Positions 1 through 64,000 of a stretch of DNA of 64,000 nt are shown piece by piece. The notes below the pieces were generated by a model. That model ran no database searches. It had not been told where the DNA came from and worked only from the letters and a program-made list of their open reading frames with translations. Source of the DNA: Eledone cirrhosa. Taxonomy: Eukaryota. The translations under genes and the position numbers were made by a program. The stretch is from NCBI GenBank assembly GCA_964016885.1, contig OZ024743.1, positions 126,976,001 to 127,040,000 of the forward strand, in the 5' to 3' direction. Each line of letters begins with the position of its first letter. Within the stretch, counting starts at the first letter, position 1.

Positions 1-345
1 AAGTGTGCACATGTTCTGCGTCACGAGTATCAGAAGTGTGAAGATTGCGAGATAGTGTGTTAGAGAAAATCATGATGTAATTTGGGAAAAGTCTGTCCAA
101 AATTACAGTGGAGCACTTGCCCTATCTGACACTAAAAAGAAGGAGGCGTGAGAGGCTGCTGAACGAGGAAAATAAATGGGAGAGTGAGGGCTTAACCCAT
201 CCAAATAAGGTGGCAGCCATAAAAGTTGACAGCAGTGTGATAAAGCAATAAAAGACATGAAGGTAGGGAAGATAGCTGGCCCATCCGATATAGTCGCTGA
301 GATGCTAAAAGCATCAGACATTGTAGGATAAAAAGTACAGTAAGC
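1..345 (+). mobile_element. Decayed RTE-clade non-LTR retrotransposon ORF fragment (region upstream of the RT domain)
   Basis: Manual + strand translation of 239-319 gives DKAIKDMKVGKIAGPSDIVAEMLKASD, matching the LINE pre-RT motif AIxxMKxGKAxGPxxIxAEMLK. Upstream pieces read RENHDVI..EKSVQNYSGALALSDTKKKEA*..LLNEENKWE, broken by frameshifts and stops. Confidence 0.8.
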
Positions 346-451
346 CCTGAACTTATGAAGGAGTTACTTCCAAGAGGACGTCCGGCAGTTGATTCATTCA
401 TAAGTTGATCGACTAACACAGTATGTACTAATAATCCCATATATGTTACAT

Positions 452-505
452 TGATCATGCAAGCGTGGAAGATGGACGTTAAACGATGATGATGATGATG
501 ATGAT
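452..505 (+). mobile_element. RTE-type LINE/SINE 3' terminus with (GAT)n tail
   Basis: CATGCAAGCGTGGAAGATGGACGTTAAAC followed by (GAT)7. Related termini occur at 2571-2650 and 62875-62912. Confidence 0.65.
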
Positions 506-531
506 TGATACTGCAAGTTTCCATATGAGTG

Positions 532-559
532 ATATATATATATATATACAGTATATATA
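532..559. repeat. (TA)n microsatellite, interrupted
   Basis: atatatatatatatatacagtatatata read directly. Confidence 0.85.
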
Positions 560-753
560 ACATGTAATAATGAATTTAACTACGTTAAAGCTAATGACAA
601 GTTGTTAAAGAAAAAAAGTACTTTTTCAATTCTGTGAAAGCAGAATGGTATCCCATACCATAGGTATGATTTGGGCTTGTTTTTATGCTGCAAAAGAAGG
701 AAAGCAGAGCCCGAAAGAGCCCACAAAAACGAACCCATCCCGGAACAACAAAA

Positions 754-1670
754 TGTCATCCTTCAGGCCATCACTGAGGAGTTTGAAACAGGCAGTCTCC
801 TGTAGGAGAGTTGGAGTCAACATTTCAAGTATAGAAGAAGACACTAGAGTTAAAAGGCCTAAAAGTAAACTTAGCAAAGTCGAAAATCCTAATAAGTAGG
901 AAAGAAGACAGGAGAGTGACACCTCAGGGAAGTGGCCTTGTTCGATATGTCAGAAATTCCAGTACACATAGTGTAATTTATGAATTCTCAAGAGATGTTG
1001 TGGCATTGCAGGTAGGCTAACAGAAAAGACTTTCTATGCAGCAGATGCACAGAAGCAAGCACTAAGAGCACACATGAAATAGATTCCTTCAGTTGCCAGG
1101 GAGTCTCCTTAGAAATAACTGACAGCTTTTGTTACAAATTAGCATTGGGGGAGGATGTACTGAAACTGTGATAGCTAGGATAAGAACAGGCTGGAAGAAG
1201 TTTAGAGAGCTACTACCGCTGCTGACAACAAAAGGCTTTTATCTCAGAGTGAAGGGTAGACTATATGGTGCATATATGTGAGCTGCAAGGCTACATGGCA
1301 GTGAAACATGGGCTTTGACTGCAGAAGACTTGTGGAAGTTTGAAAGAAACGAATCTAGTATGCGCCAGTGGATGTGTAATGTTAGTGTGCATGAGTGACA
1401 CAGCATAAGCAAACAGGAAAAAACTTGACATAAGAGGAATTGGATGCAGTGTGCAAGAAAGACTGCGTTGGTATGGAGATGTGATGCATATGGAAGATAG
1501 TAGCTGCATAAAAAATGCATAGAAACTCCAGTGGCTGGGACCTGTGGAAGATGCAGACCCAGGAAGCCATGAGATGAGGTTGTGAAGATTGACTTTCAAA
1601 AACTAAACCTCACAACAGAAATGACAAAAGGGCTGGCGCTATGTTGTGCTGATGAAGATCTGGACATCAT
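754..1670 (+). mobile_element. Decayed, 5'-truncated RTE-clade LINE: end of RT, Cys-rich insert and C-terminal ORF region
   Basis: Manual + strand translations: ILQAITEEFETG (just before the expected YADD), LELKGLKVNLAKSKILISRK, SGKWPCSIC, IARIRTGWKKFRELLPLLTTKGFYLRVKGRLYGAYM*AARLHGSETWALTAEDLWKFERNESSMRQWMCNVSVHE, and GTCGRCRPRKP*DEVVKIDFQKLNLTTEMTK. These match RTE hallmarks (LxYGxETW, GRPRKTW). In-frame stops and frameshifts are present. Confidence 0.88.
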
Positions 1671-2473
1671 ACAATATGGCCTAACTTATCCCAATACACC
1701 CACCCCCACCTTTAACCAGCACTCCCTAGCAACTATACTTAGCATCACTACACCACCACACCCTTGCTTCCTTCACTCATTAACTACAGCCTCCTCCAAA
1801 GCCCTTTGATACCCTCACTATTGCACCCTCCCACCAGCTGCTATCCTCACCATCACTATCACCCCATAGCTATTCTCTCCACCCCAACCCCGCTTTCTGG
1901 CACTGGTGAGTACCACCCCTACCCCAGTGCTAATGACCACCATTCACACCATTTCCACCATTGCAAACCCTTCAACCCTGTCAAATCAAATCAAACTTGC
2001 CCTAACTTCACACTAATCTGCCCCTTATCCTCACCTAGCAGAAAAGCCTCTCCCATTGGGACAAGGACCTACCTAGTACACCCAGTAAGGTGGTTGGTGT
2101 CAGGAAGGGTACTGCACTGTAAAAACCATACCCATAAAAAAAAAGGGGAGGGACCTTCGGTCATGGCACGGTACAGCATCCTCTAATGTAGGTGACACAA
2201 TAAACACATCCAGCTGTAGAAAGCTTACTAAACAAAGGGTTAGGAGGACCCTTCAGTCATGACAGCCTCCCTAGTGTTGGTGATCTACATGATTCCACAC
2301 CTAGTACACGCTGTAAAGTGGTTGATGATTAGAAGGGCACCTAGCTGTAGAAAGCTTGCCAAGCGAAGGGTTGGGAGAACTCTTCAGTTGTGTCAAAGAC
2401 ATGACAACCTCACCTGTGCATTAAATAAAATGTCAGACCATACATAAGTGAGATGCAGACCTGTTGGGCTGTC

Positions 2474-2540
2474 TGTGAGGTCAGTAGCCCCACTTCAGTA
2501 CTGACTTGTGAGGTCAGTAGCCCCACTTCAGTACTGACTT
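2474..2540. repeat. Perfect 33-bp tandem duplication
   Basis: TGTGAGGTCAGTAGCCCCACTTCAGTACTGACT at 2474-2506 and 2507-2539. Confidence 0.92.
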
Positions 2541-2570
2541 GGTCTATGTAGACCTGTCCAAACATTTGCT

Positions 2571-2650
2571 AGCAGAGATGTGGATGTTAAATGATGATGA
2601 TGTTAATGTTGATTTGAGCAGAGATGTGGATGTTAAATGATGATGATGTT
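2571..2650 (+). repeat. Duplicated retroelement 3' tail (34-bp direct repeat)
   Basis: AGCAGAGATGTGGATGTTAAATGATGATGATGTT at 2571-2604 and 2617-2650. Confidence 0.9.
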
Positions 2651-2654
2651 GATA

Positions 2655-2775
2655 TGAGTTAGGTTGTCATGTACTGAGGTTAGACTTGTCAGATGACCAT
2701 ATCATGCTCGTACACTCCCCTTTTAGTTTCGTTTCCATGGCTGGCTGCCATAACACCAACCACTTTAAAGTGTGT
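2655..2775 (-). mobile_element. SINE fragment, same family as 62660-62912, opposite orientation
   Basis: The reverse complement reads CACACTTTAAAGTGGTTGGTGTTATGGCAGCCAGCC...GGAGTGTACGAGCATGATATGGTCATCTGACAAGTCTAACCTCA. It aligns by eye to GGAGTGTATGAGCAAGACACGGTCACCTGACCTGTCTAGCCTCA at ~62803-62846 (+). Confidence 0.65.
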
Positions 2776-2839
2776 CATTTTATCGTGAAACAGATTTAAA
2801 ACTGATGAAAAAGATAAAATGTATAAAGTAGAGAACTAC

Positions 2840-2963
2840 CTATTTTCTTTAGTGCCTGGTCTGTCATCCTCCACATCAAACTGCCACCGTTCCAGTACTT
2901 CATTAGTATCAGCACACAGGATTACTATCACCAACTTCTCTAACATCATATTAGATAACCATT
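2840..2963 (-). CDS. MAD2L1: MAD2 (mitotic spindle assembly checkpoint HORMA protein) internal coding exon, 124 bp, equivalent to vertebrate MAD2L1 exon 3
   Basis: Minus strand: ...TTCTAACCTTTTCTAG|AATGG...GAAAATAG|GTAGTT. Translation (E)WLSNMMLEKLVIVILCADTNEVLERWQFDVEDDRPGTKEN(S/R) contains the MAD2 signature KLVxVI...EVLERWQFD. Its phase-1 start completes codon G|AA from the exon at 63318-63464, and there are no stops. Confidence 0.95.
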
Positions 2964-2992
2964 CTAGAAAAGGTTAGAAACAGAATTAGTCA
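2964..2992 (-). promoter_or_regulatory. 3' splice signal: candidate branch point, pyrimidine tract and AG
   Basis: Minus strand TGACTAATTCTGTTTCTAACCTTTTCTAG. A CTAAT branch-like motif has its A ~23 nt before the exon, and a second CTAAC lies closer to it. Confidence 0.65.
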
Positions 2993-5900
2993 CTCCTTTA
3001 TATACAAATAACTGTGGTACACAACAATATAAACAGTAGCTGTTGTACACTACATTATTACCACAAACTGTGCTATAATATATTATCATCACTAGGTGCA
3101 GTATAAATCATTATAATCACTGGCTGAGCTATAATACATTATCAACACTAGCTGTGGTATAATGCATTATCAACACTGGCTGTGGTATAATACATTATCA
3201 ACACTGGCTGAGCTATAATACATTATCAACACTAGCTGTGGTATAATGCATTATCAACACTGGCTGTGGTATAATACATTATCAACACTGGCTGTGGTAT
3301 AATACATTATCAACACTAGCTGTGGTATAATGCATTATCAACACTGGCTGTGGTATAATACATTATCAACACTGGCTGTGATATAATGCATTATCAACAC
3401 TGGCTGTGGTATAATACATTATCAACACTAGCGGTGGTATAATGCATTATCAACACTGGCTGTGGTATAATACATTATCAACACTAGCTGTGGTATAATG
3501 CATTATCAACACTGGCTGTGGTATAATACATTATCAACACTAGCTGTGGTATAATGGATTATCAACACTGGCTGTGGTATAATACATTATCAACAGTGGC
3601 TGTGGTATAATGCATTATCAACAGTGGCTGTGGTATAATGCATTATCAACACTAGCTGTCGTATAATACATTATCAACACTGGCTGTGGTATAATGCTTT
3701 ATCAACACTGGCTGTGGTATAATACAATATCAACACTGGCTGTGGTATAATGCATTATCAACACTGGCTGTGGTATAATACATTATCAACACTAGCTGTG
3801 GTATAATACATTATCAACACTAGCTGTGGTATAATGCATTATCAACACTGGCTGTGATATAATGCATTATCAAAACTAGCTGTGATATAATGCATTATCA
3901 AAACTAGCTGTGGTATAATGCATTATCAACACTAGCTGTGGTATAATACATTATCAACGCTGGCTGTGATTGTTTGTACTACATTATCAACACTGGCTGT
4001 GGTATAATGCATTATCAACGCTGGCTGTGGTATAATGCTTTATCAACACTGGCTGTGGTATAATACATTATCAACACTGGCTGTGGTATAATGCATTATC
4101 TACACTGGCTGTGGTATAATGCATTATCAACGCTAGCTGTGGTATAATGCATTATCAACGCTAGCTGTGGTATAATGCATTATCAACGCTAGCTGTGGTA
4201 TAATGCATTATCAACGCTGGCTGTGGTATAATGCATTATCAACACTGGCGGTGGTATAATGCATTATCAACACTGGCTGTGGTATAATGCATTATCAACG
4301 CTGGCTGTGGTATAATGCATTATCAACACTGGCTGTGGTATAATACATTATCAACACTTGCTGTGGTATAATGCATTATCAACACTAGCTGTGGTATAAT
4401 ACATTATCAACACTGGCTGTGGTATGATGCATTATCAACAGTGGCTGTAGTATAATGCATTATTAACACTGGCTGTGGTATAATGCATTATCAAATGCAG
4501 GTGCGGTATAATGCATTATCAACACTGGCTGTGGTATAATGCATTATCAACACTGGCTGTGGTATAATACATTATCAACAGTGGCTGTGGTATAATGCAT
4601 TATCAACGCTGGCTGTGGTATAATGCATTATCAACACTGGCTGTGGTATAATACATTATCAACACTGTCTGTGGTATAATACATTATCAACACTAGCTGT
4701 GGTATAATGCATTATCAACACTGGCTGTGATATAATGCATTATCAACACTGGCTGTGGTATAATACATTTTCAACAGTGGCTGTGGTATAATGCATTATC
4801 AACAGTGGCTGTGGTATAATGCATTATCAACACTAGCTGTCATATAATACATTATCAACACTGGCTGTGGTATAATGCTTTATCAACACTCGCTGTGGTA
4901 TAATACAATATCAACACTGGCTGTGGTATAATGCATTATCAACACTGGCTGTGGTATAATACATTATCAACACTAGCTGTGGTATAATGCATTATCAACA
5001 CTGGCTGTGATATAATGCATTATCAAAACTAGCTGTGATATAATGCATTATCAAAACTAGCTGTGGTATAATGCATTATCAACACTAGCTGTGGTATAAT
5101 ACATTATCAACGCTGGCTGTGATTGTTTGTACTACATTATCAACACTGGCTGTGGTATAATGCATTATCAACGCTGGCTGTGGTATAATGCTTTATCAAC
5201 ACTGGCTGTGGTATAATACATTATAAACACTGGCTGTGGTATAATGCATTATCTACACTGGCTGTGGTATAATGCATTATCAACGCTAGCTGTGGTATAA
5301 TGCATTATCAACGCTAGCTGTGGTATAATGCATTATCAACGCTGGCTGTGGTATAATGCATTATCAACACTGGCTGTGGTATAATGCATTATCAACACTG
5401 GCTGTGGTATAATGCATTATCAACACTGGCTGTGGTATAATGCATTATCAATGCTGGCTGTGGTATAATGCATTATCAATGCTGGCTGTGGTATAATAAA
5501 TTATCAACACTGGCTGTGGTATAATACATTATCAACACTTGCTGTGGTATAATGCATTATCAACACTAGCTGTGGTATAATACATTATCAACACTGGCTG
5601 TGGTATGATGCATTTTCAACAGTGGCTGTAGTATAATGCATTATCAACACTGGCTGTGGTATAATGCATTATTAACACTGGCTGTGGTATAATGCATTAT
5701 CAAATGCAGGTGCGGTATAATGCATTATCAACACTGGCTGTGGTATAATGCATTATCAACAGTGGCTGTGGTATAATGCATTATCAACAGTGGCTGTGGT
5801 ATAATGCATTATCAACGCTGGCTGTGGTATAATGCATTATCAACACTGGCTGTGGTATATTACATTATCAACACTAGCTGTGGTATAATACATTATCAAC

Positions 5901-8900
5901 ACTGGCTGTGGTATAATGCATTATCAACACTGTCTGTGGTATAATGCATTATCAACAGTGGCTGTAGTATAATGCATTATAAACGCTGGCTGTGGTATAA
6001 TATATTATCAACACTGGCTGTGGTATAATGCATTATTAACACTGGCTGTGGTATAATGCATTATCAAATGTAGGTGTGGTATAATGCATTATCAACACTG
6101 GCTGTGGTATAATGCATTATCAACAGTGGCTGTGGTATAATGCATTATCAACGCTGGCTGTGGTATAATACATTATCAACACTAGCTGTTGTATAATACA
6201 TTATCAATGCTGGCTGTAGTATAATGCATTATCAACACTAGCTGTGGTATAATACATTATCAATGCTGGCTGTGGTATAATGCATTATCAACACTGGCTG
6301 TGGTATAATGCATTATCAACACTGGCTGTGGTATAATACATTATCAACAGTGGCTGTGGTATAATGCATTATCAACAGTGGCTGTGGTATAATGCATTAT
6401 CAACGCTGGCTGTGGTATAATGCATTATCAACACTGGCTGTGGTATAATGCATTATCAACACTGGCTGTGGTATAATACATTATCAACACTAGCTGTGGT
6501 ATAATACATTATCAACACTAGCTGTAGTATAATACATTATCAACACTGGCTGTGGTATAATGCATTATCAACACTGGCTGTGGTATAATGCATTATCAAC
6601 AGTGGCTGTAGTATAATGCATTATAAACGCTGGCTGTGGTATAATATATTATCAACACTGGCTGTGGTATAATGCATTATTAACAATGGCTGTGGTATAA
6701 TGCATTATCAAAATTAGGTGTGGTATAATGCATTATCAACACTGGCTGTGGTATAATACATTATCAACAGTGGCTGTGGTATAATGCATTATCAACACTG
6801 GCTGTGGTATAATGCATTATCAACGCTGGCTGTGGTATAATACATTATCAACACTGGCTGTGGTATAATACATTATCAACACTAGCAGTGGTATAATACA
6901 TTATCAATGCTGGCTGTGGTATAATGCATTATCAACACTAGCTGTGGTATAATACATTATCAACACTAGCTGTGGTATAATACATTATCAATGCTGGCTG
7001 TGGTATAATGCATTATCAACACTGGCTGTGGTATAATACATTATCAACACTGGCTGTGGTATAATACATTATCAACACTGGCTGTGGTATAATACATTAT
7101 CAACACTGACTGTGGTATAATGCATTATCAACACTGGCTGTGATATAATACATTATCAACACTGGCTGTGGTATAATGCATTATCAACACTGCCTGTGGT
7201 ATAATGCATTATCAACACTGGCTGTGGTATAATGCATTATCAACACTGGCTGTGGTATAATACATTATCAACACTAGCTGTGGTATAATACATTATCAAC
7301 ACTAGCTGTGGTATAATACATTATCAACACTAGCTGTGGTATAATACATTATCAATGCTGGCTGTGGTATAATGCATTATCAACACTAGCTGTGGTATAA
7401 TGCATTATCAACACTAGCTGTGGTATAATACATTATCAATGCTGGCTGTGGTATAATGCATTATCAACACTGGCTGTGGTATAATACATTATCAACACTG
7501 GCTGTGGTATAATACATTATCAACACTGGCTGTGGTATAATACATTATCAACACTGGCTGTGGTATAATGCATTATCAACACTGGCTGTGGTATAATGCA
7601 TTATCAACACTGGCTGTGGTATAATGCATTATCAATACTGGCTGTGGTATAATACATTATCAACACTGGCTGTGGTATAATACATTATCAACACTGGCTG
7701 TGGTATAATACATTATCAACACTAGCTGTGGTATAATGCATTATCAACACTGGCTGTGGTATAATGCATTATCAACAGTGGCTGTGGTATAATGCATTAT
7801 CAACAGTGGCTGTGGTATAATGCATTATCAACACTAGCTGTGGTATAATGCATTATCAACACTAGCTGTGGTATAATGCATTATAAACAGTGGCTGTGGT
7901 ATAATACATTATCAACACTAGCTGTGGTATAATACATTATCAACACTAGCTGTGGTATAATACATTATCAACACTGGCTGTGGTATAATGCATTATCAAC
8001 ACTGGCTGTGGTATAATACATTATCAACACTAGCTGTGGTATAATGCATTATCAACACTGACTGTGGTATAATGCATTATCAACACTAGCTGTGGTATAA
8101 TGCATTATCAACACTGGCTGTGGTATAATGCATTATCAACACTGGCTGTGGTATAATACATTATCAACACTGGCTGTTGTATAATACATTATCAACACTG
8201 GCTGTGGTATAACACATTATCAACACTGGCTGTGGTATAATACATTATCAACACTGGCTGTGGTGTAACGCATTATCCACACTGGCTGTGGTATAACACA
8301 TTATCAACAGTGGCTGTGGTATAATGCATTATCAACACTGGCTATGGTATAATACATTATCAACACTGGCTATGGTATAATACATTATCAACACTGGCTG
8401 TAGTATAATACATTATCAACACTGGCTGTAGTATAATACATTATCAACACTGGCTGTGGTATAATACATTATCAACACTGGCTGTGGTATAATGCATTAT
8501 CAACACTGGCTATGGTATAATACATTATCAACACTGGCTGAAGTATAATATATTATCAACACTGGCTGTGGTATAATACATTATCAACACTGGCTGTGGT
8601 ATAATGCATTATCAACACTGGCTATGTATAATACATTATCAACACTGGCTATGGTATAATACATTATCAACACTGGCTGTGGTATAATACATTATCAACA
8701 CTGGCTGTAGTATAATACATTATCAACACTGGCTGTAGTATAATACATTATCAACACTGGCTGTGGTATAATACATTATCAACACTGGCTGTAGTATAAT
8801 GCATTATCAACACTGGCTGTGGTATAATACATTATCAACACTGGCTGTGGTATAATACATTATCAACACTGGCTGAAGTATAATATATTATCAACACTGA

Positions 8901-10537
8901 CTGTGGTATAATACATTATCAACACTAGCTGTGGTATAAGACATTATCAATGCTGGCTGTTGTATAATGCATTATCAACACTAGCTGTGGTATAATTCAT
9001 TATCAATGATGGCTGTGGTATAATACATTATCAACACTGGCTGTGGGATAATACATTATCAACACTGGCTGTGGGATAATGCATTATCAACACAAGCTGT
9101 GGTATAATGTATTATCAACACTGGTTTTGGTATAATGCATTATCAACACTGGTTGTGGTATAATACATTATCAACGCTGGCTGTGGTATAATGCATTATC
9201 AACACTGGCTGTGGTATAATACATTATCAACACTGGCTGTGGTATAATACATTATCAACACTGGCTGTGGTATAATACATTATCAACACTGGCTGTGGTA
9301 TAATACATTATCAACACTGGCTGTGGTATAATACATTATCAACACTGGATGTGGTATAATGCATTATAAACACTGGCTGTGGTATAATGCATTATCAATA
9401 GTGGCTGTCGTATAATGCATTATCAACATTAGCTGTCGTATAATGCATTATCAACATTAGCTGTGGTATAATGCATTATCAACACTGGCTGTGGTATAAT
9501 ACATTATCAACACTGGCTGTGGTATAATACATTATCAACACTGGCTGTGGTATAAGACATTATCAACAGTGGCTGTGGTATAATACATTATCAACACTGG
9601 CTGTCGTATAATGCATTATCAACACTGGCTGTGGTATAATGCATTATCAACAGTGGCTGTGGTATAATACATTATCAACACTGGCTGTGGTATAATACAT
9701 TATCAACGCTGGCTGTGGTATAATACATTATCAACGCTGGCTGTGGTATAATGCATTATCAAACCTGGCTGTGGTATAATACATTATCAACACTAGCTGT
9801 GGTATAATGCATTATCAACACTAGCTGTGGTATAATGCATTATAAACACTGGCTGTGGTATAATACATTATCAACACTAGCTGTGGTATAATACATTATC
9901 AACACTAGCTGTGGTATAATACATTATCAACACTGGCTGTGGTATAATGCATTATCAACATTGGCTGTGCTATAATGCATTATCAACACTAGCTGTGGTA
10001 TAATGCTTTATCAACACTAGCTGTGGTATAATGCTTTATCAACACTAGCTGTGGTATAACACATTATCAACACTAGCTGTGGTATAATACATAATCAACA
10101 CTAGCTGTGGTATAATACATAATCAACACTAGCTGTGGTATAATGCATTATCAACACTGGCTGTGGTATAATGCATTATCAACACTGGCTGTGGTATAAT
10201 GCATTATCAACACTGGCTGTGGTATCATGCATTATCAACACTGGCTGTGGTATAATGCATTATCAACACTGGCTGTGGTATAATGCATTATCAACACTGG
10301 CTGTGGTATAATGCATTATCAACACTGGCTGTGGTATAATGCATTATCAACACTGACTGTGGTATAATGCATTATCAACAGTGGCTGTGGTATAATAAAT
10401 TATCAACACTGGCTGTGGTATAATACATTATCCATGCTGGCTGTGGTATAATACATTATCCATGCTGGCTGTGGTATAATACATTATCCATGCTGGCTGT
10501 GGTATAATACATTATCCATGCTGGCTGTGGTATAATG

Positions 10538-10761
10538 TATTATACCACAGCCAGTGTTGATAATGTATTATACCACAGCTAGTGTTGATAATGCGTTATA
10601 CCACAGCCACTGTTGATAATGCATTATACCACAGCCACTGTTGATAATGCATTATACCACAGCCACTGTTGATAATGCATTATACCACAGCCAGTGTTGA
10701 TAAAGCATTATACCACAGCCAGTGTTGATAATGCATTATACCACAGCCAGTGTTGATAATG
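10538..10761 (-). repeat. Inverted block of 8 satellite monomers (left arm of palindrome 10532-10991), copy 1
   Basis: The + strand switches to TATACCACAGCCAGTGTTGATAATG.. for 224 bp (8 x 28). Both switches occur at ATAATG|TATTAT. Confidence 0.97.
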
Positions 10762-13700
10762 TATTATCAACACTGGCTGTGGTATAATGCATTATCAACA
10801 CTGGATGTGGTATAATGCTTTATCAACACTGGCTGTGGTATAATGCATTATCAACAGTGGCTGTGGTATAATGCATTATCAACAGTGGCTGTGGTATAAT
10901 GCATTATCAACAGTGGCTGTGGTATAACGCATAATCAACACTAGCTGTTGTATAATACATTATCAACACTGGCTGTGGTATAATACATTATCACACTGAC
11001 TGTGGTATAATGCATTATCAACACTGACTGTGGTATAATGCATTATCAACACTAGCTGTGGTATAATGCTTTATCAACACTCGCTGTGGTATAATGCATT
11101 ATCAACACTGGCTGTGGTATAATACATTATCAACACTGGCTGTGGTATAATACATTATCAACGCTGGCTGTGGTATAAAATATTATCAATGCTGGCTGTG
11201 GTATAATGCATTATCAACACTGGCTGTGGTATAATGCATTATCAACACTGGCTGTGGTATAATGCATTATCAACACTGGCTGTGGTGTAACGCATTATCC
11301 ACACTGGCTGTGGTATAACACATTATCAACACTGGCTGTGGTATAATACATTATCAACACTGGCTGTGGCATAACGCATTATCCACACTGGCTGTGGTAT
11401 AACACATTATCAACAGTGGCTCTGGTATAACACATTATCAACACTAGCTGTGGTATAATTCATTATCAATGATGGCTGTGGTATAATACATTATCAACAC
11501 TGGCTGTGGTATAATACATTATCAACACTGGCTGTGGTATAATGCATTATCAACACTGGCTATGGTATAATACATTATCAACACTGGCTATGGTATAATA
11601 CATTATCAACACTGGCTGTAGTATAATACATTATCAACACTGGCTGTAGTATAATACATTATCAACACTGGCTGTGGTATAATACATTATCAACACTGGC
11701 TGTGGTATAATACATTATCAACACTGGCTGTGGTATAAGACATTATCAATGCTGGCTGTTGTATAATGCATTATCAACACTGGCTGTGGTATAATGCATT
11801 ATCAACACTAGCTGTGGTATAATTCATTATCAATGATGGCTGTGGTATAATACATTATCAACACTGGCTGTGGGATAATACATTATCAACACTGGCTGTG
11901 GGATAATGCATTATCAACACAAGCTGTGGTATAATGCATTATCAACACTGGTTTTGGTATAATGCATTATCAACACTGGCTGTGGTATAATGCATTATCA
12001 ACACTGGCTGTGGTATAATACATTATCAACACTGGCTGTGGTATAATACATTATCAACACTGGCTGTGGTATAATACATTATCAACACTGGCTGTGGTAT
12101 AATACATTATCAACACTGGCTGTGGTATAATGCATTATCAACACTGGATGTGGTATAATGCATTATAAACACTGGCTGTGGTATAATGCATTATCAATAG
12201 TGGCTGTCGTATAATGCATTATCAACATTAGCTGTCGTATAATGCATTATCAACATTAGCTGTGGTATAATGCATTATCAACACTGGCTGTGGTATAATA
12301 CATTATCAACACTGGCTGTGGTATAATACATTATCAACACTGGCTGTGGTATAAGACATTATCAACAGTGGCTGTGGTATAATACATTATCAACACTGGC
12401 TGTCGTATAATGCATTATCAACACTGGCTGTGGTATAATGCATTATCAACAGTGGCTGTGGTATAATACATTATCAACACTGGCTGTGGTATAATACATT
12501 ATCAACACTGGCTGTGGTATAATACATTATCAACGCTGGCTGTGGTATAATACATTATCAACGCTGGCTGTGGTATAATGCATTATCAACACTGGCTGTG
12601 GTATAATACATTATCAACACTGGCTGTGGTATAAGACATTATCAATGCTAGGTGTGGTATAATGCATTATCAACACTGGCTGTGGTATAATGCATTATCA
12701 ACACTAGCTGTGGTATAATTCATTATCAATGATGGCTGTGGTATAATACTTTCTCAACACTGGCTATGGTATAATACATTATCAACACTGGCTGTGGGAT
12801 AATGCATTATCAACACAAGCTGTGGTATAATGCATTATCAACACTGGTTGTGGTATAATGCATTATCAACACTGGTTGTGGTATAATACATTATCAACAC
12901 TGGCTGTGGTATAATGCATTATCAACACTGGCTGTGGTATAATGCATTATCAACAGTGGCTGTCGTATAATGCATTATCAACATTAGCTGTGGTATAATG
13001 CATTATTAACACTAGCTGTGGTATAATGCATTATCAACACTGGCTGTGGTATAATGCATTCTCAACAGTGGCTGTGGTATAATGCATTATCAACACTGGC
13101 TATGGTATAATGCATTATTAACACTGGCTGTGGTATAATACATTATCAACACTGGCCGTGGTATAATACATTATCAACACTGGCCGTGGTATAATACATT
13201 ATCAACACTGGCTGTGGTATAATACATTATCAACACTGGCTGTGGTATAATGCATTATCAACACTGGCTGTGGTATAATGCATTATCAACACTAGCTGTG
13301 GTATAATTCATTATCAATGATGGCTGTGGAATACATTATCAACACTGGCTGTGGGATAATACATTATCAACACAGGCTGTGGGATAATGCATTATCAACA
13401 TAAGCTGTGGTATAATGCATTATCAACACTGGTTGTGGTATAATGCATTATCAACACTGGTTGTGGTATAATACATTATCAACGCTGGCTGTGGTATAAT
13501 AGATTATCAACGCTGGCTGTGGTATAATGCATTATCAACACTGGCTGTGGTATAATACATTATCAACACTGGCTGTGGTATAATGTATTATCAACACTGG
13601 CTGTGGTATAATACATTATCAACACTGGCTGTGGTATAATGCATTATCAACACTGGATGTGGTATAATGCATTATCAACACTGGCTGTGGTATAATACAT

Positions 13701-15265
13701 TATCAACACTGGCTGTGGTATGATGCATTATCAACAGTGGCTGTGGTATAATGCATTATCAACAGTGGCTGTGGTATAATGCATTATTAACAGTGGCTGT
13801 GGTATAATGCATTATCAACAGTGGCTGTCGTATAATGTATTATCAACAGTGGCTGTGGTATAATGCATTATCAACATTAGCTGTGGTATAATGCATTATC
13901 AACACTGGCTGTGGTATAATACATAATCAACACTGGCTGTGGTATAATGCATTATCAACAGTGGCTGTCGTATAATGCATTATCAACATTAGCTGTGGTA
14001 TAATGCATTATTAACACTAGCTGTGGTATAATGCATTATCAACACTAGCTATGGTATAAGACATTATCAATGCTGGCTGTGGTATAATGCATTATCAACA
14101 CTGGCTGTGGTATAATTCATTATCAACACTAGCTGTGGTATAATTAATTATCAATGATGGCTGTGGTATAATACATTATCAACACTGGCTGTGGGATAAT
14201 GCATTATCAACACAAGCTGTGGTATAATGCATTATCAACACTGGTTGTGGTATAATGCATTATCAACACTGGTTGTGGTATAATACATTATCAACGCTGG
14301 CTGTGGTATAATGCATTATCAACACTGGCTGTGGTATAATACATTATCAACACTGGCTGTGGTATAATACATTATCAACGCTGGCTGTGGTATAATACAT
14401 TATCAACGCTGGCTGTGGTATAATGCATTATCAAACCTGGCTGTGGTATAATACATTATCAACACTAGCTGTGGTATAATGCATTATCAACACTAGCTGT
14501 GGTATAATGCATTATAAACACTGGCTGTGGTATAATACATTATCAACACTAGCTGTGGTATAATACATTATCAACACTAGCTGTGGTATAATACATTATC
14601 AACACTGGCTGTGGTATAATGCATTATCAACATTGGCTGTGCTATAATGCATTATCAACACTAGCTGTGGTATAATGCTTTATCAACACTAGCTGTGGTA
14701 TAATGCTTTATCAACACTAGCTGTGGTATAACACATTATCAACACTAGCTGTGGTATAATACATAATCAACACTAGCTGTGGTATAATACATAATCAACA
14801 CTGGCTGTGGTATAATGCATTATCAACACTGGCTGTGGTATAATGCATTATCAACACTGGCTGTGGTATCATGCATTATCAACACTGGCTGTGGTATAAT
14901 GCATTATCAACACTGGCTGTGGTATAATGCATTATCAACACTGGCTGTGGTATAATGCATTATCAACACTGGCTGTGGTATAATGCATTATCAACACTGA
15001 CTGTGGTATAATGCATTATCAACACTGGCTGTGGTATAATAAATTATCAACACTGGCTGTGGTATAATAAATTATCAACACTGGCTGTGGTATAATACAT
15101 TATCAATGCTGGCTGTGGTATAATACATTATCAATGCTGGCTGTGGTATAATACATTATCCATGCTGGCTGTGGTATAATACATTATCCATGCTGGCTGT
15201 GGTATAATACATTATCCATGCTGGCTGTGGTATAATACATTATCCATGCTGGCTGTGGTATAATG

Positions 15266-15489
15266 TATTATACCACAGCCAGTGTTGATAATGTATTATA
15301 CCACAGCTAGTGTTGATAATGCGTTATACCACAGCCACTGTTGATAATGCATTATACCACAGCCACTGTTGATAATGCATTATACCACAGCCACTGTTGA
15401 TAATGCATTATACCACAGCCAGTGTTGATAAAGCATTATACCACAGCCAGTGTTGATAATGCATTATACCACAGCCAGTGTTGATAATG
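15266..15489 (-). repeat. Inverted block of 8 monomers, copy 2
   Basis: Same sequence, variant order and junctions as copy 1; 224 bp. Confidence 0.97.
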
Positions 15490-18400
15490 TATTATCAACA
15501 CTGGCTGTGGTATAATGCATTATCAACACTGGATGTGGTATAATGCTTTATCAACACTGGCTGTGGTATAATGCATTATCAACAGTGGCTGTGGTATAAT
15601 GCATTATCAACAGTGGCTGTGGTATAATGCATTATCAACAGTGGCTGTGGTATAACGCATAATCAACACTAGCTGTTGTATAATACATTATCAACACTGG
15701 CTGTGGTATAATACATTATCACACTGACTGTGGTATAATGCATTATCAACACTGACTGTGGTATAATGCATTATCAACACTAGCTGTGGTATAATGCTTT
15801 ATCAACACTCGCTGTGGTATAATGCATTATCAACACTGGCTGTGGTATAATACATTATCAACACTGGCTGTGGTATAATACATTATCAACACTGGCTGTG
15901 GTATAATACATTATCAACGCTGGCTGTGGTATAAAATATTATCAATGCTGGCTGTGGTATAATGCATTATCAACACTGGCTGTGGTATAATGCATTATCA
16001 ACACTGGCTGTGGTATAATGCATTATCAACACTGGCTGTGGTGTAACGCATTATCCACACTGGCTGTGGTATAACACATTATCAACACTGGCTGTGGTAT
16101 AATACATTATCAACACTGGCTGTGGCATAACGCATTATCCACACTGGCTGTGGTATAACACATTATCAACAGTGGCTGTGGTATAACACATTATCAACAG
16201 TGGCTGTGGTATAACACATTATCAACACTAGCTGTGGTATAATTCATTATCAATGATGGCTGTGGTATAATACATTATCAACACTGGCTGTGGTATAATA
16301 CATTATCAACACTGGCTGTGGTATAATGCATTATCAACACTGGCTATGGTATAATACATTATCAACACTGGCTATGGTATAATACATTATCAACACTGGC
16401 TGTAGTATAATACATTATCAACACTGGCTGTAGTATAATACATTATCAACACTGGCTGTGGTATAATACATTATCAACACTGGCTGTGGTATAATACATT
16501 ATCAACACTGGCTGTGGTATAAGACATTATCAATGCTGGCTGTTGTATAATGCATTATCAACACTGGCTGTGGTATAATGCATTATCAACACTAGCTGTG
16601 GTATAATTCATTATCAATGATGGCTGTGGTATAATACATTATCAACACTGGCTGTGGGATAATACATTATCAACACTGGCTGTGGGATAATGCATTATCA
16701 ACACAAGCTGCGGTATAATGCATTATCAACACTGGTTTTGGTATAATGCATTATCAACACTGGCTGTGGTATAATGCATTATCAACACTGGCTGTGGTAT
16801 AATACATTATCAACACTGGCTGTGGTATAATACATTATCAACACTGGCTGTGGTATAATACATTATCAACACTGGCTGTGGTATAATACATTATCAACAC
16901 TGGCTGTGGTATAATGCATTATCAACACTGGATGTGGTATAATGCATTATAAACACTGGCTGTGGTATAATGCATTATCAATAGTGGCTGTCGTATAATG
17001 CATTATCAACATTAGCTGTCGTATAATGCATTATCAACATTAGCTGTGGTATAATGCATTATCAACACTGGCTGTGGTATAATACATTATCAACACTGGC
17101 TGTGGTATAATACATTATCAACACTGGCTGTGGTATAAGACATTATCAACAGTGGCTGTGGTATAATACATTATCAACACTGGCTGTCGTATAATGCATT
17201 ATCAACACTGGCTGTGGTATAATGCATTATCAACAGTGGCTGTGGTATAATACATTATCAACACTGGCTGTGGTATAATACATTATCAACACTGGCTGTG
17301 GTATAATACATTATCAACGCTGGCTGTGGTATAATACATTATCAACGCTGGCTGTGGTATAATGCATTATCAACACTGGCTGTGGTATAATACATTATCA
17401 ACACTGGCTGTGGTATAAGACATTATCAATGCTAGGTGTGGTATAATGCATTATCAACACTGGCTGTGGTATAATGCATTATCAACACTAGCTGTGGTAT
17501 AATTCATTATCAATGATGGCTGTGGTATAATACTTTCTCAACACTGGCTATGGTATAATACATTATCAACACTGGCTGTGGGATAATGCATTATCAACAC
17601 AAGCTGTGGTATAATGCATTATCAACACTGGTTGTGGTATAATGCATTATCAACACTGGTTGTGGTATAATACATTATCAACACTGGCTGTGGTATAATG
17701 CATTATCAACACTGGCTGTGGTATAATGCATTATCAACAGTGGCTGTCGTATAATGCATTATCAACATTAGCTGTGGTATAATGCATTATTAACACTAGC
17801 TGTGGTATAATGCATTATCAACACTGGCTGTGGTATAATGCATTCTCAACAGTGGCTGTGGTATAATGCATTATCAACACTGGCTATGGTATAATGCATT
17901 ATTAACACTGGCTGTGGTATAATACATTATCAACACTGGCCGTGGTATAATACATTATCAACACTGGCCGTGGTATAATACATTATCAACACTGGCTGTG
18001 GTATAATACATTATCAACACTGGCTGTGGTATAATGCATTATCAACACTGGCTGTGGTATAATGCATTATCAACACTAGCTGTGGTATAATTCATTATCA
18101 ATGATGGCTGTGGAATACATTATCAACACTGGCTGTGGGATAATACATTATCAACACAGGCTGTGGGATAATGCATTATCAACATAAGCTGTGGTATAAT
18201 GCATTATCAACACTGGTTGTGGTATAATGCATTATCAACACTGGTTGTGGTATAATACATTATCAACGCTGGCTGTGGTATAATAGATTATCAACGCTGG
18301 CTGTGGTATAATGCATTATCAACACTGGCTGTGGTATAATACATTATCAACACTGGCTGTGGTATAATGTATTATCAACACTGGCTGTGGTATAATACAT

Positions 18401-21400
18401 TATCAACACTGGCTGTGGTATAATGCATTATCAACACTGGATGTGGTATAATGCATTATCAACACTGGCTGTGGTATAATACATTATCAACACTGGCTGT
18501 GGTATGATGCATTATCAACAGTGGCTGTGGTATAATGCATTATCAACAGTGGCTGTGGTATAATGCATTATTAACAGTGGCTGTGGTATAATGCATTATC
18601 AACAGTGGCTGTCGTATAATGTATTATCAACAGTGGCTGTGGTATAATGCATTATCAACATTAGCTGTGGTATAATGCATTATCAACACTGGCTGTGGTA
18701 TAATACATAATCAACACTGGCTGTGGTATAATGCATTATCAACAGTGGCTGTCGTATAATGCATTATCAACATTAGCTGTGGTATAATGCATTATTAACA
18801 CTAGCTGTGGTATAATGCATTATCAACACTAGCTATGGTATAAGACATTATCAATGCTGGCTGTGGTATAATGCATTATCAACACTGGCTGTGGTATAAT
18901 TCATTATCAACACTAGCTGTGGTATAATTAATTATCAATGATGGCTGTGGTATAATACATTATCAACACTGGCTGTGGGATAATGCATTATCAACACAAG
19001 CTGTGGTATAATGCATTATCAACACTGGTTGTGGTATAATGCATTATCAACACTGGTTGTGGTATAATACATTATCAACGCTGGCTGTGGTATAATGCAT
19101 TATCAACACTGGCTGTGGTATAATACATTATCAACACTGGCTGTGGTATAATGCATTATCAACAGTGGCTGTGGTATAATGCATTATCAACAGTGGCTGT
19201 CGTATAATGCATTATCAACATTAGCTGTGGTATAATGCATTATTAACACTAGCTGTGGTATAATGCATTATCAACACTGGCTGTGGTATAATGCATTCTC
19301 AACAGTGGCTGTGGTATAATGCATTATAAACACTGGCTATGGTATAATGCATTATCAACACTGGCTGTGGTATAATGCATTATCAACACTGGCTGTGGTA
19401 TAATACATTATCAACACTGGCTGTGGTATAATACATTATCAACACTGGCTGTGGTATAATACATTATCAACACTGGCTGTGGTATAATACATTATCAACA
19501 CTGGCTGTGGTATAATGCATCATCAACACTGGCTGTGGTATAATGCATTATCAACACTGGCTGTGGTATAATGCATTATCAACACTGGCTGTGGTATAAT
19601 GCATTATCAACACTAGCTGTGGTATAATTCATTATCAATGATGGCTGTGGTATAATACATTATCAACACTGGCTGTGGGATAATGCATTATCAACACAAG
19701 CTGTGGTATAATGCATTATCAACACTGGTTGTGGTATAATGCATTATCAACACTGGTTGTGGTATAATACATTATCAACGCTGGTTGTGGTATAATACAT
19801 TATCAACGCTGGCTGTGGTATAATACATTATCAACGCTGGCTGTGGTATAATACATTATCAACGCTGGCTGTGGTATAATGCATTATCAACACTGGCTGT
19901 GGTATAATACATTATCAACACTGGCTGTGGTATAATACATTATCAACACTGGCTGTGGTATAATATATTATCAACACTGGCTGTGGTATAATATATTATC
20001 AACACTGGCTGTGGTATAATACATTATCAACACTGGCTGTGGTATAATGCATTATCAACACTGGATGTGGTATAATGCATTATCAACACTGGCTGTGGTA
20101 TAATACATTATCAACACTGGCTGTGGTATAATGCATTATCAACAGTGGCTGTGGTATAATGCATTATCAACAGTGGCTGTGGTATAATGCATTATCAACA
20201 GTGGCTGTCGTATAATGCATTATCAACAGTGGCCCTGGTATAATGCATTATCAACATTAGCTGTGGTATAATGCATTATCAACAGTAGCTGTCGTATAAT
20301 ACATTATCAACACTGGCTGTGGTATAATACATTATCAACACTGGCTGTGGTATAATGCATTATCAACAGTGGCTGTCGTATAATGCATTATCAACATTAG
20401 CTGTGGTATAATGCATTATTAACACTAGCTGTGGTATAATGCATTATCAACACTGGCTGTGGTATAATACATTATCAACACTGGCTGTGGTGTAATGCAT
20501 TATCAACACTGGCTGTGGTATAATGCATTATCAACACTGGCTATGGTATAATACATTATTAACACTGGCTGTGGTATAATACATTATCAACACTGGCTGT
20601 GGTATAATACATTATCAACACTGGCTGTGGTATAATACATTATCAACACTGGCTGTGGTATAATACATTATCAACACTGGCTGTGGTATAATGCATTATC
20701 AACACTGGCTGTGGTATAATGCATTATCAACACTGGCTATGGTATAATGCATTATCAACACTGGCTGTGGTATAATACATTATCAACACTGGCTGTGGTA
20801 TAATACATTATCAACACTGGCTGTGGTATAATACATTATCAACACTGGCTGTGGTATAATACATTATCAATACTGGCTGTGGTATAATGCATTATCAACA
20901 CTGGCTGTGGTATAATGCATTATCAACAGTGGCTGTGGTATAATGCATTATCAACAGTGGCTGTGGTATAATGCATTATCAACAGTGGCTGTGGTATAAC
21001 GCATTATCAACACTAGCTGTGGTATAATACATTATCAACACTGGCTGTGGTATAATACATTATCAACAGTGGCTGTGGTATAATGCATTATCAACATTAG
21101 CTGTGGTATAATGCATTATCAACACAAGCTGTGGTATAATGCATTATCAACACTGGTTGCGGTATAATACATTATCAATGCTGGCTGTGGTATAATGCAT
21201 TATCAACACTGGCTGTGGTATAATGCATTATCAACACTGGATGTGGTATAATGCATTATCAACACTGGCTGTGGTATAATACATTATCAACACTGGCTGT
21301 GGTATAATACATTATCAACACTGGCTGTGGTATAATGCATTATCAGCAGTGGCTGTGGTATAATGCATTATCAACAGTGGCTGTCGTATAATGCATTATC

Positions 21401-23437
21401 AACAGTGGCTGTGGTATAATGCATTATCAACATTAGCTGTGGTATAATGCATTATCAACATTAGCTGTGGTATAACGCATTATCAACAGTAGCTGTCGTA
21501 TAATGCATTATCAACAGTGGCTGTCGTATAATGCATTATCAACATTAGCTGTGGTATAATGCATTATTAACACTAGCTGTGGTATAATGCATTATCAACA
21601 CTGGCTGTGGTATAATGCATTATCAACAGTGGCTGTGGTATAATACATTATCAACACTGGCTGTGGTATAATACATTATCAACACTGGCTGAAGTATAAT
21701 ATATTATCAACACTGGCTGTGGTATAATACATTATCAACACTGGCTGTGGTATAAGACATTATCAATGCTGGCTGTGGTATAATGCATTATCAACACTGG
21801 CTGTGGTATAATGCATTATCAACACTAGCTGTGGTATAATTCATTATCAATGATGGCAGTGGTATAATACATTATCAACACTGGCTGTGGGATAATACAT
21901 TATCAACACTGGCTGTGGGATAATGCATTATCAACACTGGCTTTGGTATAATGCATTATCAACACTGGTTGTGGTATAATACATTATCAACGCTGGCTGT
22001 GGTATAATGCATTATCAACACTGGCTGTGGTATAATACATTATCAACACTGGCTGTGGTATAATACATTATCAACACTGGCTGTGGTATAATACATTATC
22101 AACACTGGCTGTGGTATAATACATTATCAACACTGGATGTGGTATAATGCATTATAAACACTGGCTGTGGTATAATGCATTATCAATAGTGGCTGTCGTA
22201 TAATGCATTATCAACATTAGCTGTCGTATAATGCATTATCAACATTAGCTGTGGTATAATGCATTATCAACACTGGCTGTGGTATAATACATTATCAACA
22301 CTGGCTGTGGTATAATACATTATCAACACTGGCTGTGGTATAAGACATTATCAACAGTGGCTGTGGTATAATACATTATCAACACTGGCTGTCGTATAAT
22401 GCATTATCAACACTGGCTGTGGTATAATGCATTATCAACAGTGGCTGTGGTATAATACATTATCAACACTGGCTGTGGTATAATACATTATCAACACTGG
22501 CTGTGGTATAATACATTATCAACGCTGGCTGTGGTATAATACATTATCAACGCTGGCTGTGTTATAATGCATTATCAAACCTGGCTGTGGTATAATACAT
22601 TATCAACACTAGCTGTGGTATAATGCATTATCAACACTAGCTGTGGTATAATGCATTATAAACACTGGCTGTGGTATAATACATTATCAACACTAGCTGT
22701 GGTATAATACATTATCAACACTAGCTGTGGTATAATACATTATCAACACTGGCTGTGGTATAATGCATTATCAACATTGGCTGTGCTATAATGCATTATC
22801 AACACTAGCTGTGGTATAATGCTTTATCAACACTAGCTGTGGTATAATGCTTTATCAACACTAGCTGTGGTATAACACATTATCAACACTAGCTGTGGTA
22901 TAATACATAATCAACACTAGCTGTGGTATAATACATAATCAACACTAGCTGTGGTATAATGCATTATCAACACTGGCTGTGGTATAATGCATTATCAACA
23001 CTGGCTGTGGTATAATGCATTATCAACACTGGCTGTGGTATAATGCATTATCAACACTGGCTGTGGTATAATGCATTATCAACACTGGCTGTGGTATAAT
23101 GCATTATCAACACTGGCTGTGGTATAATGCATTATCAACACTGGCTGTGGTATAATGCATTATCAACACTGGCTGTGGTATAATAAATTATCAACACTGG
23201 CTGTGGTATAATAAATTATCAACACTGGCTGTGGTATAATAAATTATCAACGCTGGCTGTGGTATAATACATTATCAACGCTGGCTGTGGTATAATACAT
23301 TATCAATGCTGGCTGTGGTATAATACATTATCCATGCTGGCTGTGGTATAATACATTATCCATGCTGGCTGTGGTATAATACATTATCCATGCTGGCTGT
23401 GGTATAATACATTATCCATGCTGGCTGTGGTATAATG

Positions 23438-23661
23438 TATTATACCACAGCCAGTGTTGATAATGTATTATACCACAGCTAGTGTTGATAATGCGTTATA
23501 CCACAGCCACTGTTGATAATGCATTATACCACAGCCACTGTTGATAATGCATTATACCACAGCCACTGTTGATAATGCATTATACCACAGCCAGTGTTGA
23601 TAAAGCATTATACCACAGCCAGTGTTGATAATGCATTATACCACAGCCAGTGTTGATAATG
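23438..23661 (-). repeat. Inverted block of 8 monomers, copy 3
   Basis: Same sequence, variant order and junctions as copy 1; 224 bp. Confidence 0.97.
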
Positions 23662-26600
23662 TATTATCAACACTGGCTGTGGTATAATGCATTATCAACA
23701 CTGGATGTGGTATAATGCTTTATCAACACTGGCTGTGGTATAATGCATTATCAACAGTGGCTGTGGTATAATGCATTATCAACAGTGGCTGTGGTATAAT
23801 GCATTATCAACAGTGGCTGTGGTATAACGCATAATCAACACTAGCTGTTGTATAATACATTATCAACACTGGCTGTGGTATAATACATTATCACACTGAC
23901 TGTGGTATAATGCATTATCAACACTGACTGTGGTATAATGCATTATCAACACTAGCTGTGGTATAATGCTTTATCAACACTCGCTGTGGTATAATGCATT
24001 ATCAACACTGGCTGTGGTATAATACATTATCAACACTGGCTGTGGTATAATACATTATCAACGCTGGCTGTGGTATAAAATATTATCAATGCTGGCTGTG
24101 GTATAATGCATTATCAACACTGGCTGTGGTATAATGCATTATCAACACTGGCTGTGGTATAATGCATTATCAACACTGGCTGTGGTATAATACATTATCA
24201 ACACTGGCTGTTGTATAATACATTATCAACACTGGCTGTGGTGTAACGCATTATCCACACTGGCTGTGGTATAACACATTATCAACACTGGCTGTGGTAT
24301 AATACATTATCAACACTGGCTGTGGCGTAACGCATTATCCACACTGGCTGTGGTATAACACATTATCAACAGTGGCTGTGGTATAACACATTATCAACAC
24401 TAGCTGTGGTATAATTCATTATCAATGATGGCTGTGGTATAATACATTATCAACACTGGCTGTGGTATAATACATTATCAACACTGGCTGTGGTATAATG
24501 CATTATCAACACTGGCTATGGTATAATACATTATCAACACTGGCTGTAGTATAATACATTATCAACACTGGCTGTAGTATAATACATTATCAACACTGGC
24601 TGTGGTATAATGCATTATCAACACTAGCTGTGGTATAATTCATTATCAATGATGGCTGTGGTATAATACATTATCAACACTGGCTGTGGGATAATACATT
24701 ATCAACACTGGCTGTGGGATAATGCATTATCAACACAAGCTGTGGTATAATGCATTATCAACACTGGTTTTGGTATAATGCATTATCAACACTGGCTGTG
24801 GTATAATGCATTATCAACACTGGCTGTGGTATAATACATTATCAACACTGGCTGTGGTATAATACATTATCAACACTGGCTGTGGTATAATACATTATCA
24901 ACACTGGCTGTGGTATAATACATTATCAACACTGGCTGTGGTATAATGCATTATCAACACTGGATGTGGTATAATGCATTATAAACACTGGCTGTGGTAT
25001 AATGCATTATCAATAGTGGCTGTCGTATAATGCATTATCAACATTAGCTGTCGTATAATGCATTATCAACATTAGCTGTGGTATAATGCATTATCAACAC
25101 TGGCTGTGGTATAATACATTATCAACACTGGCTGTGGTATAATACATTATCAACACTGGCTGTGGTATAAGACATTATCAACAGTGGCTGTGGTATAATA
25201 CATTATCAACACTGGCTGTCGTATAATGCATTATCAACACTGGCTGTGGTATAATGCATTATCAACAGTGGCTGTGGTATAATACATTATCAACACTGGC
25301 TGTGGTATAATACATTATCAACACTGGCTGTGGTATAATACATTATCAACGCTGGCTGTGGTATAATACATTATCAACGCTGGCTGTGGTATAATGCATT
25401 ATCAACACTGGCTGTGGTATAATACATTATCAACACTGGCTGTGGTATAAGACATTATCAATGCTAGGTGTGGTATAATGCATTATCAACACTGGCTGTG
25501 GTATAATGCATTATCAACACTAGCTGTGGTATAATTCATTATCAATGATGGCTGTGGTATAATACTTTCTCAACACTGGCTATGGTATAATACATTATCA
25601 ACACTGGCTGTGGGATAATGCATTATCAACACAAGCTGTGGTATAATGCATTATCAACACTGGTTGTGGTATAATGCATTATCAACACTGGTTGTGGTAT
25701 AATACATTATCAACACTGGCTTGGTATAATGCATTATCAACACTGGCTGTGGTATAATGCATTATCAACAGTGGCTGTCGTATAATGCATTATCAACATT
25801 AGCTGTGGTATAATGCATTATTAACACTAGCTGTGGTATAATGCATTATCAACACTGGCTGTGGTATAATGCATTCTCAACAGTGGCTGTGGTATAATGC
25901 ATTATCAACACTGGCTATGGTATAATGCATTATTAACACTGGCTGTGGTATAATACATTATCAACACTGGCCGTGGTATAATACATTATCAACACTGGCC
26001 GTGGTATAATACATTATCAACACTGGCTGTGGTATAATACATTATCAACACTGGCTGTGGTATAATGCATTATCAACACTGGCTGTGGTATAATGCATTA
26101 TCAACACTAGCTGTGGTATAATTCATTATCAATGATGGCTGTGGAATACATTATCAACACTGGCTGTGGGATAATACATTATCAACACAGGCTGTGGGAT
26201 AATGCATTATCAACATAAGCTGTGGTATAATGCATTATCAACACTGGTTGTGGTATAATGCATTATCAACACTGGTTGTGGTATAATACATTATCAACGC
26301 TGGCTGTGGTATAATAGATTATCAACGCTGGCTGTGGTATAATGCATTATCAACACTGGCTGTGGTATAATACATTATCAACACTGGCTGTGGTATAATG
26401 TATTATCAACACTGGCTGTGGTATAATACATTATCAACACTGGCTGTGGTATAATGCATTATCAACACTGGATGTGGTATAATGCATTATCAACACTGGC
26501 TGTGGTATAATACATTATCAACACTGGCTGTGGTATGATGCATTATCAACAGTGGCTGTGGTATAATGCATTATCAACAGTGGCTGTGGTATAATGCATT

Positions 26601-29600
26601 ATTAACAGTGGCTGTGGTATAATGCATTATCAACAGTGGCTGTCGTATAATGTATTATCAACAGTGGCTGTGGTATAATGCATTATCAACATTAGCTGTG
26701 GTATAATGCATTATCAACACTGGCTGTGGTATAATACATAATCAACACTGGCTGTGGTATAATGCATTATCAACAGTGGCTGTCGTATAATGCATTATCA
26801 ACATTAGCTGTGGTATAATGCATTATTAACACTAGCTGTGGTATAATGCATTATCAACACTAGCTATGGTATAAGACATTATCAATGCTGGCTGTGGTAT
26901 AATGCATTATCAACACTGGCTGTGGTATAATTCATTATCAACACTAGCTGTGGTATAATTCATTATCAATGATGGCTGTGGTATAATACATTATCAACAC
27001 TGGCTGTGGGATAATGCATTATCAACACAAGCTGTGGTATAATGCATTATCAACACTGGTTGTGGTATAATGCATTATCAACACTGGTTGTGGTATAATA
27101 CATTATCAACGCTGGCTGTGGTATAATGCATTATCAACACTGGCTGTGGTATAATACATTATCAACACTGGCTGTGGTATAATGCATTATCAACAGTGGC
27201 TGTGGTATAATGCATTATCAACAGTGGCTGTCGTATAATGCATTATCAACATTAGCTGTGGTATAATGCATTATTAACACTAGCTGTGGTATAATGCATT
27301 ATCAACACTGGCTGTGGTATAATGCATTCTCAACAGTGGCTGTGGTATAATGCATTATAAACACTGGCTATGGTATAATGCATTATCAACACTGGCTGTG
27401 GTATAATGCATTATCAACACTGGCTGTGGTATAATACATTATCAACACTGGCTGTGGTATAATACATTATCAACACTGGCTGTGGTATAATACATTATCA
27501 ACACTGGCTGTGGTATAATGCATCATCAACACTGGCTGTGGTATAATGCATTATCAACACTGGCTGTGGTATAATGCATTATCAACACTGGCTGTGGTAT
27601 AATGCATTATCAACACTAGCTGTGGTATAATTCATTATCAATGATGGCTGTGGTATAATACATTATCAACACTGGCTGTGGGATAATGCATTATCAACAC
27701 AAGCTGTGGTATAATGCATTATCAACACTGGTTGTGGTATAATGCATTATCAACACTGGTTGTGGTATAATACATTATCAACGCTGGTTGTGGTATAATA
27801 CATTATCAACGCTGGCTGTGGTATAATACATTATCAACGCTGGCTGTGGTATAATACATTATCAACGCTGGCTGTGGTATAATGCATTATCAACACTGGC
27901 TGTGGTATAATACATTATCAACACTGGCTGTGGTATAATACATTATCAACACTGGCTGTGGTATAATATATTATCAACACTGGCTGTGGTATAATATATT
28001 ATCAACACTGGCTGTGGTATAATACATTATCAACACTGGCTGTGGTATAATGCATTATCAACACTGGATGTGGTATAATGCATTATCAACACTGGCTGTG
28101 GTATAATACATTATCAACACTGGCTGTGGTATAATGCATTATCAACAGTGGCTGTGGTATAATGCATTATCAACAGTGGCTGTGGTATAATGCATTATCA
28201 ACAGTGGCTGTCGTATAATGCATTATCAACAGTGGCCCTGGTATAATGCATTATCAACATTAGCTGTGGTATAATGCATTATCAACAGTAGCTGTCGTAT
28301 AATACATTATCAACACTGGCTGTGGTATAATACATTATCAACACTGGCTGTGGTATAATGCATTATCAACAGTGGCTGTCGTATAATGCATTATCAACAT
28401 TAGCTGTGGTATAATGCATTATTAACACTAGCTGTGGTATAATGCATTATCAACACTGGCTGTGGTATAATACATTATCAACACTGGCTGTGGTATAATG
28501 CATTATCAACACTGGCTGTGGTATAATGCATTATCAACACTGGCTATGGTATAATACATTATTAACACTGGCTGTGGTATAATACATTATCAACACTGGC
28601 TGTGGTATAATACATTATCAACACTGGCTGTGGTATAATACATTATCAACACTGGCTGTGGTATAATACATTATCAACACTGGCTGTGGTATAATGCATT
28701 ATCAACACTGGCTGTGGTATAATGCATTATCAACACTGGCTATGGTATAATGCATTATCAACACTGGCTGTGGTATAATACATTATCAACACTGGCTGTG
28801 GTATAATACATTATCAACACTGGCTGTGGTATAATACATTATCAACACTGGCTGTGGTATAATACATTATCAATACTGGCTGTGGTATAATGCATTATCA
28901 ACACTGGCTGTGGTATAATGCATTATCAACAGTGGCTGTGGTATAATGCATTATCAACAGTGGCTGTGGTATAATGCATTATCAACAGTGGCTGTGGTAT
29001 AACGCATTATCAACACTAGCTGTGGTATAATACATTATCAACACTGGCTGTGGTATAATGCATTATCAACATTAGCTGTGGTATAATGCATTATCAACAC
29101 AAGCTGTGGTATAATGCATTATCAACACTGGTTGCGGTATAATACATTATCAATGCTGGCTGTGGTATAATGCATTATCAACACTGGCTGTGGTATAATG
29201 CATTATCAACACTGGATGTGGTATAATGCATTATCAACACTGGCTGTGGTATAATACATTATCAACACTGGCTGTGGTATAATACATTATCAACACTGGC
29301 TGTGGTATAATGCATTATCAGCAGTGGCTGTGGTATAATGCATTATCAACAGTGGCTGTCGTATAATGCATTATCAACAGTGGCTGTGGTATAATGCATT
29401 ATCAACATTAGCTGTGGTATAATGCATTATCAACATTAGCTGTGGTATAACGCATTATCAACAGTAGCTGTCGTATAATGCATTATCAACAGTGGCTGTC
29501 GTATAATGCATTATCAACATTAGCTGTGGTATAATGCATTATTAACACTAGCTGTGGTATAATGCATTATCAACACTGGCTGTGGTATAATGCATTATCA

Positions 29601-30587
29601 ACAGTGGCTGTGGTATAATACATTATCAACACTGGCTGTGGTATAATACATTATCAACACTGGCTGAAGTATAATATATTATCAACACTGGCTGTGGTAT
29701 AATACATTATCAACACTGGCTGTGGTATAAGACATTATCAATGCTGGCTGTGGTATAATGCATTATCAACACTGGCTGTGGTATAATGCATTATCAACAC
29801 TAGCTGTGGTATAATTCATTATCAATGATGGCAGTGGTATAATACATTATCAACACTGGCTGTGGGATAATACATTATCAACACTGGCTGTGGGATAATG
29901 CATTATCAACACTGGCTTTGGTATAATGCATTATCAACACTGGTTGTGGTATAATACATTATCAACGCTGGCTGTGGTATAATGCATTATCAACACTGGC
30001 TGTGGTATAATACATTATCAACGCTGGCTGTGGTATAATACATTATCAACACTGGCTGTGGTATAATACATTATCAACACTGGCTGTGGTATAATGCATT
30101 ATCAACACTGGATGTGGTATAATGCATTATAAACACTGGCTGTGTTATAATACATTATCAACACTGGCTGTGGTATAATGCATTATCAATAGTGGCTGTC
30201 GTATAATGCATTATCAACATTAGCTGTCGTATAATGCATTATCAACATTAGCTGTGGTATAATGCATTATCAACACTGGCTGTGGTATAATACATTATCA
30301 ACACTGGCTGTGGTATAATACATTATCAACACTGGCTGTGGTATAATACATTATCAACACTGGCTGTGGTATAAGACATTATCAACAGTGGCTGTGGTAT
30401 AATGCATTATCAACACTGGCTGTGGTATAATGCATTATCAACACTGGCTGTGGTATAATGCATTATCAACACTGGCTGTGGTATAATACATTATCAACAC
30501 TGGCTGTGGTATAATACATTATCAACACTGGCTGTGGTATAATACATTATCAACACTGGCTGTGGTATAATGCATTATCAACACTGG

Positions 30588-33275
30588 CTGTGGTATAATG
30601 CATTATCAACACTGGCTGTGGTATGAGACATTATCAATGCTGGCTGTGGTATAATGCATTATCAACACTGGCTGTGGTATAATGCATTATCAACACTAGC
30701 TGTGGTATAATACATTATCAACACTGGCTGTGGGATAATGCATTATCAACACAAGCTGTGGTATAATGCATTATCAACACTGGTTGTGGTATAATGCATT
30801 ATCAACGCTGGCTGTGGTATAATGCATTATCAACACTGGCTGTGGTATAATACATTATCAACACTGGCTGTGGTATAATACATTATCAACGCTGGCTGTG
30901 GTATAAAATATTATCAATGCTGGCTGTGGTATAATGCATTATCAACACTGGCTGTGGTATAATGCATTATCAACACTGGCTGTGGTATAATGCATTATCA
31001 ACACTGGCTGTGGTATAATACATTATCAACACTGGCTGTTGTATAATACATTATCAACACTGGCTGTGGTGTAACGCATTATCCACACTGGCTGTGGTAT
31101 AACACATTATCAACACTGGCTGTGGTATAATACATTATCAACACTGGCTGTGGCGTAACGCATTATCCACACTGGCTGTGGTATAACACATTATCAACAG
31201 TGGCTGTGGTATAACACATTATCAACACTAGCTGTGGTATAATTCATTATCAATGATGGCTGTGGTATAATACATTATCAACACTGGCTGTGGTATAATA
31301 CATTATCAACACTGGCTGTGGTATAATGCATTATCAACACTGGCTATGGTATAATACATTATCAACACTGGCTATGGTATAATACATTATCAACACTGGC
31401 TGTAGTATAATACATTATCAACACTGGCTGTAGTATAATACATTATCAACACTGGCTGTGGTATAATACATTATCAACACTGGCTGTGGTATAATACATT
31501 ATCAACACTGGCTGTGGTATAAGACATTATCAATGCTGGCTGTTGTATAATGCATTATCAACACTGGCTGTGGTATAATGCATTATCAACACTAGCTGTG
31601 GTATAATTCATTATCAATGATGGCTGTGGTATAATACATTATCAACACTGGCTGTGGGATAATACATTATCAACACTGGCTGTGGGATAATGCATTATCA
31701 ACACAAGCTGTGGTATAATGCATTATCAACACTGGTTTTGGTATAATGCATTATCAACACTGGCTGTGGTATAATGCATTATCAACACTGGCTGTGGTAT
31801 AATACATTATCAACACTGGCTGTGGTATAATACATTATCAACACTGGCTGTGGTATAATACATTATCAACACTGGCTGTGGTATAATACATTATCAACAC
31901 TGGCTGTGGTATAATGCATTATCAACACTGGCTGTGGTATAATGCATTATCAACACTGGCTGTGGTATGAGACATTATCAATGCTGGCTGTGGTATAATG
32001 CATTATCAACACTGGCTGTGGTATAATGCATTATCAACACTAGCTGTGGTATAATACATTATCAACACTGGCTGTGGGATAATGCATTATCAACACAAGC
32101 TGTGGTATAATGCATTATCAACACTGGTTGTGGTATAATGCATTATCAACGCTGGCTGTGGTATAATGCATTATCAACACTGGCTGTGGTATAATACATT
32201 ATCAACACTGGCTGTGGTATAATACATTATCAACGCTGGCTGTGGTATAAAATATTATCAATGCTGGCTGTGGTATAATGCATTATCAACACTGGCTGTG
32301 GTATAATGCATTATCAACACTGGCTGTGGTATAATGCATTATCAACACTGGCTGTGGTATAATACATTATCAACACTGGCTGTTGTATAATACATTATCA
32401 ACACTGGCTGTGGTGTAACGCATTATCCACACTGGCTGTGGTATAACACATTATCAACACTGGCTGTGGTATAATACATTATCAACACTGGCTGTGGCGT
32501 AACGCATTATCCACACTGGCTGTGGTATAACACATTATCAACAGTGGCTGTGGTATAACACATTATCAACACTAGCTGTGGTATAATTCATTATCAATGA
32601 TGGCTGTGGTATAATACATTATCAACACTGGCTGTGGTATAATACATTATCAACACTGGCTGTGGTATAATGCATTATCAACACTGGCTATGGTATAATA
32701 CATTATCAACACTGGCTATGGTATAATACATTATCAACACTGGCTGTAGTATAATACATTATCAACACTGGCTGTAGTATAATACATTATCAACACTGGC
32801 TGTGGTATAATACATTATCAACACTGGCTGTGGTATAATACATTATCAACACTGGCTGTGGTATAAGACATTATCAATGCTGGCTGTTGTATAATGCATT
32901 ATCAACACTGGCTGTGGTATAATGCATTATCAACACTAGCTGTGGTATAATTCATTATCAATGATGGCTGTGGTATAATACATTATCAACACTGGCTGTG
33001 GGATAATACATTATCAACACTGGCTGTGGGATAATGCATTATCAACACAAGCTGTGGTATAATGCATTATCAACACTGGTTTTGGTATAATGCATTATCA
33101 ACACTGGCTGTGGTATAATGCATTATCAACACTGGCTGTGGTATAATACATTATCAACACTGGCTGTGGTATAATACATTATCAACACTGGCTGTGGTAT
33201 AATACATTATCAACACTGGCTGTGGTATAATACATTATCAACACTGGCTGTGGTATAATGCATTATCAACACTGG
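30588..33275. repeat. 1344-bp (48-monomer) tandem duplication within the array
   Basis: Rare variants recur at an offset of exactly 1344: TATGAGAC (30625/31969), ATAAAATATT (30907/32251), GGTTTTGG (31736/33080). Boundaries are approximate. Confidence 0.85.
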
Positions 33276-36200
33276 ATGTGGTATAATGCATTATAAACAC
33301 TGGCTGTGGTATAATGCATTATCAATAGTGGCTGTCGTATAATGCATTATCAACATTAGCTGTCGTATAATGCATTATCAACATTAGCTGTGGTATAATG
33401 CATTATCAACACTGGCTGTGGTATAATACATTATCAACACTGGCTGTGGTATAATACATTATCAACACTGGCTGTGGTATAAGACATTATCAACAGTGGC
33501 TGTGGTATAATACATTATCAACACTGGCTGTCGTATAATGCATTATCAACACTGGCTGTGGTATAATGCATTATCAACAGTGGCTGTGGTATAATACATT
33601 ATCAACACTGGCTGTGGTATAATACATTATCAACACTGGCTGTGGTATAATACATTATCAACGCTGGCTGTGGTATAATACATTATCAACGCTGGCTGTG
33701 GTATAATGCATTATCAACACTGGCTGTGGTATAATACATTATCAACACTGGCTGTGGTATAAGACATTATCAATGCTAGGTGTGGTATAATGCATTATCA
33801 ACACTGGCTGTGGTATAATGCATTATCAACACTAGCTGTGGTATAATTCATTATCAATGATGGCTGTGGTATAATACTTTCTCAACACTGGCTATGGTAT
33901 AATACATTATCAACACTGGCTGTGGGATAATGCATTATCAACACAAGCTGTGGTATAATGCATTATCAACACTGGTTGTGGTATAATGCATTATCAACAC
34001 TGGTTGTGGTATAATACATTATCAACACTGGCTGTGGTATAATGCATTATCAACACTGGATGTGGTATAATGCATTATCAACAGTGGCTGTCGTATAATG
34101 CATTATCAACATTAGCTGTGGTATAATGCATTATTAACACTAGCTGTGGTATAATGCATTATCAACACTGGCTGTGGTATAATGCATTCTCAACAGTGGC
34201 TGTGGTATAATGCATTATCAACACTGGCTATGGTATAATGCATTATTAACACTGGCTGTGGTATAATACATTATCAACACTGGCCGTGGTATAATACATT
34301 ATCAACACTGGCCGTGGTATAATACATTATCAACACTGGCTGTGGTATAATACATTATCAACACTGGCTGTGGTATAATGCATTATCAACACTGGCTGTG
34401 GTATAATGCATTATCAACACTAGCTGTGGTATAATTCATTATCAATGATGGCTGTGGAATACATTATCAACACTGGCTGTGGGATAATACATTATCAACA
34501 CAGGCTGTGGGATAATGCATTATCAACATAAGCTGTGGTATAATGCATTATCAACACTGGTTGTGGTATAATGCATTATCAACACTGGTTGTGGTATAAT
34601 ACATTATCAACGCTGGCTGTGGTATAATAGATTATCAACGCTGGCTGTGGTATAATGCATTATCAACACTGGCTGTGGTATAATACATTATCAACACTGG
34701 CTGTGGTATAATGTATTATCAACACTGGCTGTGGTATAATACATTATCAACACTGGCTGTGGTATAATGCATTATCAACACTGGATGTGGTATAATGCAT
34801 TATCAACACTGGCTGTGGTATAATACATTATCAACACTGGCTGTGGTATGATGCATTATCAACAGTGGCTGTGGTATAATGCATTATCAACAGTGGCTGT
34901 GGTATAATGCATTATTAACAGTGGCTGTGGTATAATGCATTATCAACAGTGGCTGTCGTATAATGTATTATCAACAGTGGCTGTGGTATAATGCATTATC
35001 AACATTAGCTGTGGTATAATGCATTATCAACACTGGCTGTGGTATAATACATAATCAACACTGGCTGTGGTATAATGCATTATCAACAGTGGCTGTCGTA
35101 TAATGCATTATCAACATTAGCTGTGGTATAATGCATTATTAACACTAGCTGTGGTATAATGCATTATCAACACTAGCTATGGTATAAGACATTATCAATG
35201 CTGGCTGTGGTATAATGCATTATCAACACTGGCTGTGGTATAATTCATTATCAACACTAGCTGTGGTATAATTAATTATCAATGATGGCTGTGGTATAAT
35301 ACATTATCAACACTGGCTGTGGGATAATGCATTATCAACACAAGCTGTGGTATAATGCATTATCAACACTGGTTGTGGTATAATGCATTATCAACACTGG
35401 TTGTGGTATAATACATTATCAACGCTGGCTGTGGTATAATGCATTATCAACACTGGCTGTGGTATAATACATTATCAACACTGGCTGTGGTATAATGCAT
35501 TATCAACAGTGGCTGTGGTATAATGCATTATCAACAGTGGCTGTCGTATAATGCATTATCAACATTAGCTGTGGTATAATGCATTATTAACACTAGCTGT
35601 GGTATAATGCATTATCAACACTGGCTGTGGTATAATGCATTCTCAACAGTGGCTGTGGTATAATGCATTATAAACACTGGCTATGGTATAATGCATTATC
35701 AACACTGGCTGTGGTATAATGCATTATCAACACTGGCTGTGGTATAATACATTATCAACACTGGCTGTGGTATAATACATTATCAACACTGGCTGTGGTA
35801 TAATACATTATCAACACAGGCTGTGGTATAATACATTATCAACACTGGCTGTGGTATAATGCATCATCAACACTGGCTGTGGTATAATGCATTATCAACA
35901 CTGGCTGTGGTATAATGCATTATCAACACTGGCTGTGGTATAATGCATTATCAACACTAGCTGTGGTATAATTCATTATCAATGATGGCTGTGGTATAAT
36001 ACATTATCAACACTGGCTGTGGGATAATGCATTATCAACACAAGCTGTGGTATAATGCATTATCAACACTGGTTGTGGTATAATGCATTATCAACACTGG
36101 TTGTGGTATAATACATTATCAACGCTGGTTGTGGTATAATACATTATCAACGCTGGCTGTGGTATAATACATTATCAACGCTGGCTGTGGTATAATACAT

Positions 36201-39200
36201 TATCAACGCTGGCTGTGGTATAATGCATTATCAACACTGGCTGTGGTATAATACATTATCAACACTGGCTGTGGTATAATACATTATCAACACTGGCTGT
36301 GGTATAATATATTATCAACACTGGCTGTGGTATAATATATTATCAACACTGGCTGTGGTATAATACATTATCAACACTGGCTGTGGTATAATGCATTATC
36401 AACACTGGATGTGGTATAATGCATTATCAACACTGGCTGTGGTATAATACATTATCAACACTGGCTGTGGTATAATGCATTATCAACAGTGGCTGTGGTA
36501 TAATGCATTATCAACAGTGGCTGTGGTATAATGCATTATCAACAGTGGCTGTCGTATAATGCATTATCAACAGTGGCCCTGGTATAATGCATTATCAACA
36601 TTAGCTGTGGTATAATGCATTATCAACAGTAGCTGTCGTATAATACATTATCAACACTGGCTGTGGTATAATACATTATCAACACTGGCTGTGGTATAAT
36701 GCATTATCAACAGTGGCTGTCGTATAATGCATTATCAACATTAGCTGTGGTATAATGCATTATTAACACTAGCTGTGGTATAATGCATTATCAACACTGG
36801 CTGTGGTATAATACATTATCAACACTGGCTGTGGTATAATGCATTATCAACACTGGCTGTGGTATAATGCATTATCAACACTGGCTATGGTATAATACAT
36901 TATTAACACTGGCTGTGGTATAATACATTATCAACACTGGCTGTGGTATAATACATTATCAACACTGGCTGTGGTATAATACATTATCAACACTGGCTGT
37001 GGTATAATACATTATCAACACTGGCTGTGGTATAATGCATTATCAACACTGGCTGTGGTATAATGCATTATCAACACTGGCTATGGTATAATGCATTATC
37101 AACAGTGGCTGTGGTATAATGCATTATCAACAGTGGCTGTCGTATAATGCATTATCAACAGTGGCCCTGGTATAATGCATTATCAACATTAGCTGTGGTA
37201 TAATGCATTATCAACAGTAGCTGTCGTATAATACATTATCAACACTGGCTGTGGTATAATACATTATCAACACTGGCTGTGGTATAATGCATTATCAACA
37301 GTGGCTGTCGTATAATGCATTATCAACATTAGCTGTGGTATAATGCATTATTAACACTAGCTGTGGTATAATGCATTATCAACACTGGCTGTGGTATAAT
37401 ACATTATCAACACTGGCTGTGGTATAATGCATTATCAACACTGGCTGTGGTATAATGCATTATCAACACTGGCTATGGTATAATACATTATTAACACTGG
37501 CTGTGGTATAATACATTATCAACACTGGCTGTGGTATAATACATTATCAACACTGGCTGTGGTATAATACATTATCAACACTGGCTGTGGTATAATACAT
37601 TATCAACACTGGCTGTGGTATAATGCATTATCAACACTGGCTGTGGTATAATGCATTATCAACACTGGCTATGGTATAATGCATTATCAACACTGGCTGT
37701 GGTATAATACATTATCAACACTGGCTGTGGTATAATACATTATCAACACTGGCTGTGGTATAATACATTATCAACACTGGCTGTGGTATAATACATTATC
37801 AATACTGGCTGTGGTATAATGCATTATCAACACTGGCTGTGGTATAATGCATTATCAACAGTGGCTGTGGTATAATGCATTATCAACAGTGGCTGTGGTA
37901 TAATGCATTATCAACAGTGGCTGTGGTATAACGCATTATCAACACTAGCTGTGGTATAATACATTATCAACACTGGCTGTGGTATAATACATTATCAACA
38001 GTGGCTGTGGTATAATGCATTATCAACATTAGCTGTGGTATAATGCATTATCAACACAAGCTGTGGTATAATGCATTATCAACACTGGTTGCGGTATAAT
38101 ACATTATCAATGCTGGCTGTGGTATAATACATTATCAACACTGGCTGTGGTATAATGCATTATCAACACTGGATGTGGTATAATGCATTATCAACACTGG
38201 CTGTGGTATAATACATTATCAACACTGGCTGTGGTATAATACATTATCAACACTGGCTGTGGTATAATGCATTATCAGCAGTGGCTGTGGTATAATGCAT
38301 TATCAACAGTGGCTGTCGTATAATGCATTATCAACAGTGGCTGTGGTATAATGCATTATCAACATTAGCTGTGGTATAATGCATTATCAACATTAGCTGT
38401 GGTATAACGCATTATCAACAGTAGCTGTCGTATAATGCATTATCAACAGTGGCTGTCGTATAATGCATTATCAACATTAGCTGTGGTATAATGCATTATT
38501 AACACTAGCTGTGGTATAATGCATTATCAACACTGGCTGTGGTATAATGCATTATCAACAGTGGCTGTGGTATAATACATTATCAACACTGGCTGTGGTA
38601 TAATACATTATCAACACTGGCTGAAGTATAATATATTATCAACACTGGCTGTGGTATAATACATTATCAACACTGGCTGTGGTATAAGACATTATCAATG
38701 CTGGCTGTGGTATAATGCATTATCAACACTGGCTGTGGTATAATGCATTATCAACACTAGCTGTGGTATAATTCATTATCAATGATGGCAGTGGTATAAT
38801 ACATTATCAACACTGGCTGTGGGATAATACATTATCAACACTGGCTGTGGGATAATGCATTATCAACACTGGCTTTGGTATAATGCATTATCAACACTGG
38901 TTGTGGTATAATACATTATCAACGCTGGCTGTGGTATAATGCATTATCAACACTGGCTGTGGTATAATACATTATCAACGCTGGCTGTGGTATAATACAT
39001 TATCAACACTGGCTGTGGTATAATACATTATCAACACTGGCTGTGGTATAATACATTATCAACACTGGCTGTGGTATAATGCATTATCAACACTGGATGT
39101 GGTATAATGCATTATAAACACTGGCTGTGTTATAATACATTATCAACACTGGCTGTGGTATAATGCATTATCAATAGTGGCTGTCGTATAATGCATTATC

Positions 39201-42200
39201 AACATTAGCTGTCGTATAATGCATTATCAACATTAGCTGTGGTATAATGCATTATCAACACTGGCTGTGGTATAATACATTATCAACACTGGCTGTGGTA
39301 TAATACATTATCAACACTGGCTGTGGTATAATACATTATCAACACTGGCTGTGGTATAAGACATTATCAACAGTGGCTGTGGTATAATGCATTATCAACA
39401 CTGGCTGTGGTATAATGCATTATCAACACTGGCTGTGGTATAATGCATTATCAACACTGGCTGTGGTATAATACATTATCAACACTGGCTGTGGTATAAT
39501 ACATTATCAACACTGGCTGTGGTATAATACATTATCAACACTGGCTGTGGTATAATGCATTATCAACACTGGCTGTGGTATAATGCATTATCAACACTGG
39601 CTGTGGTATGAGACATTATCAATGCTGGCTGTGGTATAATGCATTATCAACACTGGCTGTGGTATAATGCATTATCAACACTAGCTGTGGTATAATTCAT
39701 TATCAACGATGGCTGTGGTATAATACATTATCAACACTGGCTGTGGGATAATGCATTATCAACACAAGCTGTGGTATAATGCATTATCAACACTGGTTGT
39801 GGTATAATGCATTATCAACGCTGGCTGTGGTATAATGCATTATCAACACTGGCTGTGGTATAATACATTATCAACACTGGCTGTGGTATAATACATTATC
39901 AACACTGGATGTGGTATAATACATTATCAACACTGGCTGTGGTATAATGCATTATCAACAGTGGCTGTCGTATAATGCATTATCAACAGTGGCTGTCGTA
40001 TAATGCATTATCAACATTAGCTGTGGTATAATGCATTATTAACACTAGCTGTGGTATAATGCATTATCAACACTGGCTGTGGTATAATGCATTCTCAACA
40101 GTGGCTGTGGTATAATGCATTATCAACACTGGCTATGGTATAATGCATTATTAACACTGGCTGTGGTATAATGCATTATCAACAGTGGCTGTGGTATAAT
40201 GCATTATCAACAGTGGCTGTCGTATAATGCATTATCAACAGTGGCTGTGGTATAATGCATCATCAACATTAGCTGTGGTATAATGCATTATCAACACTGG
40301 CTGTGGTATAATACATTATCAATACTGGCTGTCGTATAATGCATTATCAACACTGGCTATGGTATAATACATTATTAACACTGGCTGTGGTATAATACAT
40401 TATCAACACTGGCTGTGGTATAATACATTATCAACACTGGCTGTGGTATAATACATTCTCAACAGTGGCTGTGGTATAATGCATTATCAACACTGGCTAT
40501 GGTATAATCCATTATCAACACTGGCTGTGGTATAATACATTATCAACACTGGCTGTGGTATAATACATTATTAACACTGGCTGTGGTATAATACATTATC
40601 AACACTGGCTGTGGTATAATACATTATCAACACTGGCTGTGGTATAATACATTATCAACACTGGTTGTGGTATAATACATTATCAACACTGGCTGTGGTA
40701 TAATACATTATCAACACTGGTTGTGGTATAATACATTATCAACACTGGCTGTGGTATAATACATTATCAACACTGGCTGTGGTATAATGCATTATCAACA
40801 GTGGCTGTGGTATAATACATTATCAACACTAGCTGTGGTATAAGACATTATCAATGCTGGCTGTGGTATAATGCATTATCAACGCTGGCTGTGGTATAAT
40901 GCATTATCAACGCTGGCTGTGGTATAATTCATTATCAATGATGGCTGTGGTATAATACATTATCAACACTGGCTGTGGTATAATACATTATCAACACTGG
41001 CTGTGGGATAATGCATTATCAACACTGGTTGTGGTATACTGCATTATCAACACTGGTTGTGGTATAATACATTATCAACGCTGGCTGTGGTATAATGCAT
41101 TATCAACACTGGCTGTGGTATAATACATTATCAACACTGGCTGTGGTATAATGCATTATCAACACTGGCTGTGGTATAATGCATTATCAACACTGAATGT
41201 GGTATAATGCATTATCAACACTGGCTGTGGTATAATGCATTATCAACAGTGGCTGTCGTATAATGCATTATCAACAGTGGCTGTCGTATAATGCATTATC
41301 AACATTAGCTGTGGTATAATGCATTATTAACACTGGCTGTGGTATAATGCATTATTAACACTGGCTGTGGTATAATGCATTATCAACACTGGCTGTGGTA
41401 TAATGCATTATCAACACTGGCTGTGGTATAATACATTATCAACACTGGCTGTGGTATAATACATTATCAACACTGGCTGTGGTATAATGCATTACCAACA
41501 CTGGCTGTGGTATAATGCATTATCAACACTGGCTGTGGTATAATGCATTATCAACACTGGCTGTGGTATAATGCATTATCAACACTGGCTGTGGTATAAT
41601 GCATTATCAACACTGGCTGTGGTATAATGCATTATCAACACTGGCTGTGGTATAATGCATTATCAATGATGGCTGTGGGATAATACATTATCAACACTGG
41701 CTGTGGGATAATGCATTATCAACACTGGCTGTGGGATAATGCATTATCAACACTGGCTGTGGTATAATGCATTATCAATGATGGCTGTGGGATAATACAT
41801 TATCAACACTGGCTGTGGGATAATGCATTATCAACACTGGTTGTGGTATAATGCATTATCAACACTGGTTGTGGTATAATACATTATCAACGCTGGCTGT
41901 GGTATAATGCATTATCAACGCTGGCTGTGGTATAATGCATTATCAACGCTGGCTGTGGTATAATGCATTATCAACACTGGCTGTGGTATAATGCATTATC
42001 AACACTGGCTGTGGTATAATGCATTATCAACACTGACTGTGGTATAATGCATTATCAACACTGGCTGTGGTATAATAAATTATCAACAGTGACTGTGGTA
42101 TAATACATTATCAATGCTGGCTGTGGTATAATACATTATCAATGCTGGCTGTGGTATAATACATTATCCATGCTGGCTGTGGTATAATACATTATCCATG

Positions 42201-42245
42201 CTGGCTGTGGTATAATACATTATCCATGCTGGCTGTGGTATAATG

Positions 42246-42497
42246 TATTATACCACAGCCAGTGTTGATAATGTATTATACCACAGCTAGTGTTGATAAT
42301 GCGTTATACCACAGCCACTGTTGATAATGCATTATACCACAGCCACTGTTGATAATGCATTATACCACAGCCACTGTTGATAATGCATTATACCACAGCC
42401 AGTGTTGATAAAGCATTATACCACAGCCAGTGTTGATAATGCATTATACCACAGCCAGTGTTGATAATGCATTATACCACAGCCAGTGTTGATAATG
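42246..42497 (-). repeat. Inverted block of 9 monomers, copy 4
   Basis: Same junctions and variant order, but 252 bp (9 x 28), with one extra consensus monomer next to the palindrome centre. Confidence 0.95.
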
Positions 42498-45400
42498 TAT
42501 TATCAACACTGGCTGTGGTATAATGCATTATCAACACTGGATGTGGTATAATGCTTTATCAACACTGGCTGTGGTATAATGCATTATCAACAGTGGCTGT
42601 GGTATAATGCATTATCAACAGTGGCTGTGGTATAATGCATTATCAACAGTGGCTGTGGTATAACGCATAATCAACACTAGCTGTTGTATAATACATTATC
42701 AACACTGGCTGTGGTATAATATATTATCACACTGACTGTGGTATAATGCATTATCAACACTGACTGTGGTATAATGCATTATCAACACTAGCTGTGGTAT
42801 AATGCTTTATCAACACTCGCTGTGGTATAATGCATTATCAACACTGGCTGTGGTATAATACATTATCAACACTGGCTGTGGTATAATACATTATCAACGC
42901 TGGCTGTGGTATAAAATATTATCAATGCTGGCTGTGGTATAATGCATTATCAACACTGGCTGTGGTGTAACGCATTATCCACACTGGCTGTGGTATAACA
43001 CATTATCAACACTGGCTGTGGTATAATACATTATCAACACTGGCTGTGGTGTAACGCATTATCCACACTGGCTGTGGTATAACACATTATCAACAGTGGC
43101 TGTGGTATAACACATTATCAACACTAGCTGTGGTATAATTCATTATCAATGATGGATGTGGTATAATACATTATCAACACTGGCTGTGGTATAATACATT
43201 ATCAACACTGGCTGTGGTATAATGCATTATCAACACTGGCTATGGTATAATACATTATCAACACTGGCTATGGTATAATACATTATCAACACTGGCTGTA
43301 GTATAATACATTATCAACACTGGCTGTGGTATAATACATTATCAACACTGGCTGTGGTATAATACATTATCAACACTGGCTGTGGTATAATACATTATCA
43401 ACACTGGCTGTGGTATAAGACATTATCAATGCTGGCTGTTGTATAATGCATTATCAACACTGGCTGTGGTATAATGCATTATCAACACTAGCTGTGGTAT
43501 AATTCATTATCAATGATGGCTGTGGTATAATACATTATCAACACTGGCTGTGGGATAATACATTATCAACACTGGCTGTGGGATAATGCATTATCAACAC
43601 AAGCTGTGGTATAATGCATTATCAACACTGGTTTTGGTATAATGCATTATCAACACTGGCTGTGGTATAATGCATTATCAACACTGGCTGTGGTATAATA
43701 CATTATCAACACTGGCTGTGGTATAATACATTATCAACACTGGCTGTGGTATAATACATTATCAACACTGGCTGTGGTATAATACATTATCAACACTGGC
43801 TGTGGTATAATGCATTATCAACACTGGATGTGGTATAATGCATTATAAACACTGGCTGTGGTATAATGCATTATCAATAGTGGCTGTCGTATAATGCATT
43901 ATCAACATTAGCTGTCGTATAATGCATTATCAACATTAGCTGTGGTATAATGCATTATCAACACTGGCTGTGGTATAAGACATTATCAACAGTGGCTGTG
44001 GTATAATACATTATCAACACTGGCTGTCGTATAATGCATTATCAACACTGGCTGTGGTATAATGCATTATCAACAGTGGCTGTGGTATAATACATTATCA
44101 ACACTGGCTGTGGTATAATACATTATCAACACTGGCTGTGGTATAATACATTATCAACGCTGGCTGTGGTATAATACATTATCAACGCTGGCTGTGGTAT
44201 AATGCATTATCAACACTGGCTGTGGTATAATACATTATCAACACTGGCTGTGGTATAAGACATTATCAATGCTAGGTGTGGTATAATGCATTATCAACAC
44301 TGGCTGTGGTATAATGCATTATCAACACTAGCTGTGGTATAATTCATTATCAATGATGGCTGTGGTATAATACTTTCTCAACACTGGCTATGGTATAATA
44401 CATTATCAACACTGGCTGTGGGATAATGCATTATCAACACAAGCTGTGGTATAATGCATTATCAACACTGGTTGTGGTATAATGCATTATCAACACTGGT
44501 TGTGGTATAATACATTATCAACACTGGTTGTGGTATAATACATTATCAACACTGGCTGTGGTATAATGCATTATCAACACTGGCTGTGGTATAATGCATT
44601 ATCAACAGTGGCTGTCGTATAATGCATTATCAACATTAGCTGTGGTATAATGCATTATTAACACTAGCTGTGGTATAATGCATTATCAACACTGGCTGTG
44701 GTATAATGCATTCTCAACAGTGGCTGTGGTATAATGCATTATCAACACTGGCTATGGTATAATGCATTATTAACACTGGCTGTGGTATAATACATTATCA
44801 ACACTGGCCGTGGTATAATACATTATCAACACTGGCCGTGGTATAATACATTATCAACACTGGCTGTGGTATAATACATTATCAACACTGGCTGTGGTAT
44901 AATGCATTATCAACACTGGCTGTGGTATAATGCATTATCAACACTAGCTGTGGTATAATTCATTATCAATGATGGCTGTGGAATACATTATCAACACTGG
45001 CTGTGGGATAATACATTATCAACACAGGCTGTGGGATAATGCATTATCAACACAAGCTGTGGTATAATGCATTATCAACACTGGTTGTGGTATAATGCAT
45101 TATCAACACTGGTTGTGGTATAATACATTATCAACGCTGGCTGTGGTATAATAGATTATCAACGCTGGCTGTGGTATAATGCATTATCAACACTGGCTGT
45201 GGTATAATACATTATCAACACTGGCTGTGGTATAATGTATTATCAACACTGGCTGTGGTATAATACATTATCAACACTGGCTGTGGTATAATGCATTATC
45301 AACACTGGATGTGGTATAATGCATTATCAACACTGGCTGTGGTATAATACATTATCAACACTGGCTGTGGTATGATGCATTATCAACAGTGGCTGTGGTA

Positions 45401-45769
45401 TAATGCATTATCAACAGTGGCTGTGGTATAATGCATTATCAACAGTGGCTGTGGTATAATGCATTATCAACAGTGGCTGTGGTATAATGCATTATCAACA
45501 GTGGCTGTCGTATAATGTATTATCAACAGTGGCTGTGGTATAATGCATTATCAACATTAGCTGTGGTATAATGCATTATCAACACTGGCTGTGGTATAAT
45601 ACATAATCAACACTGGCTGTGGTATAATGCATTATCAACAGTGGCTGTCGTATAATGCATTATCAACATTAGCTGTGGTATAATGCATTATTAACACTAG
45701 CTGTGGTATAATGCATTATCAACACTAGCTATGGTATAAGACATTATCAATGCTGGCTGTGGTATAATG

Positions 45770-48700
45770 CATTATCAACACTGGCTGTGGTATAATTCAT
45801 TATCAACACTAGCTGTGGTATAATTAATTATCAATGATGGCTGTGGTATAATACATTATCAACACTGGCTGTGGGATAATGCATTATCAACACAAGCTGT
45901 GGTATAATGCATTATCAACACTGGTTGTGGTATAATGCATTATCAACACTGGTTGTGGTATAATACATTATCAACGCTGGCTGTGGTATAATGCATTATC
46001 AACACTGGCTGTGGTATAATACATTATCAACACTGGCTGTGGTATAATGCATTATCAACAGTGGCTGTGGTATAATGCATTATCAACAGTGGCTGTCGTA
46101 TAATGCATTATCAACATTAGCTGTGGTATAATGCATTATTAACACTAGCTGTGGTATAATGCATTATCAACACTGGCTGTGGTATAATGCATTCTCAACA
46201 GTGGCTGTGGTATAATGCATGATAAACACTGGCTATGGTATAATGCATTATCAACACTGGCTGTGGTATAATGCATTATCAACACTGGCTGTGGTATAAT
46301 ACATTATCAACACTGGCTGTGGTATAATACATTATCAACACTGGCTGTGGTATAATACATTATCAACACTGGCTGTGGTATAATACATTATCAACACTGG
46401 CTGTGGTATAATGCATCATCAACACTGGCTGTGGTATAATGCATTATCAACACTGGCTGTGGTATAATGCATTATCAACACTGGCTGTGGTATAATGCAT
46501 TATCAACACTGGCTGTGGTATAATGCATTATCAACACTAGCTGTGGTATAATTCATTATCAATGATGGCTGTGGTATAATACATTATCAACACTGGCTGT
46601 GGGATAATGCATTATCAACACAAGCTGTGGTATAATGCATTATCAACACTGGTTGTGGTATAATGCATTATCAACACTGGTTGTGGTATAATACATTATC
46701 AACGCTGGCTGTGGTATAATACATTATCAACGCTGGCTGTGGTATAATACATTATCAACGCTGGCTGTGGTATAATGTATTATCAACACTGGCTGTGGTA
46801 TAATACATTATCAACACTGGCTGTGGTATAATACATTATCAACACTGGCTGTGGTATAATATATTATCAACACTGGCTGTGGTATAATATATTATCAACA
46901 CTGGCTGTGGTATAATATATTATCAACACTGGCTGTGGTATAATATATTATCAACACTGGCTGTGGTATAATGCATTATCAACACTGGCTGTGGTATAAT
47001 GCATTATCAACACTGGATGTGGTATAATACATTATCAACACTGGCTGTGGTATAATGCATTATCAACAGTGGCTGTGGTATAATGCATTATCAACAGTGG
47101 CTGTGGTATAATGCATTATCAACAGTGGCTGTCGTATAATGCATTATTAACAGTGGCCCTGGTATAATGCATTATCAACATTAGCTGTGGTATAATGCAT
47201 TATCAACAGTAGCTGTCGTATAATACATTATCAACACTGGCTGTGGTATAATACATTATCAACACTGGCTGTGGTATAATGCATTATCAACAGTGGCTGT
47301 CGTATAATGCATTATCAACATTAGCTGTGGTATAATGCATTATTAACACTAGCTGTGGTATAATGCATTATCAACACTGGCTGTGGTATAATACATTATC
47401 AACACTGGCTGTGGTATAATGCATTATCAACACTGGCTGTGGTATAATGCATTATCAACACTGGCTATGGTATAATACATTATTAACACTGGCTGTGGTA
47501 TAATACATTATCAACACTGGCTGTGGTATAATACATTATCAACACTGGCTGTGGTATAATACATTATCAACACTGGCTGTGGTATAATACATTATCAACA
47601 CTGGCTGTGGTATAATGCATTATCAACACTGGCTGTGGTATAATGCATTATCAACACTGGCTATGGTATAATGCATTATCAACACTGGCTGTGGTATAAT
47701 ACATTATCAACACTGGCTGTGGTATAATACAATATCAACACTGGCTGTGGTATAATACATTATCAACACTGGCTGTGGTATAATACATTATCAATACTGG
47801 CTGTGGTATAATGCATTATCAACACTGGCTGTGGTATAATGCATTATCAACAGTGGCTGTGGTATAATGCATTATCAACAGTGGCTGTGGTATAATGCAT
47901 TATCAACAGTGGCTGTGGTATAATGCATTATCAACAGTGGCTGTGGTATAACGCATTATCAACACTGGCTGTGGTATAATACATTATCAACACTGGCTGT
48001 GGTATAATGCATTATCAACATTAGCTGTGGTATAATGCATTATCAACACAAGCTGTGGTATAATGCATTATCAACACTGGTTGCGGTATAATACATTATC
48101 AATGCTGGCTGTGGTATAATACATTATCAACACTGGCTGTGGTATAATGCATTATCAACACTAGATGTGGTATAATGCATTATCAACACTGGCTGTGGTA
48201 TAATACATTATCAACACTGGCTGTGGTATAATGCATTATCAGCAGTGGCTGTGGTATAATGCATTATCAACAGTGGCTGTCGTATAATGCATTATCAACA
48301 GTGGCTGTGGTATAATGCATTATCAACATTAGCTGTGGTATAATGCATTATCAACATTAGCTGTGGTATAACGCATTATCAACAGTAGCTGTCGTATAAT
48401 GCATTATCAACAGTGGCTGTCGTATAATGCATTATCAACATTAGCTGTGGTATAATGCATTATTAACACTAGCTGTGGTATAATGCATTATCAACACTGG
48501 CTGTGGTATAATGCATTATCAACAGTGGCTGTGGTATAATACATTATCAACACTGGCTGTGGTATAATACATTATCAACACTGGCTGAAGTATAATATAT
48601 TATCAACACTGGCTGTGGTATAATACATTATCAACACTGGCTGTGGTATAAGACATTATCAATGCTGGCTGTGGTATAATGCATTATCAACACTGGCTGT

Positions 48701-51700
48701 GGTATAATGCATTATCAACACTAGCTGTGGTATAATTCATTATCAATGATGGCTGTGGTATAATACATTATCAACACTGGCTGTGGGATAATACATTATC
48801 AACACTGGCTGTGGGATAATGCATTATCAACACTGGCTTTGGTATAATGCATTATCAACACTGGTTGTGGTATAATACATTATCAACGCTGGCTGTGGTA
48901 TAATGCATTATCAACACTGGCTGTGGTATAATACATTATCAACGCTGGCTGTGGTATAATACATTATCAACACTGGCTGTGGTATAATACATTATCAACA
49001 CTGGCTGTGGTATAATGCATTATCAACACTGGCTGTGGTATAATGCATTATCAACACTGGATGTGGTATAATGCATTATAAACACTGGCTGTGTTATAAT
49101 ACATTATCAACACTGGCTGTGGTATAATGCATTATCAATAGTGGCTGTCGTATAATGCATTATCAACATTAGCTGTCGTATAATGCATTATCAACATTAG
49201 CTGTGGTATAATGCATTATCAACACTGGCTGTGGTATAATACATTATCAACACTGGCTGTGGTATAATACATTATCAACACTGGCTGTGGTATAATACAT
49301 TATCAACACTGGCTGTGGTATAATACATAATCAACAGTGGCTGTGGTATAATGCATTATCAACACTGGCTGTGGTATAATGCATTATCAACACTGGCTGT
49401 GGTATAATGCATTATCAACAGTGGCTGTGGTATAATACATTATCAACACTGGCTGTGGTATAATACATTATCAACACTGGCTGTGGTATAATACATTATC
49501 AACACTGGCTGTGGTATAATGCATTATCAACACTGGCTGTGGTATAATGCATTATCAACACTGGCTGTGGTATGAGACATTATCAATGCTGGCTGTGGTA
49601 TAATGCATTATTAACACTGGCTGTGGTATAATGCATTATCAACACTAGCTGTGGTATAATTCATTATCAATGATGGCTGTGGTATAATACATTATCAACA
49701 CTGGCTGTGGGATAATGCATTATCAACACAAGCTGTGGTATAATGCATTATCAACACTGGTTGTGGTATAATGCATTATCAACGCTGGCTGTGGTATAAT
49801 GCATTATCAACACTGGCTGTGGTATAATACATAATCAACACTGGCTGTGGTATAATACATTATCAACACTGGATGTGGTATAATACATTATCAACACTGG
49901 CTGTGGTATAATGCATTATCAACACTGAATGTGGTATAATGCATTATCAACAGTGGCTGTGGTATAATGCATTATCAACAGTGGCTGTCGTATAATGCAT
50001 TATCAACAGTGGCTGTCGTATAATGCATTATCAACATTAGCTGTGGTATAATGCATTATTAACACTAGCTGTGGTATAATGCATTATCAACACTGGCTGT
50101 GGTATAATGCATTCTCAACAGTGGCTGTGGTATAATGCATTATCAACACTGGCTATGGTATAATGCATTATTAACACTGGCTGTGGTATAATGCATTATC
50201 AACAGTGGCTGTGGTATAATGCATTATCAACAGTGGCTGTCGTATAATGCATTATCAACAGTGGCTGTGGTATAATGCATCATCAACATTAGCTGTGGTA
50301 TAATGCATTATCAACACTGGCTGTGGTATAATACATTATCAACACTGGCTGTCGTATAATGCATTATCAACACTGGCTATGGTATAATACATTATTAACA
50401 CTGGCTGTGGTATAATACATTATCAACACTGGCTGTGGTATAATACATTATCAACACTGGCTGTGGTATAATACATTCTCAACAGTGGCTGTGGTATAAT
50501 GCATTATCAACACTGGCTATGGTATAATCCATTATCAACACTGGCTGTGGTATAATACATTATCAACACTGGCTGTGGTATAATACATTATCAACACTGG
50601 CTGTGGTATAATACATTATCAACACTGGCTGTGGTATAATACATTATCAACACTGGCTGTGGTATAATACATTATCAACACTGGTTGTGGTATAATACAT
50701 TATCAACACTGGTTGTGGTATAATACATTATCAACACTGGCTGTGGTATAATACATTATCAACACGGGCTGTGGTATAATGCATTATCAGCACTGGCTGT
50801 GGTATAATGCATTATCAACAGTGGCTGTGGTATAATACATTATCAACACTAGCTGTGGTATAAGACATTATCAATGCTGGCTGTGGTATAATGCATTATC
50901 AACGCTGGCTGTGGTATAATGCATTATCAACACTAGCTGTGGTATAATTCATTATCAATGATGGCTGTGGTATAATACATTATCAACACTGGCTGTGGTA
51001 TAATACATTATCAACACTGGCTGTGGGATAATGCATTATCAACACTGGTTGTGGTATACTGCATTATCAACACTGGTTGTGGTATAATACATTATCAACG
51101 CTGGCTGTGGTATAATGCATTATCAACACTGGCTGTGGTATAATACATTATCAACACTGGCTGTGGTATAATGCATTATCAACACTGGCTGTGGTATAAT
51201 GCATTATCAACACTGGCTGTCGTATAATGCATTATCAACAGTGGCTGTCGTATAATGCATTATCAACATTAGCTGTGGTATAATGCATTATTAACACTGG
51301 CTGTGGTATAATGCATTATTAACACTGGCTGTGGTATAATGCATTATCAACACTGGCTGTGGTATAATGCATTATCAACACTGGCTGTGGTATAATGCAT
51401 TATCAACACTGGCTGTGGTATAATACATTATCAACACTGGCTGTGGTATAATTCATTATCAACACTAGCTGTGGTATAATTAATTATCAATGATGGCTGT
51501 GGTATAATACATTATCAACACTGGCTGTGGGATAATGCATTATCAACACAAGCTGTGGTATAATGCATTATCAACACTGGTTGTGGTATAATGCATTATC
51601 AACACTGGTTGTGGTATAATACATTATCAACGCTGGCTGTGGTATAATGCATTATCAACACTGGCTGTGGTATAATACATTATCAACACTGGCTGTGGTA

Positions 51701-54700
51701 TAATGCATTATCAACAGTGGCTGTGGTATAATGCATTATCAACAGTGGCTGTCGTATAATGCATTATCAACATTAGCTGTGGTATAATGCATTATTAACA
51801 CTAGCTGTGGTATAATGCATTATCAACACTGGCTGTGGTATAATGCATTCTCAACAGTGGCTGTGGTATAATGCATGATAAACACTGGCTATGGTATAAT
51901 GCATTATCAACACTGGCTGTGGTATAATGCATTATCAACACTGGCTGTGGTATAATACATTATCAACACTGGCTGTGGTATAATACATTATCAACACTGG
52001 CTGTGGTATAATACATTATCAACACTGGCTGTGGTATAATACATTATCAACACTGGCTGTGGTATAATGCATCATCAACACTGGCTGTGGTATAATGCAT
52101 TATCAACACTGGCTGTGGTATAATGCATTATCAACACTGGCTGTGGTATAATGCATTATCAACACTGGCTGTGGTATAATGCATTATCAACACTAGCTGT
52201 GGTATAATTCATTATCAATGATGGCTGTGGTATAATACATTATCAACACTGGCTGTGGGATAATGCATTATCAACACAAGCTGTGGTATAATGCATTATC
52301 AACACTGGTTGTGGTATAATGCATTATCAACACTGGTTGTGGTATAATACATTATCAACGCTGGCTGTGGTATAATACATTATCAACGCTGGCTGTGGTA
52401 TAATACATTATCAACGCTGGCTGTGGTATAATGTATTATCAACACTGGCTGTGGTATAATACATTATCAACACTGGCTGTGGTATAATACATTATCAACA
52501 CTGGCTGTGGTATAATATATTATCAACACTGGCTGTGGTATAATATATTATCAACACTGGCTGTGGTATAATATATTATCAACACTGGCTGTGGTATAAT
52601 ATATTATCAACACTGGCTGTGGTATAATGCATTATCAACACTGGCTGTGGTATAATGCATTATCAACACTGGATGTGGTATAATACATTATCAACACTGG
52701 CTGTGGTATAATGCATTATCAACAGTGGCTGTGGTATAATGCATTATCAACAGTGGCTGTGGTATAATGCATTATCAACAGTGGCTGTCGTATAATGCAT
52801 TATTAACAGTGGCCCTGGTATAATGCATTATCAACATTAGCTGTGGTATAATGCATTATCAACAGTAGCTGTCGTATAATACATTATCAACACTGGCTGT
52901 GGTATAATACATTATCAACACTGGCTGTGGTATAATGCATTATCAACAGTGGCTGTCGTATAATGCATTATCAACATTAGCTGTGGTATAATGCATTATT
53001 AACACTAGCTGTGGTATAATGCATTATCAACACTGGCTGTGGTATAATACATTATCAACACTGGCTGTGGTATAATGCATTATCAACACTGGCTGTGGTA
53101 TAATGCATTATCAACACTGGCTATGGTATAATACATTATTAACACTGGCTGTGGTATAATACATTATCAACACTGGCTGTGGTATAATACATTATCAACA
53201 CTGGCTGTGGTATAATACATTATCAACACTGGCTGTGGTATAATACATTATCAACACTGGCTGTGGTATAATGCATTATCAACACTGGCTGTGGTATAAT
53301 GCATTATCAACACTGGCTATGGTATAATGCATTATCAACACTGGCTGTGGTATAATACATTATCAACACTGGCTGTGGTATAATACAATATCAACACTGG
53401 CTGTGGTATAATACATTATCAACACTGGCTGTGGTATAATACATTATCAATACTGGCTGTGGTATAATGCATTATCAACACTGGCTGTGGTATAATGCAT
53501 TATCAACAGTGGCTGTGGTATAATGCATTATCAACAGTGGCTGTGGTATAATGCATTATCAACAGTGGCTGTGGTATAATGCATTATCAACAGTGGCTGT
53601 GGTATAACGCATTATCAACACTGGCTGTGGTATAATACATTATCAACACTGGCTGTGGTATAATGCATTATCAACATTAGCTGTGGTATAATGCATTATC
53701 AACACAAGCTGTGGTATAATGCATTATCAACACTGGTTGCGGTATAATACATTATCAATGCTGGCTGTGGTATAATACATTATCAACACTGGCTGTGGTA
53801 TAATGCATTATCAACACTAGATGTGGTATAATGCATTATCAACACTGGCTGTGGTATAATACATTATCAACACTGGCTGTGGTATAATGCATTATCAGCA
53901 GTGGCTGTGGTATAATGCATTATCAACAGTGGCTGTCGTATAATGCATTATCAACAGTGGCTGTGGTATAATGCATTATCAACATTAGCTGTGGTATAAT
54001 GCATTATCAACATTAGCTGTGGTATAACGCATTATCAACAGTAGCTGTCGTATAATGCATTATCAACAGTGGCTGTCGTATAATGCATTATCAACATTAG
54101 CTGTGGTATAATGCATTATTAACACTAGCTGTGGTATAATGCATTATCAACACTGGCTGTGGTATAATGCATTATCAACAGTGGCTGTGGTATAATACAT
54201 TATCAACACTGGCTGTGGTATAATACATTATCAACACTGGCTGAAGTATAATATATTATCAACACTGGCTGTGGTATAATACATTATCAACACTGGCTGT
54301 GGTATAAGACATTATCAATGCTGGCTGTGGTATAATGCATTATCAACACTGGCTGTGGTATAATGCATTATCAACACTAGCTGTGGTATAATTCATTATC
54401 AATGATGGCTGTGGTATAATACATTATCAACACTGGCTGTGGGATAATACATTATCAACACTGGCTGTGGGATAATGCATTATCAACACTGGCTTTGGTA
54501 TAATGCATTATCAACACTGGTTGTGGTATAATACATTATCAACGCTGGCTGTGGTATAATGCATTATCAACACTGGCTGTGGTATAATACATTATCAACG
54601 CTGGCTGTGGTATAATACATTATCAACACTGGCTGTGGTATAATACATTATCAACACTGGCTGTGGTATAATGCATTATCAACACTGGCTGTGGTATAAT

Positions 54701-57108
54701 GCATTATCAACACTGGATGTGGTATAATGCATTATAAACACTGGCTGTGTTATAATACATTATCAACACTGGCTGTGGTATAATGCATTATCAATAGTGG
54801 CTGTCGTATAATGCATTATCAACATTAGCTGTCGTATAATGCATTATCAACATTAGCTGTGGTATAATGCATTATCAACACTGGCTGTGGTATAATACAT
54901 TATCAACACTGGCTGTGGTATAATACATTATCAACACTGGCTGTGGTATAATACATTATCAACACTGGCTGTGGTATAATACATAATCAACAGTGGCTGT
55001 GGTATAATGCATTATCAACACTGGCTGTGGTATAATGCATTATCAACACTGGCTGTGGTATAATGCATTATCAACAGTGGCTGTGGTATAATACATTATC
55101 AACACTGGCTGTGGTATAATACATTATCAACACTGGCTGTGGTATAATACATTATCAACACTGGCTGTGGTATAATGCATTATCAACACTGGCTGTGGTA
55201 TAATGCATTATCAACACTGGCTGTGGTATGAGACATTATCAATGCTGGCTGTGGTATAATGCATTATTAACACTGGCTGTGGTATAATGCATTATCAACA
55301 CTAGCTGTGGTATAATTCATTATCAATGATGGCTGTGGTATAATACATTATCAACACTGGCTGTGGGATAATGCATTATCAACACAAGCTGTGGTATAAT
55401 GCATTATCAACACTGGTTGTGGTATAATGCATTATCAACGCTGGCTGTGGTATAATGCATTATCAACACTGGCTGTGGTATAATACATAATCAACACTGG
55501 CTGTGGTATAATACATTATCAACACTGGATGTGGTATAATACATTATCAACACTGGCTGTGGTATAATGCATTATCAACACTGAATGTGGTATAATGCAT
55601 TATCAACAGTGGCTGTGGTATAATGCATTATCAACAGTGGCTGTCGTATAATGCATTATCAACAGTGGCTGTCGTATAATGCATTATCAACATTAGCTGT
55701 GGTATAATGCATTATTAACACTAGCTGTGGTATAATGCATTATCAACACTGGCTGTGGTATAATGCATTCTCAACAGTGGCTGTGGTATAATGCATTATC
55801 AACACTGGCTATGGTATAATGCATTATTAACACTGGCTGTGGTATAATGCATTATCAACAGTGGCTGTGGTATAATGCATTATCAACAGTGGCTGTCGTA
55901 TAATGCATTATCAACAGTGGCTGTGGTATAATGCATCATCAACATTAGCTGTGGTATAATGCATTATCAACACTGGCTGTGGTATAATACATTATCAACA
56001 CTGGCTGTCGTATAATGCATTATCAACACTGGCTATGGTATAATACATTATTAACACTGGCTGTGGTATAATACATTATCAACACTGGCTGTGGTATAAT
56101 ACATTATCAACACTGGCTGTGGTATAATACATTCTCAACAGTGGCTGTGGTATAATGCATTATCAACACTGGCTATGGTATAATCCATTATCAACACTGG
56201 CTGTGGTATAATACATTATCAACACTGGCTGTGGTATAATACATTATCAACACTGGCTGTGGTATAATACATTATCAACACTGGCTGTGGTATAATACAT
56301 TATCAACACTGGCTGTGGTATAATACATTATCAACACTGGTTGTGGTATAATACATTATCAACACTGGTTGTGGTATAATACATTATCAACACTGGCTGT
56401 GGTATAATACATTATCAACACGGGCTGTGGTATAATGCATTATCAGCACTGGCTGTGGTATAATGCATTATCAACAGTGGCTGTGGTATAATACATTATC
56501 AACACTAGCTGTGGTATAAGACATTATCAATGCTGGCTGTGGTATAATGCATTATCAACGCTGGCTGTGGTATAATGCATTATCAACACTAGCTGTGGTA
56601 TAATTCATTATCAATGATGGCTGTGGTATAATACATTATCAACACTGGCTGTGGTATAATACATTATCAACACTGGCTGTGGGATAATGCATTATCAACA
56701 CTGGTTGTGGTATACTGCATTATCAACACTGGTTGTGGTATAATACATTATCAACGCTGGCTGTGGTATAATGCATTATCAACACTGGCTGTGGTATAAT
56801 ACATTATCAACACTGGCTGTGGTATAATGCATTATCAACACTGGCTGTGGTATAATGCATTATCAACACTGGCTGTCGTATAATGCATTATCAACAGTGG
56901 CTGTCGTATAATGCATTATCAACATTAGCTGTGGTATAATGCATTATTAACACTGGCTGTGGTATAATGCATTATTAACACTGGCTGTGGTATAATGCAT
57001 TATCAACACTGGCTGTGGTATAATGCATTATCAACACTGGCTGTGGTATAATGCATTATCAACACTGGCTGTGGTATAATACATTATCAACACTGGCTGT
57101 GGTATAAT
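45770..57108. repeat. 5656-bp (202-monomer) apparently exact tandem duplication within the array
   Basis: Variant markers recur at an offset of exactly 5656: ATAATTCAT (45797/51453), GCATGATAAAC (46221/51877), CTGAAG (48590/54246), ACACGGGC (50766/56422). Confidence 0.9.
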
Positions 57109-60100
57109 ACATTATCAACACTGGCTGTGGTATAATACATTATCAACACTGGCTGTGGTATAATGCATTATCAACACTGGCTGTGGTATAATGCATTATC
57201 AACACTGGCTGTGGTATAATGCATTATCAACACTGGCTGTGGTATAATGCATTATCAATGATGGCTGTGGGATAATACATTATCAACACTGGCTGTGGGA
57301 TAATGCATTATCAACACTGGTTGTGGTATAATACATTATCAACACTGGCTGTGGTATAATACATTATCAACACTGGCTGTGGTATAATACATTATCAACA
57401 CTGGCTGTGGTATAATATATTATCAACACTGGCTGTGGTATAATATATTATCAACACTGGCTGTGGTATAATACATTATCAACACTGGCTGTGGTATAAT
57501 ACATTATCAACACTGGCTGTGGTATAATGCATTATCAACACTGGCTGTGGTATAATACATTATCAACACTGGCTGTGGTATAATGCATTATCAACAGTGG
57601 CTGTGGTATAATGCATTATCAACAGTGGCTGTGGTATAATGCATTATCAACAGTGGCTGTGGTATAATGCATTATCAACAGTGGCTGTCGTATAATGCAT
57701 TATCAACAGTGGCTGTGGTATAATGCATTATCAACATTAGCTGTGGTATAATGCATTATCAACAGTAGCTGTCGTATAATACATTATCAACACTGGCTGT
57801 GTTATAATGCATTATCAACACTGGCTGTGGTATAATACATTATCAATACTGGCTGTGGTATAATGCATTATCAACACTGGCTGTGGTATAATGCATTATC
57901 AACAGTGGCTGTGGTATAATACATTATCAACACTAGCTGTGGTATAAGACATTATCAATGCTGGCTGTGGTATAATGCATTATCAACACTGGCTGTGGTA
58001 TAATGCATTATCAACACTGGCTGTGGTATAATACATTATCAACACTGGCTGTGGGATAATGCATTATCAACACTGAATGTGGTATAATGCATTATCAACA
58101 CTGGCTGTGGTATAATGCATTATCAACAGTGGCTGTCGTATAATGCATTATCAACAGTGGCTGTCGTATAATGCATTATCAACATTAGCTGTGGTATAAT
58201 GCATTATTAACACTAGCTGTGGTATAATGCATTATCAACACTGGCTGTGGTATAATGCATTATCAACACTGGCTATGGTATAATGCATTATTAACACTGG
58301 CTGTGGTATAATACATTATCAACACTGGCTGTGGTATAATACATTATCAACACTGGCTGTGGTATAATACATTATCAACACTGGCTGTGGTATAATACAT
58401 TATCAACACTGGCTGTGGTATAATACATTATCAACACTGGCTGTGGTATAATGCATTATCAACACTAGCTGTGGTATAATTCATTATCAATGATGGCTGT
58501 GGTATAATACATTATCAACACTGGCTGTGGGATGATACATTATCAACACTGGCTGTGGGATAATGCATTATCAACACAAGCTGTGGTATAATGCATTATC
58601 AACACTGGTTGTGGTATAATGCATTATCAACACTGGTTGTGGTATAATACATTATCAACGCTGGCTGTGGTATAATACATTATCAACGCTGGCTGTGGTA
58701 TAATGCATTATCAACACTGGCTGTGGTATAATGCATTATCAACACTGGCTGTGGTATAATATATTATCAACACTGGCTGTGGTATAATACATTATCAACA
58801 CTGGCTGTGGTATAATACATTATCAACACTGGCTGTGGTATAATGCATTATCAACACTGGATGTGGTATAATGCATTATCAACACTGGCTGTGGTATAAT
58901 GCATTATCAACAGTGGCTGTGGTATAATGCATTATCAACAGTGGCTGTGGTATAATGCATTATCAACAGTGGCTGTCGTATAATGCATTATCAACAGTGG
59001 CTGTGGTATAATGCATTATCAACATTAGCTGTGGTATAATGCATTATCAACAGTAGCTGTCGTATAATACATTATCAACACTGGCTGTGGTATAATACAT
59101 TATCAACATTGGCTGTGGTATAATGCATTATCAACAGTGACTGTCGTATAATGCATTATCAACATTAGCTGTGGTATAATGCATTATCAACACTGGCTGT
59201 GGTATAATACATTATCAACACTGGCTGTGGTATAATGCATTATCAACACTGGCTGTGGTATAATACATCATTAACACTGGCTGTGGTATAATACATTATC
59301 AACACTGGCTGTGGTATAATACATTATCAACACTGGCTGTGGTATAATACATTATCAACACTGGCTGTGGTATAATACATTATCAACACTGGCTGTGGTA
59401 TAATACATTATCAACACTGGCTGTGGTATAATGCATTCTCAACAGTGGCTGTGGTATAATGCATTATCAACACTGGCTATGGTATAATGCATTATCAACA
59501 CTGGCTGTGGTATAATACATTATCAACACTGGCTGTGGTATAATACATTATCAACACTGGCTGTGGTATAATACATTATCAACACTGGCTGTGGTATAAT
59601 ACATTATCAACACTGGCTGTGGTATAATACATTATCAACACTGGCTGTGGTATAATGCATTATCAATACTGGCTGTGGTATAATGCATTATCAACAGTGG
59701 CTGTGGTATAATACATTATCAACACTAGCTGTGGTATAAGGCATTATCAATGCTGGCTGTGGTATAATGCATTATCAACACTGGCTGTGGTATAATACAT
59801 TATCAACACTGGCTGTGGGATAATGCATTATCAACACAAGCTATGGTATAATGCATTATCAACACTGGTTGTGGTATAATGCATTATCAACACTGGTTGT
59901 GGTATAATGCATTATCAACACTGGTTGTGGTATAATACATTATCAACGCTGGCTGTGGTATAATACATTATCAACGCTGGCTGTGGTATAATGCATTATC
60001 AACACTGGCTGTGGTATAATGCATTATCAACACTGGCTGTGGTATAATACATTATCAACACTGGCTGTGGTATAATATATTATCAACACTGGCTGTGGTA

Positions 60101-62489
60101 TAATACATTATCAACACTGGCTGTGGTATAATGCATTATCAACACTGGATGTGGTATAATGCATTATCAACACTGGCTGTGGTATAATGCATTATCAACA
60201 GTGGCTGTGGTATAATGCATTATCAACAGTGGCTGTGGTATAATGCATTATCAACAGTGGCTGTGGTATAATGCATTATCAACAGTGGCTGTCGTATAAC
60301 GCATTATCAACAGTGGCTGTGGTATAATGCATTATCAACATTAGCTGTGGTATAATGCATTATCAACAGTAGCTGTCGTATAATACATTATCAACACTGG
60401 CTGTGGTATAATACATTATCAACATTGGCTGTGGTATAATGCATTATCAACAGTGACTGTCGTATAATGCATTATCAACATTAGCTGTGGTATAATGCAT
60501 TATTAACACTAGCTGTGGTATAATGCATTATCAACACTGGCTGTGGTATAATACATTATCAACACTGGCTGTGGTATAATGCATTATCAACACTGGCTGT
60601 GGTATAATACATCATTAACACTGGCTGTGGCATAATACATTATCAACACTGGCTGTGGTATAATACATTATCAACACTGGCTGTGGTATAATACATTATC
60701 AACACTGGCTGTGGTATAATACATTATCAACACTGGCTGTGGTATAATGCATTCTCAACAGTAGCTGTGGTATAATGCATTATCAACACTGGCTATGGTA
60801 TAATGCATTATCAACACTGGCTGTGGTATAATACATTATCAACACTGGCTGTGGTATAATACATTATCAACACTGGCTGTGGTATAATACATTATCAACA
60901 CTGGCTGTGGTATAATACATTATCAACACTGGCTGTGGTATAATGCATTATCAATACTGGCTGTGGTATAATGCATTATCAACAGTGGCTGTGGTATAAT
61001 ACATTATCAACACTAGCTGTGGTATAAGGCATTATCAATGCTGGCTGTGGTATAATGCATTATCAACACTGGCTGTGGTATAATGCATTATCAACACTGG
61101 CTGTGGTATAATACATTATCAACACTGGCTGTGGGATAATGCATTATCAACACAAGCTATGGTATAATGCATTATCAACACTGGTTGTGGTATAATGCAT
61201 TATCAACACTGGTTGTGGTATAATACATTATCAACGCTGGCTGTGGTATAATGCATTATCAACACTGGCTGTGGTATAATACATTATCAACACTGGCTGT
61301 GGTATAATACATTATCAACACTGGCTGTGGTATAATACATTATCAACACTGGCTGTGGTATAATACATTATCAACACTGGCTGTGGTATAATGCATTATC
61401 AACACTGGATGTGGTATAATGCATTATCAACACTGGCTGTGGTATAATACATTATCAACACTGGCTGTGGTATAATGCATTATCAGCAGTGGCTGTGGTA
61501 TAATGCATTATCAACACTGGCTGTCGTATAATGCATTATCAACAGTGGCTGTGGTATAATGCATTATCAACATTAGCTGTGGTATAACGCATTATCAACA
61601 GTAGCTGTCGTATAATGCATTATCAACAGTGGCTGTCGTATAATGCATTATCAACATTAGCTGTGGTATAATGCATTATTAACACTAGCTGTGGTATAAT
61701 GCATTATCAACACTGGCTGTGGTATAATGCATTATCAACAGTGGCTGTGGTATAATACATTATCAACACTGGCTGTGGTATACTATATTATCAACACTGG
61801 CTGTGGTATAATACATTATCAACACTGGCTGTGGTATAATACATTATCAACACTGGCTGTGGTATAATGCATTCTCAACAGTGGCTGTGGTATAATGCAT
61901 TATCAACACTGGCTATGGTATAATGCATTATCAACACTGGCTGTGGTATAATACATTATCAACACTGGCTGTGGTATAATACATTATCAACACTGGCTGT
62001 GGTATAATACATTATCAACACTGGCTGTGGTATAATACATTATCAACACTGGCTGTGGTATAATACATTATCAACACAGGCTGTGGTATAATACATTATC
62101 AACACTGGCTGTGGTATAATGCATTATCAACACTGGCTGTGGTATAATGCATTATCAACAGTGGCTGTGGTATAATACATTATCAACACTGGCTGTGGTA
62201 TACTATATTATCAACAGTGGCTGTGGTATAATGCATTATCAACACTGGCTATGGTATAATACATTATCAACACTGGCTGTGGTATAATACATTATCAACA
62301 CTGGCTGTGGTATAATGCATTATCAACACTGGCTGTGGTATAATGCATTATCAACACTGGCTGTGGTATAATGCATTATCAACAGTGGCTGTGGTATAAT
62401 GCATTATCAACACTGGCTGTGGTATACTATATTATCAACAATAGGTGCGACAGAACTCATTAGCATACTCTAGTGAAGGCACTAGACTA

Positions 62490-62560
62490 AGTGGCACATA
62501 ATGTCCTTGAGCAAGACATCATTCCACATTGCATCAATGCACTAAGCTGAAAATGCATAA
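62490..62560 (+). mobile_element. Degraded CORE-like SINE fragment
   Basis: TGTCCTTGAGCAAGACATCATTCCACATTGC resembles the CORE-SINE motif TGTG[T/A]CCTTG[G/A]GCAAG.CACT, recognised from memory. Confidence 0.45.
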
Positions 62561-62659
62561 CAGCACATCTGAGGTTTACCTTACAACAGACTGGTGTCTT
62601 GTCTTCTAGTTTAAGTATCATCACCTGTTCCTCTGGTATATTTACCAGAAACCATTTGT

Positions 62660-62912
62660 AATATTAGTGCCATACCAAAACGCATCCAGTCCACCTAGTA
62701 AGATGGTAGTGCAAGTGTTACAACAGAAGCACCCCGTCGACCCAGTAAGGTGGCTGGCATTATGAATGGCATCGAATGATAGAAAACCAAAACAAAAAAA
62801 AAAGGAGTGTATGAGCAAGACACGGTCACCTGACCTGTCTAGCCTCATAACGCTACAGCTCGTCAATTTAAACAAGCATGGCAAATTGATCTTAAGCAAT
62901 GATGATGATGAT
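62660..62912 (+). mobile_element. SINE with RTE-type 3' end and (GAT)n tail
   Basis: Shares GTAAGGTGG[C/T]TGG with the modules at 2068-2362 and the body of 2655-2775. Ends in AGCATGG...TTAAGCAATGATGATGATGATG. Confidence 0.65.
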
Positions 62913-63059
62913 GACAGCTGGTTTCTGGTTTGAAGACACTTTCCTTCTTACCAACACTCTTGGAGATACTGCCCTTCCACATTTCCTTCTTTACATTATG
63001 AACTACATCCTATCTCCTACAACATACATAGTTACAATCCATTGTCGACCCAATTTCTA

Positions 63060-63137
63060 TCACAAGGTTTGTGTCGACTCAAGGCTTTAGTAAAGACACT
63101 TGCCCAAGATGCCACGCAATGGGATCAAACCCAGTGA
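63060..63137 (-). mobile_element. tRNA-derived CORE-like SINE fragment
   Basis: Reverse complement GGGTTTGATCCCATTGCGTGGCATCTTGGGCAAGTGTCTTTACTAAAGCCTTGAGTCGAC: a degenerate Pol III B-box followed by CORE-like CTTGGGCAAGT. Confidence 0.6.
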
Positions 63138-63317
63138 TACCTACATCCACACATTTCATAATATAGTTCTAAATACAGTACAGCTGAAAATAAGGGATAA
63201 TTATATCTGGAACATCTTTCAATCAGTAGTAACTGAAAACTAAACAATAACCACAGCTCTATAGTAAACCAAAGTATCTAAGAGGGAATTATTTTGGTCA
63301 CTTCAATAACCCCTCAC

Positions 63318-63464
63318 CTTTGACTTGTGTCATAACGTCATCAAAGTATTTTTTCAGTTCTTCAACTTCAAATACAAACAAGGATAAACCAAATTTTTTT
63401 TCTTCTGAAAACGACTCTGGGGGATAGATTCCACGTTGGTATAAAATATTGTTAACACCATAAT
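63318..63464 (-). CDS. MAD2L1: MAD2 internal coding exon, 147 bp, equivalent to vertebrate MAD2L1 exon 2
   Basis: Minus strand: TTTTATCTTTTTTTAG|ATTATGGT...CAAGTCAAAG|GTGAGG. Translation xYGVNNILYQRGIYPPESFSEEKKFGLSLFVFEVEELKKYFDDVMTQVK(E) contains the MAD2 signature ILYQRGIYP. It is a phase 1-1 exon of 49 codons with no stops. Confidence 0.96.
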
Positions 63465-63790
63465 CTAAAAAAAGATAAAATACAAAATGGAATCAATAAA
63501 ATTTGAAACTTTATGAAGCACATGTGAGATTAAAATTTCAAAAGTAAGCTTTTTGCTACCAAGCCAAAAAAGATATAAAAACACAACACAAGAGTTGTCA
63601 CTATAAAATACCTGTGAATAAAACAGATTACCCCCTTTCAGCAGAAAAAAGTGGATGATCACGTGTGATGATTATTCACTTTTTTTTTTACTTTAACCCT
63701 TTAGCATTTACTTTATTCTATATTTACTATTGTATTTTCACATTTACCTCACATAATATTGAATCTGAGATTTTGGTATTATTTATTTTG

Positions 63791-63925
63791 ATTGGCAGTA
63801 TCGGTAGAGGGTCGGACGCCATGCTTTCCAGCATAGTTACGTCCCTTTACAATCTGAGTTCAAATCCCGCCGAGGTTGACTTTGCCTTTCATCCTTACAG
63901 GGTCGATAAAATAAAGTACCAGTAA
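63791..63925 (+). mobile_element. tRNA-derived SINE
   Basis: A-box-like TGGCAGTATCGG (63793-63804) and B-box GAGTTCAAATCCC (63856-63868), followed by a SINE central domain GTTGACTTTGCCTTTCATCCTT..GGGTCGATAAAATAAAGTACCAG recalled from cephalopod and other metazoan SINEs. Confidence 0.75.
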
Positions 63926-64000
63926 TGCCTTGTGCCTAAAGTAGAAACAATTATTTATTTTGAGAATAATACCTTAACATCAGTATGAGTGGCCAGTTAC

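Follow-up and report, generated by a model that had tools for sequence, protein, structure and literature searches.

VNTRs typically measure less than 20 kb. Introns that are nearly filled by tandem repeats have been described for the Drosophila genes kl-3 and kl-5, where, in the available portions of the reports, the Y-loop introns run to megabases and repeats account for more than 99% of the gene (PMC6508621, PMC11207136). Y-loop gigantism also goes with germline-restricted expression and dedicated RNA-binding factors. For octopuses, the available portions of the genome papers give a simple-repeat content of 14.7% and a mean intron of 5.4 kb in O. minor (PMC6279123), and a median intron of 2,467 bp in O. 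vulgaris (PMC10700109), and neither describes, in those portions, private minisatellites measuring tens to hundreds of kb in single-copy genes. In the main text of the O. vulgaris genome paper, 'satellite' and 'tandem' each occur 0 times (PMC10700109), as do 'satellite' and 'intron' in the main text on O. vulgaris repeat annotation (PMC13282606); no repeat term is present in the main text on the vampire squid (PMC12682272), the available text on A. fangsiao names tandem repeats in its methods only (PMC9795677), and that of a chicken genome paper holds no intron parallel (PMC9974502). Among the literature listed, no paper deals with giant private intronic minisatellites in cephalopods, and the word counts given refer to main texts. 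In addition, one octopus annotation capped intron length at 20 kb (PMC9795677), a setting under which the MAD2 gene discussed below would be split in annotation.

The locus considered here lies in Eledone cirrhosa, in a window of 64,000 nucleotides (C4:126976001-127040000) that is without any N and belongs to a 379-Mb chromosome of a 2.996-Gb assembly; positions given without a contig name are those of the window. With an Argonauta MAD2A-like query, tblastn over the window and 200 kb of flanking assembly recovered all five exons of a MAD2 gene, which is encoded on the reverse strand. The coding part of exon 1 (70 bp, C4:127049382-127049451, placed by tblastn and the ORF) lies outside the window. 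Within the window are the 3' end of intron 1 (63465..64000, the 9,917-bp intron extending past the window), exon 2 (147 bp, 63318..63464, with an AG acceptor, a GTGAGG donor and a match to MAD2A), the 60,354-bp intron 2 (2964..63317), exon 3 (124 bp, 2840..2963, likewise matching MAD2A), and the 5' part of intron 3 (1..2839, of 4,109 bp in total, again extending past the window). Exon 4 (104 bp, C4:126974627-126974730) and the coding part of exon 5 (167 bp, C4:126972005-126972171) are also outside the window and are separated by an intron 4 of 2,455 bp. All four introns are of the GT-AG type, and the ORF is complete at 612 nt and 203 aa, with 184 of the 203 residues identical to the Argonauta hians MAD2A-like protein (P0001); here, as for the KIF25 gene discussed below, the most similar proteins come from octopods. 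A sequence-only reading of this DNA had proposed two intact, in-frame MAD2 exons with canonical splice sites lying 60,354 bp apart, and both the coordinates and the GT-AG boundaries check out.

Exon 2 resembles residues 26-73 of the human MAD2A chain 5khu_T (E 3.9e-10) and exon 3 resembles residues 75-110 of the same chain (E 1.8e-6), whereas MAD2B gives E 0.24 at best against the MAD2 exons. For the Pfam HORMA profile, single MAD2 exons reach E 4.8e-5 and 0.001, each below the 24-bit cut-off when taken alone. By sequence comparison, the gene is an orthologue of MAD2A (MAD2L1), closer to MAD2A than to MAD2B/REV7 or HORMAD. A genome search with exon 2 returned one match from two candidates, and the HORMA profile returned four, namely the MAD2 exon, two matches on C12 and one on C24, the last three being read by eye as HORMAD-like and REV7-like; both counts are lower bounds. 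Neither search found a further MAD2 copy, and MAD2 is apparently single-copy in the assembly. The reading of the exons as parts of different paralogs, or of a pseudogene, is set aside by the one intact five-exon gene and the single match to exon 2, in agreement with the earlier view that both exons come from one MAD2.

Of nine sequencing runs listed, none as a source of RNA (which says nothing about expression), four (X1, X2, X5 and X6) were compared with exons 3-5. Splicing is addressed by run X1, which consists of 88 million letters of contigs from sample S1, of a kind that is not on record, and whose sample differs from that of runs X2-X4. One X1 contig of 794 nt (record 3) aligns as three pieces to exons 5, 4 and 3, with 0 mismatches and with the introns absent, and is read as probable spliced RNA over exons 3-5. 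The same contig has 175 nt past exon 3 that are unplaced and do not fit intron 2, a length that suffices for 145 nt more of exon 2 and 30 nt of exon 1. In addition, the match extends 2 nt past the acceptor, and these are the two letters shared by the end of exon 2; the end of exon 1 shares none. Judged from overlap and length alone, the contig favours the presence of an exon 2-exon 3 junction. For runs X5 and X6, from relatives, no piece at exon 3 is found among the matches listed, which is no evidence either way. Transcription of the gene might be supposed to bypass the array, with exons 2 and 3 left unjoined or with this copy silent, given that the junction is seen only indirectly in a run of unrecorded kind and that the genome copy searches are lower bounds. 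The 175 off-intron nucleotides with their 2-nt fit to exon 2, the intact ORF, and the fact that a second MAD2 was not found all argue the other way, and make such a bypass extremely improbable.

Intron 2 begins GTGAGG and ends CTTTTCTAG, and the reading frame is kept across it. One array is detected in it by TRF, at 3012..62440, with a period of 28 bp, 2,122.9 copies, 92% matches and a length of 59,429 bp, and 163 variants can be distinguished among its 2,071 parsed units. The array makes up 98.5% of intron 2 and, at 59.4 of 77.4 kb, 77% of the gene, which would be fourfold shorter (18.0 kb) if the array were absent. What is left of the intron amounts to 925 bp: 877 bp of unique sequence at the 5' side (62441..63317) and 48 bp next to exon 3 (2964..3011), both on the strand of the gene, the latter containing a pyrimidine tract, the acceptor and, by eye, branch-point-like words. 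These values bear out the previous estimate of about 59.4 kb in one array within an intron of otherwise less than 1 kb. The transcribed strand of the array has 0 occurrences each of AATAAA, ATTAAA, GTRAG and pyrimidine-tract AG. Because the splice signals lie outside the array, and because the array has no poly(A) hexamer and no donor-like or acceptor-like word, the array is likely to be tolerated. The absence of processing words largely follows from the array being built of one 28-bp unit.

The unit itself is private to this locus. A 27-mer of it has 721 forward and 13 reverse exact matches in the genome, with identical counts in the window, and a 23-mer with at most 2 mismatches has 1,903 + 29 = 1,932 matches in the genome, of which 1,932 are in the window, as compared to 0 in 100 shuffles. 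Within the assembly, the 28-bp array is confined to MAD2 intron 2, although unassembled copies are conceivable. A dispersed satellite family is rejected on the location of all 1,932 genome matches inside the MAD2 intron. An origin in a dispersed element was likewise rejected, there being no copy with 6 or fewer mismatches (the best has 7) in 1.36 Mb of other loci. Thus, the 28-bp array of the sequence-only reading stands, whereas the name 'satellite' that was given to it does not, all genome matches being at one locus. The array is better termed a single-locus minisatellite: it has a unit of between 10 and 100 bp in tandem at one locus, with interspersed variants and block duplications, as in minisatellites and VNTRs.

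The internal structure of the array shows how it may have grown. When 30 blocks of 1 kb were compared with the rest of the array, 12 proved to have a partner that differs at 0-3 positions, whereas random in-phase pairs differ at 101 per kb; these near-identical blocks sit at offsets of ~5-17 kb. For seven of the 30, five of which are near the array ends, there is no partner at fewer than 40 differences. Apart from the exact duplication described below, most block pairs are at least 1 base per kb apart, in rearranged order, and carry inherited indels and inversions. At the edge adjoining exon 3, the copies at 3012..3123 have decayed to 5-9 mismatches from the unit, and are a candidate birthplace of the array. 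In the case of 45770..57108, the duplication is tandem and exact, with 5,683 bp identical at an offset of 5,656, and it represents either the latest array duplication or an assembly duplication.

An exact duplication of this kind would be expected from a path duplicated during assembly or from a mixture of alleles, and it raises the question of whether the array is real but has been inflated in length, or mis-joined, in the assembly. Raw support is found at the exon-3 junction only, from a 539-nt contig of run X2 (record 14) that crosses exon 3 and enters the first copies of the repeat; as X2 is maybe the assembly's own source, this contig is not independent support. However, the array is free of N, the exons are ordered and in frame on both sides of it, and the divergence, rearrangement and inherited indels and inversions of most block pairs, as well as the decay of the edge copies into the exon-3 flank, are at odds with an artefact. 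Moreover, the unit is absent elsewhere, so there is no source for a mis-join, and removal of the exact duplication still leaves ~54 kb. Assembly inflation might explain the exact duplication, yet it leaves the array itself unexplained, and as an account of the locus it is unlikely.

Four blocks of the array are inverted, that is, on the reverse strand. The first (10539..10761) comprises 7 whole units with both junctions in the palindromic core of the unit, the second (15267..15489) and third (23439..23661) are copies of it with 7 units each, and the fourth (42247..42497) has 8 units. The core is a 12-bp palindrome, equalled in 3 of 60 shuffles of the unit, and all four inverted blocks break inside it. 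RNA of the first block is predicted to form a ~200-bp hairpin, with -300.5 kcal/mol over 421 nt (z -30.8), versus -121 kcal/mol predicted for a non-inverted control stretch of the array. Hairpin and palindrome are consistent with an array that acts through its structure, as a source of dsRNA for editing or small RNAs or as a site of local silent chromatin, and the heavy A-to-I editing of coleoids counts in the same direction. Any inversion in a tandem array would fold in this way, however, and no Rfam family, and hence no match to a structured RNA family, was found in the window. A structural role is very improbable. Hairpin-prone units were also considered as a general cause of such arrays but are not supported, since long palindromes are not general: only 2 of 16 units have palindromes at the level of 5% of shuffles or less.

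To what extent is the MAD2 intron exceptional? Matched exons of 16 CCT, HSP60 and MCM genes are separated by 68 gaps with a median of 1.1 kb and a maximum of 17.9 kb, and in ten proteasome genes the gaps reach ~9 kb by eye. Among ~28 kinesin genes, grouped by eye, five have gaps of more than 20 kb. For two of the kinesin genes, introns of 92 kb (C15) and 52 kb (C4), examined over the whole gap, are free of arrays; a 115-kb gap on C12 has no array of at least 5 kb at 6 probes, and the same is true of the probes in gaps of 23 and 25 kb on C4, 27 kb on C12 and 28 kb on C15. KIF25 is the one case with arrays. The two exons used as queries each share 98% identity with Octopus KIF25, and ten collinear exons extend over C1:5,383,747-6,445,196, or 1.06 Mb. 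In its ~457-kb intron, arrays with units of 49, 28, 15, 77 and 32 bp occur in 15 of 16 probes, the probed parts being without N, and other KIF25 introns have arrays with units of 52, 48, 65 and 58 bp. Arrays of at least 5 kb are thus present in one of ~54 control genes, and at larger scale there, a count that refers to domain parts and a probed subset of gaps; the MAD2 case is therefore uncommon but not unique. Compared with the compact housekeeping genes, MAD2 stands out.

How common such arrays are was estimated from 58 arbitrary 10-kb stretches that begin at round coordinates. Of these, 39 lie on C1-C4 and 19 on 16 further contigs, so that the sample is neither random nor weighted by length; an array was defined as at least 5 kb with a period of at least 10. 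Seven of the 58 stretches hold such an array, five being wholly filled, which corresponds to 10.8% of sampled bases, and every unit is different; the share of stretches with an array has a 95% interval of 5-23%. For one of the sampled arrays, the unit has 153 matches, all at one ~12-kb place. For two others, the 422 and 8,218 matches fit one place of ~35 kb and one array of 400+ kb, respectively, with single-locus status deduced from the density of the first 100 places listed. Near C1:420 Mb, where spacers separate the arrays, no exons were noted by eye among the output listed, and retroelement-like fragments were the only feature noted there. A genome-wide proliferation of private minisatellite arrays is probable.

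The abundance of arrays also bears on the idea that the length of the array serves as an intron-delay timer or controls zygotic MAD2 dosage in fast-dividing cells. At the 1-4 kb/min that the sequence-only reading assumed, transcription would take 19-77 min rather than 5-18 min; the arithmetic of the proposed delay holds, with the rates taken as given. The fourfold longer gene and the compactness of the control housekeeping genes are what a timer might lead one to expect. Cephalopod cell cycles last hours, however, longer than these 19-77 min. Among the titles and abstract openings of the literature listed, no figure was found for octopus cell-cycle length. In Drosophila embryos, long zygotic genes are documented to undergo intron delay, but no delay was seen for maternally deposited transcripts, in the available portion of that report (PMC4209130). 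In the available text on ascidians, which are other animals than the octopus, Mad2 protein is already in the unfertilised egg (PMC7290841). Furthermore, growth of the MAD2 array has been recent and unstable, and its near-identical recent block duplications fit length drift better than a conserved delay. Similar or larger arrays make up ~11% of sampled DNA and are present in several KIF25 introns, in part far larger, and the 92- and 52-kb introns of two kinesin genes are long with no array. A timer or tunable dosage is unsupported, and we consider it highly unlikely. A broader version is that transcribed arrays with hairpin-forming inversions are heritable, length-tunable rheostats on gene output, MAD2 included, which is quite unlikely; if true, a lineage-wide engine would seed private minisatellites at thousands of loci, and the arrays, including those within the single-copy mitotic genes MAD2 and KIF25, would swell to sizes of tens or hundreds of kb.

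The explanation that we prefer, at a probability of roughly 70%, is that MAD2 intron 2 holds a tolerated, recently expanded private minisatellite, likely without function. The decayed copies at the edge of exon 3, the private unit and the near-identical blocks suggest a local birth followed by recent block growth. A seed of 28 bp close to the 3' splice site would have duplicated in place by slippage, after which unequal exchange or gene conversion may have enlarged the array, in the form of block duplications. Many further private arrays of the genome seem to have grown likewise. A single template switch at the palindrome could have created the inversion, which later duplications would have copied, and the array would be tolerated at the cost of extra elongation time only. 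Neutrality of the array is a default assumption.

Taken alone, the MAD2 finding is a curiosity, in that a fourfold lengthening of the transcript is apparently tolerated by an essential gene of the checkpoint, and the genome-wide pattern is of more interest than the MAD2 case itself. About one tenth of sampled DNA is in giant arrays, each with a unit of its own, that build introns of 60-460 kb in ordinary genes. Private arrays would let the genome and its introns grow by a route other than transposons. Since they should vary between individuals, they may also provide a natural test set for the cost or timing effects of intron length.

How, then, does the locus compare to known systems? Like other MAD2A/MAD2L1 orthologues, the product has 203 aa and a HORMA domain; no peculiarity is seen in the protein, and the unusual feature is intron 2 alone. 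MAD2 intron 2 is a real and new variety of repeat-driven intron expansion. The resemblance to Drosophila Y-linked genes, which had been suggested from the sequence, holds for the repeat share of the intron, as a tandem repeat nearly fills the intron here (98.5%), and transcription of the gene would have to cross it, as in kl-3 and kl-5 according to the available portions of the reports (PMC6508621, PMC11207136). It does not hold for scale, with 60 kb rather than megabases and 77% rather than >99% of the gene, nor for the repeat, a private 28-bp unit instead of a simple satellite, in a gene of general mitotic function that sits on a chromosome of 379 Mb. With intron delay the locus shares a long primary transcript that takes more time to finish; the delay itself, in the portion of the report available, is shown in zygotic genes under the very short cycles of insects and not in maternal transcripts (PMC4209130). 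With a VNTR the array has in common a 28-bp unit at one locus, interspersed variant units and growth by block duplication, whereas its 59 kb are far longer and it has internal inversions. By analogy, the MAD2 array may work like a VNTR grown to the size of a satellite.

As a case of minisatellite-filled introns, KIF25 is stronger than MAD2. The gene spans 1.06 Mb of contig C1 of the Eledone cirrhosa assembly (5,383,747-6,445,196), with five different giant minisatellites lying within a single intron of approximately 457 kb, and at least four more found in its other introns.

Long gaps between adjacent exons also occur in other kinesin genes, as evidenced by those of 92 kb (C15:267,000-359,003), 115 kb (C12:50,263,333-50,378,948) and 52 kb (C4:218,663,288-218,715,519). 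The 92-kb and 52-kb gaps, both read whole, are devoid of arrays of 5 kb or more, and none was found with six probes in the 115-kb gap. Smaller arrays are present inside two further kinesin genes, one consisting of 3.75 kb of a 30-bp unit (assembly stretch L117:5839-9588) and the other of 1.6 kb of a 29-bp unit (L116:5098-6676), and these may represent earlier stages of the process by which giant arrays grow.

Giant arrays are found elsewhere on C1 and on C3. An array of 27-30-bp units extends for at least 410 kb, from C1:19,645,116 to past 20,055,000, and its unit has 8,218 forward and 5 reverse matches in the genome, a number compatible with a single locus, judging from match density with the first 100 places listed. 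At C1:419,965,001-420,055,000, arrays with units of 54, 60, 49 and 27 bp follow one another with short unique spacers between them; two appear to begin where dispersed-repeat fragments end, and no exons were recognised by eye in this region. On C3, an array of 16-bp units that carries a telomere-like G run filled all five probes across 70 kb (184,970,001-185,040,000), close to the middle of the 379-Mb chromosome. The four contigs C1-C4 measure 379-443 Mb, whereas most of the other contigs seen fall between 30 and 136 Mb, a disparity suggestive of large chromosome fusions.

Around MAD2, the 200 kb of sequence on the flanks of the window contain no other minisatellite longer than 1 kb, and a compact MCM gene lies 350 kb away (C4:126,627,065-126,630,278). 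By eye, LINE- and SINE-like fragments are visible in introns 3 and 1 (window positions 1-1620 and 63690-63930), and many contigs of sequencing runs match parts of intron 3. Within the intron 2 array, two 33-bp variant units (3964 and 5117) and five 25-bp deletion units (13324, 18108, 26139, 34452 and 44976) tag inherited duplications, and could be used as markers for assembly and for alleles.

Follow-up and report, generated by a model that had tools for sequence, protein, structure and literature searches.

How does a block of a tandem array come to read backwards, and is such a block a copy of its neighbour? The base-level origin of direction changes in satellite arrays usually stays unresolved; at the locus described here both junctions are readable. 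The window, i.e. the whole stretch of DNA analysed (64,000 nucleotides of contig OZ024743.1 of Eledone cirrhosa), is filled almost completely by a tandem array with a period of 28 bp (59 kb, approximately 2,123 copies), which is bordered at both ends by non-satellite DNA inside the window. The architecture of the array is one of nested duplications, and direct duplications are common in it. Seven open reading frames of at least 80 amino acids were found in the window, all of them in the flanks and none inside the array. None of these seven had a Pfam match, the Rfam search gave no match, the monomer pattern was absent from the viral contigs searched for it, and a keyword search of the literature returned no description of this 28-bp satellite. 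The flanks of the array resemble what we take to be animal dispersed repeats.

Each monomer contains a five-base inverted repeat, ATAAT-NN-ATTAT. For the monomer map the array was cut at the centre of this dyad, which resulted in 2,122 segments, comprising 2,108 full monomers and 14 segments of other length. Inverted orientation was found for 33 of the 2,108 full monomers, and the inverted blocks, four in number (centres at 10761, 15489, 23661, and 42497), span 224-252 bp within the 59-kb forward array. Monomer variants are named by position in the monomer and base; 2T is the TAAAGC/GCTTTA variant and 16A the GGATG variant. The coordinates of the features are collected in Table 1.

Table 1. 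Features of the satellite array and of the palindromes in the window, with positions counted from the first base of the window.
Feature	Position	Strand	Remarks
Satellite array	3012..62440	+	28-bp period, ~2,123 monomers, nested higher-order duplications of 0.6 to ~10 kb
Left flank, copy 1	10426..10537	+	Four forward monomers, all of a rare type with three variants; no mirror of the inverted block (26 mismatches/224)
Inverted arm, copy 1	10532..10761	-	Eight monomers between dyad centres 10538-10761
Left junction, copy 1	10532..10543	.	Forward to reverse, on the 12-bp dyad of the monomer; reads ATAATGTATTAT
Centre junction, copy 1	10756..10767	.	Reverse to forward; ATAATGTATTAT dyad whose central pair 10761/10762 is G·T; hairpin loop of 4 nt predicted
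Forward arm, copy 1	10762..10991	+	Holds all three non-consensus arm differences (10805, 10933, 10949)
27-bp monomer	10986..11012	+	1-bp deletion; directly 3' of the forward arm, follows all four copies
Palindrome copy 2	15260..15719	.	Both arms identical to copy 1
Forward paralogue of the arm	20834..21057	+	Non-palindromic, differs from the inverted arm at 3 positions; further paralogues begin at 37766 and 28837
Palindrome copy 3	23432..23891	.	Both arms identical to copy 1
Right-flank marker	30881..30936	+	Marker of the palindrome unit, palindrome missing; also at 32225
Palindrome copy 4	42240..42727	.	Nine inverted monomers

Copy 1 is a palindrome of 460 bases in which eight reversed monomers are a near-perfect mirror of the next eight. 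The initial annotation had described it in this way, and our analysis confirmed both arms and found exactly the three arm mismatches and the central GT that it had counted. Of the 230 positions in each arm 226 pair, and the inverted-repeat similarity is 98% over 234 nt. Mismatches are the G·T at the centre (10761/10762) and the position pairs 10718/10805, 10590/10933, and 10574/10949. From dyad centre to dyad centre the inverted tract measures 224 bp, which is 8.0 monomers, and the 28-bp phase is unchanged across it.

Random monomer pairs of this array are 91% alike, so any inversion in it yields long imperfect stems. With 98% identity between the arms, the explanation that this is how every satellite inversion appears was ruled out. 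When the inverted block was reverse-complemented and compared with 1,949 forward blocks of eight monomers, the mean was 16.55 +/- 3.42 mismatches, against 4 mismatches to the adjacent arm; the arms are thus closer to each other than to random eight-monomer blocks, as had been proposed. Seven of the 1,949 forward blocks lie within 4 mismatches of the inverted arm, and four of these are the adjacent arms. When inversion in place was simulated for eight-monomer blocks, 4 or fewer mismatches to the neighbour were reached at none of 1,729 positions. Shorter blocks inverted in place reached the same rate in 12 out of 1,807 cases for six monomers and in 32 out of 1,768 for seven monomers, mostly in runs of common monomers. 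At the left junction the stem carries 26 mismatches in 224 positions in copy 1 and 26-31 across all four copies.

The rare variants that had been noted as paired across the centre do pair, but most of the pattern is shared with other parts of the array. The variant run 12G-12G-12G27C has nine occurrences, of which five are outside palindromes. The plain 2T monomer (TAAAGC/GCTTTA, otherwise consensus) is the only variant confined to the arms, where it pairs in register, and it is absent from the paralogous blocks. Among these blocks, those at 20834 and 37766 show 3 mismatches to the inverted arm and are closer to it than the adjacent arm with its 4, whereas the block at 28837 equals the adjacent arm with 4 mismatches.

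A single event site, as implied by the first description, was not what the array contains. It holds four copies, which point to one old event that was amplified. In copy 4 one consensus monomer is added in the inverted arm near the centre, one substitution is found at the end of the forward arm, and the distal left flank differs. Common to all four copies are the three arm mismatches and the 1-bp deletion just beyond the forward arm, and the four left junctions are identical over the 44 bases compared, as are the four centre junctions. On the left side, exact identity between copies stops 104-158 bases before the left junction, and on the right side 224-525 bases past the centre. As the array is built of nested duplications, it is likely that the palindrome arose once, that its arms diverged, and that it was then carried along to four places by larger duplications. 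The right-flank marker occurs six times, four times with the palindrome and twice without it. At both latter sites (30881 and 32225) it is joined to a context found elsewhere about 3 kb upstream, an arrangement for which a single deletion of approximately 3 kb that took out the palindrome in one lineage would be the likely cause.

The initial annotation had placed both strand switches on the dyad of the monomer with the 28-bp register kept. Dyad and register were recovered, whereas the dyad itself was misread: all 8 junction dyads read ATAATGTATTAT, which corresponds to the frequent imperfect dyad (AC centre) in inverted orientation and not to the perfect dyad ATAATGCATTAT. The breakpoints are resolved to within the dyad halves only. 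Among the forward dyads the central dinucleotide is AC in 812 out of 2,057 and GT in 13 out of 2,057. In its 11 forward contexts the monomer type of the left flank always ends in A|C, with the bar at the dyad centre, and an ending in G|T is seen only at the four junctions. Hence, both GT dinucleotides can be read as inverted AC, with no extra mutation. Probably the inverted tract includes both central dinucleotides, with the crossovers in the ATAAT and ATTAT halves, as judged from the bases at the junctions. Several forward GT dyads sit just before the marker carried by the forward arm (16A) elsewhere in the array. No pre-event allele, in which the left flank would be joined straight to the forward arm, was found in the monomer map of the window.

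A local double template switch at the monomer dyad is the best explanation of this structure and is partly supported. This part of the original proposal stood, whereas the strict intra-strand version, i.e. fold-back synthesis, is less favoured in view of the central GT. We give an even chance to one double inter-strand switch at the five-base dyad with likely passenger multiplication to four copies; fold-back and the other routes taken together each appear unlikely, and to a similar degree, and an artefact very improbable. Any ATTAT of the other parental strand could serve as annealing site for a nascent end at ATAAT. After the left flank the nascent strand would leave its template in the dyad and anneal eight dyads ahead on the opposite strand, which would be copied backwards for 224 bases, the 2-nt spacer of the dyad of departure among them, before the return to this dyad. 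The net product would be a gain of 224 bases with none lost, the register kept and both AC spacers converted to GT, and a mirror-image event on the other strand would yield the same product. A GT at the centre is the expected outcome when the spacer is AC, the common form, and becomes inverted, and a single event of this kind would account for all bases at the junctions. An inverted repeat with inverted spacer corresponds to the four-point type 1-3-4-2 / 3-1-2-4, which accounts for 23% of human-chimp events in the accessible text of PMC5453318, and spacer inversion is stated there to require an inter-strand switch. The arm differences at three bases would have arisen afterwards, probably via conversion with other monomers. 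The pattern in the array shows that multi-kilobase duplications moved the unit to four places and that one copy gained a monomer; one lineage likely lost the palindrome. The inter-strand assignment hinges on two bases, and elsewhere in the array the marker does have a forward GT dyad near it. The choice among switch, fold-back and in-place inversion is one that we infer.

Counted against the inter-strand switch were, among other points, the placement of all three arm differences in the forward arm, one of them (10805) where the array normally has it, and the existence of two distant forward blocks that are closer to the inverted arm than its neighbour is (3 versus 4 mismatches).

Intra-strand fold-back, in which the nascent strand copies eight monomers of itself and rejoins the template at another dyad, maybe with deletion of monomers, would produce the same arms and the same register. 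It is the strongest single competitor and nevertheless unlikely. Here the spacer stays uninverted, so that a rare GT dyad (13 of 2,057) would be needed rather than an AC dyad (812 of 2,057). Such forward GT dyads do exist, several of them just before the marker of the forward arm, and the centre could be an uninverted GT. A deletion would be needed as well, because the left-flank type ends in A|C in all 11 forward cases, and a hairpin with a 5-bp stem and a 2-nt loop would presumably be a weak primer. Among human short-range switches, the portion of PMC5453318 available to us reports no evidence of intra-strand events. Fold-back is therefore less economical than an inter-strand switch, though possible.

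That the block has another origin than a one-step copy of its present neighbour is rather improbable, be it in-place inversion of the first copy of an older direct duplication or copying from a paralogous template now elsewhere or lost. Inversion in place between ATAAT and ATTAT would be expected to leave exactly the same junction bases. It would also account for all three differences being in one arm, a one-sided placement that by itself has a one-in-four chance, and for one of them being seemingly old. The latter is the 16A at 10805. Monomers with 16A precede a 12G monomer within four units in 41 out of 42 cases, compared with 551 out of 1,806 in the background, in counts that include copies which are not independent. 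On the pattern in the array, the 16A at 10805 may be older than the switch event, and a later reversion in the inverted arm would then be needed. Its origin would be either conversion of the forward arm from an aligned paralogue, loss from the inverted arm, or a template other than the neighbour. Paralogues at 3 mismatches exist and direct duplications are common in the array, both in favour of such an origin of the block, but the arm-private variant is missing from the paralogues, and with the adjacent arms making up 4 of the 7 blocks within 4 mismatches (out of 1,949) chance adjacency is unlikely. For an in-place inversion, length and position would need to coincide with those of the duplicated unit, and this would apply to 0 of 1,729 present eight-monomer blocks.

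Origin-dependent inverted repeat amplification (ODIRA) resembles our case in a leading-to-lagging strand switch at inverted repeats of approximately 5 nt and in palindromic junctions, as far as described in the available text of PMC10766186. The same text gives three copies, two palindromic junctions, spacers of 40-80 nt and an origin for ODIRA, while at the present locus the 5-nt repeat is combined with a spacer of 2 nt, the copies number two, and a single junction is palindromic. Membership of this class was ruled out on copy number and spacer, the left junction not being palindromic. An eroded ODIRA-like triplication, in forward-inverted-forward order and with replacement of its left copy in a subsequent unequal exchange, is improbable. 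Unequal exchange is frequent in the array, and secondary erosion of palindromic junctions has been proposed in the same text (PMC10766186). However, the left forward copy is missing, with 26-31 mismatches per 224 at all four left junctions, and flank-specific variants begin 17 bases from the junction centre, which leaves a narrow crossover window. Moreover, the requirement of 40-80 nt spacers and of an origin within the segment, as given there, stands against a 2-nt spacer and a segment of 224 bp.

A sequencing or assembly artefact, either a fold-back chimeric read or an amplification chimera, is very improbable. From a fold-back read one switch is expected, with arms identical save random errors. 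The palindrome shows two switches with return to register, a left junction without mirror, three arm mismatches shared by the four copies, and two versions (8 and 9 monomers) with different distal flanks. Four copies in different flanks, three of them identical and one with a ninth monomer, make a single chimeric read unlikely. In favour of an artefact is a tandem pair of 5,656 bp within the array, in which 202 out of 202 monomers are identical, so that the array copy number is maybe insecure; also in its favour is the lack of read support, a gap that in itself proves nothing. Six read runs were considered, of which three contain 60-64% of the left-flank words, all three from one sample. The comparison covered the 56-base left junction in four of the six runs (X1, X4, X5, and X6). 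Twelve contigs of X1, which maybe derives from another individual, match over 10532-10565 only, on the inverted side of the junction; six of these continue as ordinary satellite and none crosses the junction. In the RAD runs X4, X5, and X6 no read aligned to the 56-base left junction.

With the inter-strand double switch as the preferred reading, the closest known events are the four-point template switches of PMC5453318. In the accessible text these give an adjacent reverse-complement copy, an inverted repeat with inverted spacer, by one switch-and-return, as would the event proposed here. The feature that the inserted fragment reverse-complements nearby sequence was found here, with 226 out of 230 arm positions pairing. 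In contrast to those events, which were looked for there as short clusters of mutations in unique, complex sequence with the ancestral allele in hand, our tract is 224 bp long, lies in a satellite with the microhomology in every monomer, and has no ancestral allele in the window.

Satellites of Tribolium with macro-dyad symmetries, according to the parts of PMC13081366 and 10.1101/2024.12.02.626372 that are accessible, share with this array the changes of direction and the multiplication of one near-identical inversion site. Conservation of the inversion site across many copies was likewise found here, four left and four centre junctions being identical. On the Tribolium side these sources describe subarrays of kilobases to tens of kilobases, thousands of inversion sites, degenerate subunits, and putative centromeric regions. 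Here the inverted blocks of 224-252 bp fall short of inverted subarrays of several kilobases with a tendency to symmetry. Inversion affects 33 of 2,108 full monomers, the monomers at the junctions are whole and keep the register, and the mirroring of the arms extends to the individual variants. Many inversion breakpoints within satellite arrays are also known from human HSat3 on chromosome 9 and beta-satellite arrays, for which more than 200 are given in the accessible text of 10.1101/2021.07.12.452052. In the available part of 10.64898/2026.07.22.740206, these breakpoints increase in number with array length and are taken as a by-product of array expansion. As far as accessible, these human sources give counts and not junction anatomy, mirroring of neighbours, or breakpoints on a dyad. 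Amplified strand switches in satellites are thus already known from human and Tribolium arrays, and the present locus is a well-resolved further case. An open-access keyword search returned, among the entries listed, no inverted duplication with junctions on a satellite monomer's own dyad. Inversion-site figures in the supplement of PMC13081366 may bear on a precedent for such junctions.

The palindrome is predicted to fold as a 230-bp hairpin or cruciform, in DNA or as an RNA hairpin, and no function would be needed to explain it. For the 460-mer as single-stranded DNA -275.6 kcal/mol and a 4-nt loop were predicted, compared with -201.1 kcal/mol for the left-junction stem and -81 to -83 kcal/mol for three forward-only controls. 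Its 230-nt arms, 98% identity, and 2-nt centre are traits of cruciform-prone palindromes; that long, alike and unspaced arms raise the risk of cruciform formation and breakage is stated in the available text of PMC7999016. Human PATRRs, as described in the same text, resemble the palindrome in length class, high arm identity and an almost complete lack of spacer. Unlike these, the palindrome is known from sequence alone, and it has come through at least three amplifications.

An unlikely wider reading is that the monomer's own dyad seeds strand switches and that the resulting palindrome would be no passenger but a local fragile site driving turnover and higher-order duplication. No differences were found inside the palindrome among three copies, and copy-to-copy changes crowd in the nearest 20 monomers of each flank. 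For copies 1 and 2, nine differing monomers were counted within 20 monomers of the arms and one in the next 116 (Fisher p ~2e-5 in a post hoc comparison). An equal degree of difference was, however, reached by 18-24% of 249 control anchor pairs, drawn from 35 monomer types, for which reason this clustering was set aside as support for fragility. Of 12 anchors at the same copy offset, two reached 9 or more differences.

As it stands, the palindrome is a clean example of known processes. Although palindromes of this kind are regarded as unstable, a 98%-perfect and nearly spacer-less one survived several rounds of amplification in this array. A testable rule follows for this satellite, namely that strand switches should recur at the five-base dyad and in register.

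Monomer segmentation of the array revealed only three independent 1-bp deletions, one of which adjoins the forward arm of the palindrome. It may be a remnant of the proposed template switch at the 12-bp dyad of the monomer that gave rise to the palindrome. The same segmentation identified a 3-bp deletion that tags higher-order copies at five positions, whereas the palindrome is present at four. This surplus is in line with the palindrome having been lost from one lineage.

Sequence features of the array and its left flank (window positions)
Feature	Position	Remark
1-bp deletion monomer	10986-11012; also 15714, 23886, 42722	few bases beyond forward-arm end
3-bp deletion	13337, 18121, 26152, 34465, 44989	higher-order copies
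Tandem pair, 5,656 bp	45770-51425 / 51426-57081	202/202 monomers identical
Exact pair, 1,344 bp	30461/31805	
Exact pair, 588 bp	36506/37094	
Degenerate left edge of array	3012-3110	second dyad, ACAG-TAG-CTGT
Exact tandem duplication, 33 bp	2474-2541	left flank
Near-tandem repeat	~2570-2650	left flank

Monomer-by-monomer comparison within the array showed that the 5,656-bp tandem pair is identical throughout, which would point either to a very recent duplication or to a false assembly duplication. Two shorter exact pairs are of like kind. Satellite contigs from the sequencing run X1, matching the inverted-side half of the left palindrome junction (10532-10565), had word depths of ~86 to 2,900 each. 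Thus, the genome probably contains many more copies of the satellite repeat outside this locus.

At the left edge of the array the second dyad occupies the monomer's other half, and an older form of the monomer may therefore have been made up of two small palindromes. The flank beyond contains two further repeats as well as regions (200-350 and 1290-1650) which we take to resemble decayed non-LTR retrotransposon sequence. A Pfam search with the 7 open reading frames of at least 80 amino acids in the array's flanks yielded no match.

In the whole array, 115 monomers carry a C at monomer position 20 (20C), which generates a CpG. Related monomers, e.g. those at 6171 and 4822, carry 20T or 20C together with 21A and look like deamination products of the 20C variant. 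The 20T difference at 10949, an arm mismatch on the forward-arm side of the palindrome, may be of the same kind. If the 20T and 20C+21A monomers indeed arose by deamination of 20C, this would be a hint of methylation.
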